The notes under the pieces: model-generated
The model's input: the letters and a program-made list of their open reading frames with translations, nothing else
The model's database searches: none
What the model was told of the DNA's origin: nothing
Made by a program: the position numbers and the translations under genes
Assembly: GCA_049322915.1 (NCBI GenBank)
Contig: JBMOPW010000026.1
Coordinates: forward strand, 32,001 to 96,000
DNA from: Candidatus Zhuqueibacterota bacterium
GTDB lineage: Bacteria; Zhuqueibacterota; Zhuqueibacteria; Thermofontimicrobiales; Thermofontimicrobiaceae
Length of the DNA stretch: 64,000 nt
Direction: 5' to 3'
Shown here: one piece after another, positions 1 to 64,000 of the stretch
How the letters are laid out: every line of letters starts with the position of its first letter
How positions within the stretch are numbered: position 1 is the first letter of the stretch

Positions 1-1
1 G

Positions 2-1183
2 GAAAAAAACTATCGCTCTGTTTCGACCATTCTGGACGCCTCCCGGCAGGTCATTGCCAGGAATTCGGATCACCAGTCACTGGCGATCTGGTCGCCGCTG
101 GTCAGCAAAATGAGAATTGACACATTCAGCGTGCCCACGGAGAAAGCGGAGGCCGAGACCATTGTTCACCAGGTCGAGCGAATTGTCGGAGGCACCAGTT
201 TCTTTTCCGTCGACTCAGGGCGGACGGTGGAAGGTGATTCCGGAGATCGATTGAGTTTCTCGGATATTGCGGTGCTGTTTCGTCTCGGCGCGCAGGTGAA
301 GCCGATCGAAGAGGCATTTCTTCGATCCGGCATTCCGTTCCAAACGCTGGGCGAGGTGCCGTTCTATGAAATCCCGGAGGTGCGGGAAATCATCTCCTTC
401 CTGAAGATTATTCACAATCCCCATTCCGATCTGGATCTGTACAGCGTCATCAATGTCCCGCCGCGGGGAATTGGCGAACACACCCTCAATACGGTTTTGA
501 TTTATCAGAAGACCAATGAACTGTCGTTATGGACAGCCATGGAGCGCATTTCAAGAATTGCCGTGCTCAGCGAGACGCAGAAAAATCCCATCGAGTCATT
601 CGTCTCCCGTGTGAAAGAGTTGCAGCACGTGCACCACGAGTTTTCCATTCGTGAATTGGTCGATAAAATCGTCGCTCAGTTTGGGTTGAACTCCTACTTC
701 AAAAACGATAAAAAACGACATTATTATTGGGATCAGATCAAAGAGTTGAATGCTGACTTTGGCGGGAACCTGTCCGAATTCCTGGAGCGAGTGATGCTGC
801 AAAAGGAGACTGATGCGCTCGATCCACGGGTGGAAAAAGTGTCGCTGATGACATTGCACGCGGCCAAGGGACTGGAATTTCCGGTCGTCTTCATCGCCGG
901 CTGCGAAGAAGGATTGATACCGTACCAGCGCGGCGACGGCGCGCCGGCCGACGTGGAAGAGGAGCGTCGGCTGTTTTATGTCGGCATGACCCGCGCAAAA
1001 GAGCGGCTGATTCTGTTGGGCAGCAAGAGCCGGTTCCTGTTCGGGGAACGAAAATCCAATTCGCCCTCCCGCTTTTTAGCCGATATTCAAGAGGCGCTCA
1101 AACAGCATCGGAAGGCCGAATTGAAAGACAGGCCGAAGGTGAAAACCGGCCAGCAGGATGCATCGCAATTGACGCTTTTTTAA
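2..1183 (+). CDS. UvrD/PcrA/Rep-family ATP-dependent DNA helicase, C-terminal part (5' end outside window)
   Basis: Frame is open from base 2 (EKNYRS, helicase motif IV). Contains LMTLHAAKGLEF and EEERRLFYVGMTRAK (motifs V/VI) and C-terminal SRFL. Confidence 0.93.
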   Translation, partial: EKNYRSVSTILDASRQVIARNSDHQSLAIWSPLVSKMRIDTFSVPTEKAEAETIVHQVERIVGGTSFFSVDSGRTVEGDSGDRLSFSDIAVLFRLGAQVKPIEEAFLRSGIPFQTLGEVPFYEIPEVREIISFLKIIHNPHSDLDLYSVINVPPRGIGEHTLNTVLIYQKTNELSLWTAMERISRIAVLSETQKNPIESFVSRVKELQHVHHEFSIRELVDKIVAQFGLNSYFKNDKKRHYYWDQIKELNADFGGNLSEFLERVMLQKETDALDPRVEKVSLMTLHAAKGLEFPVVFIAGCEEGLIPYQRGDGAPADVEEERRLFYVGMTRAKERLILLGSKSRFLFGERKSNSPSRFLADIQEALKQHRKAELKDRPKVKTGQQDASQLTLF

Positions 1184-1261
1184 TTGGTGTCTGAATGAAA
1201 ACTATTAATATGAATAACCGGTTAAATGCATGTACAATAAATTCAATACTTTTTTGTACCT

Positions 1262-1289
1262 GTAGAGGACGGTCGCGACCATCCACTAC
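1262..1289. repeat. GTAG-type REP palindrome
   Basis: GTAGAGGACGGTCGCGACCATCCACTAC is an imperfect palindrome with GTAG/CTAC ends, located just downstream of the helicase gene. Confidence 0.65.
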
Positions 1290-1449
1290 GCGTATGTCCA
1301 GTGATAGTGTAGGCGCCAAAATTTAACCGGCCATTCATATTACTATCATAGATTCTTACTACCCGAAAAACGAGAATTTTGTTCACGATTTTCTGGAAAA
1401 TTAGAAATCAACGTGAAGGAAAATTTTTTCAGTTTATTAAAAAAAAATT

Positions 1450-1549
1450 ATCCGTGCAAATGCGCCGAAGGACGCATCTGCCTTTGGCATGATCCGTGCG
1501 GAACGTCCGCCATCTTTTTGGCGGATTATCAGTGTCATCTGCGTTCTAT
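1450..1549. repeat. Intergenic repeat (type D) with ATC(C/A/T)G(C/T)G motifs and inserted hairpins
   Basis: Ends atcagtgtcatctgcgttctat, similar to atccgcgtcatcagcgttctat near 10512-10533. Internal hairpins gccgaagg/cctttggc and tccgcca/tggcgga. Confidence 0.5.
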
Positions 1550-1740
1550 GATTTGTTTGGAAGTTTACTTCGTTAGTGTTTAGTTAAAACCAGATTTCGT
1601 TCGTTCACAAATTATCGAGGCGGATGAAAAATCATCGAATGAAAATGATTTTATGAACTATAACCGGCGCGACGACCCGCCGCCCACCCGGTTATCGCGT
1701 CCCCCTGTTCTGCAATTCACACGGCTGAAGGAGCTTTTCG

Positions 1741-4638
1741 ATGAAAAGAACTACAGTTTGTCTTTTTGTGATCCTCACCATTCTTGCCAGCATCCCTCTG
1801 ATTCGGGCCCAGGAATCCGAAAAAAAACTATATCGAATTTATGCCACAACGCCGGATCAGGTGAAGCGACTGGCGCAGCAGGGATTTGATATTTACAATA
1901 TTGAACCTGGTGTCTCTATCGATGTGCTGGCATTGCCTGACCGCGTTGCCCAATTGGGTGAAGCGCAATTGAAGATTGAAGTTATCGCTGAAAATTTCAA
2001 AGAACTCATCGAACGGGAATACGGCGAACAGCTCAGCCAATTTCATAATTATGCAACGACCTATCAGGAACTAACTGCATTCGCGCATGACGCTGAGTAC
2101 CCGCCCATTGCGCGGCTGGATACCATCGGCCATTCGGTCGCCCGGCGGGTGATTGGCGCGCTCAAAGTATCCGACAATCCTGACCTAACCGAAGACGAGC
2201 CTGTGATCCTGTTCGCCGGCTGTCACCACGGCAATGAGTTGCTCAGCATCGAAGCGCCGCTGACATTCATTCGCTATCTGATGGATCATTATGGCTACGA
2301 TCCTGTGATCACGCGCTGGGTAGATAGCTACGAAATCTGGTTCATCCCGCTCGTCAATCCGGATGGACGCGAGGCATTTCGCCGGCACAATAACAGTGAT
2401 GTGGATTTGAACCGGAATTACTCGTTTCAGTTTATTCCCGGCGGCACCCATGGCCCGGAACCATTTTCCGAGCCGGAGACGCGGGCTGTCCGCGATTTCG
2501 CCGCGCAGCACCCGCCAGTGCTCAGCCTCACTTACCATACGTACGGCGAATTGGTGCTCTATTCGTGGACGCACACCGACGGGATTGCTCCGGATAACGA
2601 CGTGTTGATCCAGGTCGGTGGTACGGTGGCTGATTCTCTGAATTATACGCTGCGCCAGGGCGGACGCTGGTATTTCACCGAGGGGGAATATTGTGATTTC
2701 ATGTACGGTGTTCATGGTTGTCTGGCCTTCACCATTGAAATGTATACCAGCCATCCGGAATCGCCGGTCATGATCGACGAAGTGATGGCGAGAAATTTGC
2801 CCGGTTTTATCGCCATGATGAACCTGGCGGAGAAATCGGGAATCACCGGGCTGGTCACGGATGCGGAGACCGGCGCCCCGATTCAGGCGACCATCGATAT
2901 TCTTGAAATTGATGATCAAGACTTGCTCTATCCGCGAATGAGCAATCTTCAGTTTGGCCGATTCTATCGCTATCTGACGCCGGCTCAATATACTGTTAAA
3001 ATTTCCGCTGCCGGTTACGAGTCAATCGTTTACCGCGATGTGCCGGTGACAATGGACAGCCTGATTGTGCTGGATGCCCAACTGATAAGCACGGCGTATC
3101 TCAGCGTGGCGGCAATGCGCATTGATGATGATTCGCTCGGCGTCAGCGCCGGCAATGGCGATGGCAATTTGAATAACGCCGAGACAATTCGGCTGAGTCT
3201 GACGGTTGCAAACCAGCAGCCCATCCCGGCAAGCCAGGTGTATGCGTCGTTGTCCACTGAAAATTCCAATGTGGAATTCCTGTGCGACAGCCTGTTCATC
3301 GGCGAGGTGGGGCCCAATTCCTCTGTGAGCCTGGACTCGTTCCTGTTTCGTATTCTGCCCTCAGCCGCGGACAGCGAAAAAGTGGAATTGATCCTGCGCC
3401 TTCGGGAAACTTCGGGAATGGAGTGGAGCCATCAATTCCTGTTCGAAGTATTCGCCCCGACTATGTCGTTGGAGGATGTGACGGTGAATGATTTGGCTGG
3501 AAATCAGAATGGCGTTTTGAATAACGGTGAGACCGTGCAGCTAATATTCGCGATCAATAATAATGGCCGGCAGTCGCTGACCGATCTGGTGGGTGTGCTG
3601 AGCGCGAACGACGCCTACCTGGAGATCCTTCAGGACACTGTGCGCCTTTCGAGGATCGCCATGGGGCAGACGGTCTGTTTTTCCTTTGACGTCCATTTAA
3701 AGGAAACAACGCCTCAGTTTTATACTGTCGATACGAAGCTGGCGATCTCGGCGCCGCAGAAATCGGGTTTCCAGAAACACGTTCCGATCAACAATGTGGA
3801 CGGGCTGTTCGACAATTTCGAGTTTACGGTGGATGGATGGGTGCATAAATCGTGGATGCTGTCTGCCAACTACCACGACGACTGGCAGCGCGGCCGGCCG
3901 CAGGGCAAGGGCGGCGATCCCCGGTTGCCCTATTCCGGCATGAGCTGCTGGGGGACGGACATGGGATATGATGATTATGAAGGGCTGTCATGGGATGGCT
4001 GTTATCAGGCGTCCGTCAACAATTATCTGCTGTCCCCGGTCATCGATTGCAGAGGGCTTTCGGACGTGGGGCTGCGATTCATGCGCTGGCTCAATGTCGC
4101 GGCCGGGGACGAAGCGCGCGTCAGGGTCAATTACCAGATTGTCTGGGAGAGTCCGGCCAATGGGCTTCGCGATGCGCAGTGGCAGGAGCAACTCATCGAT
4201 ATTTCAGCCTATGCGGATAACCGCGCCTCGGTCAGAATCATGTTCGAGCTACAGTCAAACAGCGATAATGTTATCGTCGGCGGCTGGAACATCGACGATT
4301 TTCTGGTGACCGGAGATCTGGTTTCCGGCGTGGCGGAGAAGCCGGAGACGGACATCAGCGCTGACTACCGGCTCTATGAAAATTATCCCAATCCATTCAA
4401 TCCTCTCACGCACATTTCGTTTCAACTGCCGGCGCGCGGATTTGTCGACCTGAAAATTTATGACATCCTGGGTCGGGAGATCAGATCGCTGGTGCAGGAC
4501 GTTCAGGAGGCCGGCGTGCACCAGGTCGCCTGGGATGGCAACGATGAATCAGGAAATGCAGTGGCTTCGGGAGTGTATTTTTGCCGGATGAAGAGTTCCG
4601 ATTTCGGGGCCACCCGGAAGCTCCTTCTATTGAAATGA
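1741..4638 (+). CDS. Secreted M14 zinc carboxypeptidase with Ig-like repeats and FlgD/T9SS-like C-terminal domain
   Basis: Signal peptide; HHGNE zinc motif, NPDG, DLNRNY, SEPET, TYHTY and FTIEM; C-terminal NYPNPFNP...WDG...SGVYF...KLLLLK. Confidence 0.9.
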   Translation: MKRTTVCLFVILTILASIPLIRAQESEKKLYRIYATTPDQVKRLAQQGFDIYNIEPGVSIDVLALPDRVAQLGEAQLKIEVIAENFKELIEREYGEQLSQFHNYATTYQELTAFAHDAEYPPIARLDTIGHSVARRVIGALKVSDNPDLTEDEPVILFAGCHHGNELLSIEAPLTFIRYLMDHYGYDPVITRWVDSYEIWFIPLVNPDGREAFRRHNNSDVDLNRNYSFQFIPGGTHGPEPFSEPETRAVRDFAAQHPPVLSLTYHTYGELVLYSWTHTDGIAPDNDVLIQVGGTVADSLNYTLRQGGRWYFTEGEYCDFMYGVHGCLAFTIEMYTSHPESPVMIDEVMARNLPGFIAMMNLAEKSGITGLVTDAETGAPIQATIDILEIDDQDLLYPRMSNLQFGRFYRYLTPAQYTVKISAAGYESIVYRDVPVTMDSLIVLDAQLISTAYLSVAAMRIDDDSLGVSAGNGDGNLNNAETIRLSLTVANQQPIPASQVYASLSTENSNVEFLCDSLFIGEVGPNSSVSLDSFLFRILPSAADSEKVELILRLRETSGMEWSHQFLFEVFAPTMSLEDVTVNDLAGNQNGVLNNGETVQLIFAINNNGRQSLTDLVGVLSANDAYLEILQDTVRLSRIAMGQTVCFSFDVHLKETTPQFYTVDTKLAISAPQKSGFQKHVPINNVDGLFDNFEFTVDGWVHKSWMLSANYHDDWQRGRPQGKGGDPRLPYSGMSCWGTDMGYDDYEGLSWDGCYQASVNNYLLSPVIDCRGLSDVGLRFMRWLNVAAGDEARVRVNYQIVWESPANGLRDAQWQEQLIDISAYADNRASVRIMFELQSNSDNVIVGGWNIDDFLVTGDLVSGVAEKPETDISADYRLYENYPNPFNPLTHISFQLPARGFVDLKIYDILGREIRSLVQDVQEAGVHQVAWDGNDESGNAVASGVYFCRMKSSDFGATRKLLLLK

Positions 4639-4668
4639 AGGAACAGCAGGGCAGAGGCGATCACTCGG

Positions 4669-6306
4669 TCACCGGCCGGCGAAGATGGCTTCGATGCCGG
4701 TCCGAACAATCTCATAGTCCAGCGACTGAATGGTGCAGGCGCCAATGGCTTCCAGCAACACGAATTGCAGGCCGGCGTCGGTCATTTTTTTATCGACTTT
4801 GATGGCGTCGAGGATTGCATCGACTGTGACGCGGCGCGGCATGCTCGGTTTTTCCAATCGCTGGAGCAGCGCCCGAATTCTGTCAGCGTCCGAAGATGGT
4901 AGCTGGCAGGCCTCCTGCGACATGGTTGTGGCCGCTAACATTCCCCAGATGACCGCTTCTCCGTGGCGAAAATAGGCGTAGTCGGTCAGCTTTTCCAGCG
5001 CATGGCCGATGGTGTGGCCGAAATTCAGGACGCGCCGCATGCCGGATTCCCTTTCGTCCTTCTCCACAACATCGGCTTTCAACTGGCAGCAGGTGTGAAT
5101 GACATGCATCAGCGAATCGGCATTGTCGAGAGAAATAATGTCGTCGAGATGCGCTTCGAGATAGTTGAAAAAGCCGCTGTCGAGAATCAGGCCGTATTTG
5201 ATCACCTCAGCCAGACCGTTGTAAATTTCCCGTTCCGGGAGCGTGCGCGTGGTCGTCGGGTCGATCCAGACCAGGTGCGGCTGGTAAAAAGCGCCGATGC
5301 TGTTTTTAGCCAGCGGGTGATTGATGCCCACCTTCCCGCCGACGCTGCTATCCACCTGGGCTAACAGCGATGTGGGAATCTGGACGAATCGCACGCCCCG
5401 TAAAAAGGTCGCCGCAATGAACCCGGCCAAATCGCCGACAACGCCGCCGCCCAGCGCAACCATGACGATCTCGCGGTGAAATCGATGGGCCAGCAGCCAT
5501 GTGAAAATTGACTCAGCCGTGGACATAGATTTTGATTCCTCGCCCGGCGTGATTTTGTAGATGTAACAAGCGCTGCCGACCGCTTCCAGCGACTGGCGGA
5601 CAATCCCTGAATAATGGCGGTCGACATTTTCATCAGTCACCACGACATAGATTTTCGCCGGGGTATATTGATGAATTTCCTTGCCGCATTCGGACAGGCT
5701 GTCCGATGCAACGATGAGCGGATAGGTCCGCTCGCCCAGATTGACGTGAAGGCTGTTCATGGACGTCTGTTTTTCATTCCTGTCGGTAATGGGGAGTTGT
5801 TCTAAAATCATTGCAAGAGTCTGTTCCGGGGATGTCCCCTCGTCCCCGGTGATGGTGACATCTGCCAGTTGGTACAGCGGAATCCTCTCGCTCACCATGC
5901 GTTGGACATGGTCGAATGTAATTTCGGCCGATGTTGTTTTCAGCAGCGGCCGGTCCTGACTTGCGTGAATTCTTCGAAACAGCACCTCCGCCGGCCAGCT
6001 CAGATATACGGTGACGCCGCTCCGCTTCATCGTCTCCCTGTTTTTCGGGGCTAATACAATCCCTCCGCCGGTGGCGATCACTTTCCTGCCGAAATGGCTG
6101 ATGTTCCGGAGAGCCGTCGATTCCCGCTGCCGAAAATAGGTCTCGCCGTGCTTTTCAAAAATCTCAGGGATGCCAAGCCCGGCTTCCTGCTCTATCCGTT
6201 CATCCAGATCGATGAATTCCCGATTCAATGCTTTGGCCAATAGCTTTCCGACGGTTGTTTTTCCGGCGCCCATAAAACCGATAAGATAGATATGCACGTT
6301 GCGCAT
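4669..6306 (-). CDS. aroKB: Bifunctional shikimate kinase / 3-dehydroquinate synthase
   Basis: N-terminal GFMGAGKT P-loop, ATGGG and RPLL (AroK); C-terminal LGGGVVGD, QVDSSVGGK, LNFGHTIGH and HGEAV (AroB). Confidence 0.95.
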   Translation of the reverse strand: MRNVHIYLIGFMGAGKTTVGKLLAKALNREFIDLDERIEQEAGLGIPEIFEKHGETYFRQRESTALRNISHFGRKVIATGGGIVLAPKNRETMKRSGVTVYLSWPAEVLFRRIHASQDRPLLKTTSAEITFDHVQRMVSERIPLYQLADVTITGDEGTSPEQTLAMILEQLPITDRNEKQTSMNSLHVNLGERTYPLIVASDSLSECGKEIHQYTPAKIYVVVTDENVDRHYSGIVRQSLEAVGSACYIYKITPGEESKSMSTAESIFTWLLAHRFHREIVMVALGGGVVGDLAGFIAATFLRGVRFVQIPTSLLAQVDSSVGGKVGINHPLAKNSIGAFYQPHLVWIDPTTTRTLPEREIYNGLAEVIKYGLILDSGFFNYLEAHLDDIISLDNADSLMHVIHTCCQLKADVVEKDERESGMRRVLNFGHTIGHALEKLTDYAYFRHGEAVIWGMLAATTMSQEACQLPSSDADRIRALLQRLEKPSMPRRVTVDAILDAIKVDKKMTDAGLQFVLLEAIGACTIQSLDYEIVRTGIEAIFAGR

Positions 6307-6338
6307 CGCCCTCTGCGTTCAGATTTCAAAGAAAAATT

Positions 6339-6550
6339 AAATCTGCTCAGGTTCCAGGTTTAAAGGTTCCCGGTTCAGGGTTAATAAAAATATTCATTTA
6401 TAAATATAAAAACGAAAGGATTCTAACCTTGAACCCGGAACTCTGAACCAGCCAACCCAAGTCGTTACGAAAAATTGAAGCATAATTCCCATGGGAAACA
6501 CGAATTAATCCACCAGTCCCAGTCGCCAATCCCCCAGACTGAATCGTTGC
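6339..6550. mobile_element. GTAAC-end family repeats (type C, 7-bp periodic) with two right ends; overlaps the aroC 3' end
   Basis: ctcaggttccaggtttaaaggttcccggttc is the reverse complement of segments at about 10371-10403 and 50831-50861. Right ends ccaagtcgttac (6457-6468) and ctgaatcgttgc (6539-6550). Confidence 0.6.
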
Positions 6551-7749
6551 AGCAAATCCAGTTGCCGCTCGTACAGCACGTTTTCCATATTCTCTTTCAT
6601 TTCAGCAATGGAATCGCCGCCAAATTTTTTGCACACCTGATCCGCCAGTACCAGCGCGACCATGGCTTCGGCGATGATTGAAGCGGAAGGGACTGCGCAA
6701 ATATCGCTTCGTTTTTTATGCCGCTGTCCCGGCGTCTTTTCCTGGATGTTCACCGATTTCAACGGCCGGATCAGTGTGGGAATGGGTTTCATGGTGGCGG
6801 TGATGATGATCGGCTCGCCATTACTGACGCCGCCTTCAATGCCGCCGGCGTGATTGGTTGGGCGCTTGTATTTCTGCATCTGCTGCTCCCAGAAAATTTC
6901 GTCATGAACCTCGGACCCGTACTTGCCGGAAAGCGCAGGGCCGTCGCCTATCTCCACCGTTTTGATGGCGGGGATGCTCATCACTGCCTGAGCCAGTAAG
7001 CCATCCAACCGTTGATCCCACTGGGAGTAACTGCCCAATCCGACCGGAATATGCAGCGCCATCACCGAAATTCGTCCACCGACGCTGTCGCCTTTGGTTT
7101 TCGCCTCATCGATGGCGGATTTCATCGCCTGGCTGGTGGCCTCATCGCTGCAATGCACCTCGGACTTCTCGATTGTCTTTCGGACTTTCTCGATTTGATC
7201 GTCGGTCGCGTCCTGTAGCTGCGTGTAAACCGGTTGCGCAAGCTGGACCTTTCCGATCTGAATGACTTCGCTGAAAATGAAGATATTGAAGAATTCGAGC
7301 AACTGTCTGGCAATGGCGCCTAACGCCACCCGCGCCGCACTCTCCCTGGCGCTGGCGCGTTCGATGACATTTCGGATGTCTGTGTGAAGATACTTCAGGC
7401 TGCCGGCCAGATCCGCGTGACCCGGTCGCGGCACCATCACTTTTTCCAGTCCCTGAGGCGGCGCGCCCCACACGGCCATTTCTTTGGACCAGTTCACCCA
7501 ATCCTTGTTTTCAATGAAAACAGAAATCGGGCTGCCGATGGTCTGGCCGAACCGTATGCCTGAAAAAATTTCTGCCCGGTCTTTTTCAATATTCATCCGC
7601 GTGCCGCGGCCATATCCCTTCTGTCGCCGCGCCAACTCCTGTTGAATCAGTTCTTCTGAAACGGACAGCCCTGAAGGAATTCCATCAATGATGCCAATCA
7701 AGCCTTTTCCGTGCGATTCGCCGGCTGTTCTCCAGGTTATTCCTGACAT
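6505..7749 (-). CDS. aroC: Chorismate synthase
   Basis: TAGESHG, PRPGHAD, ERASARE, NHAGGIEGG and MKPIPTL motifs. Confidence 0.96.
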   Translation of the reverse strand: MSGITWRTAGESHGKGLIGIIDGIPSGLSVSEELIQQELARRQKGYGRGTRMNIEKDRAEIFSGIRFGQTIGSPISVFIENKDWVNWSKEMAVWGAPPQGLEKVMVPRPGHADLAGSLKYLHTDIRNVIERASARESAARVALGAIARQLLEFFNIFIFSEVIQIGKVQLAQPVYTQLQDATDDQIEKVRKTIEKSEVHCSDEATSQAMKSAIDEAKTKGDSVGGRISVMALHIPVGLGSYSQWDQRLDGLLAQAVMSIPAIKTVEIGDGPALSGKYGSEVHDEIFWEQQMQKYKRPTNHAGGIEGGVSNGEPIIITATMKPIPTLIRPLKSVNIQEKTPGQRHKKRSDICAVPSASIIAEAMVALVLADQVCKKFGGDSIAEMKENMENVLYERQLDLLQRFSLGDWRLGLVD

Positions 7750-8612
7750 ATTTCCCTCCTTAATGACATTTCAATATCGTTGTACAATGATTCGGTCAAA
7801 ACCACCTGCTGGTTCGTCCAGAATTTGAACGACTCGAAGCCCTGGAAGATGAGCATGCCCAATCCATTGGTATGCTGAATGTTCCTGCGCTTTGCCTGTT
7901 GCAGCAAGGGCGTCTCACAGGGTCTGTAGATCAAATCATAAATGAACATATCGTTCGACAGCGCCTCGTCGTCCGAAAGGATGGCAGACGCCGGCTGATG
8001 CGCCATGCCCACTGTGGTGGAGTTTATCACTACCTGCGATATTTTCAGGGTTTCTCCAATGGCCTCCGGCTCGAACGGTACAATGTCGATCGGGATGCCG
8101 CTCGCGTGCACCGACATGGCCGACGCCAACGCTTCAGCTTTTTCGCCTGTTCGATTGGCGATGGAAATGGCGCGGCATTTCTCTCTGATTAATGCGAACA
8201 GCACCGCACGGGCGGCGCCGCCGGCGCCGAACAGCAAGACATTTTTCCCGGCCAGTGAAATACCCCAATGCCGCAAACTCGCCTGAAATCCGATCGCATC
8301 GGTATTGTGTCCGATGACAGCGTCGTCGCCGAACGCGATGGTATTGACGCTGCCGATCAATTCGGCTTCAGCGGTCAATGTGTCCATGAACGGGAGGACG
8401 TCGTTTTTCAGCGGGGCGGTGACATTCACCCCGGTAATGCCGCTTTTTCGAAATGAAGCTAACGCCCCGGCGAGCTCATCCGGTTTCACCTGCTGCGCCC
8501 GATATTCACCGTCAATGCCGAATCGCCGGAAAAACATCGCGTGCAAATGCGGTGACAACGAGTGGCTGATGGGATTGCCGATGACAAGGCAGGTGTAACG
8601 CGACCTATTCAT
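7737..8612 (-). CDS. aroE: Shikimate dehydrogenase
   Basis: GNPISHSLSP, NVTAPLK, GSVNT, HNTD, GAGGAARA, DLIY and GLGMLIFQG. The likely ATG at 8612 overlaps the aroA stop. Confidence 0.95.
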   Translation of the reverse strand: MNRSRYTCLVIGNPISHSLSPHLHAMFFRRFGIDGEYRAQQVKPDELAGALASFRKSGITGVNVTAPLKNDVLPFMDTLTAEAELIGSVNTIAFGDDAVIGHNTDAIGFQASLRHWGISLAGKNVLLFGAGGAARAVLFALIREKCRAISIANRTGEKAEALASAMSVHASGIPIDIVPFEPEAIGETLKISQVVINSTTVGMAHQPASAILSDDEALSNDMFIYDLIYRPCETPLLQQAKRRNIQHTNGLGMLIFQGFESFKFWTNQQVVLTESLYNDIEMSLRREICQE

Positions 8613-9888
8613 CCACAACCTCTTCCAGCGTCGTGTAAAAATTGGGCATGGAAATACCAACGCAGTCCGGGTTGAGAATCGTCGTCTGGCCCCGGGCTAT
8701 CAGCCCGGCCACCGAAAAAGCCATGGCAATGCGGTGATCGTGAAAACTGTCCACCTCCGCGCCTTTGAATTGCTGCGGTCCTTCGATGATGAAACCGTCG
8801 TCTTTTTCCTCGATGAGAATTCCCATCTTCAGTAAATTTTGAGTGATCGCCTTCAATCGATCCGATTCTTTCACGCGAAGCTCTCCAGCGCCGGATAACG
8901 TGGTCATGCCTTCTGCGCGGGCGGCAATCACCGCGAGGATGGGAATCTCGTCGATCAGCGATGGCACCAGATTCGCCTCAATAGTCGTTCCGACAAGCCG
9001 GGATGAAAAAATTTCAATATCGCCCATGGGTTCGGACGATGGAAATGAAGACGGATGGATGATGATTCTGGCGCCCATCCGACCCAACACGTCCAGTAAT
9101 CCTGTGCGCGTCGGATTGAGACCGATGTTTTTCAGTAGCAACGATGCATTGGAAACGAGCAATGCCGCGCCAATGAAGAAAGCGGCAGAGGAAAAATCGC
9201 CCGGCACCAGAATATCGCAGCCGTGCAGCGTGGCCGGCCCGTGGATTGAAATGCCCGAAGCATCGGAATCGACCGTCACCCCGAAATCGTGAAGCAGACG
9301 TTCGGTGTGATCCCGCGACAGCGTGGGTTCGCTGACGGTCGTTGTGCCTTCTGTGAAAAGACCAGCCAATAAAATGCACGATTTCACCTGGGCGCTGGCG
9401 ACCGGGCTGGTAAAGGCAATGGGATTCAGCCGCTGGCCGTGAATGGTCAGCGGGGCAAATCCACCCGGCTGGCTGACGATCTGCGCGCCCATTTGAGTCA
9501 GAGGCTGAATGATGCGGTTCATCGGGCGCTTGCTGAGCGAGGCATCGCCGATGAGCGTGGATGTGAATGGCTGGGCAGCCAGAATGCCGGAAATCAGCCG
9601 GATCGTCGTGCCGGAATTCCCGCAGTCGAGCTCGCGTGGCGATGCGGACAGTCCTGTCAATCCCTTTCCCGCCACGGTGATGACGCTGTTCTCCTCGGTG
9701 ATATCGATCCCGAGCTGTTGCAGGCAACTTCGGGTGCTGGCAACATCCGCCGAAGAGGACAGATTGGAGATGGTGGTGTTCCCCCGGGCAATGGCGCCGA
9801 ACATGATCGCGCGATGCGAGATGGATTTGTCGCCCGGCACAGAGATGTCGCCATGAATGGATTTCGCTGGCTGGATAATTTTATTCAC
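8605..9888 (-). CDS. aroA: 3-phosphoshikimate 1-carboxyvinyltransferase (EPSP synthase)
   Basis: PGDKSISHR, GNSGTT, SAQVKS, RDHTE, ELRVKESDR and DHRIAM. Probable GTG start at 9888 after a GGAGA RBS (ORF track starts at 9906). Confidence 0.96.
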   Translation of the reverse strand: MNKIIQPAKSIHGDISVPGDKSISHRAIMFGAIARGNTTISNLSSSADVASTRSCLQQLGIDITEENSVITVAGKGLTGLSASPRELDCGNSGTTIRLISGILAAQPFTSTLIGDASLSKRPMNRIIQPLTQMGAQIVSQPGGFAPLTIHGQRLNPIAFTSPVASAQVKSCILLAGLFTEGTTTVSEPTLSRDHTERLLHDFGVTVDSDASGISIHGPATLHGCDILVPGDFSSAAFFIGAALLVSNASLLLKNIGLNPTRTGLLDVLGRMGARIIIHPSSFPSSEPMGDIEIFSSRLVGTTIEANLVPSLIDEIPILAVIAARAEGMTTLSGAGELRVKESDRLKAITQNLLKMGILIEEKDDGFIIEGPQQFKGAEVDSFHDHRIAMAFSVAGLIARGQTTILNPDCVGISMPNFYTTLEEVVDE

Positions 9889-10002
9889 ATGGATCTCCCG
9901 ATGCATTTGAACATTTTGAGTGAATCAAAACCGGCGTTGCGGTATTAGTATCTAACAAATAATTTTCTGACCTTTTTGGGCAGAAAATTTTATACTTTTT
10001 TT

Positions 10003-10410
10003 GTAACTGCGCAGCCACCAAGTCTCAAAGGCGCGAAGAAAAAAATACATCTAACCTGAATCATTCATGAACTTGCTCAGAATTTGAGTCAACATTCAGA
10101 TTTTCAATTAGCTAAAGGCTAAGCTATTTTGAAACTCAGTTTTTATACGTTTATTCTAAAAAGAGCACCATTCAGGTTAGCCAGCCTCCTTTAAAAATAC
10201 TATGAATAATGCAGGCTGAATTATCGATTCAGAAATACTGAACGTGGTATTAAAAAAATTGAATCTCACAAAATATGAATTAATAAAATGACATCTTCGT
10301 GCAACGTTGTGGCTTCGTGATTTCGCGGCGAGACGACATGCCTGAATAGCGACGAAAATTCTATTTAGCCCTGAACCGGGAACTTTTAAACCTGGAACCT
10401 GAGTAGTTAC
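10003..10410. mobile_element. GTAAC-end family element A (10003-10353) followed by a type C half element (10354-10410)
   Basis: Left end gtaactgcgcagcc; right ends ctgaatagcgac and ctgagtagttac. Sub-terminal sequences are shared with copies at 31754, 50363 and 58427. Confidence 0.7.
10055..10215. mobile_element. 161-bp MITE (type B), copy 1, nested in element A
   Basis: Near-identical reverse complement of 41217-41377. TIRs cctgaatcattcat / atgaataatgcagg; flanked by CTAA / CTGA. Confidence 0.8.
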
Positions 10411-10418
10411 CTTTTTTT

Positions 10419-10534
10419 AATAGAACACGGATAATCCATCAAAGAAGCGGCTGACGTACCGCACTGATGACACCGATTTACTCCTATAAAGAATCCGTGA
10501 AGATCAGCATCATCCGCGTCATCAGCGTTCTATT
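10419..10534. repeat. Intergenic repeat (type D) with terminal inverted repeats
   Basis: aatagaacac...gcgttctatt ends; approximately 9-bp periodic atcagcatc/atccgcgtc/atcagcgtt units; related to 1450-1549. Confidence 0.55.
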
Positions 10535-10737
10535 TCTTTTTTGGTTCCCGGCTCGTCCTGGTTGGGAATTCGATGAAGATCAAGCAGCAACTTGAACAGG
10601 CTCGTCAGACCCGGGCCTTCGCTAATGACAGACAGTATCTCTGGCCGTTATGAGCCCGTGTCCACGATAAAAATAAAGGCGCTTCAACTGCGCCGTGAAA
10701 CGGACAGCGTCCCGGTCGAAGCGCCTGAATCGCTTTG

Positions 10738-11313
10738 CTATAATTTTCTGCTTTCAAACCATTGCAGCGCGATGATGGTTTTGGCGTCAACGATTTCGCC
10801 CTGATGCAGCATGTCGTACACTTTCTCCCGCGGCAGTTTCACGACGGCAATATTTTCGTCTTCTCCAACGGCGCCGCCGCCCCGGGCAATCTGGTCCTTT
10901 TCTTCTACTTCGGCATAAAACAGATAAATGATTTCGTTGCTGCCGCCCGGCGTTGGGTAAAAATAAAACAGCGACTTCACACTGGATGGCTGGTAACCAG
11001 TCTCTTCCATTATCTCCCTGCGGATAGCATCTTCAGGAGAACCATCGTCATCAATCATGCCAGCGACGACCTCCAGGGACCAAGCCAGGTTTTCATCCCG
11101 CGTATAAATCGGGTAGCGGAATTGTCTGACCAGGATAATGGTATCATTTTCAGGATTGTAAAGAAGCGCCGCGCACGCCTCGCCGCGAAGCAAATTCAAT
11201 CGGACAATATCTTCGCTCATCGTGCCATCGAATTTTTCGTGCTGCAGGATGGCGCGATCAACCTTGAAAAAGTCATCCAGTATTCTATGCTTCTGTTTTA
11301 GGTGTACTTTCAT
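10738..11313 (-). CDS. Nudix hydrolase, ADP-ribose/NDP-sugar pyrophosphatase (NudF/NudK-like)
   Basis: VRQFRYP, Nudix box AGMID...REIMEETG, PGGSNE and DAKTIIALQW. Confidence 0.9.
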   Translation of the reverse strand: MKVHLKQKHRILDDFFKVDRAILQHEKFDGTMSEDIVRLNLLRGEACAALLYNPENDTIILVRQFRYPIYTRDENLAWSLEVVAGMIDDDGSPEDAIRREIMEETGYQPSSVKSLFYFYPTPGGSNEIIYLFYAEVEEKDQIARGGGAVGEDENIAVVKLPREKVYDMLHQGEIVDAKTIIALQWFESRKL

Positions 11314-11314
11314 T

Positions 11315-12145
11315 TCATCGAATGGGTTGATAATCTAAAAACAGTGAATAGCTGAACATTTGAAACAAGAAATGGTAAATGGCAATCAGGAACGTGAATA
11401 CGCTCAGACTGGTCGTCTGCCCTGAGGTATGCAAAAGCCAACTGGCGAAAAAGATGACCGTGGCTGAAACAAAGCTGATGAGCATCGCTGAATAGTAGAA
11501 CACATTGCTCTTCTTGCCTGGCTTGGGCAGGCTTTTACTGTCCCACAAAAATGCAGAGCGGGCGAGGTCATCCGGGACGCGACCGTTGACGACGTAAAAT
11601 TCTTTGATCTGGTTCATCGCGGCGGCGCTGCTGCACCAGGCCTGTCGCAGCCGGACGATGTGCATGAAATAAATCCAGCCGATGACATTGATTACGATGG
11701 CCAATACCGTTACAATCCCGACAGAAACAGCGCCGGGGGCAGTCCCCTCCAATTTAAAAAACTGGCTGCTAATGATTGTAAAAATGCCGCCGGCGATGAG
11801 CAGAAAGTAGTTCACCATCGTGTGGCGGTCGTCCATGGCCTGTTTGGCCGTTTCTCTGATGTATTCGAATTCCTGGATCAAAATATCGGTGAGTAAAAAT
11901 GAATTCTCCTGCAGCCGTGGATTCTTCAGTTTTTTAATATAGAGCACCCGGTTGGACGTGGAGTCCTTGAAAGTGAAAAAGGTGATAATGATGACGGCCT
12001 GGATAAATACGAGATAAATCACCAATGACTGCTGATGCATATCTTTTTTAAAATAGAATGCCGTAAAAGCGAAAATGATGCTTACTGCGACGGTGGTCGC
12101 AATAAAGATGGCACGTTTTAATGTGCTGTTCAGCGTAAAAAACAT
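11315..12145 (-). CDS. Multi-pass membrane protein of unknown function
   Basis: About six hydrophobic helices around an amphipathic segment EFEYIRETAKQAMDDRHTMVNYF. GGAG RBS; stop is 1 bp from the Nudix start. Confidence 0.75.
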   Translation of the reverse strand: MFFTLNSTLKRAIFIATTVAVSIIFAFTAFYFKKDMHQQSLVIYLVFIQAVIIITFFTFKDSTSNRVLYIKKLKNPRLQENSFLLTDILIQEFEYIRETAKQAMDDRHTMVNYFLLIAGGIFTIISSQFFKLEGTAPGAVSVGIVTVLAIVINVIGWIYFMHIVRLRQAWCSSAAAMNQIKEFYVVNGRVPDDLARSAFLWDSKSLPKPGKKSNVFYYSAMLISFVSATVIFFASWLLHTSGQTTSLSVFTFLIAIYHFLFQMFSYSLFLDYQPIR

Positions 12146-12437
12146 AATGCACTCCTTGAGTTATTGAATTTGGAATAGAAAAAGTTGTAATGGCTGTTCC
12201 AGAAATCGAACAGATGAAATATCTGTGAGAGGATGAGTGCCATTGAACAGAGTTATTGTGACGACAAAAGATGAAATCTGATTCGGAATTAACCTCCTTT
12301 CTCGACTAATGTTAATTTCTTCGTTGGCAGCAGGGACGAATCAGCAGAGCGACGGGATCGGTCTGGCATGGACCCATCAAAGCAGGGATGCGGCATAATT
12401 TCGGAACCGCTCCCCAATCAGACGCCGGTTGCGGTTA

Positions 12438-14135
12438 TCAGCGACCCTGGCGAACCACAAATTGGTCGACGAAATAGGTCGCTGACAGGTTTTCGCCGGT
12501 GGCTCGCTTGATCAATTCATTCCAGGGATAGGTCGAACCCGGGACGAAGATTTTCTCCTTCAAATACTCGCCCACTCGCTGTTCGCGGACGAATGAGACG
12601 CCGGCGTCCGCATCTTGCTCCAGAACATGTTTCACGATGAACCCATGGAGTTGAGAAGCCAATAATTCGCCCAGCATGTAGTTGTGATAATACACGGGCG
12701 ATGATGAGAGATGAATTTTTGCTGCCCAGTCCGGCGCAGACCGCCCTTCCGGTTTTTTGATGAACTGGTACTTCTCCTGCAAGGACCACCATAGCGCGTT
12801 CAGGTCCTGGTCCGGGTTGGCATACAGTTCCTGTTCAAATCGGAACATCACCTGGCACCAGCGGGCAAAGACCATTTGTTTCAACCGCAGTGTTTTTTGA
12901 ACCCGCCCATGAATTTCATCGCGCTGGCCATCGCTAAGGTTCACCATCTCCTGCAGCCAGAATGCATTGCGGGACAGTCGCCCGAAAAACATGGCAATGG
13001 CCTCGGTCGTGAAAATGTGGGCCGGCTCGCGCAGCAGAAACGGCAGATCCGGGCTGAGGTTCGCGTCGTAAACCGCATGCCCCAGTTCGTGAAGCATGGT
13101 TTCCATCCACGATTCGTCATTCTTCAGATTGGCCAAAATTCTCACATCCTTGTCGCGATCGATGCTGATGCAGAAGGCATGAGGATTCTTTCCCCGTTTT
13201 TCGTAAAGATCGCTCCGGGCCAGAATGTCATCGACCGGCAGGTTGATTCCGCTGTAAAAATTCCGGGCCAACTGCTTCACGTCCGAGCGCTCAAAATATT
13301 TGTCCAGATCGACGTCGTACACCATGGGGCCTTCCTGGAAAAATGGATCGTGATAATGCCAGGGCATCAAATTCTCAGCCGCGACTCCGTATCTCCGGGC
13401 CAGCGTGTCGTCCAGTTCGTGCTTCAATGCGCGAAAGGGTTCATCAGTCAACTCGGCAAGCTCATTGAAAATGGCATTCAACTCGCTCAGATTTTGCTCG
13501 GACAGCGTGAGCGACATCAGATAGAAATTTTCGAAACCGAGTTTCACCGCAGCCTGATTGCGGAGCTTCACCAATTCAATGATATCGTCAGCAACCTGCT
13601 GTCCCACCTGCTTGCTGGCAAGCCAGGCTTCGCGACGTTTTTCGGTGTCAGTTTCTTTCCTCAAAATTTCTTTAATTTCATTGTCTGTCACCTCGCGCTG
13701 GCCGATCTTCGCCCGATACACATTGAATTTGTTCTCGACAGCCGTGCTTTTTTCAACGATCTGCCTGAGCAGCTCAGGTTCAATCTGATTACTCAAATAG
13801 CCGTTGTAAAGCAGGTCCAACTGACGTTTCAACATCGGCTCCATGAGCTGACCGGAATTCTTCAAATCGGACAGATAGTTGAAATCATCTTTATTCGAAT
13901 AAATCGTCCGCAGCTTCAGTTCAACTTCAGCATAGGCATCAAAATCTTCCTTGCTGCCAGTCAATGATGCATTCCAATAATGCAGCGCCATTTCTTTCAT
14001 CAAAGGCTGAATGGCTGCCACGTGATTTTCTACAAACGTTTTGAATTGTGTTTCCATCGCATTCTCCCCACAGCCTGTCCACCAAAGTAATGATAGGAAA
14101 AGTAATACGTGTGCTTGTCGGCCCCGCATGAACAT
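12438..14135 (-). CDS. Zinc metallopeptidase lipoprotein (M2 peptidyl-dipeptidase / M3-like)
   Basis: Lipobox-like LLWWTGC; HELGH zinc motif, downstream TEAIAM and WAAKIH...PVYYHNY. Confidence 0.85.
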   Translation of the reverse strand: MFMRGRQAHVLLFLSLLWWTGCGENAMETQFKTFVENHVAAIQPLMKEMALHYWNASLTGSKEDFDAYAEVELKLRTIYSNKDDFNYLSDLKNSGQLMEPMLKRQLDLLYNGYLSNQIEPELLRQIVEKSTAVENKFNVYRAKIGQREVTDNEIKEILRKETDTEKRREAWLASKQVGQQVADDIIELVKLRNQAAVKLGFENFYLMSLTLSEQNLSELNAIFNELAELTDEPFRALKHELDDTLARRYGVAAENLMPWHYHDPFFQEGPMVYDVDLDKYFERSDVKQLARNFYSGINLPVDDILARSDLYEKRGKNPHAFCISIDRDKDVRILANLKNDESWMETMLHELGHAVYDANLSPDLPFLLREPAHIFTTEAIAMFFGRLSRNAFWLQEMVNLSDGQRDEIHGRVQKTLRLKQMVFARWCQVMFRFEQELYANPDQDLNALWWSLQEKYQFIKKPEGRSAPDWAAKIHLSSSPVYYHNYMLGELLASQLHGFIVKHVLEQDADAGVSFVREQRVGEYLKEKIFVPGSTYPWNELIKRATGENLSATYFVDQFVVRQGR

Positions 14136-14175
14136 TCCTCGAAGATTTCGGTTTCGTTTAACAGTCGTTTCGAAA

Positions 14176-14204
14176 ATAATACAAAATTATATTTACAATT
14201 TCAA
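14176..14204 (-). promoter_or_regulatory. Sigma70-type promoter for the peptidase gene
   Basis: Minus strand TTGAAA-17 bp-TATTAT, about 40 bp upstream of the ORF start. Confidence 0.55.
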
Positions 14205-14382
14205 GTATTATTTAGACTTTCAGGACATTAAACATGCATATTTTTTGTTCGTCATGGCGGAAATTCAGGAATCCATGATGGCGCTGGATGGATGACCTAT
14301 CTTTTTTGTCCCGGAAGGTTTTATCCGACAGATTGAACCGGGCTGGCGCGATTTTTTCCTGAACAAAACCGGCAAAAAAACG

Positions 14383-14411
14383 TTGACATTTATAACTGCG
14401 TTTGCTATAAT
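14383..14411 (+). promoter_or_regulatory. Perfect-consensus sigma70 promoter with extended -10
   Basis: TTGACA (14383-14388), 17 bp spacer ending TGc, then TATAAT (14406-14411). Confidence 0.8.
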
Positions 14412-14714
14412 TGGATCGACAGGTGATCTCTGAGGCCGGGCGAAATCGATGAAAATCGAAAAGACAAAAAATACATGCTTTATCCTGATCCTTGTATCAT
14501 GGTTGACCGCGAGAATGTGGTGGGCTTTGGAGTTTTCGCGACTGGCATTTTGCCGAACCTATCCCAGGAAATCCGTTGTGTACAAAATACAATCCCATCG
14601 GCTCGACGTGAGCTACTGGAATTATGAGAAAGACAGATTGAGTGTACTGAATTATGACTCGAAGAACAACACCTGTGTGATTTATAAATTCACTGAGACG
14701 CATTTCAATTAGAC

Positions 14715-15593
14715 ATGGAATTCAACATGGCCCCAGCGAAAACGAAGCATGCGATTGTTTGCCCCAATTGCGGGAAGTTAATCAGCGCGGATGCGGAAGA
14801 ATGTATTCATTGCGGAATTAAAAATCCCGGTCGGCCGGGGTTGTTCACCTTTGCGCAGAAAATTTTCAGCCGGTCTCTTGATTTTGTCGACATCATCACG
14901 TACTTCTGCGTCGGGCTGTATGTCATCGCCCTGCTCATCGATCTCCCGGGTGCGTTGAGTCCGCGGGGCGGAATTTTGAACTTTTTGTCGCCAAGTTCGA
15001 AAAGCCTGATCATCCTCGGCATGACAGGGAAGTGGTTCATGGAACTGGGCCGGTATTGGACGCTCATCACCGCTATTTACCTGCATGGCGGCGTGTTGCA
15101 CATTTTGTTTAACATGCTCTGGATTCGCCAATTGGGTCCCATGGTTGAGGACATTTTTGGAACGTCGCGGTTTATTCTCATTTTCACGATTTCTGGTGTG
15201 GCCGGATTCATCCTGTCCACTGCCTTTTTGAGCAATCCAACAATTGGCGCGTCCGGCTCGATCTTTGGATTGTTGGGCGCCCTAATCTATTATGGGCGCG
15301 CGCGAGGGGGTGTGTTCGGACAGATTGTTTACCCGCAGCTATTGAACTGGGCTGTGGTGATGTTCCTGTTCGGATTCTTCTTCCCGGCCGTCAATAATCT
15401 GGCCCATTTGGGTGGATTCATCGGCGGCTATGCAGCGGGACATATTTTAAGCTATCAGGAGCGTAGCTGGGAGAATTCAAACCATAAACGGTTAGCCACG
15501 ATTGCCATTGGGCTCACCGTTCTCGCCTTTGTCATAGTCATTATCACTATTCCCAGATCGCTGGATCTGTACTATCGATATGTCAGCCATTAG
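14715..15593 (+). CDS. Rhomboid intramembrane serine protease with N-terminal zinc ribbon
   Basis: CPNC...CIHC ribbon; HILFNM, catalytic GASG and AHLGG; multiple TM helices. Confidence 0.92.
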   Translation: MEFNMAPAKTKHAIVCPNCGKLISADAEECIHCGIKNPGRPGLFTFAQKIFSRSLDFVDIITYFCVGLYVIALLIDLPGALSPRGGILNFLSPSSKSLIILGMTGKWFMELGRYWTLITAIYLHGGVLHILFNMLWIRQLGPMVEDIFGTSRFILIFTISGVAGFILSTAFLSNPTIGASGSIFGLLGALIYYGRARGGVFGQIVYPQLLNWAVVMFLFGFFFPAVNNLAHLGGFIGGYAAGHILSYQERSWENSNHKRLATIAIGLTVLAFVIVIITIPRSLDLYYRYVSH

Positions 15594-15905
15594 GACCGAG
15601 GTTGTAACGTCCCTGGCGCCGAGCAATCACAAATAGACAGGGATGTGAGGAAAATGTATTTCTGAGTTACCGGAAGTGATCCAGCTTGGGTATGCCTGAT
15701 TTCGTTGGCGATACAACCTGTCTGGTTGCAGTCCGTTCAATGCTGATTGATGCGCATGGAGTAGTTTTAACCGAACAAATGTTTTGTTTGACCGGACAGT
15801 TGTTTGGTTTTCACAAGGACCGTTGTCTGTGATTTGTATCGCCTGATATTTCATGGAACGCTATCAAGTCGTTCGCTATTCAAATCATAATAGCAGATTT
15901 TTGTA

Positions 15906-16994
15906 ATGAAAGCTACAATTCAACGTCGTCTTGCCGGGAATGTTAATGCAGGTTTTTTGATCAACCTCGCATTTCTTCTCACCATTCATTCTTATGCGTC
16001 GGCTCAAACCACCATTGCCTTTGCCGGGGTCGATACGCTGGTGGATAAAGCGCTGAACCTGGTTTACGATCAAAAGTATGACGAGGCCATTGCTCTTTGC
16101 GAGCAGGTGATACAGAAATATCCGGAGAATCCCCTGGGCTATTTTGGCCACGCGGCTGTGTATCATCTTTACATGATGTCCTACCGGGTCAACATCTTCG
16201 ATGATAAATTTGATAGTCTCGCTGCGTTGACCATTGAAATCGGCGATCGCGCTGTTCTGAAAAATGTCAAAGATCCAAATGCTCATTTTGTGCTGGGGGC
16301 GACCTATGGGTTTCGCGGATTGAACCGCATTCGCAAGGGGCAATGGTTCAAAGCGTTTCTGGATGGCGTCAAAGGGGTTTCCAATATCAAGCAGGCGCAC
16401 AGTCTGGATGAATCGCTGTGGGATACATATTTTGGTCTTGGCCTCTATTATTATTGGAAAAGCTCCAAAGCCCGTGTGCTGACCTTCCTTCGGATGATGA
16501 AAGACGAGCGCGAGAAAGGGATCGAGTATTTGAAAATTGCCGGTGAGAAAGGCCGCTTCACGGCATTGGAGAGTAAAATTTCACTGGTGGAAATATTTTA
16601 TTATGAGGACAGGTACGAAGAAGCGCTGGCCGAATGCTTTTCGATTCAACACCGATTCAGGGATGACCCCACCTGGAATTATATCACTGCGAAAACCTTG
16701 ACGAAATTAGGTCGCTACAGCGAAGCGAAACAATATTTTGCTCACCTCATTCAACTGCTGGAGAAAGCGGAGCACCAGAGCAACAGCTATTTGGGCGAAT
16801 GCTTTTTTGGCCTGGCGAAATGCTATTTCGAGCTGAAGCAGTACGACCAGGCAAAGGAGTTTCTGGTGTCCGCGAAAAAACTGGTCAGCCTGAAGGACAC
16901 AGAGCGCGAGATTGAAGGCCCTCTGTTGGATTACGATCTGGTCATAAAACGTATGGATGAGCTTGAAATCGAGCTTTCCCTGATCAACGGTTGA
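15906..16994 (+). CDS. Secreted/periplasmic tetratricopeptide-repeat protein
   Basis: Signal-like N-terminus (SASAQ-type cleavage); repeated TPR-like helices such as YFGLGLYY, GRYSEAKQYF and LAKCYFELKQYDQA. Confidence 0.8.
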   Translation: MKATIQRRLAGNVNAGFLINLAFLLTIHSYASAQTTIAFAGVDTLVDKALNLVYDQKYDEAIALCEQVIQKYPENPLGYFGHAAVYHLYMMSYRVNIFDDKFDSLAALTIEIGDRAVLKNVKDPNAHFVLGATYGFRGLNRIRKGQWFKAFLDGVKGVSNIKQAHSLDESLWDTYFGLGLYYYWKSSKARVLTFLRMMKDEREKGIEYLKIAGEKGRFTALESKISLVEIFYYEDRYEEALAECFSIQHRFRDDPTWNYITAKTLTKLGRYSEAKQYFAHLIQLLEKAEHQSNSYLGECFFGLAKCYFELKQYDQAKEFLVSAKKLVSLKDTEREIEGPLLDYDLVIKRMDELEIELSLING

Positions 16995-17053
16995 GATGAG
17001 CCATCTGATTCAGGAAGTGATTCGAATAGGATCTAAACCCATGAGAATAAAAT

Positions 17054-17542
17054 ATGAATGATGCTCAACAAAGTCCTTACGTGGATTTTTATGAGTCTCC
17101 GATAGGGCTTTTTGAAATATGCGCCACAGAAACCGCCATCACCCATGTCCTGTTTGTCGAGACGTCAGATAAGAGAGAAATCAAGTCATCTGCGTTGGTC
17201 AAAAAGTGTCGGGATCAGTTGGCCGAGTATTTTCAAGGGAATCGTCGGACCTTTGATCTGCCATTAGCGCCACGCGGAACAGCGTTTCAAAAATCGGTCT
17301 GGAGCGAATTGAGTAAAATTCCCTTTGGCGCAACGACGTCCTATCTGGAAATTGGCAAGAGAATTGGCAACACCAGAGCTGTTCGCGCCATTGGCGGCGC
17401 AAACGGGAAAAACCCAATCAACGTCATTGTGCCATGCCACAGGGTTATTGGCGCCAATGGCACGTTAGTGGGATACGGCGGCGGGTTGTGGCGGAAGCAA
17501 TGGCTGTTGAATCATGAGAAGTCAACAGACTGTGCGCGCTAG
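17054..17542 (+). CDS. ogt: Methylated-DNA-protein cysteine methyltransferase
   Basis: GTAFQKSVW, RAIGGANGKNP, active-site PCHRV and GYGGGLWRK. Confidence 0.95.
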   Translation: MNDAQQSPYVDFYESPIGLFEICATETAITHVLFVETSDKREIKSSALVKKCRDQLAEYFQGNRRTFDLPLAPRGTAFQKSVWSELSKIPFGATTSYLEIGKRIGNTRAVRAIGGANGKNPINVIVPCHRVIGANGTLVGYGGGLWRKQWLLNHEKSTDCAR

Positions 17543-17726
17543 TCTGAGCGACCTGCCATTGCAGCTTGATGTGTCAACGCGAAAATACTCTCGGAGCCTG
17601 AGTGATCTTCCCGCTCCGAACGATTGCGGACATGCAAGAGGCTGGGCGCTGCATCCGGATTGAGGAAATTCGATTGACAGAACGATTCAAACGCATTAAC
17701 CAACTGAATAACTGAGGAGAACGAAC

Positions 17727-18518
17727 ATGCAAAGTCACAAAGTGGATTACGAAATTTTTGGCGACGATATGCAGGTTGTGGAAGTTGAATTGGATCATGG
17801 CGAAACGGTCATTGCCGAGGCCGGCGCGATGAACTGGCTGGATGAGGGCATTGTCTTTGAAGCGCGCATGGGCGATGGTTCCAAGCCAGAACAGGGATTA
17901 TTGGACAAAGTGATGGGCGCTGCCATGCGCAAGTTGACCGGCGAATCGATTTTCATGACCCATTTCACCAATCAAAGTAACGCGAAAAGCCGGGTGGCGT
18001 TTGCAGCGCCGTACCCGGGCAAAATCATTCCCATCGATTTGTCGACGGTCAGCGGTGATCTGCTCTGCCAGAAAGATGCATTTCTGTGCGCAGCCCTGGG
18101 GACAGAGGTCAGCATTGCGCTCACGAAACGATTCGGCACAGGATTGTTCGGCGGCGAAGGTTTCATTTTGCAGCGACTGCGAGGCGATGGAATGGTATTT
18201 GTGCACGCCTGTGGCACCATCATAAAACGCGAATTACACGGCGAAACGCTGCGGCTGGATACCGGCTGTCTCGTCGCCTTCACCAACGGCATTGATTACG
18301 ACATTCAGCGGGCCGGCGGTTTGAAGTCCATGTTCTTCGGTGGCGAAGGTCTGTTTTTGGCTACGCTTCGAGGCACTGGTGTGGCTTGGCTGCAAAGTCT
18401 TCCGTTCTCCCGGCTCGCGGATCGGATTCTGCGAAGCGCGCCATCCGCCGGCGGCCGACGATCTGAAGAAGGCTCCGTTCTGGGCGGATTGGGCAGTTTT
18501 CTCGGCGGCGATAGATAA
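17727..18518 (+). CDS. TIGR00266 / AIM24 family protein
   Basis: AEAGAM, TGESIF, CQKDAFL and repeated FGGEG motifs; WLQSLP. Confidence 0.9.
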
Positions 18519-18925
18519 AATTGATGGCCTCCCATGGAACGATACGTGGGAGGCTGTCTCCTCACACATTCCCCTCAATAATCCGACTTTTTCGATTGTG
18601 TCAAATCGAAAGATGATATCAAATTAACAGGCAAATTGTTTGGTCCTCTGGTCGAATAAACATGTCCCCGGCAAAATGGCTTCGACCGCAGCACGGCCAT
18701 TTGTTTTGCTGGTGATACCAACCGTCAGTTGCATGACGCGATCCTGCCGTGTTTTCCACCTATGCTGTAGATGTTGGATTGTCCTGAAAGATAACTTCGG
18801 AGAGCCTTTCGCGCATTACCGGAGCAAGGCGATAGGGGTGAGAATATCCAGTAAAATGGCCACGCATTCGACTTCGGGACAGGTTTTGATTCATGTTGAA
18901 AAGCAGACGCCTGGACCAGGGAGAG

Positions 18926-19423
18926 TTAATTCCTGTTTTTAAGCAGTTTGATCAGCACGACCTCCATGCCGTCTTTTTTTCTGGTGAATTTGACTTTATC
19001 CATGAGGAGCGACATCAGGTAGACGCCGCGGCCATTTGTTTTTTTGAGATTATTGGGATTGAGCGGATTGGGCAGTTCTTTGAAATCGAAGCCATCGCCC
19101 TGGTCATTGATCGTGAGCTGGATGTGTTCGCTGGTGATGAGAATTTTTATCGAGACTGTTTTGGTCGCTTGCCTTTTATTGCCATGGATGATGGCATTGG
19201 CCAGCGCCTCGGACAGAGCGGTCGCAAGTTCGCTTCGCATTTGCGATGAACAGCAGCGGGCGTCATCAAGAAGCCGTTCGAATAGCTGAATCGTGCTCGT
19301 GATCTGATCCGTCGAGCTCTGTATCATGAAGTTATATTGGAGATTTTGCTCTGCAATACCAGACCCATTGCTGTTAACCAGGTTTTCGGAAAGGTTGTTT
19401 TCTGAATCATTCATACGTCGCAT
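18926..19423 (-). CDS. RsbW-like anti-sigma factor / HATPase domain protein
   Basis: EALANAIIHGN, DQGDGFD and GRGVYLM motifs. Confidence 0.88.
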   Translation of the reverse strand: MRRMNDSENNLSENLVNSNGSGIAEQNLQYNFMIQSSTDQITSTIQLFERLLDDARCCSSQMRSELATALSEALANAIIHGNKRQATKTVSIKILITSEHIQLTINDQGDGFDFKELPNPLNPNNLKKTNGRGVYLMSLLMDKVKFTRKKDGMEVVLIKLLKNRN

Positions 19424-20280
19424 CGTTCTAAATGAAAATTCATTGGCATGGTATCATTCTAATTATTGAATACAAAATCCGTCGTGTCATTCGTGCAGCA
19501 AACCTTTCAGAGAATCAATGCATCATGAGGTACCTGTCGTCCGGTGAAATGGCCGAAATCCTTTCGTGTCATCTGGATGAATTGCAACGCTTAAAATCGC
19601 TTCACCCCCGGTGAATTGAATCGAATGCTAAAATCCTATACGGCTGATTCATTAAATTGATTCACATTTTCTTGGCGGCGCCGATTCAGCGAGGACAGTG
19701 TGACAGGGCTCCGGGGCCAGGAGAAATTCCGCACGCTAACCCTGGCTCTGCCCACATGGGTAAAGAATTCGGGGCAGGTAAGCGATGAACTGCTGATGCT
19801 GGTTCAGGTATGGCTCAATGTCATTTCGTCCGGTTCAATATCGATCATCCTGACTGCTGCTGATTACCTATTCAAAAATAGATACCTAAGCAAGGCTATA
19901 AGTCGTAACGTTAAATTAAATATTAAATTGTTTTCATAAAAAGTGATTGTGGGCATGTCAACCGGGGTGAAAGTCGATTAATTTTGCTTTGTCAATTGAA
20001 AGATGCGACACTCATGTCATGTGCGGGAATGAAACAAATGCATCATTTTATAACAGTGTCGGATAATTTGCGCAGGGTAGACGATTCCACGAAACACGCA
20101 GCAGTGGCGCTGATTCTGATGCAGCACCGATGTTTACCGATTGTTGCAATATAGCTAACAGCTAATGAATGTTATAATAACGAAGTATATTTTTAACTGG
20201 CATTAAAATTGCAAATTGCTAAATAAATCTAAGGCATTTTTAATCAATTATTTTGAAGAGTAACCGTATCGGAGATAGAC

Positions 20281-21387
20281 ATGAAGAAATTATTTTCGAC
20301 TATCATCTTAATTTTTCTGGTACTAATGTCAGCTCACCCGAACCGCGCGACCGGAGGTTGCCTGGTAGATGATGTCACGGCCGAGTTGGAAATTTTCATC
20401 GCTGACGCAAGTGTGCTATTTTTGAATGATTTGAATTTAGCCAATCTGGAAGCGACGCCGCTGCTGTTCTCAGTGACGGTACAGAATAATACCAATGCAA
20501 TAAAGTCGGTGACGTTGCACTTTGGCATCAATCGGGGCAGCGATGTGCTGATTGCCGGCGTCAGCCGGCCGTTCGACATGCAACCCCACGAGGTCATCTA
20601 TTTGACCAATCAGAATATCTTCTCGGGCGGCCAGAGGTATTCTCTGGAGAATATTGATATTGGCAGCGCGGCTGAAGATTTGAAAAATGCAATATTAGCC
20701 TCCGGTAAATTGCCGGCCGGCAGCTACCAGTTTTATGTGAAAGTCGACTACCAGGACAACACGCATCAGAATCAGGAAGCTTTCTCCGATGAGATTTTGA
20801 ATATCACCGATCCGACCATCCTGGACTTAACTTCACCGGGTCAATCGGCGGAGATGCCCGATGTGATGGAACTGTTCACACCATTCCCGTTCTTTGTGTG
20901 GCAATCCAATGCCTCGGAATTCGAGATAACCGTGTGCGAAAAAATGAGCACCAATAGCTCTCCATCGGACGTGATGACCAATGAGCCCCGGTTGCGACAA
21001 ACGATTCCGTGGACATTCTTTCAATATCCCTCGGCCGGCGCGTGGCCGTTGGAAGAAGGGAAGACCTACTACTGGCAGGTGTTTGCAACCGTTCCGTCTT
21101 CCAGCGGTCCAATTCGGTTGGAGAGCGAGATATGGGGATTCAAAATCGGGAATGTCAGCGGCGGTATGTTGTCGGTTGAGCATGCGCAAATGGTGAGTCT
21201 GCTGCAAACGCTCTTCCCCACCGGCGGGATCGAAGGATTATTCGAACCAGGGGGCATTCTGGAGGGTTTTACGTTTACAGGTGTCATGACAGTCAATGGT
21301 CAGCCCTTCACGATGGAGGATTTGAAGGCATTCTTTCAGAAAGTGCTGAATAAAGAATATACGATTGATTCTTACAGTGTGGAATGA
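20281..21387 (+). CDS. Secreted protein of unknown function (beta-rich, Fn3/Ig-like segments)
   Basis: GGAG RBS and signal peptide; LPAGSY and LEEGKTYYWQV Fn3-like motifs; first gene of a four-gene operon. Confidence 0.75.
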   Translation: MKKLFSTIILIFLVLMSAHPNRATGGCLVDDVTAELEIFIADASVLFLNDLNLANLEATPLLFSVTVQNNTNAIKSVTLHFGINRGSDVLIAGVSRPFDMQPHEVIYLTNQNIFSGGQRYSLENIDIGSAAEDLKNAILASGKLPAGSYQFYVKVDYQDNTHQNQEAFSDEILNITDPTILDLTSPGQSAEMPDVMELFTPFPFFVWQSNASEFEITVCEKMSTNSSPSDVMTNEPRLRQTIPWTFFQYPSAGAWPLEEGKTYYWQVFATVPSSSGPIRLESEIWGFKIGNVSGGMLSVEHAQMVSLLQTLFPTGGIEGLFEPGGILEGFTFTGVMTVNGQPFTMEDLKAFFQKVLNKEYTIDSYSVE

Positions 21388-21411
21388 GTTGAAAACAGGA
21401 GCGCCCGAAAT

Positions 21412-22104
21412 ATGAATACCAAATATCTTATCATAAAAAAAATATGGCTATTTCTTTCGTTGCTTTTCATAATGACTGATGCGTTATTTTCGCAGGAGGC
21501 GAAAGATGTGGCTATCGTTTTAAAAACCTCCGGCAAGGTCACCGTGAAAGATGCTGCAACGAAAAAATGGAAGGATAGTCAGCGGGGAGAGCGGCTCGAT
21601 TCCGGGGATATTGTCAAAACAAATGAAAATGCGTTTGCGGCTATCATGTTCACCGATGATAAAACCATGCTGAAAGTGAAGGATAATTCCATGGTGGCGA
21701 TTCGTGGAAAGCGCGAAAACAATTCCGTGTCCAAGCGAATTGCATGCAGCCTGGGCAATTTCTGGCTGAAGGTGAAAAAGCAACAGACGGAAATGATTGT
21801 GGAGACGCCGTCCGGAGTGGCTGCGGTGAAGGGGACTGAATTCTACGGCGTCGTGAACGAAGACGGCAGCACCATGATCATTGCAGTGGAGGGTCTGGTG
21901 CAACTCATCAATAAATTTGGAGAGCAATTTGTCAAAGCCGGGCAGACCGGCACCATGTCCAAAAACGAATCTCCGACGGTCGCGCAGACCGACCCCAGCA
22001 TGACGCCAACCTGGGGCGGCGAGGACGAGGATGATAACGAATTGATGCTGGAGTTCGAAGACGCGAATGGCAATAAAAAACATTTGAAAATTAAATACCA
22101 TTAA
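21412..22104 (+). CDS. Periplasmic FecR-domain protein
   Basis: Signal peptide; LDSGDIVKT, F-x-D and ETPSGVAAVKGTEF...VEGLV FecR signature. Confidence 0.88.
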   Translation: MNTKYLIIKKIWLFLSLLFIMTDALFSQEAKDVAIVLKTSGKVTVKDAATKKWKDSQRGERLDSGDIVKTNENAFAAIMFTDDKTMLKVKDNSMVAIRGKRENNSVSKRIACSLGNFWLKVKKQQTEMIVETPSGVAAVKGTEFYGVVNEDGSTMIIAVEGLVQLINKFGEQFVKAGQTGTMSKNESPTVAQTDPSMTPTWGGEDEDDNELMLEFEDANGNKKHLKIKYH

Positions 22105-22128
22105 TATCCATATTTCAGGGATTCTCCT

Positions 22129-24663
22129 ATGACAAAGCGAAGTTTGTTCATCTTAATGTTTTTTTTGCCAGGACTACTGGGGGTACCTGGAATTAACCTG
22201 TTACGCTCCGATGCGATGGCTCAACTCCATTCGGGTCTGATTCATTTTCCTGTGAAGAACGCGACGCAGGGTCAGGCGATTTCTGTGGAGGCGAAAGTGG
22301 AAGATCCAAACGTGCAAATGGACTATATGCGCGTGTATTTTCGCCAGAGAGGTGAGTCGGATTTTCAATATATCGAGATGCAAGAGCAGTTGGAAAATTA
22401 TGTGATACAGATACCTGGCAGCGCTGTGAATCCGCCGGGCATCGATTATTTCATCATGGCCGTGAAAACAGATCGCTCCGTGTTGACCAGCCCGGATTCA
22501 AATCCCTATTACTCGCCGTATGAAGTGGTCGTCACTCCGGGACCGGCCGCGCCGACGGAATCAATAGCGCCGGCAAAACAGCAGTCGCTGCGGTCCGCCA
22601 GTGGCGCGGGAATTGAGACGGTCATTCTCAGTCCTGAGCCGGACGAGCGGGTGGATGCCACGGACATCATCATCGCGCTGTCGTTTCTTGGAAAAGTGGA
22701 GGATTTGAACACCAAATCAATAAAGCTATTTCTGGATAATGTCAATGTAACCTCCCGGGCGGAGATCAGCAATTACATGATTTCCTACGTTCCAAAGGCA
22801 TTGAGTCCCGGTATACATCAGGTCAAAGTGACACTGACGGATAAGTCCGGCAAGCGATTCGACGACGTGGTCTGGCAGTTCACAATTGTTTCCTCTGTGG
22901 AGCAAAAGGCAGCCGAGAAGTCCCAGCCGATGAGGGCCGACGCGTACGCCGAAGTGAAGCAGGAAAACATCAGTGACAGCACCCTGTCCACATCGAATTT
23001 CGGTGGGAATGTTCGCGGACAATACGGCGCGATCAAATATCACGGGATGGCGTTTATCACGTCGCACGAAAAATCTGATGCCCAGCCGCGGAATCGATTC
23101 CTGCTGGAAGTGGGAACGTCCTGGCTCGGCGCTAAATTCGGTGATACATCGCCGCGGTTCAGTGAACTGGTGCTGTGGGGAAGGCGCGTGCGGGGGTTTG
23201 AAGCCTATTTAAAATTAGGATTTTTCAATATTGAATTTGTCCAGGGCGAGATCAATCGAAAAATTGAAGGCCAACCGTATGATATTCAGGTCGTGGGTGG
23301 TGATACCATTTGGATCGATCCTGAAACCGGCACGCCGGTCTCTTCCACCACCGGAATTTACCGCTACGGAACTTACAAACGCAATTTAATGGCGGTCAGA
23401 CCCAGCTTCGGCGGTGGGAAAAACTTCCAATTGGGTTTCAACCTGATGAAAGTGAAGGACGATCCTGAATCCATCCGGTACAGCTCGCAACCCAAAGATA
23501 ACCTGGTGCTGGGCCCGGATATTTTGTTCGCGCTGGACAATCACCGGATTGAATTGAAAGCCAGCGCTGCGTTCAGTTTCCTGGCCAACGATATTTCCGG
23601 CGGCGCCATCACCAAGTCGGAACTGGATTCAGTCCTCGGCGACGTCCCATTCGACCCCTCTGATTATGAAGAATATTTTGTGCTGAACACATCGCTCATT
23701 CCGCTCGATCCGTCCGAGCTCACCTCGCTGGCGTATCAGGGAAGTTTTCGGTTCAACTATTTCAATAATAATCTTCAGGTCATTTATAAATCCATCGGCT
23801 CGGATTACTATTCTCTGGCCAATTCGTTCCTGCGAAAGGATATTCAGGGATTCTCGATTTACGACCGGGTTCAGCTTTATAAAAATCAGGTGTACCTGAA
23901 TTTGGGATTGGACCGCTACAAAGAAGGCCTCTCCTATGAAAATGATGGCGCAGATGATACGGCGCCAACCGATTACAGCGCGTTGAATATCGGCGTTTCA
24001 TATTATCCGCATCAGAACTGGCCGAAAGTCAGCTTCAACTGGAAGAATTACGGTCGCGATGATGGACTAGATACACTGATTGCATCGAATCCGGTCAATT
24101 ACCAGAACCGCGATGTGTCGGTTCAACTCAGTTATGATTTTCATTTGCTCAATTTGAATCACACGCTGAGCATGAGCTACATCGCTTCTAACCGCGAAGA
24201 TGGATTCGATCGGACCGCGTCTAATCTGGCCAATGATATTCAAATGTATTCGTTACGGACAACCTATCAGATACCTTTGAATACGGTCATCACTTTCGCA
24301 ACGAATACAAACACAGCCGGGGAAGGCCTGTATGGTTTTGAATACACCATGTTCGGATTTTCAGGCGATTATAAATTGCTGAATAATCAACTCGAGCTAA
24401 GAGGGAGTTTCAATCTGACCAATGCCACCGGCACCAATACTTACGAAACGACTGCCCCTGACTCGACGGGCACCTTGGTGACGCAGACGGTCACAACCAC
24501 GTACACGGACTACACGCGAACCGCGATAAACATGGGCGCCAATTATCGGTTCACCCGGCGCCACAATTTTCTGCTGGACTTCAGTTTTATCGACTTCCAC
24601 GATGAGGTCACGAAAACGTACAAGGACAGCATTTTACGTCTACGGTACGAGTTCATGTATTAG
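22129..24663 (+). CDS. Putative outer-membrane beta-barrel protein with N-terminal Ig-like domains
   Basis: Signal peptide; N-terminal Ig-like part; C-terminal alternating amphipathic strands ending LRYEFMY (BamA beta-signal-like). Confidence 0.7.
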   Translation: MTKRSLFILMFFLPGLLGVPGINLLRSDAMAQLHSGLIHFPVKNATQGQAISVEAKVEDPNVQMDYMRVYFRQRGESDFQYIEMQEQLENYVIQIPGSAVNPPGIDYFIMAVKTDRSVLTSPDSNPYYSPYEVVVTPGPAAPTESIAPAKQQSLRSASGAGIETVILSPEPDERVDATDIIIALSFLGKVEDLNTKSIKLFLDNVNVTSRAEISNYMISYVPKALSPGIHQVKVTLTDKSGKRFDDVVWQFTIVSSVEQKAAEKSQPMRADAYAEVKQENISDSTLSTSNFGGNVRGQYGAIKYHGMAFITSHEKSDAQPRNRFLLEVGTSWLGAKFGDTSPRFSELVLWGRRVRGFEAYLKLGFFNIEFVQGEINRKIEGQPYDIQVVGGDTIWIDPETGTPVSSTTGIYRYGTYKRNLMAVRPSFGGGKNFQLGFNLMKVKDDPESIRYSSQPKDNLVLGPDILFALDNHRIELKASAAFSFLANDISGGAITKSELDSVLGDVPFDPSDYEEYFVLNTSLIPLDPSELTSLAYQGSFRFNYFNNNLQVIYKSIGSDYYSLANSFLRKDIQGFSIYDRVQLYKNQVYLNLGLDRYKEGLSYENDGADDTAPTDYSALNIGVSYYPHQNWPKVSFNWKNYGRDDGLDTLIASNPVNYQNRDVSVQLSYDFHLLNLNHTLSMSYIASNREDGFDRTASNLANDIQMYSLRTTYQIPLNTVITFATNTNTAGEGLYGFEYTMFGFSGDYKLLNNQLELRGSFNLTNATGTNTYETTAPDSTGTLVTQTVTTTYTDYTRTAINMGANYRFTRRHNFLLDFSFIDFHDEVTKTYKDSILRLRYEFMY

Positions 24664-24804
24664 TCCGGACGTGTGGCCGGGGCGACGTTTGGATGATTTC
24701 AGTAGGTGTTGGAGCTACAGACCTGTCGAAACCAGGATGGGGAAACGGGCAGGCAAAAGGCAGAGGTGGTTGGACTCTGCTTTTTGACTTTGGGGATGAA
24801 TTGC

Positions 24805-26916
24805 ATGAGAAAAATATTTAGAAATTCAGGGTATCTTGGGGGATTACTGGTCGTTGCCGTTATTGTAATTTTGTTTGTGTTGAATGTTTTTGGCGTGTTC
24901 GATAATCTGGAACTGAAGACGTATGACCTGAGGTTCCGGTTGCGCGGCGTTAAAAACGTGGACAATGCCGGCATTGTCCTGGTCACTATCGATGACCAGT
25001 CCTTCGTCAGCCTGAAAAGCCGCTGGCCTTTTCCGCGCGCCTATTTTGCCCGCGTCATTGAGAATCTCGCCGAAGCCGGCGCTGCGTTGATCGTTATGGA
25101 TATTGAATTTGCAGAACCATCCTCTGTGAGCGACAGCGATGACGAGGCGTTTGCCAATTCCATCCGGAAATTCCCACACGTCATCATTGCCGGAAAAGTA
25201 GTCGCTGAGTACGGCGCCAACATGACTTTGAACCGCTATCCCATCAGACCGTTGCCGAAATTCATCAACGCCGGCGCGGAGTGGGCGTTCGCCAATGTGT
25301 ATCTGGACGAGGATGGTTTCATTCGGCGCTACAATCTGTATCAGGATTTATTCGGAGCCACCTGTTACCCCCTGGCCATTGAGGCGCTCCGTTATATCCA
25401 GGGGATTCCGCCAGAGAAGATCATCCAGAATCGCAACGGCAGATTCATTGTGGGAAAGGTGTCCATTCCCAGATTCGGCGCCGACGATATGCTCATCAAT
25501 TTTTTCGGGCCGACCCAGCATTTTCCCACCTATTCTTTTGCCAATATCATGGACGATCAGCGATTCAATTTACCGGACACAACGGAAGATACCAATATTT
25601 TTGAGATCTACAAACAGTCGGGTCTGTTCAGGAATAAAATCGTCTGGATCGGGGCTTCTGCCGAGGAATTGCAGGATAATAAATTCACCCCCTTCTTCCA
25701 ATTCGATGGCGTGAAGCAGACAATGCCCGGCGTGGAGATGCATGCCAATGCGCTTTACACGATGATGACCGCATCCTATCTCCATCGGGCCAATCCGTTG
25801 CTGGTAGCGCTCATCATCCTGGCCCTGGGCGGGTTGTCGATTTTATTATCCAATTATGTGAAACCGATTCTGGGATTCATTCTGGGAGTTGGCATCGCTT
25901 CGATTTATGCGCTGCTCAGTCTGGCGTCGTTCGTGCAGCTTCAGGTTTGGTTGCCATTGGTTTTTCCCCTCACCTGTTTCAGCCTTTGCTACGTGGTGAA
26001 TATAGTCAACAAGATTTTGATCGAGCAACGGGAAAAGGGTCGTTATCGAAAAACATTTCAGCAATACGTGGCACGAAGCGTGGTCGATTCCATGCTCAAC
26101 TCCGGCGAGTTGCCCAAGTTCGGCGGTGAGCGGAAAATATTGACGGTGCTGTTCTCTGATATTCGCGCGTTCACTTCGTACAGCGAGAAATATCCCCCTG
26201 AAACAGTGGTGCAGCGTTTGACGGAGTATTTGACTGCCATGGTGGATGTCATTTTCCGGCATCGCGGCACGCTGGATAAGTTCGTCGGCGACGAGATTAT
26301 GGCGCTGTTCGGGGCGCCCTATTATTTCGCCAATCATGCGGAACATGCGTGTCTCACCGCGCTGGATATGGTGGCGTCGCTGCGAAAAATTCAGAAGTCC
26401 TGGTCAGAAAAAGAGATGGAATATTTTCAGATCGGCATTGGCATCAATACCGGCAAAGTGATCGTGGGCAATCTCGGCTCGATCCAATTATTTGATTATA
26501 CCGTGATTGGCGACGAGGTGAATCTGGGCGCGCGGCTGGAAGGGGCGAACAAGCATTATTCGACGACGATCATCATCAGCGAGGCCACCTATGACCAGGT
26601 GCGGGACAAGGCGATTGTCCGCGAACTGGATTTTGTGCGGGTCAAAGGCAAAAAGCGGCCGGTTAAAATTTATGAACTGCGCGGCATGTATTCGCTGCCT
26701 TCCATTGAAAAAGATTTGATCATCGACGTCTATTCCTACGGTCTGGATTTATTCAAAGAAAAAAAATGGACCCAGGCGCTGAAGGAATTCCGGCGCGTGC
26801 TTCGCTACTTCCCTTCGGATGGCCCGTCGCGGGTGTACACGCTGCGATGCCTTGAATTCATCGAGCATCCGCCGCCGGAGAATTGGGATGGAGTGTTTGA
26901 ATTCGCAGTGAAGTAG
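24805..26916 (+). CDS. CHASE2-sensor class III adenylate cyclase
   Basis: CHASE2 motifs WPFPRA, DEDGFIRR and PGVEMHA; three TM helices; FSDIRAFT, KFVGD, GIGINTG and DYTVIGDEVNLGARLE. Start uncertain (24706/24796/24805). Confidence 0.93.
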   Translation: MRKIFRNSGYLGGLLVVAVIVILFVLNVFGVFDNLELKTYDLRFRLRGVKNVDNAGIVLVTIDDQSFVSLKSRWPFPRAYFARVIENLAEAGAALIVMDIEFAEPSSVSDSDDEAFANSIRKFPHVIIAGKVVAEYGANMTLNRYPIRPLPKFINAGAEWAFANVYLDEDGFIRRYNLYQDLFGATCYPLAIEALRYIQGIPPEKIIQNRNGRFIVGKVSIPRFGADDMLINFFGPTQHFPTYSFANIMDDQRFNLPDTTEDTNIFEIYKQSGLFRNKIVWIGASAEELQDNKFTPFFQFDGVKQTMPGVEMHANALYTMMTASYLHRANPLLVALIILALGGLSILLSNYVKPILGFILGVGIASIYALLSLASFVQLQVWLPLVFPLTCFSLCYVVNIVNKILIEQREKGRYRKTFQQYVARSVVDSMLNSGELPKFGGERKILTVLFSDIRAFTSYSEKYPPETVVQRLTEYLTAMVDVIFRHRGTLDKFVGDEIMALFGAPYYFANHAEHACLTALDMVASLRKIQKSWSEKEMEYFQIGIGINTGKVIVGNLGSIQLFDYTVIGDEVNLGARLEGANKHYSTTIIISEATYDQVRDKAIVRELDFVRVKGKKRPVKIYELRGMYSLPSIEKDLIIDVYSYGLDLFKEKKWTQALKEFRRVLRYFPSDGPSRVYTLRCLEFIEHPPPENWDGVFEFAVK

Positions 26917-27122
26917 TTTTTGAACGCATAGTCCGTTGCAGAAGCGGCTACCCTCTTCGGCGAAAAACCGGGCCTGGTTTCGACGGGACATAGCGCCGGG
27001 CCTGGAAATCAGCTTTACGACCCGATACAACGACGCGATGTATAGATTTTTACAGGGGTCGGATTCAAAAAAACCTTCAATTATTTTTGAAAAACGATTC
27101 AACCAAAGAGATGAGGTGAGTC

Positions 27123-30100
27123 ATGAAGTTAACGACAGGTTCAATTGCGATGGCGCTGCTTGTTTTTCTGGCGGTGGTTCCGGGATTTGGGCAGCAATGG
27201 TCAACGCCGGTCACTGTCAGCAGCGGCGACACGCCGGACATGGATATCGACCGAAACACGGGCTACGTGTACATCCTTTCCATGGTGAACGGAGTCACCG
27301 TGACCAAAGTATCTCCTGAAGGCGCTATCATCGCCCAGGAAATAGTCCCCGGCGCGGAGAGCGATGCGGGTGGTGGCAACTTTGGCGCCTCCATTGCAGT
27401 CGATTCGAAAGGCTATCCTCATGTCTGTTATCGTCGCTCAGCAGGAACCGATCCGGACGGCACACCAAAGTACAACGCCTATTATGTGAAAAAGACAGCA
27501 GCCGGCTGGCAGAGTCGACTCACCCTTTCCAACGGAGTGCGTCGCGGCTATGTGGTGCGGATCGATATCGATGACAGCGATGTCGCTCATATCGTGCAGG
27601 GATTCGCATTTGACGAAGAGGGTTCGGAGTTTGGCCGACTGATTTATTATCGGGTTGTCAATAATGCCGTCAACAAGCAGGTGGAGTTAGGCGCTGCGTA
27701 CCCGTACATTTATCGCGGCAATGACCGGGCTGAAATCACCACGTCCGGGAAGTCCAATGTCTACATCCTCAGCGGTGTGCCCAACGAGGATGGTCCGGTC
27801 TATTTCATATTCTCCCCTGATGGCGGTAATAGCTTCACCAACTTCGGCGACATCCATCACAACGATGCATTTGGCCGAAACGGCAGTCCCGATGTAGCGG
27901 TGGATTCTCTGGGCAATGTGCATATCTGCTACGGCACCAGTCAAGATGCAACGCGATTGGATTCGGCGTCGGTGCGTTACACAAAATTCACCGGTGAAAA
28001 CCAGACCCTGGATAATGCCTGCACACCGAACGACTATCTCACCGATTGGAAAATTGGCATGGGACTTGGCTCGATTGCGTGCAGCGATAATGGCCAGGTT
28101 CTGATCACGGCATTTGTCGAATATCCCGGCGGCCCGCTTTACACGACCCTCTCGACGGACGCCGGCCAGTCATGGGCAACTCCGGTTCAGCTTGTTACAA
28201 ACTGCGGGAGCGATGTGGGGCGAAATAAGCATATCATCCGCTCACGCGGAAATAAATTTTATCTCGTCTACCCCTACAACTATACCGTGCAGTTGAGGGC
28301 GTTCACGTTCGAGACAAACGATCCCCCGGTGGCCGACGCCGGCGGGCCTTACACTCAGGCTGAAGGTTCGACCATTCTGTTCGATGCAGCGGGTTCCAGC
28401 GATCCGGATGGCATTGTTGTTCAATACGAATGGGACTGGCAGAATGACGCCATCTTCGATACGACAACGACCTCTGCTGTGTGCAATCACCGCTACACCG
28501 ATGATTTTTACGGTCAGATTAACCTGCGTGTGACCGACAACGAGGGCGGGACGCACTCGGATCTTGCCAGCGTAACGGTCTATAATGTCAATCCAGTGGC
28601 CGAAGCCGGCGGGCCCTATCAGGGTCAGCCCAATGTGGAAATCGATTGCCATGCCTCGGCTACAGACGCTGGCGCTGACGACGTGCCCTCGCTGATCTAT
28701 CAATGGGATGTAAACGGCGATGGCATTTACGCGACGTATGGCCAGAATATAAAAGTGAAATTTGCCAACGGCGGCATCTACACCATTCGCCTGCGCGTTG
28801 TGGATAATGACGGCGGCATTGGTCTCGATTCCGCAACAGTGAACATCACCAATCAGCCGCCGGTGGTCGCGGCTATTCCGCCACAGAGCGTCAACGAAGG
28901 GACTCCGTTCAACACCATTAGTCTGGATAGCTATGTCACTGACCCTGATAATCGGGATGATCAGATGGTCTGGTCGGCGCGGGGTCAGGTCAATTTAACG
29001 GTCGTCATCAACGCCAGCCGCGTGGCAACGATCAGTCCTGTGAAGGCAAATTGGTTCGGCGCAGAAATGATCACCTTCACAGCGACAGATCCGGGGTTTC
29101 TCAAAGATAGTACGTCGACCACATTCACCATCGCCAATGTCAATGACCGCCCCGCGATCGCTGTCATTCCCGATCAGACGATCCCCGAAGGGGGGAGTTT
29201 TGCAGCCATCAATCTGGATGAGTACGTATCCGATCCGGACCACGCGGACAACCAGATTTCATGGCAGGTATTCGGAAATTCGCAACTGCTGTATCAGATA
29301 CAAAATCGCGTGCTCACGGTTATTCCACCCAATACCGAGTGGTCGGGGAGCGAGCAATTGTCCATTGTTGCCAGTGATCCGCTGAATGCCCGGGACACGA
29401 CCCAAACGCGATTCACGGTGTCAGGGGAAAACGACCCGCCGAATGTGACGAAAATTCCGGATCAGAATAAAGCCGTTGGCACGGATTTCAGTTCGATCGC
29501 GCTGGATGATTATGTGAGCGATCCTGATAATCCAGATAGCGATATTCTCTGGACGTACAGCGGCAACACCAAAGTGACTGTGGAAATTACCAACCGGGTG
29601 GCTTCGATCGAAAGAGTCAATCCCACGTGGGTTGGCTCGGATACGGTAATTTTCAATGCGGCCGATCCCGGCGGATTGTCGGGCAGCAGCAGCGTCATTT
29701 TCACCAGCAGTATCGGCAATCAGCCGCCGGACGTGACGCACATCCCGGATCAATCGATACTGGAAGGTCAGAGTTTTCAGACCGTCAACCTGGATGGCTA
29801 CGTAACAGACCCTGATAATCCGGACAATGAAATCACATGGACAGCGAGCGGCCAGAACGACCTCATCATCACCATTCATAACAGAGTCGTGACGATTTCC
29901 CAACCGCTCGATAATCCGGATTGGAGCGGCATGGAGGTTGTCAATTTCAAAGCGACCGACCCGGGCGGCCTGGCCGACAGTTCTCTCACGCTGTTCATCG
30001 TGATGTCGGTGAATGATCCGCCGGTGTTATCAACGATTCCCAATACCCAATTCCTGGAAGACGATACACTGGAATGGCCATTCTCAAATCTGTGGTCGCT

Positions 30101-30932
30101 GGTGAGGGATCCGGATAATGATTCTTCGGATTTCCAATTTCAAATCAGCGGGAACAGCAAGTTGACCTGGTTTTCCGATGGGGGCAATAAAATACTGAAA
30201 CTCTTTGGCGCGCCGAACTGGCATGGCAGTGAGACGGTGACGCTCACGGTGTACGACGGTAACGGCGGCAGCGACTCCGAACCCTGGAACCTGACCGTCG
30301 TGAGTGTGCCGGACAATCCATCCCCGTTCATGGTGAAATATCCCCGCGGAGAGACATTTTCAGCAAGCGGAGATACCATCCATTTCAGTTGGCGCCGGGC
30401 GGCTGATCCGGAAGGCGGAACGTCGATGTACCAGTTGAGCATTGCCGATGAAATTGGTTTCAATCACGTCATCGACCAATTCAATACAATTCTGGATTCC
30501 AGCCTGAGCTATGTAACGCAATCAACGCTGGCAGAGGCAACTTATTACTGGAGAGTGGTGGCCTTCAACAGCGTGGGTTCCACCGCTTCGGATATCGGCA
30601 CGTTTGTGATTTCATCGACCGCGGTCAATGGCGGCGATGAATCAGCGATGCCAACGAGGTTCGCTCTGTTGCAGAATTATCCCAATCCATTTAATCCGGA
30701 AACCTGCATTAGCTACACCCTGCCGAAGCTGGCAGCGGTCAAGTTGGAAATCTTTAACGCGCTGGGTCAGCGGGTGCTGTTGGCCAGTCCGGGCGAACAG
30801 GGTCCCGGCGTTTATCGTTACATGTGGGATGCGCGCTCGCAGAACGGAGAGTTATTGCCCAGCGGCATTTACATCTGCCGCTTGCAGGCCGAAGGTCAAT
30901 CGTATTTTATCAAAATGGTTTTGCTGCAATGA
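27123..30932 (+). CDS. Large secreted surface protein: N-terminal propeller/BNR-like region, PKD domains, tandem cadherin-like (~95 aa) repeats and FlgD/T9SS-like C-terminal domain
   Basis: Signal peptide; SPDGGNSF and STDAGQSW BNR motifs; PVADAGGPY PKD motifs; repeated NxPP..IPDQ...LDxYVxDPD units; NYPNPFNP tail. Confidence 0.85.
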   Translation: MKLTTGSIAMALLVFLAVVPGFGQQWSTPVTVSSGDTPDMDIDRNTGYVYILSMVNGVTVTKVSPEGAIIAQEIVPGAESDAGGGNFGASIAVDSKGYPHVCYRRSAGTDPDGTPKYNAYYVKKTAAGWQSRLTLSNGVRRGYVVRIDIDDSDVAHIVQGFAFDEEGSEFGRLIYYRVVNNAVNKQVELGAAYPYIYRGNDRAEITTSGKSNVYILSGVPNEDGPVYFIFSPDGGNSFTNFGDIHHNDAFGRNGSPDVAVDSLGNVHICYGTSQDATRLDSASVRYTKFTGENQTLDNACTPNDYLTDWKIGMGLGSIACSDNGQVLITAFVEYPGGPLYTTLSTDAGQSWATPVQLVTNCGSDVGRNKHIIRSRGNKFYLVYPYNYTVQLRAFTFETNDPPVADAGGPYTQAEGSTILFDAAGSSDPDGIVVQYEWDWQNDAIFDTTTTSAVCNHRYTDDFYGQINLRVTDNEGGTHSDLASVTVYNVNPVAEAGGPYQGQPNVEIDCHASATDAGADDVPSLIYQWDVNGDGIYATYGQNIKVKFANGGIYTIRLRVVDNDGGIGLDSATVNITNQPPVVAAIPPQSVNEGTPFNTISLDSYVTDPDNRDDQMVWSARGQVNLTVVINASRVATISPVKANWFGAEMITFTATDPGFLKDSTSTTFTIANVNDRPAIAVIPDQTIPEGGSFAAINLDEYVSDPDHADNQISWQVFGNSQLLYQIQNRVLTVIPPNTEWSGSEQLSIVASDPLNARDTTQTRFTVSGENDPPNVTKIPDQNKAVGTDFSSIALDDYVSDPDNPDSDILWTYSGNTKVTVEITNRVASIERVNPTWVGSDTVIFNAADPGGLSGSSSVIFTSSIGNQPPDVTHIPDQSILEGQSFQTVNLDGYVTDPDNPDNEITWTASGQNDLIITIHNRVVTISQPLDNPDWSGMEVVNFKATDPGGLADSSLTLFIVMSVNDPPVLSTIPNTQFLEDDTLEWPFSNLWSLVRDPDNDSSDFQFQISGNSKLTWFSDGGNKILKLFGAPNWHGSETVTLTVYDGNGGSDSEPWNLTVVSVPDNPSPFMVKYPRGETFSASGDTIHFSWRRAADPEGGTSMYQLSIADEIGFNHVIDQFNTILDSSLSYVTQSTLAEATYYWRVVAFNSVGSTASDIGTFVISSTAVNGGDESAMPTRFALLQNYPNPFNPETCISYTLPKLAAVKLEIFNALGQRVLLASPGEQGPGVYRYMWDARSQNGELLPSGIYICRLQAEGQSYFIKMVLLQ

Positions 30933-31086
30933 CAGGGAGGGGATCGCTAAAAACATTTGGCAATTCCTCTGACAGTTTCGGTTCATGGGCCTTTTTTAAG
31001 TGCCAGTCATTCTGAAATGAATTTTATTAATTATGTTTTGGATTTTACTGAATTTCAACACAGAAATTCAGATAATCCTTTGCGGG

Positions 31087-31126
31087 AAAAAAAGAATCCC
31101 CGGAAATCATCCGGGGATTCTTTTTT
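31087..31126. terminator. Bidirectional rho-independent terminator
   Basis: aaaaaaagaatccccgga-aatca-tccggggattctttttt, between convergent genes. Confidence 0.85.
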
Positions 31127-31338
31127 GAATTCGACTTTTCGGCAGGTCATGTCGCGCTGAACACCTTCCTTATCCGAGCGGACCCGAGCGTTGATATCAG
31201 TCTACTATTCCTCCCTGCGACTTTGAACGATACTTTTGCCCTGAGGCAGCTCGTCCCGTAATGCGTGAAACATCGCTGCGCCTTGCGCTCTGACTTATTG
31301 AGTTACTCTCAAATCAAAGTGTTTCATGAGTGAGGCGC

Positions 31339-31512
31339 TCAGAAACCTTTCAAAAATGTGCCTAACCATAAAATGATGAAAGCGACGAGCAGAATGATGA
31401 ATGCATAGGGTGAGAGAAATGTGATAGTGATGACCCAGTTAACGTTAATGGCGAGAAGAGCCAGGATAGCAGATATGAACCACGTAATTTTTTTGGGAGA
31501 ACTTAATCGCAT
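31339..31512 (-). CDS. Small two-TM membrane protein (57 aa), absent from the ORF track
   Basis: MRLSSPKKITWFISAILALLAINVNWVITITFLSPYAFIILLVAFIILWLGTFLKGF, preceded by an AGGAGG RBS and a TTGACA-16-TATGTT promoter at 31647-31674. Confidence 0.8.
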   Translation of the reverse strand: MRLSSPKKITWFISAILALLAINVNWVITITFLSPYAFIILLVAFIILWLGTFLKGF

Positions 31513-31753
31513 AACATACCTCCTGAAAGAAAAAATGAATGTTGAATGAACTGATAATAACCTGAAGGCGCGGGATCAAACGGGTGTATTGGTTCCTGGT
31601 GAATGCGCTGGACCATGAAATGTCTAAAACCGATCAGTCGACTTTAAACATAACAAAAGATTTTAAAATGTCAAGTATTTTTTTTCAGGGAGCGCGATTG
31701 CGTCAGCCGATTTTCCGGTCGGAATCCTGCCAGCGCATGATGCAAATATTTTA

Positions 31754-32140
31754 GTCACTTTTCAGCCTCAGAGTCTCAACGGCGCAAAGAAAAAGAAATT
31801 GTCAAAATGAACGATTCTGAAAAGCTGAATTTGGTTTTAAAAATGAAATTGAATTTCACAGAATAAGAATGAGCCGGCGCTAAAAAGAGGCTGAAGCCCA
31901 ATAATCAACGTTGAATTTTTGTTCCCCGACTTAAAAGTCAGGGCTATTCAAGGTGTCTGACTTTTAACTTTTTCAATGAATTGCCGTGTCATTTATGACG
32001 TGGAAACGATATCATCCCCAACGTATCAAAGCCTTTTAAGGCTTTTTAGAGTCGACCCGGGATTGAAAATGAAATTGACATCTTCTTGTAACTTCGTGAC
32101 CTAGGGACTTTGAGGCAAGAATACAAGCCTGAATAGCTAC
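31754..32140. mobile_element. GTAAC-end family element A with nested palindromic inner element
   Basis: Ends gtcacttttcagcc / gcctgaatagctac; colinear and highly similar to 50363-50811. Confidence 0.8.
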
Positions 32141-32144
32141 ATAT

Positions 32145-32183
32145 TTTAACAGCAATGTAATATAAAATTAATTTAGTTGTAAT
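32145..32183 (+). promoter_or_regulatory. Pho-box-like 11-bp periodic array upstream of the nonulosonate cluster
   Basis: TTTAAC (32145), TGTAAT (32156), ATTAAT (32167), TGTAAT (32178). The -10 element is less clear than at the other arrays. Confidence 0.55.
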
Positions 32184-32224
32184 CTATTTTTTATTTTTTA
32201 TAGGCTACAGTGGTGAATTGGATG

Positions 32225-32364
32225 GTAACCGTTCACAGGTTCATTGTTCAAGGTTAATGCTAACGTCCAATTGATGACGGACTCTTTGAGCAGAAAAATG
32301 TTTCGAGCAACTTTATCCAAAACCCCAACAGGGAACGCTGAACCCGGAACCTGTGAGCGACTAA
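32225..32364. mobile_element. GTAAC-end family element (type C)
   Basis: Ends gtaaccgttcacagg / cctgtgagcgactaa; sub-terminal 7-bp periodic GTTC/GAAC units as at 6346-6450. Confidence 0.6.
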
Positions 32365-32402
32365 ATTGGATGAATACCATGAAATTATTGATGTGTAGTT
32401 CA

Positions 32403-33392
32403 ATGAAAAAGAAAAAGATACTTTTCATCTGTGGCAGTTTGAATCAAACTACCATCATGTATAAAATCTATCAGCATTTAAGACATTATGATTGCCACTT
32501 CACCCCGTTTTACAGCGATGGGTATTTGAATATTTTAGCCCGAAACGGATTCCTTGACTTCACCATTTTGGGCGGACAGGCCCGAATCAATACGTTGAAA
32601 TTTCTCCACGAGAACCGATTGCCTCTCGATGATGGGGGCATGGGCCAAAATTATGATTTAGTGGTCACCGGCTCCGACCTGTTCATTCCAAAAAATATCA
32701 TCGGAAAGAAAATTGTCCTCGTTCAGGAAGGCATGACCGACCCTGAAAACTTCAAATATTATCTGGTGAAGAATCTCCATCTGCCGCGCTATCTGGCCAA
32801 CACATCTATGACCGGATTGTCCGATCAATACCAGACTTTCTGTGTAGCGTCTGAGGGATTTAAGGAACTGTTCATTCAGAAGGGCGTCAGGCCGGACAAA
32901 ATCGCCGTCACCGGCATCCCGAATTTTGATAATGTCAAAGAGCATCTTCAGAATGGTTTTCAGCACAGGAATTACACGCTGGCGGTGACGTCGCATCTGC
33001 GCGAGACCTTCAAATATGAGAACCGAATAAAATTTATCGAAAATGTCGTTGACATAGCCCGGGGCAAACAGGTCATTTTCAAATTACATCCCGGGGAAAA
33101 TGTGGAACGAGCGTCCCGGGAGATCAACAAATATGCGCCGGGCAGTCTGATTTTCACGCAGGGAAACACTAATGAGATGGTCGCCAACTGCGACGTATTT
33201 GTGACGCGCTATTCCTCGGTGCTGCTGGTCGCTCTGGCGCTCAATAAACAGATCTATGCGGATGTGGATTTTGACCTGCTGAAAAAATTAACGCCCATTC
33301 AGAACGGGGGAAAGTCGGCGCGGAAAATTGCCGATATATGTGAGTATCATCTTTACCCTACAACGTCATTTAGCAAGTTTATGGCAATATAA
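32403..33392 (+). CDS. GT-B-fold protein (CDP-glycerol/capsule transferase or epimerase-like); candidate nonulosonate transferase
   Basis: KKILFICGSLNQTT start; LVQEG, VTGIPNFD, FKLHPGE and TRYSSV motifs typical of GT-B CMP/CDP-donor transferases. The longer ORF start at 32244 lies inside a repeat. Confidence 0.65.
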   Translation: MKKKKILFICGSLNQTTIMYKIYQHLRHYDCHFTPFYSDGYLNILARNGFLDFTILGGQARINTLKFLHENRLPLDDGGMGQNYDLVVTGSDLFIPKNIIGKKIVLVQEGMTDPENFKYYLVKNLHLPRYLANTSMTGLSDQYQTFCVASEGFKELFIQKGVRPDKIAVTGIPNFDNVKEHLQNGFQHRNYTLAVTSHLRETFKYENRIKFIENVVDIARGKQVIFKLHPGENVERASREINKYAPGSLIFTQGNTNEMVANCDVFVTRYSSVLLVALALNKQIYADVDFDLLKKLTPIQNGGKSARKIADICEYHLYPTTSFSKFMAI

Positions 33393-33502
33393 TGTATGTA
33401 TTATTATTAGCAAATCCCATATATTGGGTTAATAATGCTATGTGACGTAGTAGGGTTAATTCATTGATTCGAATGAATCATTATAGACAAGAGAGCGAGT
33501 GA

Positions 33503-34525
33503 GTGAAAAGTGAACAGGATATGTCTTTTCTGATTGTGGGACTCGGTTCCATCGGGAAAAGGCATCTGCGAAATTTGCATAGTTTGGGCGTGAAAGATAT
33601 TACTGTTGTCAGCAAGGAGATTTTTCTACAGCCTGGGGAAGAATTGCCCGAGTTTCAGACAGCGCCAAATTTATCCAAAGCGCTGGAGAGAAGGTATACC
33701 GCTGCCATCATTGCATCTCCGACAGTGAATCACCTGGAGGGAGCCTTGCAGACGGCCATGGCCGGATGCCATTTGTTCATTGAAAAACCGATATCGCATT
33801 CCATGGATGGAATTCGGACATTGACGCAAATCGTGAACCAGCGCAACCTCATTGTTCAGGTCGGCTTTCAATTTCGATTTCATCCAGCTATGTTGCAAAT
33901 AAAAAAGTGGATCGATGAAGGCGTCCTCGGGAAAATCGTTTCCGCGCATTCGCATTGGGGCGAATACCTGCCCGGCTGGCATCCCTGGGAGGACTATCGG
34001 GCCGGTTACAGTGCGCGCAGCGACATGGGCGGGGGCGTCGTGCTGACGCTGTGCCATCCTTTCGACTACCTGCGTTGGCTGTTTGGCGAGGTGAAATTCA
34101 TTTATGCCGTCGTGTCGCATTCTTCCGAACTGGAAATTGACACCGAAGATACGGCCATGTCCACGCTGAAATTCGAGTCCGGCGTTGTCGGGACCGTGTA
34201 TCTGGATTACATCGAGCGACCACCCCGGCATGATCTGGTCATCATCGGCCAAAAGGGGAAAATTACCTGGTACAATGAAACGTCGTCGGCCACCCTGTTT
34301 TCCGAGGATAAACAAGAGCCGGAGATATTTCTCCCGGCCGAGGGATTTACCCGAAACAGCATGTTCGTCGATCAGTTGGCGCATTTCATTTCGAGCATAA
34401 AAAATAACCGTACGCCGGACTGCACGCTGAGGGATGGTGTTCGCGTTCTGGAAATTGCTCTGGCCGTGAAGCAATCTTCGGACCGTTGTACCGAAGTCAA
34501 TATCACGAATAATTCCTTTATTTAG
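33503..34525 (+). CDS. Gfo/Idh/MocA family oxidoreductase
   Basis: GLGSIGKRH, EKP, VGFQFRFHP and GGGVVLTLCHPFDY. Confidence 0.92.
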   Translation: MKSEQDMSFLIVGLGSIGKRHLRNLHSLGVKDITVVSKEIFLQPGEELPEFQTAPNLSKALERRYTAAIIASPTVNHLEGALQTAMAGCHLFIEKPISHSMDGIRTLTQIVNQRNLIVQVGFQFRFHPAMLQIKKWIDEGVLGKIVSAHSHWGEYLPGWHPWEDYRAGYSARSDMGGGVVLTLCHPFDYLRWLFGEVKFIYAVVSHSSELEIDTEDTAMSTLKFESGVVGTVYLDYIERPPRHDLVIIGQKGKITWYNETSSATLFSEDKQEPEIFLPAEGFTRNSMFVDQLAHFISSIKNNRTPDCTLRDGVRVLEIALAVKQSSDRCTEVNITNNSFI

Positions 34526-34614
34526 ATATGAATTAAACGGAAATTCCATGTGGGTATTTATACCAAATGTGGCAGTTTCCTCAAATCATGAATTAAATCA
34601 AAGGAGGTCGTTCT

Positions 34615-35031
34615 ATGAAGTATGGGACTCACGATATAGGCAAAATTCTGGGACTCCTGATGCTGTCCACCAGCCTGGTAACGATGCTTGAGAGCATTCT
34701 GGGAATTCTATTCGGAGTGAACCGAATTCTGGATTTGGGCTTTATTCTGACCGGCATTGTGGGAGTAGGACTTTATAACCACAAGAATTGGGCGCGGTTA
34801 TTCCTGCTTGGACTCTCGTATCTTGGAATAGCCGTCTCGGTGGTGATTGGAATTATCTATCCCATAAAGCCAGACATCGCAACTATTGAGACTAATTTTC
34901 GAGGACAGCTCATTGCCAATCCAGCCATGTGGAAGGTCTACATCGTTCTTGCGTTAGCGATTGTCTGCTTCGGATTGATTGCCTACTTCCTGCGGACAGA
35001 AAAAGCAAGGAGCGAGTTCAGCGTCGCTTAA
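34615..35031 (+). CDS. Small four-TM membrane protein
   Basis: AGGAGG RBS; four hydrophobic segments with a KNWAR loop. Confidence 0.75.
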   Translation: MKYGTHDIGKILGLLMLSTSLVTMLESILGILFGVNRILDLGFILTGIVGVGLYNHKNWARLFLLGLSYLGIAVSVVIGIIYPIKPDIATIETNFRGQLIANPAMWKVYIVLALAIVCFGLIAYFLRTEKARSEFSVA

Positions 35032-35239
35032 TACTGTGCGGTGCAGGCCGGGCAGCATTTTTTGAATATGGCGGAGTTTTGATGGGTGTTCCGGACCGTT
35101 TAATTGATTCGAAGCAGAGGGATTGTCGATTATGAAAGACAACCTCAGCGCCGGCGTTTTTGAGTCTGACGTGCGGGTGTCATTCAAGAATCGGATAATC
35201 CAGGGACCATGAATATTAAATTTATGAAGTGAGGTATTA

Positions 35240-36028
35240 TTGATGGAAAATAAAAAAAATATTATTGCGATCATTCCGGCCCGGGGCGGCTCCAAATCGA
35301 TCCCGCGAAAGAATATCAAGTACCTGGGCGGATGTCCGCTCATTTCGTACAGCATCGCTGCCGGTTTGAGTTCAGATTACATTGACCGGGTCATTGTTTC
35401 GACCGATGATGAAGAGATCGCAGAGATTGCGCTGTACTGGGGCGCGGAAGTGCCGTTCATTCGCCCGGCTGAACTGGCAGAGGATCATGTTCTGGATCTG
35501 CCGGTGTTCGACCATGCCATCCACTGGCTTGAAACCAACGAGAAGTATCGCCCCGATATTGTCGTTCAATTGCGGCCAACAACGCCATTCCGCCCGATCA
35601 ATTGCGTGGATGAAGCCATTGAGCTATTGATGCAAAGCAATGCCGACTCCGTGCGGGGAGTCACGCCGTCCGGCCAGAATCCCTACAAGATGTGGCATGT
35701 CAAAGATAACCGAATGGTGCCGATCATGGCGACAGAATTCAAAGAGCCCTACAATATGCCGCGACAGAAACTTCCGGCGACCTTCTGGCAGACGGGCCAT
35801 GTTGAGGCAATTCGGTATGAAACGATTATGCACAAGCACAGTCTGACCGGCGATTCGATTGCGCCGCTCATCATTGCCCCGGAGTATTCCATCGATCTGG
35901 ATAATGAGTTCCAGTGGGAGTTCGCCGAGTATGTGCTGGAGCATATGGAACTGCAAATTGTTCATCCCAATGAACTGTTTCTTGATCAGCGAAAACTGGG
36001 GTCGTCCATTGCCTCTCCTGTGTGGTGA
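35240..36028 (+). CDS. neuA: Acylneuraminate (CMP-nonulosonate) cytidylyltransferase
   Basis: IIPARGGSKSIPRKN, VSTDD, RPAELA, QLRPTTPFR and RQKLP. Confidence 0.92.
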   Translation: MMENKKNIIAIIPARGGSKSIPRKNIKYLGGCPLISYSIAAGLSSDYIDRVIVSTDDEEIAEIALYWGAEVPFIRPAELAEDHVLDLPVFDHAIHWLETNEKYRPDIVVQLRPTTPFRPINCVDEAIELLMQSNADSVRGVTPSGQNPYKMWHVKDNRMVPIMATEFKEPYNMPRQKLPATFWQTGHVEAIRYETIMHKHSLTGDSIAPLIIAPEYSIDLDNEFQWEFAEYVLEHMELQIVHPNELFLDQRKLGSSIASPVW

Positions 36029-36148
36029 AATGGAGATAGGTGGAGATTGCGCTGCAACTTTCGTTTAAGTCACTTTCATCGTGAAGTCCGGCTATTGCCT
36101 GAGTGAGGCGTCGAGACTCACTATGAAATGGCGATGCCTGAGCCTGTG

Positions 36149-37270
36149 TCACGCGGCTTCTTTGGCGATGTACTGCGCGCGTGACCGGCGCAACGACACC
36201 TTCCTCATTGCGCCTTTCGAACGAAATTTCACAATAAATCGGGTGATCAGATAGAGGATGCCGCCAACTGCGAGATAGGAATAGAACGTGATGAAGCGCC
36301 ATCCGGCGGTGACCATGCCAATGGTTCGAGGCGGCAGGAAGGCCAGGAAAATCAGGTAGAACGACGCTTCCGCTCCCCCTGTGGCGCCCGGCGTTGGGAT
36401 GAAAATAGCGATTGTGTTGACCATCCATTGCAGCACAAAAAACAGGATGGGTTGGACCGGCATCCCCAGGCTGGCCACCAGCGCCGAGATCACCGAATAT
36501 CTGCAGATCCACTGAATCCCTGTCAAAATTGTCGTGATGAAAAATGTGAACTTCCCCCGCCGGATGATCACGCTGTACGCCGCTTTTAAATCATGCCCAA
36601 ATTTGAACACGCCCCGACGCACTCTTGAAAAGAATGATAGCTCGCCTTCCGGAGTATGCCGGCTGAACCACGCTGGCTTGATTTTTTTCATGATGAAATA
36701 CAACAGGAAGAGCACAATCACGAGGCTGACCACGATGATGCCCACCCAGACCATCGCCCCCTGAAGTTTATGATACGCTTTGGAAAATGTGGGGAATTTC
36801 CAGGCCGCCGTCCAGATGATGGCAAGGGGCAGCGCAACGCCTAAAAACGCGATGTCCTCGATTGTGCCAATGGATGTGATTGTGAACGCCGCGCCGGAGG
36901 ATACCCGTTTTTGCATGAGCAATCCAATTTTCAAGGGAGCGCCGCCGATGGCTGAGGGACTTATCGCTGCGCTCAATTCGCTGTAAAAAATGATTTTCAG
37001 GCTCTGGAAGAACGATAATTTCCGTTTGAAAAAGTGCGCCCATAGCTTCAATCGAAACACATTGGTGAACCAGGGAATAATGATCAACAGGATAGCGAGC
37101 AGAAAATAGTGGAATGAAAAATTGATCACGGAAACCAGAGCTGTTTTATCCTTTGTGAAAATGGTAAGTCCAAGATTGATGAAGATACCAAGGGGAATGA
37201 TGAAAATGAATTTCTTCACAAGTTTGGAGAGATCGAAATTTGATGGTTGTGAATTGATTGACTTCTTCAA
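36149..37270 (-). CDS. UPF0104 / lysylphosphatidylglycerol-synthase TM-domain (flippase-like) membrane protein
   Basis: Multiple TM helices; SPSAIGG, PTPGATGGAE and WRFITFY family motifs; TTG start with GGAGA RBS. Confidence 0.88.
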   Translation of the reverse strand: MKKSINSQPSNFDLSKLVKKFIFIIPLGIFINLGLTIFTKDKTALVSVINFSFHYFLLAILLIIIPWFTNVFRLKLWAHFFKRKLSFFQSLKIIFYSELSAAISPSAIGGAPLKIGLLMQKRVSSGAAFTITSIGTIEDIAFLGVALPLAIIWTAAWKFPTFSKAYHKLQGAMVWVGIIVVSLVIVLFLLYFIMKKIKPAWFSRHTPEGELSFFSRVRRGVFKFGHDLKAAYSVIIRRGKFTFFITTILTGIQWICRYSVISALVASLGMPVQPILFFVLQWMVNTIAIFIPTPGATGGAEASFYLIFLAFLPPRTIGMVTAGWRFITFYSYLAVGGILYLITRFIVKFRSKGAMRKVSLRRSRAQYIAKEAA

Positions 37271-37488
37271 TTATAGTTGTCTCCGAAAATGATGATTCCG
37301 CTGTAATGAACCAGGATGGGTAGCTGGCTCTGATCCGCAGCGAATGTCTGAGTCCGATCTGCGTTGGGGACGCCCGCGGCGCCCGCGATGAATGAACGAG
37401 GCGCTGCGCCAGCGATTATTTTTGCCTGACTGCCAGTTCCCATGTGGCAGCAGGTGTTCGCCCTGTCTGCAATTGGTAAAACATCTTC

Positions 37489-37543
37489 AAAATAGATAAT
37501 TCATTTTACAGAACTGTTACATTGCGATTACAGATTATTGAAG
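37489..37543 (-). promoter_or_regulatory. Pho-box-like promoter for the flippase-like gene
   Basis: Minus strand CTTCAA, TGTAAT, TGTAAC, TGTAAA at 11-bp period (plus starts 37538, 37527, 37516, 37505), then 10 bp, then TATTTT. Confidence 0.65.
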
Positions 37544-37605
37544 TCTCAGCGCCGGCTGAAAATCGTTCTGAAATTCACACCGTTGTTATGAAAAGTACGC
37601 TGAAA

Positions 37606-37649
37606 TATAACCCGGGTGTAACAAAACCGTAACGTGCTTCCATTAAATT
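37606..37649 (+). promoter_or_regulatory. Pho-box-like promoter for the SDR-HAD-neuB operon
   Basis: TATAAC (37606), TGTAAC (37617), CGTAAC (37628), then 10 bp, then TAAATT (37644). Confidence 0.65.
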
Positions 37650-37693
37650 TCTGACTAATATTTTAATTTTAACATTTTTTAGAAGCGAAGTGC

Positions 37694-38506
37694 ATGAAGA
37701 CAACTGATTTATTTATCATTCAAGGCCGAGTGGCCATCGTCACGGGAGCGCTGGGACTCATTGGGAAGCATCACTGTTCTGCATTAGCCGAAGCCGGCGC
37801 CCAAGTGGTGGCGTGCGATGTGGATGAACAGAGGTGCCAGCGTTATGCTGAGTTACTGCCAACCGATTCCATCGGCGTTGGCGTGAATGTGACCGACCCT
37901 GAGTCGATCGCCCGAATGAAAGAGATCGTGCTGAATCGCTTCGGTCACGTGGATGTGCTGGTGAATAACGCGGCGATCAATGATATGTTCGAGACGCCGG
38001 CGCTCGCAGCCGAGAAATCGAAATTTGAAAATTATCCTCTGGACATGTGGCAAAAGATGCTGAATGTGAACGTGACCGGCATTTTCCTTTGTGCGCAGCA
38101 GATTGGCGCGGAGATGGCGAAACAGGGACATGGCAGTATCATCAATATAGCATCCACCTATGGCATCGTGGCGCCGGATCAGTCCATTTATAAAGACCGG
38201 CAGGGAAAACAACTGTTTTTCAAATCGCCGGCCTACCCGACGACAAAGGGGGCGGTGATTGCCTTCACCAAATTTTTGGCCGCCTATTGGGGAACCGCTG
38301 GTGTGCGGGTGAATACGCTGTCGCCCGGCGGGGTGGAAAACGGACAGGATGATTTTTTTGTGACGAATTATTCAACCAGGACGCCGCTGGGCAGAATGGC
38401 AAAACCGACAGATTACAAAGGCGCGCTGCTGTTCCTTGCCAGCGATGCCTCAAGTTATATGACAGGCGCAAATTTGGTAGTAGATGGAGGATGGACGGCA
38501 TGGTAG
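37694..38506 (+). CDS. SDR family oxidoreductase (PtmA-like, nonulosonate-cluster type)
   Basis: TGALGLIG, NNAA, ASTYG, YPTTK catalytic motif and NLVVDGGWTAW. Confidence 0.92.
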   Translation: MKTTDLFIIQGRVAIVTGALGLIGKHHCSALAEAGAQVVACDVDEQRCQRYAELLPTDSIGVGVNVTDPESIARMKEIVLNRFGHVDVLVNNAAINDMFETPALAAEKSKFENYPLDMWQKMLNVNVTGIFLCAQQIGAEMAKQGHGSIINIASTYGIVAPDQSIYKDRQGKQLFFKSPAYPTTKGAVIAFTKFLAAYWGTAGVRVNTLSPGGVENGQDDFFVTNYSTRTPLGRMAKPTDYKGALLFLASDASSYMTGANLVVDGGWTAW

Positions 38507-39054
38507 CACCGGGAGACAATCGAAGAAAAGCGCGGGGAATAAAATTAGTCATCACTGATTGCGACGGCGTTTTGACGGATAACGGCGTGTATTATTCCGA
38601 ACGCGGCGAGGAAATGAAGCGCTTTTCCATCCGCGACGGGATGGGCGTGGAACGGCTGCGCACCGTGGTCAATGTGGAAGTCGCCATCATTTCCGGTGAA
38701 AAGTCGGGATCGCTGATTAAACGGGCGGAGAAACTCAACATCACCGAACTGCATCTTGGTGTGCGGGACAAAGTGAAAGTGGTTGATGACCTCGTCCAGA
38801 GAATGAATATCGCATTGGAAAATGTAGCATACATCGGCGACGACACCAACGATGTGGAAGTGATGCAGCACGTTGGGTTGTCGGCCTGCCCCACCGATGC
38901 AACGTCATTTGCCAAAGCCGTGGCGGACTATATCTGCCGCAGCAAAGGCGGCGATGGTGCGTTCCGCGATTTTGCCGAATACATCATTGCAGCAAAGAAA
39001 TCTTTTAATAAAGCCCTAATTGGAAATGAAGATGGTGAACTGACCGTTTCATAG
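38500..39054 (+). CDS. KdsC-like HAD phosphatase (KDO-8-P / nonulosonate-9-P phosphatase)
   Basis: DCDGVLTD, RDGMG, YIGDDTND and GGDGAFRDF; start overlaps the SDR stop. Confidence 0.92.
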   Translation: MVAPGDNRRKARGIKLVITDCDGVLTDNGVYYSERGEEMKRFSIRDGMGVERLRTVVNVEVAIISGEKSGSLIKRAEKLNITELHLGVRDKVKVVDDLVQRMNIALENVAYIGDDTNDVEVMQHVGLSACPTDATSFAKAVADYICRSKGGDGAFRDFAEYIIAAKKSFNKALIGNEDGELTVS

Positions 39055-39086
39055 TTTAAAACCTTGAAAGGGAGGTTATCGGAACA

Positions 39087-39998
39087 ATGAGAAAACAGAT
39101 TAAGGTTGGTAAGCATACTATTGGTGAAGGTGAACCAACATTTGTGATTGCTGAAATAGGCATAAATCACAATGGCTCTCTTGAAATTGCAAAAAAAATG
39201 ATTGAAGGAGCTAAGTTCGCTGGATGCGATGCAGTCAAATTTCAGAAACGGACGCCTGAGTTGTGCGTGCCGTACGATCAATGGAATATCGAGCGGGACA
39301 CCCCGTGGGGCCGCATGACCTATATCGATTATCGCCATCGCATCGAATTTGACGCTGAACAGTTTGCTGAAATAGACCGGTTCTGTAAAGAGAAGGACAT
39401 CATCTGGTTCGCATCGTGCTGGGATGAGGAATCCGTCGATGTGATTGAACAATTCGACCCACTGCTCTATAAAGCGTCATCTGCGTCGTTGACGGATCAC
39501 GGGCTTTTGAAAAAAATGAAAAGCACCGGCAAACCACTCATCGTTTCCACGGGCATGTCGCAGATGGAAGAAATTCAGGAAGCCGTGACAATGCTGGGGA
39601 ATGAAAATTTAGCCATCGCGCACTCCACATCGGCCTATCCCTGCAAACCGGAGGAACTGAATTTGAAAATGATCAGGACGCTCATGGATATTTACCCGGT
39701 CCCGGTTGGCTATTCCGGCCACGAAGTCGGGCTGGCGCCGACATGGACGGCGGTGACGCTGGGCGCAACGTTTGTGGAACGGCACATTACGCTGGACAGA
39801 GCCATGTGGGGAACGGACCAGGCCGCATCCGTGGAAATTATCGGTATGTCACGTCTGGTGCACAATATCCGCGTCATTGAATTGGCTCTCGGCGATGGCA
39901 TCAAACGCGTTTATCCCAGCGAAGTTCAGGTGCGACAGAAGCTCCGTCGCAATCAAAATAATCATGACCAGGTGGATGTGGTTTCAATGGTCAATTGA
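39087..39998 (+). CDS. neuB: N-acetylneuraminate/nonulosonate(-9-phosphate) synthase, short form without C-terminal SAF domain
   Basis: IAEIGINHNG, VKFQKR, STGM, HSTSAYP, GYSGHE and ERHITLDR. Confidence 0.92.
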   Translation: MRKQIKVGKHTIGEGEPTFVIAEIGINHNGSLEIAKKMIEGAKFAGCDAVKFQKRTPELCVPYDQWNIERDTPWGRMTYIDYRHRIEFDAEQFAEIDRFCKEKDIIWFASCWDEESVDVIEQFDPLLYKASSASLTDHGLLKKMKSTGKPLIVSTGMSQMEEIQEAVTMLGNENLAIAHSTSAYPCKPEELNLKMIRTLMDIYPVPVGYSGHEVGLAPTWTAVTLGATFVERHITLDRAMWGTDQAASVEIIGMSRLVHNIRVIELALGDGIKRVYPSEVQVRQKLRRNQNNHDQVDVVSMVN

Positions 39999-40136
39999 AC
40001 GAGCCGGGTATGGGCGTGGACGATTGATTGCTTGCAGTCCAGACAAGGGTTCGCGTATCGTTGTTCTCATTAAAAGTTGATGCACATATTAAAACGCCGA
40101 GTTTGAAACCGAACAATGCAAAGGATGCTATAGTCA

Positions 40137-41069
40137 ATGAAAATTGCTCACCTGTCCGATCTGCATATTTGCCAGAAATCGCGACCCGGGAATATTAAAA
40201 ATACTGAACTTCTCCTTCAATACGCTCTGGCCCAGGGAACAGATCATTTTGCCATCACCGGGGATCTGATTCACCTGGCCAATGATGATGATTTTTACGA
40301 ACTACGAACCCTGTTTAACAAATACGATTTGATGGATCCGGCCAGACTGACCCTTGTCATCGGAAATCACGATATTTATGGCGGCGTTCATCTGGCGGAA
40401 GATGTGGTTAAATTCCCGCAGACTTGTCTCAATGTCGATTACAACAAGAAGGTTGAAAGTTTTAATAAATACTTTTTTGAAGCGTTTGAAAATTGCTATG
40501 TCTATTCAACAGAAATGGGATATCCCTTTGTCAAGACGATTGATAATGTCGCGCTGATCGGCATTAATTCTACCACGCATTATTCCATTTTGAAAAATCC
40601 ATTCGCTTCAAAAGGGTTTGTGAATAAATATCAGATCGCCGGCATCAGGCATATCATGGGTCGGTTGCATCAGCAGAACAAAGTGAAAATTGTGATGATG
40701 CATCATCATTTCAAACGGCAAAATCTGAATGATTCATTGTTTCGGAATTCCATGTTGAAGAACGTCGAAGACCTGGCGAATAATCTCTGGCGCAAGAACA
40801 GATTGCTGAAAGTTCTGCGGCGCTACAAGGTGGACTTGATTCTCCATGGCCATGAACACTATTCCGGCGAGTACGTGCACCGCAAGTTGCACATGTTGAA
40901 CGCAGGCGGAAGCATTGACAAAAACGAACCGGGCGAATTGAAGATCAATTTCATCGATGTTGATGGCAATACCTACCGTACCGAAATACGGACACTTCGC
41001 ATTCACGAGATGATGACTTTAAAAAATGTGGCCAGGGAACATTCGGAGCAAGGTGTACTCGTCAGTTGA
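40137..41069 (+). CDS. Calcineurin-like metallophosphoesterase
   Basis: SDLH, TGDL, GNHD, HHH and HGHEH motifs. Confidence 0.9.
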   Translation: MKIAHLSDLHICQKSRPGNIKNTELLLQYALAQGTDHFAITGDLIHLANDDDFYELRTLFNKYDLMDPARLTLVIGNHDIYGGVHLAEDVVKFPQTCLNVDYNKKVESFNKYFFEAFENCYVYSTEMGYPFVKTIDNVALIGINSTTHYSILKNPFASKGFVNKYQIAGIRHIMGRLHQQNKVKIVMMHHHFKRQNLNDSLFRNSMLKNVEDLANNLWRKNRLLKVLRRYKVDLILHGHEHYSGEYVHRKLHMLNAGGSIDKNEPGELKINFIDVDGNTYRTEIRTLRIHEMMTLKNVAREHSEQGVLVS

Positions 41070-41216
41070 AATAAATTTACAGGCCCCCCCCTTTAAATGA
41101 GCCACTTGAAGAGGCAGAAGCTGCCATGCAATATCCTGATTGTTTGTGATGATGGCAGATGCTTCAACAGCGGCAGTGATGAACCGATCATTTTGATTCC
41201 ACTATTTTCTCTTTAG

Positions 41217-41377
41217 CCTGCATTATTCATAGTATTTTTAAAGGAGGCTGGCTAAATTGAATGGTGCTCTTTTTAGAATAACCGTACAAAAACTGAGTTT
41301 CAAAATAGCTTAGCTTTTAGCTAATTGAAAATCTGAATGTTGACTCAAATTCTGAGCAAGTTCATGAATAATTCAGG
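41217..41377. mobile_element. 161-bp MITE (type B), copy 2, with TTAG target-site duplication
   Basis: TTAG|cctgcattattcat...atgaataattcagg|TTAG; reverse-complement match to 10055-10215. Confidence 0.85.
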
Positions 41378-41416
41378 TTAGAGCATTTACAGTTCAATGC
41401 GTCTCTTTCTCAATTC

Positions 41417-41457
41417 AAAAAACCATTCCCGTGTTGACGCGGGGATGGTTTTTTTTT
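41417..41457 (+). terminator. Rho-independent terminator
   Basis: aaaaaaccattcccgtg-ttga-cgcggggatggttttttttt hairpin with T tract. Confidence 0.8.
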
Positions 41458-41528
41458 GTCAGAGTGAAACATCTGTCGGATTGGACCAGGACCGTCGCCC
41501 GAACCCTTTCAAAAGGAACGCTTCAAAA

Positions 41529-41583
41529 CTTAAAGCGAATGTCATATCGATGAAATAGGGCTGTTACATTACCTGAGTATAAT
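41529..41583 (+). promoter_or_regulatory. Pho-box-like promoter for the small ORF at 41636
   Basis: CTTAAA (41529), TGTCAT (41540), TGAAAT (41551), TGTTAC (41562), then 10 bp, then TATAAT (41578). Confidence 0.72.
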
Positions 41584-41635
41584 GATGTCAAAACCATGCA
41601 GTCCATGTTTCGCATTATAAATGGGAGAAGCAAAA

Positions 41636-41845
41636 ATGAAGAAAAGCGAAAAGATTTTGAGCATGAAACAGAACTCAACCAATGATGGTTCATTGTGGTA
41701 TTTATACGCAGCGCTCGAACCTGCGAAATGGTTGAAATGCTATACCGACCTCATTGAACTGAATGAGCGACGGAAACAGGTTGACGGTAAAAAAAATTCC
41801 ACCAACCCACAACACTTCAGAGAGCCGCTTTTCGAATTAAAGTAA
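41636..41845 (+). CDS. Small hypothetical protein (69 aa)
   Basis: GGGAG RBS and its own Pho-box-like promoter; no recognisable family. Confidence 0.5.
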   Translation: MKKSEKILSMKQNSTNDGSLWYLYAALEPAKWLKCYTDLIELNERRKQVDGKKNSTNPQHFREPLFELK

Positions 41846-41933
41846 TCTTCTGGATGCATCTATCAAAGGATACTTTTCCAACAATTTGTAAAAACAGAGG
41901 CGCAATCAACTTGTGATGTGGCATTAACATTTT

Positions 41934-41953
41934 TGTGGACAACTTGTGGATAA
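41934..41953. promoter_or_regulatory. Tandem DnaA boxes
   Basis: TGTGGACAA (1 mismatch) and TGTGGATAA (perfect reverse complement of TTATCCACA), 2 bp apart, followed by AT-rich DNA. Confidence 0.5.
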
Positions 41954-42177
41954 GTTGGTAAAAGATAAGTTTTTCTTTTGTCATGGCTTTGTAATACAAA
42001 TGCAATTATTTAATCTTTTAAAAAATAGTCAATTATAAAACAGGGGGTTCCTGAGAACCTGTGGCGATCAAACAGCAGCGATAATCCTGGGTGTGAATTA
42101 GTGGGTTTATCCCATGAAAAAATCGAGTCATAGGACGGTCAGGTGCATTGTGGAACATGCAGGGAATCGATATTCGG

Positions 42178-43401
42178 TCACTGCACAAGGCTGAAGACGA
42201 AGCGGGAATTGAGTCGGTTGTAGTGGATTTTTATTTTGCCAAATTGAATTTCCACGTAACGACGATCCACAAACCGGAGTTCCCCGGCGAACTCATCGAT
42301 GAGTTGCAGCGCCTGGGGAGTGCCATTGTACGATTCGCCCAGTTCACTGATCATCTCCATCAATTTGGATTTGTAGCGCTCGCCGCGGGCCAGAAATTTC
42401 AGAACAGCTTCAGGAGATAGCCGGTCGATCTCAATCGATTCGCCGAACCCGCTCAGATTGAGCGCCATCCCGTTGATTTTTTGTTCAATATCATTCAACT
42501 TGGGGAATGCCAGGATTGGCTTGCCGAGGTAAATGGCCTCGCCAATCACCTGATTGCCGGCCGTGCAAATCAATCCGCGGGATGTAGCCAGCGACGAAAT
42601 GAATTTTTCCGGATGAATATGGATGAGCTTAATATGTCGGCATCGTGTTGGCTTTGTCTTCAGAGACGACCAGTCTGAAAAAACTTCGAAACGGATATGG
42701 CTCAATTGCTGAATGACCGGCAAAAGCTTCTGCAGATAAAACGGCTCTTTCAAATACACGGTAATGTGATTCCGCTCCTCGGGAGTGGTGTTTTGAACAG
42801 CGTCGGAAAGAAATGGCCCGACAAAAACCGCGCGACTGTCGCGAAGCTTCGGGAAATGAAAGAACGAGCTGGTCACAATTCGATCCGGTTTCGCTGACAG
42901 GATTCTGATAAACAGCTTGAACAAACTGAGTTTCACCCGGTTGCGGATGGATGTCATTGGGGGAATTTCCGATTCGAGCAACATGTGCTGATGATCGATC
43001 AGGATGACCGGAATTTTCTGGACATTGGCAATTTTCAATAAATAGGGCTCGAAGTCGCTGATGATGAAATCCGGATTTTGAAAGAGAACCTCCTGGTAAA
43101 TTTGCCGGTATTTTTTCCCAAGCCCGAAGATGAGTCCCCAGAAGAGCGAAAAGTTTTTGACGGAAATTTTCCACAGATTGATCCCGCCTTTTTTCCCGGT
43201 ATACAATCGGAATGTGGGGATTTGGATGGACGGAATGCTGTTATAGTTCAACAGCGGAAGGGCATCACCGCCGCCAAATACAAGCACTTCATGTCCGGCA
43301 TTTTTTAATTGTTTGATTATTTGAATGCTGCGGGAGGTATGGCCCCGGCCTTCGCCCTGAATTCCGTAGACAATTTTCTTTGGCGTGTCAGTAGTTAGCA
43401 T
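42178..43401 (-). CDS. Glycosyltransferase, MJ1255/VC2487-like (GT-B)
   Basis: YGIQGEGRGHTSRS, ISDFEP, IDHQH, AGNQVIGEAIYLGKP and EQKIN. Confidence 0.88.
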   Translation of the reverse strand: MLTTDTPKKIVYGIQGEGRGHTSRSIQIIKQLKNAGHEVLVFGGGDALPLLNYNSIPSIQIPTFRLYTGKKGGINLWKISVKNFSLFWGLIFGLGKKYRQIYQEVLFQNPDFIISDFEPYLLKIANVQKIPVILIDHQHMLLESEIPPMTSIRNRVKLSLFKLFIRILSAKPDRIVTSSFFHFPKLRDSRAVFVGPFLSDAVQNTTPEERNHITVYLKEPFYLQKLLPVIQQLSHIRFEVFSDWSSLKTKPTRCRHIKLIHIHPEKFISSLATSRGLICTAGNQVIGEAIYLGKPILAFPKLNDIEQKINGMALNLSGFGESIEIDRLSPEAVLKFLARGERYKSKLMEMISELGESYNGTPQALQLIDEFAGELRFVDRRYVEIQFGKIKIHYNRLNSRFVFSLVQ

Positions 43402-43552
43402 ATCAGAACCTGTTTTCCAGTGGTGTAAAGTATGTCAGTATCGAATACGTGTATTGGCCTCGCCGACTGGCACCGAATCATGGCCACGGATGCCGCCGCA
43501 TACAGTCGCCGGCGCCCTGACGCCTGGTTGGCCGGCGTCAGCATTACATGAG

Positions 43553-43744
43553 TTAGAGCAGGTGAAACCAGAAAAAATTATCAGCCGCCAGGCTGCTGCT
43601 GCCAATGTCAGGGCGCAGGTCATTGCCGGGCTCGTTGCCTTCGGCTGACCTCTCCAGCTTGCGTTTTGCCGATAACAGCAACCGGCGCTGAAACTGATTT
43701 ATTTTCAGGGATTGTTTCGATAAATCCGATGATGGTCTGTTCAT
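43553..43744 (-). CDS. Small hypothetical protein (63 aa)
   Basis: ATG at 43744 with AGAGGA RBS, immediately downstream of a Pho-box-like promoter; basic N-terminus and aromatic C-terminal tip. Confidence 0.4.
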   Translation of the reverse strand: MNRPSSDLSKQSLKINQFQRRLLLSAKRKLERSAEGNEPGNDLRPDIGSSSLAADNFFWFHLL

Positions 43745-43807
43745 GGATTTTCCTCTTTTTCTTTCACAGTCAAACACAAATTGGATCGATGAATGAAGCG
43801 TTGATAC

Positions 43808-43862
43808 ATGGTAAAAAAACAAGGTTAACTCTATGTTGACTCCATTTTACAATCGTATGAAC
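43808..43862 (-). promoter_or_regulatory. Pho-box-like promoter toward the small ORF and glycosyltransferase
   Basis: Minus strand GTTCAT, TGTAAA, GTCAAC, GTTAAC at 11-bp period (plus starts 43857, 43846, 43835, 43824), then 10 bp, then TACCAT. Confidence 0.6.
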
Positions 43863-43871
43863 TAAAATTGA

Positions 43872-43926
43872 ATTCACGGAAACTTAAAGATTTTGTAACC
43901 TGGAATTCATGCATTTCTGGCATATT
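43872..43926 (+). promoter_or_regulatory. Pho-box-like promoter for plsC-like / GNAT / phoA genes
   Basis: ATTCAC (43872), CTTAAA (43883), TGTAAC (43894), ATTCAT (43905), then 10 bp, then CATATT (43921). Confidence 0.6.
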
Positions 43927-43934
43927 GATGCTTC

Positions 43935-44771
43935 ATGAGGAATAAAAAAGATAGCATTAGGAAAAGGGTTGTGCAGACTTCATCGAATCAGATTAACAGA
44001 ATCCAGCGTTTGGTCATAAACGTCTTGCTGCTTTTTGGGGGGCGTCTCATAAAAGTCGAGAATGCGTCCCGATTCACATCGCCCGAAGACCCGGTCATCT
44101 ATGCCTTCAATCATAACAATGCGTTTGAGACGGTATTAATCCCGGCCTACCTGATACGTGCCCGCCGTTGGAAAAAGGTGAGTTTCATCATCGATTGGAT
44201 GTACGGAAAAATTCCGCTCGTGGGTTGGTTCTGCCGTCAGACCGAGCCGGTCTATGTGTATAACAAACGCGCTAGGTTTAAACTGTACGAGCGCTTTCGG
44301 CTTCAGCATCGCAGCGAGGATGTATTCGTGAAAATCATAGAAAAACTGAACCAACAGCGGAGCATTGGAATTTTCCCTGAAGGAAAAAGAAACAAGAATC
44401 CGTACATCTTGCGACGGGGATTCAACGGCGTGGGGTATATCGCCCTGATGGCCAAAGCGCCGGTGATCCCGGTGGGAATAGAATTTCAGTCGAGTCGCAA
44501 GAAGGGCAAAATGCCTGGCGTCGGTCGATTTATCTTGCGCGTTGGTGAACCGAGGATTTTCGCGCAGGCAATTCACCAGGTCGAGCAAATTGAACGGGAT
44601 GATTCAATCGATCCGCACGCGAAAAAGAAACTCATCCATTTTCATGCAAGTGAAGTGACCTATCACATCATGATGGACATCAGTAGACTGTCGCGAAAAG
44701 AATATCCATATCTCGCTCCATCATTGGCGGAAAATTTTGAAAAACATATCTTTTCAGAAATTATGAGGTGA
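43935..44771 (+). CDS. PlsC-family lysophospholipid/lyso-lipid acyltransferase
   Basis: FNHNNAFE (variant of NHxxxxD), FPEGKRN and PVIPVGI. Confidence 0.88.
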   Translation: MRNKKDSIRKRVVQTSSNQINRIQRLVINVLLLFGGRLIKVENASRFTSPEDPVIYAFNHNNAFETVLIPAYLIRARRWKKVSFIIDWMYGKIPLVGWFCRQTEPVYVYNKRARFKLYERFRLQHRSEDVFVKIIEKLNQQRSIGIFPEGKRNKNPYILRRGFNGVGYIALMAKAPVIPVGIEFQSSRKKGKMPGVGRFILRVGEPRIFAQAIHQVEQIERDDSIDPHAKKKLIHFHASEVTYHIMMDISRLSRKEYPYLAPSLAENFEKHIFSEIMR

Positions 44772-44774
44772 GCC

Positions 44775-45434
44775 ATGGCAAAAATTACAGTTGTCAAGAT
44801 TCTCAATTCGGAGACCCGAAAGAAGGCGTTTGAGGTCATCGAACAGGTGTATCTGCAGGAGAAGAACTGGATTTATTCCGTTCAGAATGAAATCCCGGAA
44901 GACGTTGCCACCAACGAACGGTATTCCTGGTTTCTCGCGTCGGTCAATGGAAAGCCGGCCGGCGTGCTGCGTCTTTATTACGATCCGCCACTGGAATTTC
45001 CGGCGGACTTCAAGGTGACGTTGCACAGGGATGTGGATCTGAAGGCTTTTGCTGCGACGTGCCGATTCGTTGAAATTGGCCGGTTCATGATTCTCAGGGA
45101 ATATCGGAAAAAAATATTGGTCGCACTCCGACTCATGCGCATTGCAATTCGGGAAGTGGTGCAGCGCGACTACACTCATTTCATCACCGATGTTTTTGAA
45201 AATGAACCGAACTCGCCCCTGCAATTTCACACCAGGGTGCTGGGATTTGAAGTCATTGGCACCCATCTCCATGGCGAATTGAATTGCAGTCTGACAAGGA
45301 TTATTCTGACGCTGGATATTTTAAAAGCGTATCAGCGGCTGCGGGAGCGAAACAACAGAATTTACTGGAGTCTCACCCGGGGTATTCGTGGCGCGCTGAA
45401 CAAGAAACTGGCTGCTCAGGTGAAACCTGTATGA
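44775..45434 (+). CDS. GNAT-fold N-acyltransferase (FeeM/OlsB/LuxI-like, acyl-ACP dependent)
   Basis: PAGVLRL and FVEIGRFMILREYR motifs; LGF; 3 bp after the plsC-like gene. Confidence 0.75.
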   Translation: MAKITVVKILNSETRKKAFEVIEQVYLQEKNWIYSVQNEIPEDVATNERYSWFLASVNGKPAGVLRLYYDPPLEFPADFKVTLHRDVDLKAFAATCRFVEIGRFMILREYRKKILVALRLMRIAIREVVQRDYTHFITDVFENEPNSPLQFHTRVLGFEVIGTHLHGELNCSLTRIILTLDILKAYQRLRERNNRIYWSLTRGIRGALNKKLAAQVKPV

Positions 45435-45539
45435 TCGTTGATGCTATTTCAAAAGAAGATTTTATAAAAATTGGAACTCATTATGGTTACAATGGTATGA
45501 TGCCATATATTTTATCAATTCAACTTTAGGTGAAATTAA

Positions 45540-46925
45540 ATGAAAAATAAACTTCAGGAATTGTTGTATGCAATTGTTTTGGGAATGATGCTGAATTTCA
45601 CGGCGGCCGGTCTGGCGAATGGAGCCGGAATTCCCAAAAACATCATCATTATGATCGGCGATGGCTGCGGCTACAATCATGTAGTCGCCACGAATTACTA
45701 TCAAACTGGCGAAGCCGGGGCGCAGGTTTATGAGAAATTTCCTGTCACGCTTGGTATGAGCACCTATTCGGCCAGCGGCGATGGATATGATCCGACAAAG
45801 GCATGGACTGATTTTAGTTATGTGACGCATCGACCCACTGATTCGGCGGCTGCGGCAACGGCAATGTCCACCGGTGTGAAGACGAACAATGGAGCGATTG
45901 GCGTCGATGAAAAAAAACATCGGCTGGAACATTTGGTCGAGCATCTGGAGAAATTCGGAAAATCAAGCGGGGTCGTCACCACCGTGATGTTTTCGCACGC
46001 GACCCCGGCCGGTTTCATTGCGCATCAGGAACGCCGCGATCAATACTCTGACATCGCCCGCGAGATGATTCTGGATAGTCCGCTGGAAGTGATCATGGGC
46101 TGTGGCCATCCGCATTACGATGACAATGGCCGTCTGCTGGAACAGGCCAAATTCGACTACACCTACGTCGGCGGCGATGACGTCTGGCAGGCGCTGAAGC
46201 AGGGCAGAGTGGAGTCCGATTCAGATACCGATGGTGTGAAAGACACGTGGCATCTCATCGAGACGCGGCAGGAATTTCTTGCGCTCGGATCCGGGGACAC
46301 GCCAAAGCGCGTGATCGGAGTACCCCGGGTGAGGATGACCCTGCAGCACGAACGCGCCGGCAATAAAAAGACAGAGCCGTTTGTCGATCCCCTGGTTCAG
46401 GACGTTCCCACTTTACCGGAGATGACGGCGGCAGCGCTGAATATTCTGGACAATGACGCTGATGGATTTTTTCTGCTCATCGAAGGAGGCGCAATCGATT
46501 GGGCTGGCCATGAAAATAACTCCGGCCGCATGATCGAAGAGACCATCGATTTCAACAAAGCGGTCGATGCGGTCGTCGCCTGGATTAACGAATCCAGCTC
46601 GTGGGATCAAACCCTGCTCGTAGTCACCGCTGATCATGAAACCGGTTACCTCACCGGCCCGGGATCTGGCGAACAGGACAAAATGGGCGATAGCGCGGTG
46701 AAACCGATCTGGAATCCGATAGTGAACAACGGCCAGGGCAAGTTGCCGGGACTGGAATGGCATATCACCAAACATACGAACTCACTGGTGCCATTCTATT
46801 CGAAAGGAGCCGGGTGCGAATTATTTTTGAAGTATGCTGATGAAACTGATGCAGTCTGCGGCGCCTACCTGAATAACATTGAAATTGCTCAGGCCATTTT
46901 CGCTCTTTTTCCAACGGCTCAATAA
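45540..46925 (+). CDS. phoA: Alkaline phosphatase
   Basis: Signal peptide; IGDG, TDSAAAATA (catalytic Ser), HATPA, EGGAIDWAGHEN and TADHET. Confidence 0.93.
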   Translation: MKNKLQELLYAIVLGMMLNFTAAGLANGAGIPKNIIIMIGDGCGYNHVVATNYYQTGEAGAQVYEKFPVTLGMSTYSASGDGYDPTKAWTDFSYVTHRPTDSAAAATAMSTGVKTNNGAIGVDEKKHRLEHLVEHLEKFGKSSGVVTTVMFSHATPAGFIAHQERRDQYSDIAREMILDSPLEVIMGCGHPHYDDNGRLLEQAKFDYTYVGGDDVWQALKQGRVESDSDTDGVKDTWHLIETRQEFLALGSGDTPKRVIGVPRVRMTLQHERAGNKKTEPFVDPLVQDVPTLPEMTAAALNILDNDADGFFLLIEGGAIDWAGHENNSGRMIEETIDFNKAVDAVVAWINESSSWDQTLLVVTADHETGYLTGPGSGEQDKMGDSAVKPIWNPIVNNGQGKLPGLEWHITKHTNSLVPFYSKGAGCELFLKYADETDAVCGAYLNNIEIAQAIFALFPTAQ

Positions 46926-47041
46926 GATGAAATTTTAAATTCACTGGAACATTCGCTGTTTGACTTCGTAATTCGAGCATTATCAAAACGAACAACTGTG
47001 ATTCTGTTATGCGAGGTAGACAGAGGATGAAAGGAGATCCC

Positions 47042-49267
47042 ATGCGTTTTATTCGAGGCTTGATCTTTGTGTCATTTTTAATGATTCAGACGGCGGTTTC
47101 GGTCGCCGGAACGATTCATGGATTTGTTCGGGAAAAAGATTCCAAAGAACCAATCATCATGAGCAATGTATGGCTCAAGGACACGACCATTGGAACAACC
47201 ACCAATATGAAAGGCTATTATGTGCTTTCATCGTTGCAGCCGGGTTCCTACGAAATATGTATTCGCTATATCGGCTATAAACCGGTTTCGAGGACAATCA
47301 CTATTGCGACGGGCGATGACATCGAACTGGATGTGTATCTGGAACCGGAAGCCCTTGAAATTGAGGAAGTGGTGGTGTCTGCAGAACGGGATAAACGGGA
47401 ACTGGACGTCCAGACCAGTCAGGTGACGGTGAGTGTGCCGCAAATTCGGGCGATCCCGCAGGTGGCAGAACCGGACTTATTCCGATCTCTGCAATTGCTG
47501 CCCGGTGTGGCGACGCTGTCCGATTTCTCCGCCGGGCTGTACGTCCGCGGCGGCAGCGCGGATCAAAACCTCATTTTATTGGATCACATTGACGTGTACA
47601 ATCCCAACCATATGTTCGGCTTTTTCAGTTCATTCAATACCGATGCCATAAAATCGGTCGAGCTCATCAAAGGAGGGTTTCCGGCAGCGTACGGCGGTCG
47701 GTTGTCATCCGTGCTGGACGTGGTGAATAAAGAAGGGAACCGCCAGGAGTTTCAGGGGGTGGCGCGACTGAGTCTGCTCAGCGCCACAACAACGCTGGAA
47801 GGACCGTGGAAAAAAGGATCGTGGATGGTTTCCGGGCGGAGGACCTATCTGGATATCGCCTCGAAAATCGTCGATTTCGATCTGCCGTATTATTTTTACG
47901 ATGGCCATGCGAAAATCAATTTCGATATAGACAAGAATAATCAGGCCAGCCTCAGTTTCTATGCCGGCAATGACGTCCTGGATTTGTCGCGCGAAAGCAC
48001 AGACATCATGCTGGACTGGGGAAATAAGACCTTCTCCGCGCAATGGACTCATCTGTTTTCCAGCAAAATGTTTTCGCATTTTGTGTTCGCCGGCAGCCGC
48101 TTCGATAGCGACACCGAGGTGAAGTTTGATGAAATTTCCTTTGGCACGACCAATCAGGTGCGTGATCTGGCGTTGAAGGGGTCTGTGACCTATTCGCCTT
48201 CAAATCGCCACTACATGGATTTTGGATTTGAAACGAAATATTTGAATTTTGATTTGAATTATAGCATTGTGGATACAAAGTATCTGAACAATTTCACCGG
48301 CTATTATTCGAGTCTCTTTTTCCAGGATAATTACAAGCTATCGCCGTTCTTCATTTTGCAGACCGGCTTGCGGCTCGATAATTACTCCGATGGCGGCTAC
48401 ACCCGACTGGATCCGCGCGTGTCCCTGAAACGATTGATTTCGGACCAGTTCAATTTCACGGTGACCTTCGGCCGCTACCACCAATTTTTGAATCTGGTGC
48501 AGATGGAAGGCATGAGCTTCGCCGATATGTGGTTCCCGGTCGATGAAACATTCACCCCGGGCAAAGCTGACCATTATATCGTCAGCTTGAATTATGACAA
48601 CCGGCAATCATTCTCCTTCACGCTGGATGCTTATTATAAAGATTATACGAACATCGCTGAATACCGCTCGCCGGAAATGCGGGGCGCCGACGAGACGCTG
48701 GAGAATCAGACTGCGGCGCAGAATTTTTTGAAAGGACAGGGCAAGGCCTACGGATTTGATACCCTCATCCGAAATAACATCTGGGGATTCGAGGGCTGGA
48801 TCGGCTATTCTCTGTGTTTCACCAAAAAGCAGGTGGATGACTATAATTTCGGCCTGGAATATTATCCCACTTACGACCGACGCCACACTATTACAACCAT
48901 TCAGGATTACCGGTTGAGCCGAAAATGGCGCATGAACTTCGCGTTCAAATACGGGTCAGGTCAGCCATACACCGAAGCCACAGCGCGGTACGCCGTCATC
49001 GATCCGGCCGGCCGACTTCATTACGAAGCTCTCGATGGTGAAAAGAACAAGTATCGACTGCCGGCCTATCATCGCCTGGACGTGGGACTTTTTTATAACA
49101 CCACCTGGTTCAAGCTGCCGGTCGAAATTTTCATCCAGGCCGTGAATGTGTATAACCGTGACAATGTGTGGTATCGCATCTACAATGTGGCGGATAATCC
49201 GGCGACAGTCGAGGAGATTACCATGATCCCGTTCGTGCCGACCGCCGGCTTTTCGATTCACTTTTGA
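47042..49267 (+). CDS. TonB-dependent receptor with N-terminal carboxypeptidase-regulatory-like domain
   Basis: Signal peptide; LPGV, VRGGSADQNLILLD, KGGFPAAYGGRLSSV plug motifs; YHRLD; C-terminal Phe. Confidence 0.92.
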   Translation: MRFIRGLIFVSFLMIQTAVSVAGTIHGFVREKDSKEPIIMSNVWLKDTTIGTTTNMKGYYVLSSLQPGSYEICIRYIGYKPVSRTITIATGDDIELDVYLEPEALEIEEVVVSAERDKRELDVQTSQVTVSVPQIRAIPQVAEPDLFRSLQLLPGVATLSDFSAGLYVRGGSADQNLILLDHIDVYNPNHMFGFFSSFNTDAIKSVELIKGGFPAAYGGRLSSVLDVVNKEGNRQEFQGVARLSLLSATTTLEGPWKKGSWMVSGRRTYLDIASKIVDFDLPYYFYDGHAKINFDIDKNNQASLSFYAGNDVLDLSRESTDIMLDWGNKTFSAQWTHLFSSKMFSHFVFAGSRFDSDTEVKFDEISFGTTNQVRDLALKGSVTYSPSNRHYMDFGFETKYLNFDLNYSIVDTKYLNNFTGYYSSLFFQDNYKLSPFFILQTGLRLDNYSDGGYTRLDPRVSLKRLISDQFNFTVTFGRYHQFLNLVQMEGMSFADMWFPVDETFTPGKADHYIVSLNYDNRQSFSFTLDAYYKDYTNIAEYRSPEMRGADETLENQTAAQNFLKGQGKAYGFDTLIRNNIWGFEGWIGYSLCFTKKQVDDYNFGLEYYPTYDRRHTITTIQDYRLSRKWRMNFAFKYGSGQPYTEATARYAVIDPAGRLHYEALDGEKNKYRLPAYHRLDVGLFYNTTWFKLPVEIFIQAVNVYNRDNVWYRIYNVADNPATVEEITMIPFVPTAGFSIHF

Positions 49268-49396
49268 TTCGGGCGCGCCCGAACTCGGCGAGACAGACTC
49301 AACGACGCAATGCGCGTTCGTCCCTTGCGAAATCGTGATGTTGCGACAGGGCAGAGTAACACTGAAAATAGAAACGATCATTTTGAGGAATAGACT

Positions 49397-50287
49397 ATGA
49401 AATATCGAACCCTTTTTCTTCTGCTGATTGGTTATGTGTTGATTGGCAGTATGAGCTGCGAGAAGAACCCGGCAAAACCGGGCTATCAGAAAGAGGTGAG
49501 CGTATTCGGATTTCTATGGGGGAATACAGCGCTCACGCCTGAACATGCAATTTTGATTACCCACTCCCAGCCGATTGATGATTATTATGATGTGAACGAA
49601 GCAGCCATTTCAAATACGCTGGTGACCGTCACTGATGAAAACAGTGGGCGCACCTACTTCCTGAAAGAGGTCGCCGGAAAGCCGGGTTTCTATTACAACG
49701 ACAGCCTTTTCGTCACGCCAAAGACGACCTATCTCCTTCGGGTATTCCTGGACGACCGCGAAGTAACCGCCTACACAACGGTTCCGCCGGAGTTGAAAAT
49801 GACCACTGCGCTGAAAATTGACGAAGTGAATTACGTGTATCGGGATAATCTCGGATTTGAAAAGCCGGTGACGCTCGAAACGGAGAATGCCAATCAGATC
49901 ATTAAGGTGGAAATGTTCTGCAACGAAACCTATGACAAAGCCGAGTATATTTACCCATTCACAAATGATCATAAATTCCCGGAAGATCAGGATGAATATG
50001 ACCAGGGCGCTAACGCTGAGCCGAGGCATATTCAGACATTGGTGAATTACCGAGACCTTATCTCCAGTCAGTTCCCGGGACATGTGGTGTACTGGTACTC
50101 CTCAATGATTGTGTTCTATGGCTCCAACACCATGCAGATACTGGCTATTGACGATAATTACCACAATTATTTCCACATGGAACACCCTGAACTCAACGGT
50201 GGAATCAATGGCGGGATCGGTGTGTTTGGTTCGGTGTGCGGACAGAAATTCGATCTATTTGTGATGAAGGATTCAGGTGGATTATAA
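49397..50287 (+). CDS. Lipoprotein partner of the TonB-dependent receptor (DUF4249-like)
   Basis: Lipobox SMSC; C-terminal INGGIGVFGS. Confidence 0.75.
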   Translation: MKYRTLFLLLIGYVLIGSMSCEKNPAKPGYQKEVSVFGFLWGNTALTPEHAILITHSQPIDDYYDVNEAAISNTLVTVTDENSGRTYFLKEVAGKPGFYYNDSLFVTPKTTYLLRVFLDDREVTAYTTVPPELKMTTALKIDEVNYVYRDNLGFEKPVTLETENANQIIKVEMFCNETYDKAEYIYPFTNDHKFPEDQDEYDQGANAEPRHIQTLVNYRDLISSQFPGHVVYWYSSMIVFYGSNTMQILAIDDNYHNYFHMEHPELNGGINGGIGVFGSVCGQKFDLFVMKDSGGL

Positions 50288-50362
50288 GCTTTAATTACCT
50301 GGTGACTTTTTTCAATGCAAGGCTTTTTATGTAGAGTGCAAACTCTTACAGTTAGTATCCGG

Positions 50363-50868
50363 GTTACTATTCAGCCTCAGAGTCTCAAGGCTCAAAGAAA
50401 ATGAAATTGCCAAACTGATCGATTCTGAAAAGCTGAATTTGGTTTTAAAAATGAAATTGAATTTCACAGTATCAGAATGAGTCGGCGCTAAAAAGGGGCT
50501 AAAGCAGATGCAAGATGCAAGACGCAAGATGCGAGACGTAGAATGAGTCCCCTCTAAAAAGGGGCTAACGCCCAAAAATCAAAGATGAATTTCTGTTCCC
50601 CGACTTAAAAGTCGGGGCTATTCAAGGTGTCTGACTTTTAACTTTTTCAATGAATTGCCACGTCATTGATGACGTGGTAACGATATCATAACCAACGTAT
50701 CAAAGGCTTTTCAGAGTCGACCCGGGAATGAAAATGAAATTGACATCACCATCACCATGTTGCTTCGTGGCCTGGTGACTTTAAGGCAAGACTACACGCC
50801 TGAATAGCGACGAAAATTCTCTCTAACCTGGAACCGGGAACCTTTAAACCTGGAACCTGAGTAGTAAC
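50363..50868. mobile_element. GTAAC-end family element A (50363-50811) followed by a type C half element (50812-50868)
   Basis: Left end gttactattcagcc; right ends ctgaatagcgac and ctgagtagtaac; same arrangement as 10003-10410. Confidence 0.8.
50506..50540. repeat. Heptamer tandem repeat, five copies
   Basis: AGATGCA AGATGCA AGACGCA AGATGCG AGACGTA, flanked by an approximately 31-bp imperfect direct duplication. Confidence 0.85.
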
Positions 50869-50888
50869 AATTTTGCATGTTACACACG

Positions 50889-51995
50889 CTACCGAAGGAA
50901 CGTCATTTTCAGGCTTTGGCCAATTTTTCCATTGACTCGCATGAGACACAGATACGTTCCTGAAGCCACACTATCCCCACTGTCGTTTCTCCCATTCCAG
51001 ACTACAGAATAAAAACCGGCGCTCATTTCGTCATTGACTAAAGTGCGGACTTTTTCGCCTAATGAATTGTAAACGATGACTTCCACTTTTTGAATGCCAA
51101 TTTCAGCATTGCTGATTTCGTAGTGAATGGTGGTCGCCGGATTGAATGGATTGGGATAACATTCGGTCAGGCGAGCTTCTTTCGGCGCCGTGATTGTTAC
51201 AGTTCTGGTCGCGGAAAAATAAAATGACCCATCCGTATCAATCTGTTTGAGCCTGTAGGAGAAGGTACCGCTAAAAATGTCATTGTCCAAATAAGAGTAA
51301 CGCTGTGGCTGACTTGTCGTTTGACGCCCGGGGACAAAACCGATTTTTAAAAATTCATCTGCCTTTTCACTGCGCTGAATTTCAAAGCCAAAGTTATTGG
51401 TTTCAGTTTCGGTTCGCCACTCAAGCAAAACATGGTCTTGCTTCACTGTTGCGTTAAATGCGGACAATTCCACCGGGACAACAAAATTTATGCTGCCGTT
51501 GCTAAAACTGATATTGGAGCCATAAATATCCTGGAAGGTATTTGTGGTTAAATATGTTCTCACGACACCCTGGTCAAATATGAGTGGGCTGTACTGGCCG
51601 GGATTCCCGGTGACAGTAAATTTCAGATTGACCACTTGTCTGGATTGGCCTGTAAATGTATGCGCCAGATCCCCAAAAACTTGGGTGAGTACATTTTCAT
51701 CGGTCCCCTGGCCGGTCGGTCCGTAAGGCAAATCGGGATTGCAGTCAAAACTGAATCCGCTTGCGTCTGGCCCTGATTCCGCAGACACAAAAGTCAATAC
51801 AGCCGAATTATATTCGACAACGAATTGAGCGGCAGCGATGGTTTCATTGGTGGAAACGATGATGGGCACGTCGATGATTGCGCCGGCTTCTGCGTTCATT
51901 GTGGGCAAATTCAAGGTGGCTTTTGTTTGTGAGAAAATAATCCCCGGCATCAGCCAGAGAATGAAAAAAGCAGGCAGGCAGGTCAGTTTTTTCAT
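50889..51995 (-). CDS. Secreted cohesin-domain protein with FlgD/T9SS-like C-terminal domain
   Basis: Signal peptide; cohesin-like GAIIDVPI...QFVVEYNSAVL; PVELSAF...ETNNFGFEIQRS...YRLKQID module; YPNPFNP tail. Confidence 0.8.
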   Translation of the reverse strand: MKKLTCLPAFFILWLMPGIIFSQTKATLNLPTMNAEAGAIIDVPIIVSTNETIAAAQFVVEYNSAVLTFVSAESGPDASGFSFDCNPDLPYGPTGQGTDENVLTQVFGDLAHTFTGQSRQVVNLKFTVTGNPGQYSPLIFDQGVVRTYLTTNTFQDIYGSNISFSNGSINFVVPVELSAFNATVKQDHVLLEWRTETETNNFGFEIQRSEKADEFLKIGFVPGRQTTSQPQRYSYLDNDIFSGTFSYRLKQIDTDGSFYFSATRTVTITAPKEARLTECYPNPFNPATTIHYEISNAEIGIQKVEVIVYNSLGEKVRTLVNDEMSAGFYSVVWNGRNDSGDSVASGTYLCLMRVNGKIGQSLKMTFLR

Positions 51996-52206
51996 GTTCA
52001 ATTCCCTCCGCAAGTAAAGTGCAAAACGTATACACTATTCCCTTTTATAAGTTTTGAATATCCACGAAGCGCACGAAGAATTGCAACTGTTTTGTCGTTT
52101 GCAGGACTCAAAGACCACCAACCGATCGTTCGGGATTTTTATCCCGAGCGGGCGCCATTGCCGGCGCTGGATGAAAATCCAGCGCGAACAGGTCGTTCAA
52201 CTTCAA

Positions 52207-55200
52207 TCATTTGATCACCGCGAATTTCCCCCGTCTGGAACTGGCTTGATTGAACACGTAATACAAATAAACACCGGCTGAAATTTCATCTCCGTTTTCA
52301 TCTTTCAAATCCCAGGCCGCGCCGCCGTTGCCGTCGGTTTCTTCGATCGTGCGAATCACCTTGCCGGAAAGAGTCAAAATTTTAATGGTCGCCTCGTCGG
52401 TCAGATTGGCGAACGTCACACCCGCGCCGTCGGTAGAAACGCGGCAGGGATTGGGATAAGTGAACACCTGCGATAAATCATTCCTGACAAAGACGAGCGA
52501 CGCCTGACTGCCCTGCCCTGTTGCGATGGGAATCCCGGTTCGGCTGAAAACATGGCGCACCGTGATCACATAGGTGAAGCCCAGCGCGCCGATGGGGAAG
52601 TTGGACGCAATGTGCAGATGAACCTGGCTGCTATCGTCCCGGTTGAAATGAATCGCCTCGATGGGCAATTCCGGCGCCATACCGTAATTGGCGGGATTCA
52701 GCGCGGTCCCGATGTCCGCCGGCTCGCTGAAGGTGATGGCAATGACCTGAGTCTGGATGTATTCGGCACTGACCACATAAAACTCGGTCGGCGCGTCGGC
52801 AGCCTCAAAGTACGCGAAATTCCGGGTCGTGTCAATGGGCGTTCGGTCGTGGTCAAAGACGTCGTTCACGCGAACCATGTAGCGCCCGGGCGAAAGAGAA
52901 GGCTCAGGCAGGGTGAGGATAATTTCCTCCCCGGATCGGGATTGAATGGCTGAAAGCGGCTGATCCATTCCATCGGAAAAAGAATAGGCCGAAACATCAA
53001 GGATGGAGTTGTTCATTGTTTCGCTGAAACGCAGTCGGACCTGATTCGGAGGGAGAAAAGCAGCCGAGGCGCAGAATGGTCGCGCCCCGGGCCGGGCCGA
53101 AATCGCACTGGTAAATCCGCCCTCTGCCGGATTCCGGGCTGAATCGAAAGCGGTCAACCGATACCAGTAGAGGGAATCGGCTGTCACCGCATTGTCGATG
53201 AAATCCAATGCGACTGTGGCGGCAATCGGCTGAAAATTTTCCGCGGTTTGGCCGCGATAAATGCGATAGGTCTGCGCGCCGGAGACCGCCTGCCATTGCA
53301 ACTGAACGCGCGTCTCGTCCAATGGCCACACGAGAAAACCAGCCGGCGCCGGCGGTCCGCCCTGCGAAAACCCGGATCGATCCTGCAGGGCCACGGTCAC
53401 TTCGCCGCTGCTGATGAAAATTTCAGGGATGCCATCGCCATTGAAATCGCCGATGGCATTGGCATGGCTGCGAGCAGGTTGATAATATCCGACCGGTGCG
53501 AAGGAAGAGAGGCCGTCATGCTCAATGACATAAAAATCCGGGAAGATGTTGATCAGCAACTCTTCCCGGCCGTCATTATTCACATCGCCGGAAGAGAGGC
53601 CGCTGGCAAAGTCCGCCGGCGAAGCAAAACCGAAAAATGCCTGTTCCCACACGGTTCGATAATCGTTCGGTCCGGCGCAGTCGTAGATTCGAAAGAGCCA
53701 GAAGCGCCCGTCGTACTCGTGTTCGGCGTCCAACTCCTGGGAGGAATGGCAGCCGGCAGCGAACTCGACGACGCCATCCCCGTCGTAGTCGCCGCTGGCA
53801 ATGAAATCGATGGCATCCATCAGCGGTAGACGGTCGCTCCAGATGAATGCGTACTGGTTGTCCCCGGTGCATTCGTAGATGTAAATATCCCCATCATAAT
53901 CGCCCATCAGTATTTCTGATTGACCGTCGCCATCGAAGTCACCGATTTCAGCGTGCGGAATGCCTGTGCCATTGGTCCCCTCCGTCGGATTGGGGAACGA
54001 ATCGATGAACGCGTAGTGATTGTCGCCCGTTGTTTCGAGGATCGAGAATGTGTTGGCGATTCGCGCGATAATTTCGCCGCGCCCATCCTGATCCAGATCC
54101 GCGAACCGGCTGGCCCAAAAATCATTGGTATCGCTCCAGACGAAATTCGTCGGAAAAGCGTCTGATTCCGGCATTTCAAAAATGAACGATACAGGCCCGG
54201 CACCGGCGAGAATTTCCAGCAATCCGTCATTGTCCGAATCACCCACATCGCGGGGAATGGCCACGTGGGCGCTCGCGGCGACCGGCAGAAAGTGATCGCC
54301 GTCGACTTCAAAAAGAGTGAGCGGGCCGAAGGTCTGGTCAACCGTCAACTCGCTGGCGATGAGCTCCCGGCGACCATCGCCATCAAAATCGCCGGTGCAT
54401 GGAAGAAGATACAGCGGCGGCAGGGAATAATTCACGCGCGCGAAACGGCTGGTTTCAATCTCGCCCTGAGTCAAATGAATGACGAGCGAATCCGCCTGTC
54501 CAATGGTTGTCAGCCCGGCATTATTTGTGACTTCAATGCGCCATTCAAATGAGCCGGATTCGGTGAAAAAATAACGGTGCTGTTTCACGTGATAGCCCAG
54601 GGGAATTTCTCCGAACGGCTCGGTGGAATGAAGGGGGCGATAGAAAATGGTGGCGCGGGTGACGTCGTCGGTGGTGAATTCCAACAGGGCTCCGAATCCG
54701 TCGCCGTCGGCCATGATCTGAGGCGGCGAAATGGACGAAATCCGAGGCGGCGTGCTATCGATGAAAATGTGGGTGTAATCCTCGACCGCGCTGCCATCGG
54801 AATTGATCGCGCGGAGCCGAATAACGTAGTCGGAATCCGGCGCCGCAGAAATGGCCCAGAGAGCGAGCGTATCACCGATGACCTGCCGGCCCTCGACGCG
54901 CGCGATGAGCGACCAATTGTCCGGGTTGACCCCTGGCCCGTAACTCACTTCGTACTGCTGCAACAAAGCGCCAGAGGCGGACCCCACAATGGGAATGGTT
55001 GATTCGGCAAAGCCGTGGTCCAGTGCCGGAGAGGAGATTTCCGCCTGCGAAGTGTATTGAACCTGCAACGCCCTGAGCGCGTTGATTCTGCCGCTGGCAT
55101 AAAAGTCGTCCCAGCCAGTCTGGCCAATGTCATCGCTGGAGGAGACGATGATATTGCGCACATCGTCGCTCGTCAAAGCCGGCTGTCGGCTCAGGATGAG

Positions 55201-56415
55201 CGCTGCAACGCCGGAAACCACCGGCGCGGCAGCCGAAGTCCCGGAGATGGCCGCGTATTGATTGCCTTTTGATGTGGTGAGAATATCCACGCCCGGAGCG
55301 ACGACATCCACAGTGACGCCAAAGTTGGAGAACTGCGCCAGGCCGTCGGATTCATCCGTGGCGCCGACAGAGATGACCCCCGGCAGGCCGGAGGGATAAT
55401 GCACCTGATCCGACGCGCTGTTGCCGCACGAGGCAATCAGCACGCAACCGCTATTGGCGGCGAACTGAACCACATCGCGCAGCATCTGCGATGTGGCAAT
55501 GTCGCCAAAACTCATGTTGATGACGCGCGCGTCGTTATCCACGGCGTAGACAATGGCGGAGGCGACATCGTCTTCTTCCAGCAGACCCTGGCTGGTGCCT
55601 GCCCGAAGATTCATGATCCGGCAGCCAGGCGCAACGCCGGCAACGCCTGTCCCATTGTTCCCTGCGGCTGCGGCAATCCCGGCAACCGCAGTGCCGTGGC
55701 CGTGCTCGTCCGCCGGATCGTTATCCCTGTCCCGATAATCGCCGCCATCCGGGAAATGCAGCGCATCGGTGAAATCCCAGCCGTGGATGTCATCCACGAA
55801 GCCGTTGCTATCGTCGTCCGCCTGGTTGAAATCGGCTGGGTCGACGCGGCCATTCCCATTCACATCTTCGCCGGGATTCAGCCAGATCATCGTATTCAAA
55901 TCTTCGTGCGTGTACTCGATGCCGGTGTCGATGATCCCGACGATCACGGTTCGCTCTCCCCACGAAATGTCCCAGGCTTTGCTGAGACCAATGCGGTCGA
56001 TGAGCCATTGGTCCGAAATGAGCGGATCATTGGGGACAGCGTGGATTATTAACAGGTGGTTTTCCTGCGCGTACTCAATTTCTGGATTTTTTCGGAGGCG
56101 CGAAAGCGTTTGATCCATGCTGACCGACGCCGGCAGGTCGATCATGACCAGCCGATTCAGACCCTGGTTGATGAAGCTGGCGGATCGTGTGCGTTTTGAT
56201 TCCGGTCGGTCGAATAGCCTTTTGATGGCGGATGACTCGAAAGTCAGCTCAGGTGAATCCTGTTCTTCGGCCACAATCCGGCGCATCTCGGGCAGCGGCA
56301 GGGACTGTTTAAATTTCAAAATTATCTGCCGGGACTCCTGGCCGGACCTTGCTGGCGCGGGCAGCGTCAGGGCGATAAATCCGAGTACAATGATGCTGGT
56401 TCGAACGAGATGCAT
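52207..56415 (-). CDS. Secreted S8 subtilisin-like serine protease with FG-GAP repeats, Fn3/Ig domains and FlgD/T9SS-like tail
   Basis: Catalytic triad motifs IDTG, HGTAVAG and GTSAAAP; repeated GDxDGDG; TYPNP...WDL...AGVY tail. Confidence 0.92.
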   Translation of the reverse strand: MHLVRTSIIVLGFIALTLPAPARSGQESRQIILKFKQSLPLPEMRRIVAEEQDSPELTFESSAIKRLFDRPESKRTRSASFINQGLNRLVMIDLPASVSMDQTLSRLRKNPEIEYAQENHLLIIHAVPNDPLISDQWLIDRIGLSKAWDISWGERTVIVGIIDTGIEYTHEDLNTMIWLNPGEDVNGNGRVDPADFNQADDDSNGFVDDIHGWDFTDALHFPDGGDYRDRDNDPADEHGHGTAVAGIAAAAGNNGTGVAGVAPGCRIMNLRAGTSQGLLEEDDVASAIVYAVDNDARVINMSFGDIATSQMLRDVVQFAANSGCVLIASCGNSASDQVHYPSGLPGVISVGATDESDGLAQFSNFGVTVDVVAPGVDILTTSKGNQYAAISGTSAAAPVVSGVAALILSRQPALTSDDVRNIIVSSSDDIGQTGWDDFYASGRINALRALQVQYTSQAEISSPALDHGFAESTIPIVGSASGALLQQYEVSYGPGVNPDNWSLIARVEGRQVIGDTLALWAISAAPDSDYVIRLRAINSDGSAVEDYTHIFIDSTPPRISSISPPQIMADGDGFGALLEFTTDDVTRATIFYRPLHSTEPFGEIPLGYHVKQHRYFFTESGSFEWRIEVTNNAGLTTIGQADSLVIHLTQGEIETSRFARVNYSLPPLYLLPCTGDFDGDGRRELIASELTVDQTFGPLTLFEVDGDHFLPVAASAHVAIPRDVGDSDNDGLLEILAGAGPVSFIFEMPESDAFPTNFVWSDTNDFWASRFADLDQDGRGEIIARIANTFSILETTGDNHYAFIDSFPNPTEGTNGTGIPHAEIGDFDGDGQSEILMGDYDGDIYIYECTGDNQYAFIWSDRLPLMDAIDFIASGDYDGDGVVEFAAGCHSSQELDAEHEYDGRFWLFRIYDCAGPNDYRTVWEQAFFGFASPADFASGLSSGDVNNDGREELLINIFPDFYVIEHDGLSSFAPVGYYQPARSHANAIGDFNGDGIPEIFISSGEVTVALQDRSGFSQGGPPAPAGFLVWPLDETRVQLQWQAVSGAQTYRIYRGQTAENFQPIAATVALDFIDNAVTADSLYWYRLTAFDSARNPAEGGFTSAISARPGARPFCASAAFLPPNQVRLRFSETMNNSILDVSAYSFSDGMDQPLSAIQSRSGEEIILTLPEPSLSPGRYMVRVNDVFDHDRTPIDTTRNFAYFEAADAPTEFYVVSAEYIQTQVIAITFSEPADIGTALNPANYGMAPELPIEAIHFNRDDSSQVHLHIASNFPIGALGFTYVITVRHVFSRTGIPIATGQGSQASLVFVRNDLSQVFTYPNPCRVSTDGAGVTFANLTDEATIKILTLSGKVIRTIEETDGNGGAAWDLKDENGDEISAGVYLYYVFNQASSRRGKFAVIK

Positions 56416-56511
56416 GAAGCGATTCCTTTTCTCTGCGTATGACTGGCGCGTCCGGACGAGTGAGCGTGGCTCGCATTGATCCTCGTTGTTGGAAGGGCGC
56501 GCTAAAAGCTT

Positions 56512-57414
56512 TCATGGCCTCGGCTTGCGAAGCCAGTGGTGCACGATAGTAAAAAGCGAACGCAATCCTGCCAGAAGATACAGCAGCCCGCCGGTGACAA
56601 GGGTCGCGGTGCGTTCACGGAAGGAATGATCGTATTTTTTGAAATAGGTGACGAACGAACGATGGCTCGACCAGATCATTCTCAACCGATTTCGGTGAAT
56701 GGATGTGCCTTTGTAATGAATGATGTGAACGTCCGGGATGAATTGGATTTTCCATTGCTGAGCTGCAAATCGGCGACACCAATCCACGTCGCTGAAAAAC
56801 ATGGGAAATGATTCGTCCAGTTTCCCGATTTGAGCGACGGCCTTTGCCTTTGCAAGAAGAAATGCCCCCTGGGGTTGGTCCACGTCGCGCCGGGACTGAT
56901 GGTTGAAATCTCCCATTTTCCAGTAATTGAATTCGCTGCTTTTGGGAAACAGGCAACTCAATCCTATCGCTGCATAAAACACATCGCGTCGACGGGGAAA
57001 TTGACGGCACGAAGGTTGAATGGTCCCATCCGGATTCCTGAACTGCGGCGAAACCATGCCGAGGGCAGCATCGTCATCGAGCGCCGAGATCAACTCCCGG
57101 AAAATGGGCATGGGGAATTCGGTGTCCGGGTTCAGCAGCAGGATGAATCGCCCGCGACTTCGATTCAAACCCTGGTTCACGCCGCGGGTGAATCCTTCAT
57201 TTCTGGAATTGGCCAGAATGAACCAATCAAGCGATTCTCCAGATGATTGCAGCAAAGTTCGGGCATTGGTGACGGTGTCGTCTGTCGAAGCATTATCGAC
57301 CAGAATTATTTCGACCCGAAGCGATGCCAGAATCTTTCTCAGCGTCGAGAGACAAAGTTGAATTTCTCGATCGTGGTTGAAAGTGACAATGATGATGGAT
57401 AGATCAACTGCCAT
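56512..57414 (-). CDS. Family 2 glycosyltransferase
   Basis: SIIIVTFN, VDNASTD, NEGF, LLNPD and FFSDVDWC. Confidence 0.92.
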   Translation of the reverse strand: MAVDLSIIIVTFNHDREIQLCLSTLRKILASLRVEIILVDNASTDDTVTNARTLLQSSGESLDWFILANSRNEGFTRGVNQGLNRSRGRFILLLNPDTEFPMPIFRELISALDDDAALGMVSPQFRNPDGTIQPSCRQFPRRRDVFYAAIGLSCLFPKSSEFNYWKMGDFNHQSRRDVDQPQGAFLLAKAKAVAQIGKLDESFPMFFSDVDWCRRFAAQQWKIQFIPDVHIIHYKGTSIHRNRLRMIWSSHRSFVTYFKKYDHSFRERTATLVTGGLLYLLAGLRSLFTIVHHWLRKPRP

Positions 57415-57651
57415 AACAATCTCCGCACAACATCCTCAAAACCACGTGGTATTGCGATATAATTTACCAGAAAAAATTACAGAGTCAAGCGAATTTCTTC
57501 AGCGATTTTTCAATAGAAATTTTGTTGCAATTGAGAAACAAAATCACTACCTTCTCGGCCAATTCATTGTCGTTTGATGGTTAAACGAAATAACATCTAT
57601 TTCGTTCATGAACATGGATATGACATCAGAAGTTATTGAAAGGAAATCCTC

Positions 57652-58311
57652 ATGAGTAGAAATATGGAGGGGCTGATTCTCTCCTTCGCATTTGTCTTTG
57701 CGATGATATTTATTGCCACAGCAGCGCGAAAAATATTCAAGCTGAGCAATGAAGCCAGTCGGAAAATAATCCACGTCTCAGTGGGCAACTGGATCTTTTT
57801 CGCCTTGTATTATTTTCGCGATTGGTACATCGCCATCATCGGACCGCTCTTTTTCATCGCGCTGAACATCATCTCATACAATGCCAAAATTTTCAAGGCC
57901 ATGGAATTGGATGATAAAAATCCCGGCACAATTTATTACCCCATTTCGCTCACTGCCTGCACGCTGCTAACCTATTCCCACTCCCCGTTGCTCGTGCTGC
58001 CTTATCTGGGTATTGTGGCCATGACCTGGGGCGATGGTCTTGCTGCGGTGTTTGGCAAACGATGGCCAATCAAAACATTGTTCCGCAACAGGACCTGGGG
58101 TGGATCCATTGCATTCGTGGTTGTCACCTTCCTGGCCTCGATGATTTACCTTCACCTTACAGCGAACAGCATGAATGTGCCGGACATGATGCTCATTGCC
58201 GGCAGCACGGCTGTGCTGGGCATGATGATCGAACTGGTCTCGCCGAAGAATCTCGATAATTTAGCTGTCCCAATCATCATAGGGCTTCTTGGGTATTTTG
58301 TCGGAAGGTAG
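57652..58311 (+). CDS. Polyprenol/phytol/diacylglycerol kinase family (CTP-dependent) membrane protein
   Basis: SRKIIH, GDGLAAVFG, RTWGGS and DNLAVP motifs. Confidence 0.85.
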   Translation: MSRNMEGLILSFAFVFAMIFIATAARKIFKLSNEASRKIIHVSVGNWIFFALYYFRDWYIAIIGPLFFIALNIISYNAKIFKAMELDDKNPGTIYYPISLTACTLLTYSHSPLLVLPYLGIVAMTWGDGLAAVFGKRWPIKTLFRNRTWGGSIAFVVVTFLASMIYLHLTANSMNVPDMMLIAGSTAVLGMMIELVSPKNLDNLAVPIIIGLLGYFVGR

Positions 58312-58426
58312 CCGAGTCCGTGAAATATATTTTTTTTATTGCTTCTTTACATGAATTATCTTATTTTGGAATGATTTTTAGCGACCCCTGATCCTGTGAT
58401 TTTTCGAAAGAATGAATTCATGTGAG

Positions 58427-58716
58427 GTCACTTTTCAGGCATGCACACTTGCTTCAAAGACGCCAGGTCACGAGGTGACACGACGCTGTCCTTTTTTCAT
58501 TATCAAAAATGACGTGGCAATTCAATGAAAAAGTTAACAGTTAGATAGCTTGAATAGCCCCGACTTTTAAGTCGGGGAACAGCAATTCACCTCTGATTAT
58601 AGGGCTTTAGTCCCTTTTTAAGGCAGACTCGTTTCTTGAAAATTAAATTCAATTTTCTGAATCGAATATATTAAATATTTCTTCGTGACTTCAAGACTTC
58701 GAGGCAGAATAATTAC
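58427..58716. mobile_element. GTAAC-end family element A, inverted and internally deleted copy
   Basis: Ends gtcacttttcaggc / ggcagaataattac; contains the reverse complement of the ccccgacttaaaagtcggggctattcaag core. Confidence 0.75.
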
Positions 58717-58738
58717 CATCTAAACGTTGGGAAATCGG

Positions 58739-59548
58739 ATGCATTTCAATGCGCGACTGAATCAAATCTGCACGCAGCGCAACAGTCTTGTCTGTGTCGG
58801 ACTGGATGTCGAACTGGCGAAAATTCCGCGGTTTATTCTGGACAAAGATGCACCGCTGGTCTATTTCAGCAAGGCCATCATCGACTCAACGTTAGCATTC
58901 GCTGCGGCCTATAAAATCAATACTGCATTTTTCGAAAGCTACGGCGTGGCAGGCTGGCGGGCGCTGACCGAAATCGTGAATTACCTGCCCGGGGATGTCA
59001 TCAAAATCGCTGACGCCAAGCGCGGCGATATTGGCAACACATCCCGGATGTATGCGCAGGCGTTTTTCAGCACCCTGCCGTTCGACGCCATCACGGTCAA
59101 TCCCTATCTGGGTGGGGACAGCGTCGCGCCGTTCATCGAAAATGAGGAGAAAGGGGCGTTCATTCTGTGCCACACATCCAACAAAGGCGCCAATGATTTT
59201 CAAAAAATGAGAGATGGTGAATCCATGCTGTTCGAACGGGTTGCCAGTCAGGTGCAGCGCTGGAACACGAAGCAAAATTGCGGATTGGTCGTGGGCGCCA
59301 CTTACCCGGATGAGCTGAAGCACATCCGCACATTGACGCCAGAGTTGCCGTTTTTGGTGCCGGGACTTGGCGCCCAGGGCGGTGAACTGGATCTGGTGAT
59401 ACGGTACGCAACGGACAAAGATGGTTTGGGCGCTATATTCAATTCGAGCCGGGGAATTATTTACGCATCGGCGGGCGCGGATTTCGCTCAGGTGGCCGGA
59501 GAGAAGGCGCTGGAATTGCGCGATGAAATCAATTCGCGCCGGCATTGA
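58739..59548 (+). CDS. pyrF: Orotidine-5'-phosphate decarboxylase (subfamily 2)
   Basis: CVGLD, DAKRGDIGNT, TVNPYLG, GLVVGAT, PGLGAQGG and NSSRGI. Confidence 0.95.
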   Translation: MHFNARLNQICTQRNSLVCVGLDVELAKIPRFILDKDAPLVYFSKAIIDSTLAFAAAYKINTAFFESYGVAGWRALTEIVNYLPGDVIKIADAKRGDIGNTSRMYAQAFFSTLPFDAITVNPYLGGDSVAPFIENEEKGAFILCHTSNKGANDFQKMRDGESMLFERVASQVQRWNTKQNCGLVVGATYPDELKHIRTLTPELPFLVPGLGAQGGELDLVIRYATDKDGLGAIFNSSRGIIYASAGADFAQVAGEKALELRDEINSRRH

Positions 59549-59619
59549 TGTTCGAACGTGATTCTGGAAAATTTGAAATACATGCAATCGATAACACGAC
59601 AAACGAAACGGAGAGAAAA

Positions 59620-60195
59620 TTGAAAAAGGACGATGTTTTGAAAATCTTCAAAGAGACCGGGGCCTTTTTGGAAGGTCATTTTCTGCTCACGTCGGGACTG
59701 CACAGCCCTCACTACTTCCAATGTGCAAAAGTATTGCAATATCCGAAGCATGCTGAAAAGCTCTGCTGGGAGATTACCTATCACTACATGTCCGAGAAAG
59801 TTGATGTTGTGGTTGGTCCTGCGTTGGGCGGCATCATCGTGGCCCAGGAAGTGGGAAGGCTGATGAGCGCGCGGGCAATTTTTTCGGAACGCGAGAACAA
59901 CGTGATGACCCTCCGCCGCGGGTTTGAAATTTGTAAAGATGAGCGCGTGCTGGTTGTCGAAGATGTAGTCACCACCGGCGGGTCCATTCTGGAGGTGATC
60001 GATCTGGTGAAAAACGCCGAAGCGCAGTTGGTGGGAGTGGCATTTCTGGTCGATCGGAGCCAGAATCGCGTGCAGTTTTCCGTGCCAAAATATGCTGTCA
60101 TGGAAATGGATGTTGTGACGTACAAGCCGGAAGAATGTCCGCTCTGCAAGACCGGGATGGAATTGGTGAAGCCGGGCAGTCGGAAGTTGAAATAG
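59620..60195 (+). CDS. pyrE: Orotate phosphoribosyltransferase
   Basis: GHFLLTSGLHS, PALGG and VEDVVTTGGS PRPP motif; TTG start after a GGAGAG RBS. Confidence 0.95.
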   Translation: MKKDDVLKIFKETGAFLEGHFLLTSGLHSPHYFQCAKVLQYPKHAEKLCWEITYHYMSEKVDVVVGPALGGIIVAQEVGRLMSARAIFSERENNVMTLRRGFEICKDERVLVVEDVVTTGGSILEVIDLVKNAEAQLVGVAFLVDRSQNRVQFSVPKYAVMEMDVVTYKPEECPLCKTGMELVKPGSRKLK

Positions 60196-60375
60196 GTTCG
60201 TTATCCGATTCATAAGCAAGATGAACCGATCTGCTTTTAAACCTGTTAGTCGAAAACAGCTTTCACAGGATTTTGTAGCAGCGTCATTCACTCAAGCGCA
60301 GATGCAAAGCCTTCGTTTTCGGTGCTCAGACTTGAGCGTGAATCTTAGTTTCAAATAGCTGAACAATAAAAGGAT

Positions 60376-60744
60376 TTGAACAGTATGGCAAAAGAATTTA
60401 TGAAAATCGGTCCTATTACCTGCACCATCATTGCCGATGCTAGCCTCAGCGAGGAGCGCAATAAGGAAATGGATTTTACTATGGCGACGGAAAAGCCCAT
60501 GTTAAAATCTCATGTCTCATGTTCCGATATGAATAATGGCGGAATGGTATGCCAGACCAATTCGCCGAATATAATGATTAAGACAAATGTGATTGGCGCA
60601 AGAATTCTGAAATTGTGCAAAGGGAAAATGGCCATCGAAAAAATCGCTGTTGAGCTTTCCGAGGAATATGATTTTGCCGATGAAGAGTTTGTCGAACAGG
60701 TAAAGACTTTTCTCAACATATTCAAAACATATAAATTAATTTGA
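60376..60744 (+). CDS. PqqD-family (RiPP recognition element-like) small protein
   Basis: TNVIGARILKLCKGKMAIEKIAVELSEEYD...VKTFL...LI fits the PqqD pattern LNxxGxxIWxLxDG...I...L...Y...V..FL...LI. True start may be 60469 or 60481. Confidence 0.7.
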   Translation: MNSMAKEFMKIGPITCTIIADASLSEERNKEMDFTMATEKPMLKSHVSCSDMNNGGMVCQTNSPNIMIKTNVIGARILKLCKGKMAIEKIAVELSEEYDFADEEFVEQVKTFLNIFKTYKLI

Positions 60745-60756
60745 GAGATCGCAACG

Positions 60757-61635
60757 ATGAATCGATTGCAGGAAATGCTACAGAAGAAGAAAATTCTTGT
60801 CTCAGATGGCGCGTGGGGGACAATGCTTCAATCGCAGGGATTGATGCCGGGCGACTGTCCTGAGGAGTGGAATATTTCGCACCCGGACAATGTCCGCGCC
60901 ATCGCGGCCCAATACATCGGGGCCGGTTCCGATATTGTCCTCACCAATACTTTTGGCGGCTCGCGTTTCAAGTTATCCAGTTACAATTATCAGGATCAGG
61001 TGTATGAAATCAATCGCGCCGGCGCATCGATCTCGCGGCAGGCGGCTGGCGAGAATGTCATTGTCCTGTCGTCTGTGGGTCCTACGGGGAAATTCCTTGA
61101 GCCGTTGGGCGATGTGACCGAACAGGAGATGATCGATAATTTTTATGATCAGATGCGCGGCCTGGTCGATGGCGGCGTGGATGGTATTTTAATTGAAACG
61201 ATGGCGGATACCGCCGAAGCTGTCTGCGCAGTGAAAGCTGCCAAAGCTGTGTGCAAATTGCCGGTGTTGGTGACATTCACTTTTGAAAGAGGGAAGATGG
61301 GATATCGCACCATGATGGGCGTGACAATCCCCCGGGCGGTGGAAGCACTGACCGCGGCTGGCGTGGATATGATAGGGACTAACTGCGGCAATGGTATTGA
61401 GCAGGTTGTGGAAATCATCGCGGAAATGCGGCGGCATACGGACAAATACCTGGTGGCTCATCCCAATGCCGGCCTTCCCAAGCTGGTGCAGGGCACTACG
61501 ATTTTCGATCAGTCGCCCGATGAAATGGCAACGTATGTCCGGCGTTTGATCGATGCCGGCGCCAATATTATCGGTGGCTGTTGCGGGACCACACCGGCCC
61601 ACATCGCCGCTATCGCGAAAATAATTCATTCATAA
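60757..61635 (+). CDS. Homocysteine S-methyltransferase domain protein (stand-alone MetH N-terminal domain)
   Basis: DGAWGT, TNTFG, ETM, GTNC, PNAGLP and GGCCGTTP zinc ligands. Confidence 0.93.
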   Translation: MNRLQEMLQKKKILVSDGAWGTMLQSQGLMPGDCPEEWNISHPDNVRAIAAQYIGAGSDIVLTNTFGGSRFKLSSYNYQDQVYEINRAGASISRQAAGENVIVLSSVGPTGKFLEPLGDVTEQEMIDNFYDQMRGLVDGGVDGILIETMADTAEAVCAVKAAKAVCKLPVLVTFTFERGKMGYRTMMGVTIPRAVEALTAAGVDMIGTNCGNGIEQVVEIIAEMRRHTDKYLVAHPNAGLPKLVQGTTIFDQSPDEMATYVRRLIDAGANIIGGCCGTTPAHIAAIAKIIHS

Positions 61636-61682
61636 ACCCGGTGTGACAGACTTCGTGCAGGGAGTTTTCGGAGGAGGAAACT

Positions 61683-63536
61683 TTGAGCGACACAGAAAAT
61701 GAGATACTGCTTCAATTTTTACCAAAGAAAAAAAGGATAAAAGTCAGTCGGGGGACCAACGTATTAGAAGCAGCGAGGTGGGCTGGCATTAACATACCTG
61801 GTTTCTGCGGAAACAGAGGAAAATGCGGTAAGTGCAAAATTAAAGTTATGAATGTGGAAATTCCGTACACCCGGGAGGAGGAGATTGCTCTGTCCCCGGA
61901 AGAGCGAAGTCTGGGCGTACATTTAGCCTGCCAGTTGAATTTGCAATCGGACATGACTGTCGAGATCATCAGTGAGGAACGAATTGCAAAAGAGACGTTT
62001 CTCACGTATGAAATTGGCAATATGTTTGAAGTAGATAATCATCTCAAAAAGACCTACCTGGAAATGATCAATCCTGATATTGAAAATCAGGTTGATGATT
62101 ACTCCAATCTGGAAGAGAACATTCTACACACGTCAAAGCGGCTCCATATTCCGCTGCCAGTGCTTCAAAATTTATCGACGTTTTTAAGAAAGAACAAATT
62201 CAAAGTGACGCTGGTGTCGGAAGACAATCAGGTGTTGTGCATTGAAACCGGCGACACGACTGCCCGAAATTTCGGGGTGGCCTTTGATTTGGGCACAACC
62301 ACGATTGTAGGTTCCCTCATCGATTTAAACACCGGGAAGTTGCTCGGTGTTCAGGCGAAGACAAATCCCCAGGCTGTTCATGGCGCTGACGTCATTTCGA
62401 GAATCAATTTTGCGGTGTCGCAGCCGGGCGGACTGGTGAAATTGCAGAATATTGTGATCGCTGCGATCAATGAAATCATCGGGTCTTTGTGCGAAGCGGC
62501 CAATGTGAACGTGCGCGAGATTTATGAGATGAGCCTGGCCGGCAACGCGATCATGAATCACCTTTTTCTTGGCGTCAATCCCCACTATATCGCCGAAGCG
62601 CCGTACATCCCGGCCTATTGTCGGCATCAGCGATTTATGGCAGAGGAGTTGGGGATAACCATCATGCCCCGCGGTTTGGTGTACACTCTGCCCAATATCT
62701 CCGGGTACGTGGGCGGCGATATCACCGGATTTATTCTCGCCTGCGATTTGCACAAAACCGAAAAAATTACTCTGGGCATCGACATTGGCACGAATGGAGA
62801 GATTGTGTTAGGTTCCCGGCAGCGGCTGTTGGCCTGCTCAACCGCAGCGGGACCCGCGTTCGAAGGCGGGCATATTAGCTGCGGTATGCGGGCGATGGAG
62901 GGCGCCATCGACAAGTTCACGATCGGCGATGACCAGATTTTCTACCACGTCATTGGCGAGACAGATGCACGGGGCATTTGTGGCACAGGGCTGATCGACA
63001 TTGTGGCGGAACTGGTGACTGCAGGCGTCATCGATGAAACAGGTCGCATTGTCGCTGCTGAGAATTTTAAGGGACCCGAGTGGCTCAAAAGTCGGATTCA
63101 GACAGTGGAGAATTCAACTGCCTTTGTCATTTCTGCTGCCGAAGAGGCGACGACGAAAAAATCGGTGGTCTTAACCCAGCAGGATGTGCGTGAATTGCAA
63201 TTGGCAAACGGCGCAGTCGCCGCCGGTATCGCTATTTTAATGAAAGAACTGGGTATTGAGGAAAATGACATCGAAGAGATACTGATCGCCGGCGCATTCG
63301 GGAGCTATTTAAATAAATACAACGCGCAGAAGATTGGCCTCATTCCACGAATCCCATCGGAACGTGTTAAATTTGTCGGCAATGCAGCCAGTCTGGGGGC
63401 GAAGAAATATCTGCTGTCCAATCGCATCAAAGATGAAGCAGAAACCATCACGAAAACAGTGCAGTACATTGAGCTTTCATCCCGCGCTGATTTTCAGGAA
63501 TTGTTTGCAGATAAAATGTTATTCAGTCTGGCATAA
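61683..63536 (+). CDS. ASKHA-type ATP-dependent corrinoid reductive activator (DUF4445, RACo-like) with N-terminal [2Fe-2S] domain
   Basis: CGNRGKCGKC...LACQ; DLGTTT, GADVISRI, DIGTNGE, AAGPAFEG, GICGTG and AGAFG. Confidence 0.92.
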   Translation: MSDTENEILLQFLPKKKRIKVSRGTNVLEAARWAGINIPGFCGNRGKCGKCKIKVMNVEIPYTREEEIALSPEERSLGVHLACQLNLQSDMTVEIISEERIAKETFLTYEIGNMFEVDNHLKKTYLEMINPDIENQVDDYSNLEENILHTSKRLHIPLPVLQNLSTFLRKNKFKVTLVSEDNQVLCIETGDTTARNFGVAFDLGTTTIVGSLIDLNTGKLLGVQAKTNPQAVHGADVISRINFAVSQPGGLVKLQNIVIAAINEIIGSLCEAANVNVREIYEMSLAGNAIMNHLFLGVNPHYIAEAPYIPAYCRHQRFMAEELGITIMPRGLVYTLPNISGYVGGDITGFILACDLHKTEKITLGIDIGTNGEIVLGSRQRLLACSTAAGPAFEGGHISCGMRAMEGAIDKFTIGDDQIFYHVIGETDARGICGTGLIDIVAELVTAGVIDETGRIVAAENFKGPEWLKSRIQTVENSTAFVISAAEEATTKKSVVLTQQDVRELQLANGAVAAGIAILMKELGIEENDIEEILIAGAFGSYLNKYNAQKIGLIPRIPSERVKFVGNAASLGAKKYLLSNRIKDEAETITKTVQYIELSSRADFQELFADKMLFSLA

Positions 63537-64000
63537 TTGGTGGAGATCGATGCTTCCGCGGCAATCCTGGTCTGACTGACATTTGCACCTCGCGCCTGGG
63601 CATCCGGGCGTCAGGTTGAAATATAAAAGGGATACAAATGGCAATCATCTGTATCCCTTTTTTTATTCCGATTCCGACTGTGAGTTCATGTGAAAAAAAG
63701 CATAGCTCCTGCACCGATGATGTAACAAACAATCCAAATTGAATGACCCGGGATGTTTTTTGAATTCTGATCTGGATTCACCCTGAGTTGCCGGGGCAGG
63801 GCACTCAGGGAACGATCCCTGAAAGTATTGCTTGACCAATAATTCGGCGCAGGAGCTATTTGGGGGTCCTCCCTCCCTGCTTTTGTTCTGGATGGCAGTA
63901 AAATTCTTTATCTGAAATAAAATCTTTCTGTCACAATGAGAGCTTCAAATCTGCTGCAAATGGTTATTCAAAATTTGTGCCACATTGTTATACAACTATT

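Follow-up and report, generated by a model that had tools for sequence, protein, structure and literature searches.

This locus raises the question of what product is made by a group of nonulosonic acid genes that lie behind a shared promoter repeat, and where that product is placed. The window analysed here is a 64-kb stretch of DNA from a Candidatus Zhuqueibacterota bacterium, within which an island of ~17 kb carries genes in units behind an 11-bp-periodic repeat. The first-pass annotation took the island to be a phosphate-starvation locus building a ganglioside-like, phosphorus-free lipid by a single route. Our analysis retains Pho control, the neu/GT-B unit and the lipid destination, but does not support one integrated pathway or an aminolipid as the general acceptor. 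We tentatively propose, with a probability of about 0.45, that the block is controlled by PhoB, that a KDN-type ulosonic acid, activated with CMP, is the likely product of its core and is likely placed on a membrane lipid, and that the UPF0104 flippase-like protein flips the product. If so, a phosphorus-free anionic lipid would be made at times of phosphate scarcity as a stand-in for acidic phospholipids.

Gene identities were taken from Pfam and NCBIfam profile matches (Table 1), which located all twelve previously named genes where they had been placed. The absence of wzx, wzy, kps, LPS and flagellin genes was also borne out, since none of the island ORFs scanned against Pfam matched these families. 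The 138-aa membrane protein was absent from the earlier gene list. The metallophosphoesterase and PhoA genes lack individual arrays and probably share transcripts with the genes preceding them; the PhoA unit probably ends with the TonB-dependent receptor gene.

Table 1. Features of the island, with window coordinates; array scores are those of the independent matrix described in the text.
Feature	Coordinates	Strand	Evidence and remarks
Array, Pho-box-like	32143..32197	+	4-5 units T(G/T)TAA(C/T), 11-bp spacing, 5' of GT-B operon; scores 21.7, 18.1, 17.9
GT-B-fold protein, unnamed family, orphan	32403..33392	+	Predicted CMP-ulosonate transferase; rival: NeuC/PseG-like sugar-nucleotide enzyme
GFO/IDH/MocA oxidoreductase	33503..34525	+	Pfam, NCBIfam; predicted sugar or sugar-phosphate dehydrogenase
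Small hydrophobic membrane protein, 138 aa	34615..35031	+	
Cytidylyltransferase, CMP-nonulosonate synthetase-like (CTP_transf_3, NeuA-like)	35240..36028	+	PF02348 73.5 bits; PseF-like 157 bits; also matches solved NeuA structures
UPF0104 / LPG_synthase_TM membrane protein	36149..37270	-	Predicted lipid flippase; PF03706 98.8 bits; NCBIfam TIGR00374 79.1 (above cut-off 43.2), GlcN-PG flippase-like 80.8 bits
Array, Pho-box-like, facing UPF0104 gene	37491..37545	-	Scores 18.5, 14.3, 10.7
Array, Pho-box-like	37604..37636	+	58 bp 5' of SDR-HAD-NeuB-metallophosphoesterase unit; score 12.0
SDR (short-chain dehydrogenase/reductase)	37694..38506	+	Pfam
KdsC-family HAD phosphatase	38491..39054	+	Nearest is KDN-9-phosphate phosphatase, NF058599 169.1 bits (cut-off 180); NCBIfam TIGR01670 152.7 (above cut-off)
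NeuB-family ulosonate (phosphate) synthase, 303 aa	39087..39998	+	PF03102 247 bits; no SAF domain
Calcineurin-like metallophosphoesterase	40137..41069	+	Pfam; candidate PlcP-like phospholipase or phosphodiesterase
Weak array (41538-41570) and 69-aa small ORF (41636-41845)	41538..41845	+	Array and DNA kept in G001
Glyco_trans_1_3 (MJ1255/VC2487-like) GT-B glycosyltransferase	42178..43401	-	PF13528 157.6 bits; NCBIfam TIGR00661 120.7 (below cut-off 195.9)
Small ORF, 63 aa	43553..43744	-	Between array and MJ1255-type glycosyltransferase gene
Array, Pho-box-like	43821..43853	-	Facing 63-aa ORF and MJ1255-type glycosyltransferase; score 16.1
Weaker array, facing PlsC-GNAT-PhoA	43870..43913	+	Scores 12.3, 11.2; ends ~20 bp before start codon
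PlsC-type O-acyltransferase, OlsA/GlsA-like	43935..44771	+	Pfam
GNAT, FeeM N-acyl-amino-acid-synthase type (OlsB/GlsB-like role)	44775..45434	+	PF21926 37.2 bits, cut-off 27
PhoA alkaline phosphatase	45540..46925	+	PF00245 200 bits
TonB-dependent receptor with CarboxypepD_reg domain	47009..49267	+	Pfam

Units of TGTAAY/TTAAC at 11-bp spacing lie 5' of five transcription units; the earlier statement that the same array precedes every unit is clear for four of these and weak for the PlsC side (12.3). Our first scoring scheme was derived from the island's own arrays. An independent matrix, built from 84 units taken solely from other genomes' loci, was run over the 64 kb, and eight of its ten best matches are island promoters (32143+, 32154+, 32165+, 37534-, 37545-, 37604+, 43853- and 43870+), the remaining two being 1239- and 35268-. 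With the period varied, the island gave eight matches scoring at least 12 at period 11 versus 0-2 at periods 8-10 and 12-14, and the other 48.8 kb of the window gave one at period 11. Genome-wide, this AT-rich matrix was not period-specific (429 matches at period 11 versus 386-587 at other periods).

The same array stands 5' of phoU-pstS-pstC-pstA elsewhere in this genome, on contig C7, where genes for a PAP2 phosphatase and a TonB receptor are preceded by like arrays as well. A receptor resembling the one in the island, with its own array, lies near pst. Matching promoters of a congener (G001; coding DNA 68-76% identical) retain the arrays: those facing the GT-B operon and the UPF0104 gene are present, and scores of 13.2, 19.8 and 12.5 were obtained at the SDR-unit, glycosyltransferase-side and PlsC-side arrays, respectively. 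Of 77 related loci, including those of other phyla, 37 have a period-11 array within 250 bp 5' of the GT-B gene, compared with 1-4 of 77 for other periods and 7 of 203 for other intergenic gaps. Of five genomes carrying the operon, two have like arrays 120-150 bp 5' of pstS, and another two have them ~1 kb upstream of it, on its strand. Because it precedes phoU-pstSCA and is kept in the congener, the 11-bp array is most likely a Pho box, with PhoB binding predicted, and the island is predicted to be switched on when phosphate is exhausted. The first-pass claim of phosphate-starvation promoters is thus supported, also by the arrays in other phyla.

The core operon, comprising the GT-B protein, CMP-transferase, SDR, KdsC-like phosphatase and NeuB, is widespread and conserved in other phyla. 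Among 80 related loci, the GT-B gene is linked to SDR in 55, NeuB in 54 and HAD in 44, so that the GT-B gene and the neu-type genes form one conserved unit. The GFO/IDH/MocA gene holds the same position in two loci (L068 and L073), where UPF0104 lies within the operon, and the common form of the operon carries a split transketolase and an aminotransferase. By tblastn, the metallophosphoesterase adjoins the GT-B operon in 17 of the 80 loci; with this window included, its cluster numbers 18 loci. None of the 80 carries PlsC, GNAT, the MJ1255-type glycosyltransferase or PhoA. Elsewhere, PlsC is always directly upstream of the GNAT gene in relatives, arrays stand before PlsC at three loci (L120-L122), and orthologues of the glycosyltransferase pair with a radical-SAM gene.

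These distributions bear on the original model, in which an aminolipid made by PlsC-GNAT, or a glycolipid made through the metallophosphoesterase and the MJ1255-type glycosyltransferase, receives the ulosonic acid to give a ganglioside-like lipid. We regard that model as improbable, although several observations fit it. An array is present at all units; there are three distinct arrangements in which the metallophosphoesterase gene accompanies the operon; the hydroxylase encoded in the common operon form matches a single NCBIfam model, that of the ornithine-lipid hydroxylase OlsE (NF052566, 122.9 bits, cut-off 475); and in one order-level relative (G019) PlsC-GNAT again lies within 3.5 kb of GT-B, NeuB, CTP-HAD and SDR genes. 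Against it, besides that absence, a GNAT of the window's type occurs in none of five carrier genomes and PF13444 in one of four (a canonical PF13444 gene is located elsewhere in this genome), which argues against an aminolipid as the general acceptor. Among 41 relatives the glycosyltransferase is present in eight and the GNAT in six, with orthologues that keep other neighbours. Pho-regulon genes, moreover, often cluster without sharing a pathway: at L068 the operon adjoins pstS/pstC-A/pstB together with GDPD and phytase-like genes, a setting that also speaks for Pho control. Most likely, then, the island sets parallel Pho-regulon modules side by side, namely PlsC-GNAT, the MJ1255-type glycosyltransferase, PhoA and the TonB receptor.

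For the core itself, the role of the GT-B protein and the nature of the acceptor have to be weighed. The protein resembles nonulosonate transferases and is predicted to be a CMP-ulosonate transferase. Among 23 members, the best family matches are to TIGR04396 (22 members, 4.4e-10) and, for 21 members, to the BFO_1060 nonulosonate-transferase family (2.1e-7); the family has an invariant H-P pair and an invariant Q-E-G triplet. Passages of one study describe BFO_1060-family members as required for terminal Pse/Leg transfer in Tannerella (PMC5420450). It is unlikely that the protein instead performs a NeuC/LegG/PseG-type step, freeing or epimerising the hexose of a sugar nucleotide, with the operon making the CMP-sugar only and the transferase encoded elsewhere. 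Known nonulosonate operons do usually include such a GT-B-fold enzyme, and the closest fold neighbours are UDP-GlcNAc 2-epimerases including NeuC (Z 17-18.4), ahead of TagF (16) and polysialyltransferase (14.6). Epimerase_2 matches 22 of the 23 members, but always below the Pfam cut-off (25.1 versus 30.6), and the H-R-R-E and H-x-N-P stretches of E. coli WecB align with conserved family stretches, but over the C-domain only and with a probability of 1.6%. Furthermore, the KdsC-type phosphatase implies a sugar-phosphate substrate, for which an NDP-sugar hydrolase is unneeded, and there is no evident reason for a soluble sugar-nucleotide enzyme to be fused to UPF0104. Such fusions of PF03706 (MprF-type UPF0104, a lipid-flippase domain) to a GT-B domain make up 21 of 29 longer GT-B relatives, whereas ABC-2 membrane domains account for only two. 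In P0125, which has the MprF layout, the GT-B domain spans residues 351-663 (48% identity); BLASTP found nothing in its N-terminal half that resembles the UPF0104 protein of the window, and the shared family assignment comes from a precomputed Pfam label. The fusions point to a lipid acceptor, and together with the OlsE-like hydroxylase gene beside the operon in 38 of 80 loci they strengthen the lipid destination first suggested. We consider it doubtful that the ulosonic acid of a Pho-regulated island goes to a glycan instead, capping or replacing groups that bear phosphate on LPS core, on a protein O-glycan or on an exopolymer; such a system would be the Gram-negative equivalent of the switch from teichoic to teichuronic acid in Bacillus. 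A protein O-glycan is indeed the Pse/Leg acceptor of the nearest characterised GT-B relatives, matches by fold and by sequence include TagF-like polymerases, 9 of 80 loci have genes for GT9 heptosyltransferases 2-6 kb upstream of the operon, and LPS core is a possible acceptor, with LpxC in all six genomes checked (five carriers and this one) and WaaA in this genome. Set against this, the conserved operon contains no polymerase, exporter, Wzx/Wzy, ABC exporter or second glycosyltransferase, the fusions favour the lipid-flippase domain, and LPS and O-glycan routes are served by MsbA or Wzx, not UPF0104.

In the lipid reading, the NeuB-type synthase would join PEP to a sugar phosphate and the KdsC-like phosphatase would strip the terminal phosphate, with the GFO and SDR oxidoreductases altering the sugar or its precursor. 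The cytidylyltransferase would then form the CMP-sugar, from which the GT-B protein would transfer at the inner face of the membrane. UPF0104 would flip the product, a function that is a prediction even in the closest studied system, as passages of PMC12713373 describe it. The metallophosphoesterase would liberate phosphate from phospholipids or diesters, perhaps providing diacylglycerol as acceptor, and PlsC-GNAT would make an aminolipid as a separate module.

That module can be compared with OlsB/OlsA and GlsB/GlsA, in which an N-acyltransferase gene adjoins one for a PlsC-type O-acyltransferase, often under Pho induction. The same pairing is seen in the island, but its GNAT is of the FeeM type, not Acetyltransf_5, and the PlsC gene comes first. 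A related lineage would offer a precedent for a bacterial membrane lipid headed by a sialic-acid-type sugar: Jensen, Knudsen and Olson (1991, as cited in PMC11762602) described an aminoglycosphingolipid of Chlorobium limicola, the sugar of which is reportedly neuraminic acid. No gene has been assigned to that lipid, and no sphingolipid genes turned up next to the operon, where the sole candidate aminotransferase is aspartate-aminotransferase-like. The NeuB-type synthase, KdsC-family phosphatase and cytidylyltransferase recall the KDN pathway of Bacteroides thetaiotaomicron, with its KDN-9-P synthase and phosphatase, represented here by NF058599 and PDB 3e81. The island differs in a phosphatase below the equivalog cut-off (169 bits against 180), in its Pho context, and in extra oxidoreductases (or, in the common form, the split transketolase and aminotransferase) that imply a modified sugar.

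Tannerella forsythia Tanf_01245 / TFUB4_00887, of the BFO_1060 family, are described in passages of PMC5420450 as GT-B proteins resembling TagB, which carry an H-P motif and take CMP-nonulosonates as substrates. This family is among the best-scoring characterised ones for the GT-B family of the island (21 of 23 members), although the match is very weak (24 bits versus a cut-off of 200); the Tannerella acceptor is a protein-bound glycan, and those passages report no flippase fusion. Another related system is the PlcP-Agt remodelling of SAR11, roseobacters, Agrobacterium and Pseudomonas, where, according to parts of PMC4796936, a Pho-box-marked cluster with a phosphoesterase and a lipid glycosyltransferase replaces acidic phospholipids with a sugar-acid lipid, glucuronic-acid diacylglycerol. 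Here the sugar would instead be a CMP-activated 3-deoxy-ulosonic acid from a dedicated NeuB pathway, the transferase belongs to an unnamed GT-B family, not Agt, and the metallophosphoesterase is a candidate PlcP-like enzyme. In architecture, the island resembles MprF, GpgSDF of Pseudomonas aeruginosa and HexSDF of Clostridioides difficile, which, in the passages of PMC12713373 drawn on here, pair a cytoplasmic head-group synthase with a separate or fused UPF0104/LPG_synthase_TM membrane domain, whose predicted role is to flip the lipid once modified. What they attach to phosphatidylglycerol or a glycolipid is cationic (lysine, glucosamine) and serves mainly in peptide resistance (PMC12713373), whereas the island would add an anionic sugar acid in a manner tied to phosphate starvation.

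The window belongs to an assembly of 6.25 Mb in 45 contigs whose completeness is rated at 96%. Pfam and NCBIfam searches recovered every gene that the first-pass annotation had named, each where it had been placed, and added a small membrane protein together with two small ORFs and a TonB-dependent receptor after PhoA. Given these additional genes, and with housekeeping functions (shikimate pathway, peptidases, pyrF and others) filling the remainder of the window, we take the island to span approximately 32.1-49.3 kb. Short repeated elements at 31740-32140 and 41210-41300, and also around 10136, flank and split the island; these stretches recur in the window and match many contigs of a congeneric genome (G001), whose assembly breaks at the second of them. 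A scan for sigma-70 and terminator consensus sequences yielded nothing usable for unit boundaries.

Genes of the predicted phosphate-starvation island, in window coordinates.
Feature	Coordinates	Strand	Basis or remark
GT-B protein	32403-33392	+	Pfam/NCBIfam scan
GFO/IDH/MocA oxidoreductase	33503-34525	+	Pfam/NCBIfam
Membrane protein, 138 aa	34615-35031	+	absent from the first-pass annotation
Cytidylyltransferase	35240-36028	+	Pfam/NCBIfam
UPF0104 protein	36149-37270	-	Pfam/NCBIfam
SDR	37694-38506	+	Pfam/NCBIfam
KdsC-like HAD phosphatase	38491-39054	+	Pfam/NCBIfam
NeuB, 303 aa, without SAF domain	39087-39998	+	Pfam/NCBIfam
Metallophosphoesterase	40137-41069	+	Pfam/NCBIfam
MJ1255-like glycosyltransferase	42178-43401	-	Pfam/NCBIfam
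PlsC	43935-44771	+	Pfam/NCBIfam
FeeM-type GNAT	44775-45434	+	Pfam/NCBIfam
PhoA	45540-46925	+	Pfam/NCBIfam

Strong matches to a simple score, which looks for three T(G/T)TAA(C/T) units spaced 11 bp apart, are confined within the 64-kb window to 32145-32167 (+), 37532/37543 (-), 37606 (+), 41540 and 41979 (+) and 43851 (-), with two borderline matches elsewhere. Because this score was derived from the island's own arrays, an independent matrix was built from 84 units taken exclusively from related loci in other genomes. Eight of its ten top matches in the window fall at island promoters, each facing its unit, which bears out the earlier claim of a repeated 11-bp array at these promoters. At a score of at least 12 the independent matrix finds 8 matches in the island at period 11 versus 0-2 at periods 8-10 and 12-14, and one period-11 match in the remaining 48.8 kb of the window. 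Across the whole genome the simple score gives 42 matches at period 11 versus 17-30 at other periods, while the AT-rich independent matrix displays no period preference (429 versus 386-587); with this matrix the scan is swamped by AT-rich sequence. The genome-wide scan is not evidence by itself, and our case is built on conservation, on enrichment within the island and on the period controls.

Three of the 42 genome-wide matches lie within 8 kb on another contig (C7), where they immediately precede the genes for a PAP2 phosphatase and a TonB-dependent receptor and, in the case of the array at C7:416581, the phoU-pstS-pstC-pstA operon of the same genome. The island is also syntenic on two contigs of G001 at 68-76% DNA identity, with arrays at all of the promoters matching those of the island. 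PhoB/PhoP sites of E. coli, Bacillus and cyanobacteria are direct repeats with 11-bp periodicity and, taken with the arrays on C7 and their conservation in G001, this suggests that the island array is probably a Pho box of the predicted PhoB/PhoP type. The second Pho cluster (L001, C7:404000-421000, positions 4807-16767) has features of its own: a gene for a T9SS-secreted protein of 1025 aa accompanies the receptor gene, and PhoU is fused to a low-molecular-weight phosphotyrosine phosphatase domain. Within the window, a weak array and a 69-aa ORF at 41538-41845, between the metallophosphoesterase and glycosyltransferase genes, are both kept in G001, and may therefore constitute a small Pho-regulated gene.

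At E 0.001 or better, more than 6,400 relatives of the GT-B protein are found, most of them unnamed; they are about 60% identical across records of Ignavibacteria, Bacteroidota, Nitrospirota and Thermodesulfobacteriota. The window's proteins served as tblastn queries against 80 loci of such relatives with up to 10 kb of flank; short contigs make up many of the loci that gave no match. SDR was found in 55/80, NeuB in 54/80 and HAD in 44/80, followed by the metallophosphoesterase (17/80), GFO (4/80), the window's lineage of cytidylyltransferase (3/80) and UPF0104 (2/80). PlsC, GNAT, the MJ1255-type glycosyltransferase, PhoA and the receptor were each found in 0/80. The neighbourhood proposed in the first-pass annotation for the GT-B gene at 32403 stands in these loci for NeuB and HAD, and in two loci for UPF0104, but not for PlsC, GNAT or PhoA. 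Clustering of all ORFs reveals the common operon form to be GT-B, a KdsB-like cytidylyltransferase, a split transketolase, a class-III aminotransferase, SDR, HAD and NeuB, with a fatty-acid-hydroxylase-family gene after NeuB in 38 loci. The window holds a rarer form, common to loci L068 and L073, in which the GFO oxidoreductase and UPF0104 stand in place of the transketolase and aminotransferase. In L073 (12852-17184) a PhyH-type dioxygenase gene lies between the cytidylyltransferase and UPF0104 genes; next come genes for an O-methyltransferase and for a membrane glycosyltransferase of the GT22 (Alg9-like) type. An order-level relative (G019) carries a natural fusion of cytidylyltransferase and KdsC-like phosphatase, 437 aa, in its version of the pathway (L128, contig C49, 7359-8672).

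The arrays extend to these loci. A period-11 array lies no more than 250 bp ahead of the GT-B gene in 37 of the 77 loci with sufficient upstream DNA (3/80 were too short), 33 of them in the gene's orientation, compared with 1-4/77 for other periods and 7/203 for other intergenic gaps of the same loci; an earlier run had given 32 of 54 loci. Where the metallophosphoesterase gene is divergent upstream of GT-B, each gene is faced by its own array (L010, L028, L041, L048). Among five carrier genomes of the GT-B operon, similar arrays are found 120-150 bp before pstS in two and roughly 1 kb ahead of it on the same strand in two more, with none in the right orientation in the fifth. In the Lewinellaceae record L068 the operon adjoins genes for pstS, the pst permease and ATPase, a glycerophosphodiesterase and a secreted phytase-like protein. 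From these arrays and neighbours, phosphate control of the GT-B operon looks old and widespread.

The remaining genes of the island (PlsC-GNAT, the MJ1255-type glycosyltransferase, PhoA and the receptor) are read as neighbouring Pho-regulon modules. PlsC and GNAT are adjacent, as in aminolipid synthases of the OlsB/OlsA type (PF21926 37.2 versus 27, PF01553 63.9 versus 23). In each of the five relatives' loci where the flank is long enough (L119-L122, L124), PlsC immediately precedes the GNAT gene, and in three of them arrays stand before PlsC; the two genes most likely encode an aminolipid synthase pair. The co-occurrence of acyltransferase and neu genes elsewhere, absent from the 80 loci, is seen in G019, where 3.5 kb separate PlsC-GNAT from the genes for GT-B, NeuB, the CTP-HAD fusion and SDR. 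Away from the window, the genome also has a canonical Acetyltransf_5 (OlsB/GlsB-type) N-acyltransferase gene (L131, C12:94242-94547), so that the organism may make two kinds of aminolipid. The MJ1255-type glycosyltransferase falls below TIGR00661 (120.7 versus 195.9) and above PF13528 (157.6 versus 25), and its distribution is patchy (8/41 relatives). Elsewhere it forms a conserved pair with an overlapping radical-SAM gene (L113 8820-11115, L115 1005-3294), in whose place the window has a 63-aa ORF. PhoA in two order-level relatives (L114 14646-18944, L115 5205-10127) is followed by a GT2 gene, a gene of 410-416 aa and a PMT_2/ArnT-like membrane glycosyltransferase gene, a set that looks like lipid A or glycan modification tied to phosphate starvation.

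NeuB, the KdsC-family phosphatase and the NeuA-like cytidylyltransferase define a predicted route from a sugar phosphate to a CMP-activated 3-deoxy-ulosonic acid, and the oxidoreductases in the operon point to a modified sugar. The NeuB TIM-barrel domain is clear (PF03102, 247.4 bits versus 22.1), with scores below the equivalog cut-offs for Neu5Ac synthase (243.5 versus 399.65) and Pse synthase (202.5 versus 340.25), and Pfam finds the NeuB domain without a C-terminal SAF domain. The HAD phosphatase belongs to the YrbI family (TIGR01670, 152.7 versus 106.95) and lies just under the Bacteroides KDN-9-P phosphatase equivalog (169.1 versus 180), while the cytidylyltransferase matches CTP_transf_3 (PF02348, 73.5 versus 22.6) and falls short of the PseF equivalog (157.3 versus 205.7).

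Two roles were weighed for the GT-B protein, transfer of this sugar and an epimerase step on sugar nucleotides. Its predicted model (pLDDT 85.5) adopts a GT-B fold with matches at Z 14-18, the nearest being UDP-GlcNAc 2-epimerases including NeuC (Z 17-18.4), ahead of TagF (Z 16) and polysialyltransferase (Z 14.6). Profile comparison of 23 family members, in which every match is under the family cut-off, ranks TIGR04396 (22/23, best E 4.4e-10) and BFO_1060 (21/23, 2.1e-7) before Epimerase_2 (22/23, 2.7e-6), Glyphos_transf (17/23, 4.2e-6) and diglucosyl-diacylglycerol synthase (10/23, 1.6e-4); the window protein itself scores 24.1 versus 200 for BFO_1060 and 20.7 versus 125 for TIGR04396, and the figure for Epimerase_2 (Pfam) is 25.1 versus 30.6. 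Alignment of the family to E. coli WecB with hhalign covers the C-domain only, at a probability of 1.6%, and does not place the catalytic acids of the N-domain. BFO_1060 is the family of Tannerella Pse/Leg-derivative transferases, which have H-P and D/E-D/E-G motifs and whose knockouts lack the terminal sugar (PMC5420450). In the present family H229-P230 and Q108-E109-G110 are invariant, the triplet with Q in the first place; they are candidate counterparts of the two motifs. A protein atlas matched the GT-B protein to unnamed clusters only. Gene fusions carry the most weight: 21 of the 29 longer relatives join a UPF0104/LPG_synthase_TM domain to the GT-B domain, the others being fusions with ABC-2 membrane (2), cytidylyltransferase (2), fatty-acid hydroxylase (1) and aminotransferase (1) domains, one with PF18939 and one without a further Pfam family. 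In one of them (P0125) an N-terminal membrane half is followed by the GT-B domain (residues 351-663, 48% identity). BLASTP shows no similarity between this membrane half and the UPF0104 protein of the window, so that their shared family rests on a precomputed label. This is the layout of MprF, with its synthase behind a flippase-type domain, and a lipid-directed transferase would fit the fusions much better than a soluble sugar-nucleotide enzyme.

A lipid acceptor for the putative transferase is favoured by these fusions and by the presence of UPF0104, a predicted lipid flippase (TIGR00374, 79.1 versus 43.2), in the operon in L068 and L073; by the hydroxylase, for which NCBIfam gives a single match, to the ornithine-lipid hydroxylase OlsE (122.9 bits versus a cut-off of 475); by a conserved set that contains neither exporter nor polymerase; and by the metallophosphoesterase gene, joined to the operon in three arrangements. 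Against this, all of the genomes checked make lipid A, with LpxC in every carrier genome tested, which leaves LPS as a candidate acceptor, and GT9 genes lie nearby in 9 loci. As to which lipid, the aminolipid acceptor offered in the first-pass annotation finds no support in N-acyltransferase searches of carrier genomes with the common operon form. A ceramide acceptor likewise found no support: 6 loci have an Aminotran_1_2 gene close to the operon, and it is aspartate-aminotransferase-like. The FA_hydroxylase family has no match in the window's own genome. The metallophosphoesterase has a Metallophos domain (66.8 bits) and atlas matches to unnamed Ignavibacteriota/Chlorobiota clusters; PDB sequence searches gave no match for it, for the MJ1255-type glycosyltransferase or for GNAT.

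One of the major ways in which microbes cope with scarce phosphate is to swap phospholipids for lipids free of phosphorus; to our knowledge, those that take the place of acidic phospholipids are sulfoquinovosyl and glucuronosyl diacylglycerols. A literature search, with most matches judged from search entries alone, found no paper that connects either the Pho regulon or a lipid head group with a NeuB pathway. The most far-reaching interpretation, to which we give a probability of about 0.35, is that a PhoB-switched operon, through an MprF-style synthase and flippase pair, attaches a KDN- or neuraminic-type sugar acid to a membrane lipid, yielding a widespread, undescribed, ganglioside-like anionic lipid that would spare phosphate by replacing phosphatidylglycerol and cardiolipin in Ignavibacteria, Bacteroidota, Nitrospirota, Acidobacteriota and others. 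If true, this Pho-controlled sialic-acid-type lipid would be a new class of acidic phospholipid substitute, would give a physiological role to a GT-B family of thousands of unnamed proteins, and would mean that, in free-living bacteria, nonulosonic acids can have a purpose in membrane economy rather than in mimicking a host. Given the conserved Pho box, cultured strains of Melioribacter, Ignavibacterium or Rosettibacter would allow a direct test. The pairing of GT-B with UPF0104 follows a synthase and flippase logic like that of gpgSDF and hexSDF, where the flipping activity of GpgF is likewise a prediction (PMC12713373).
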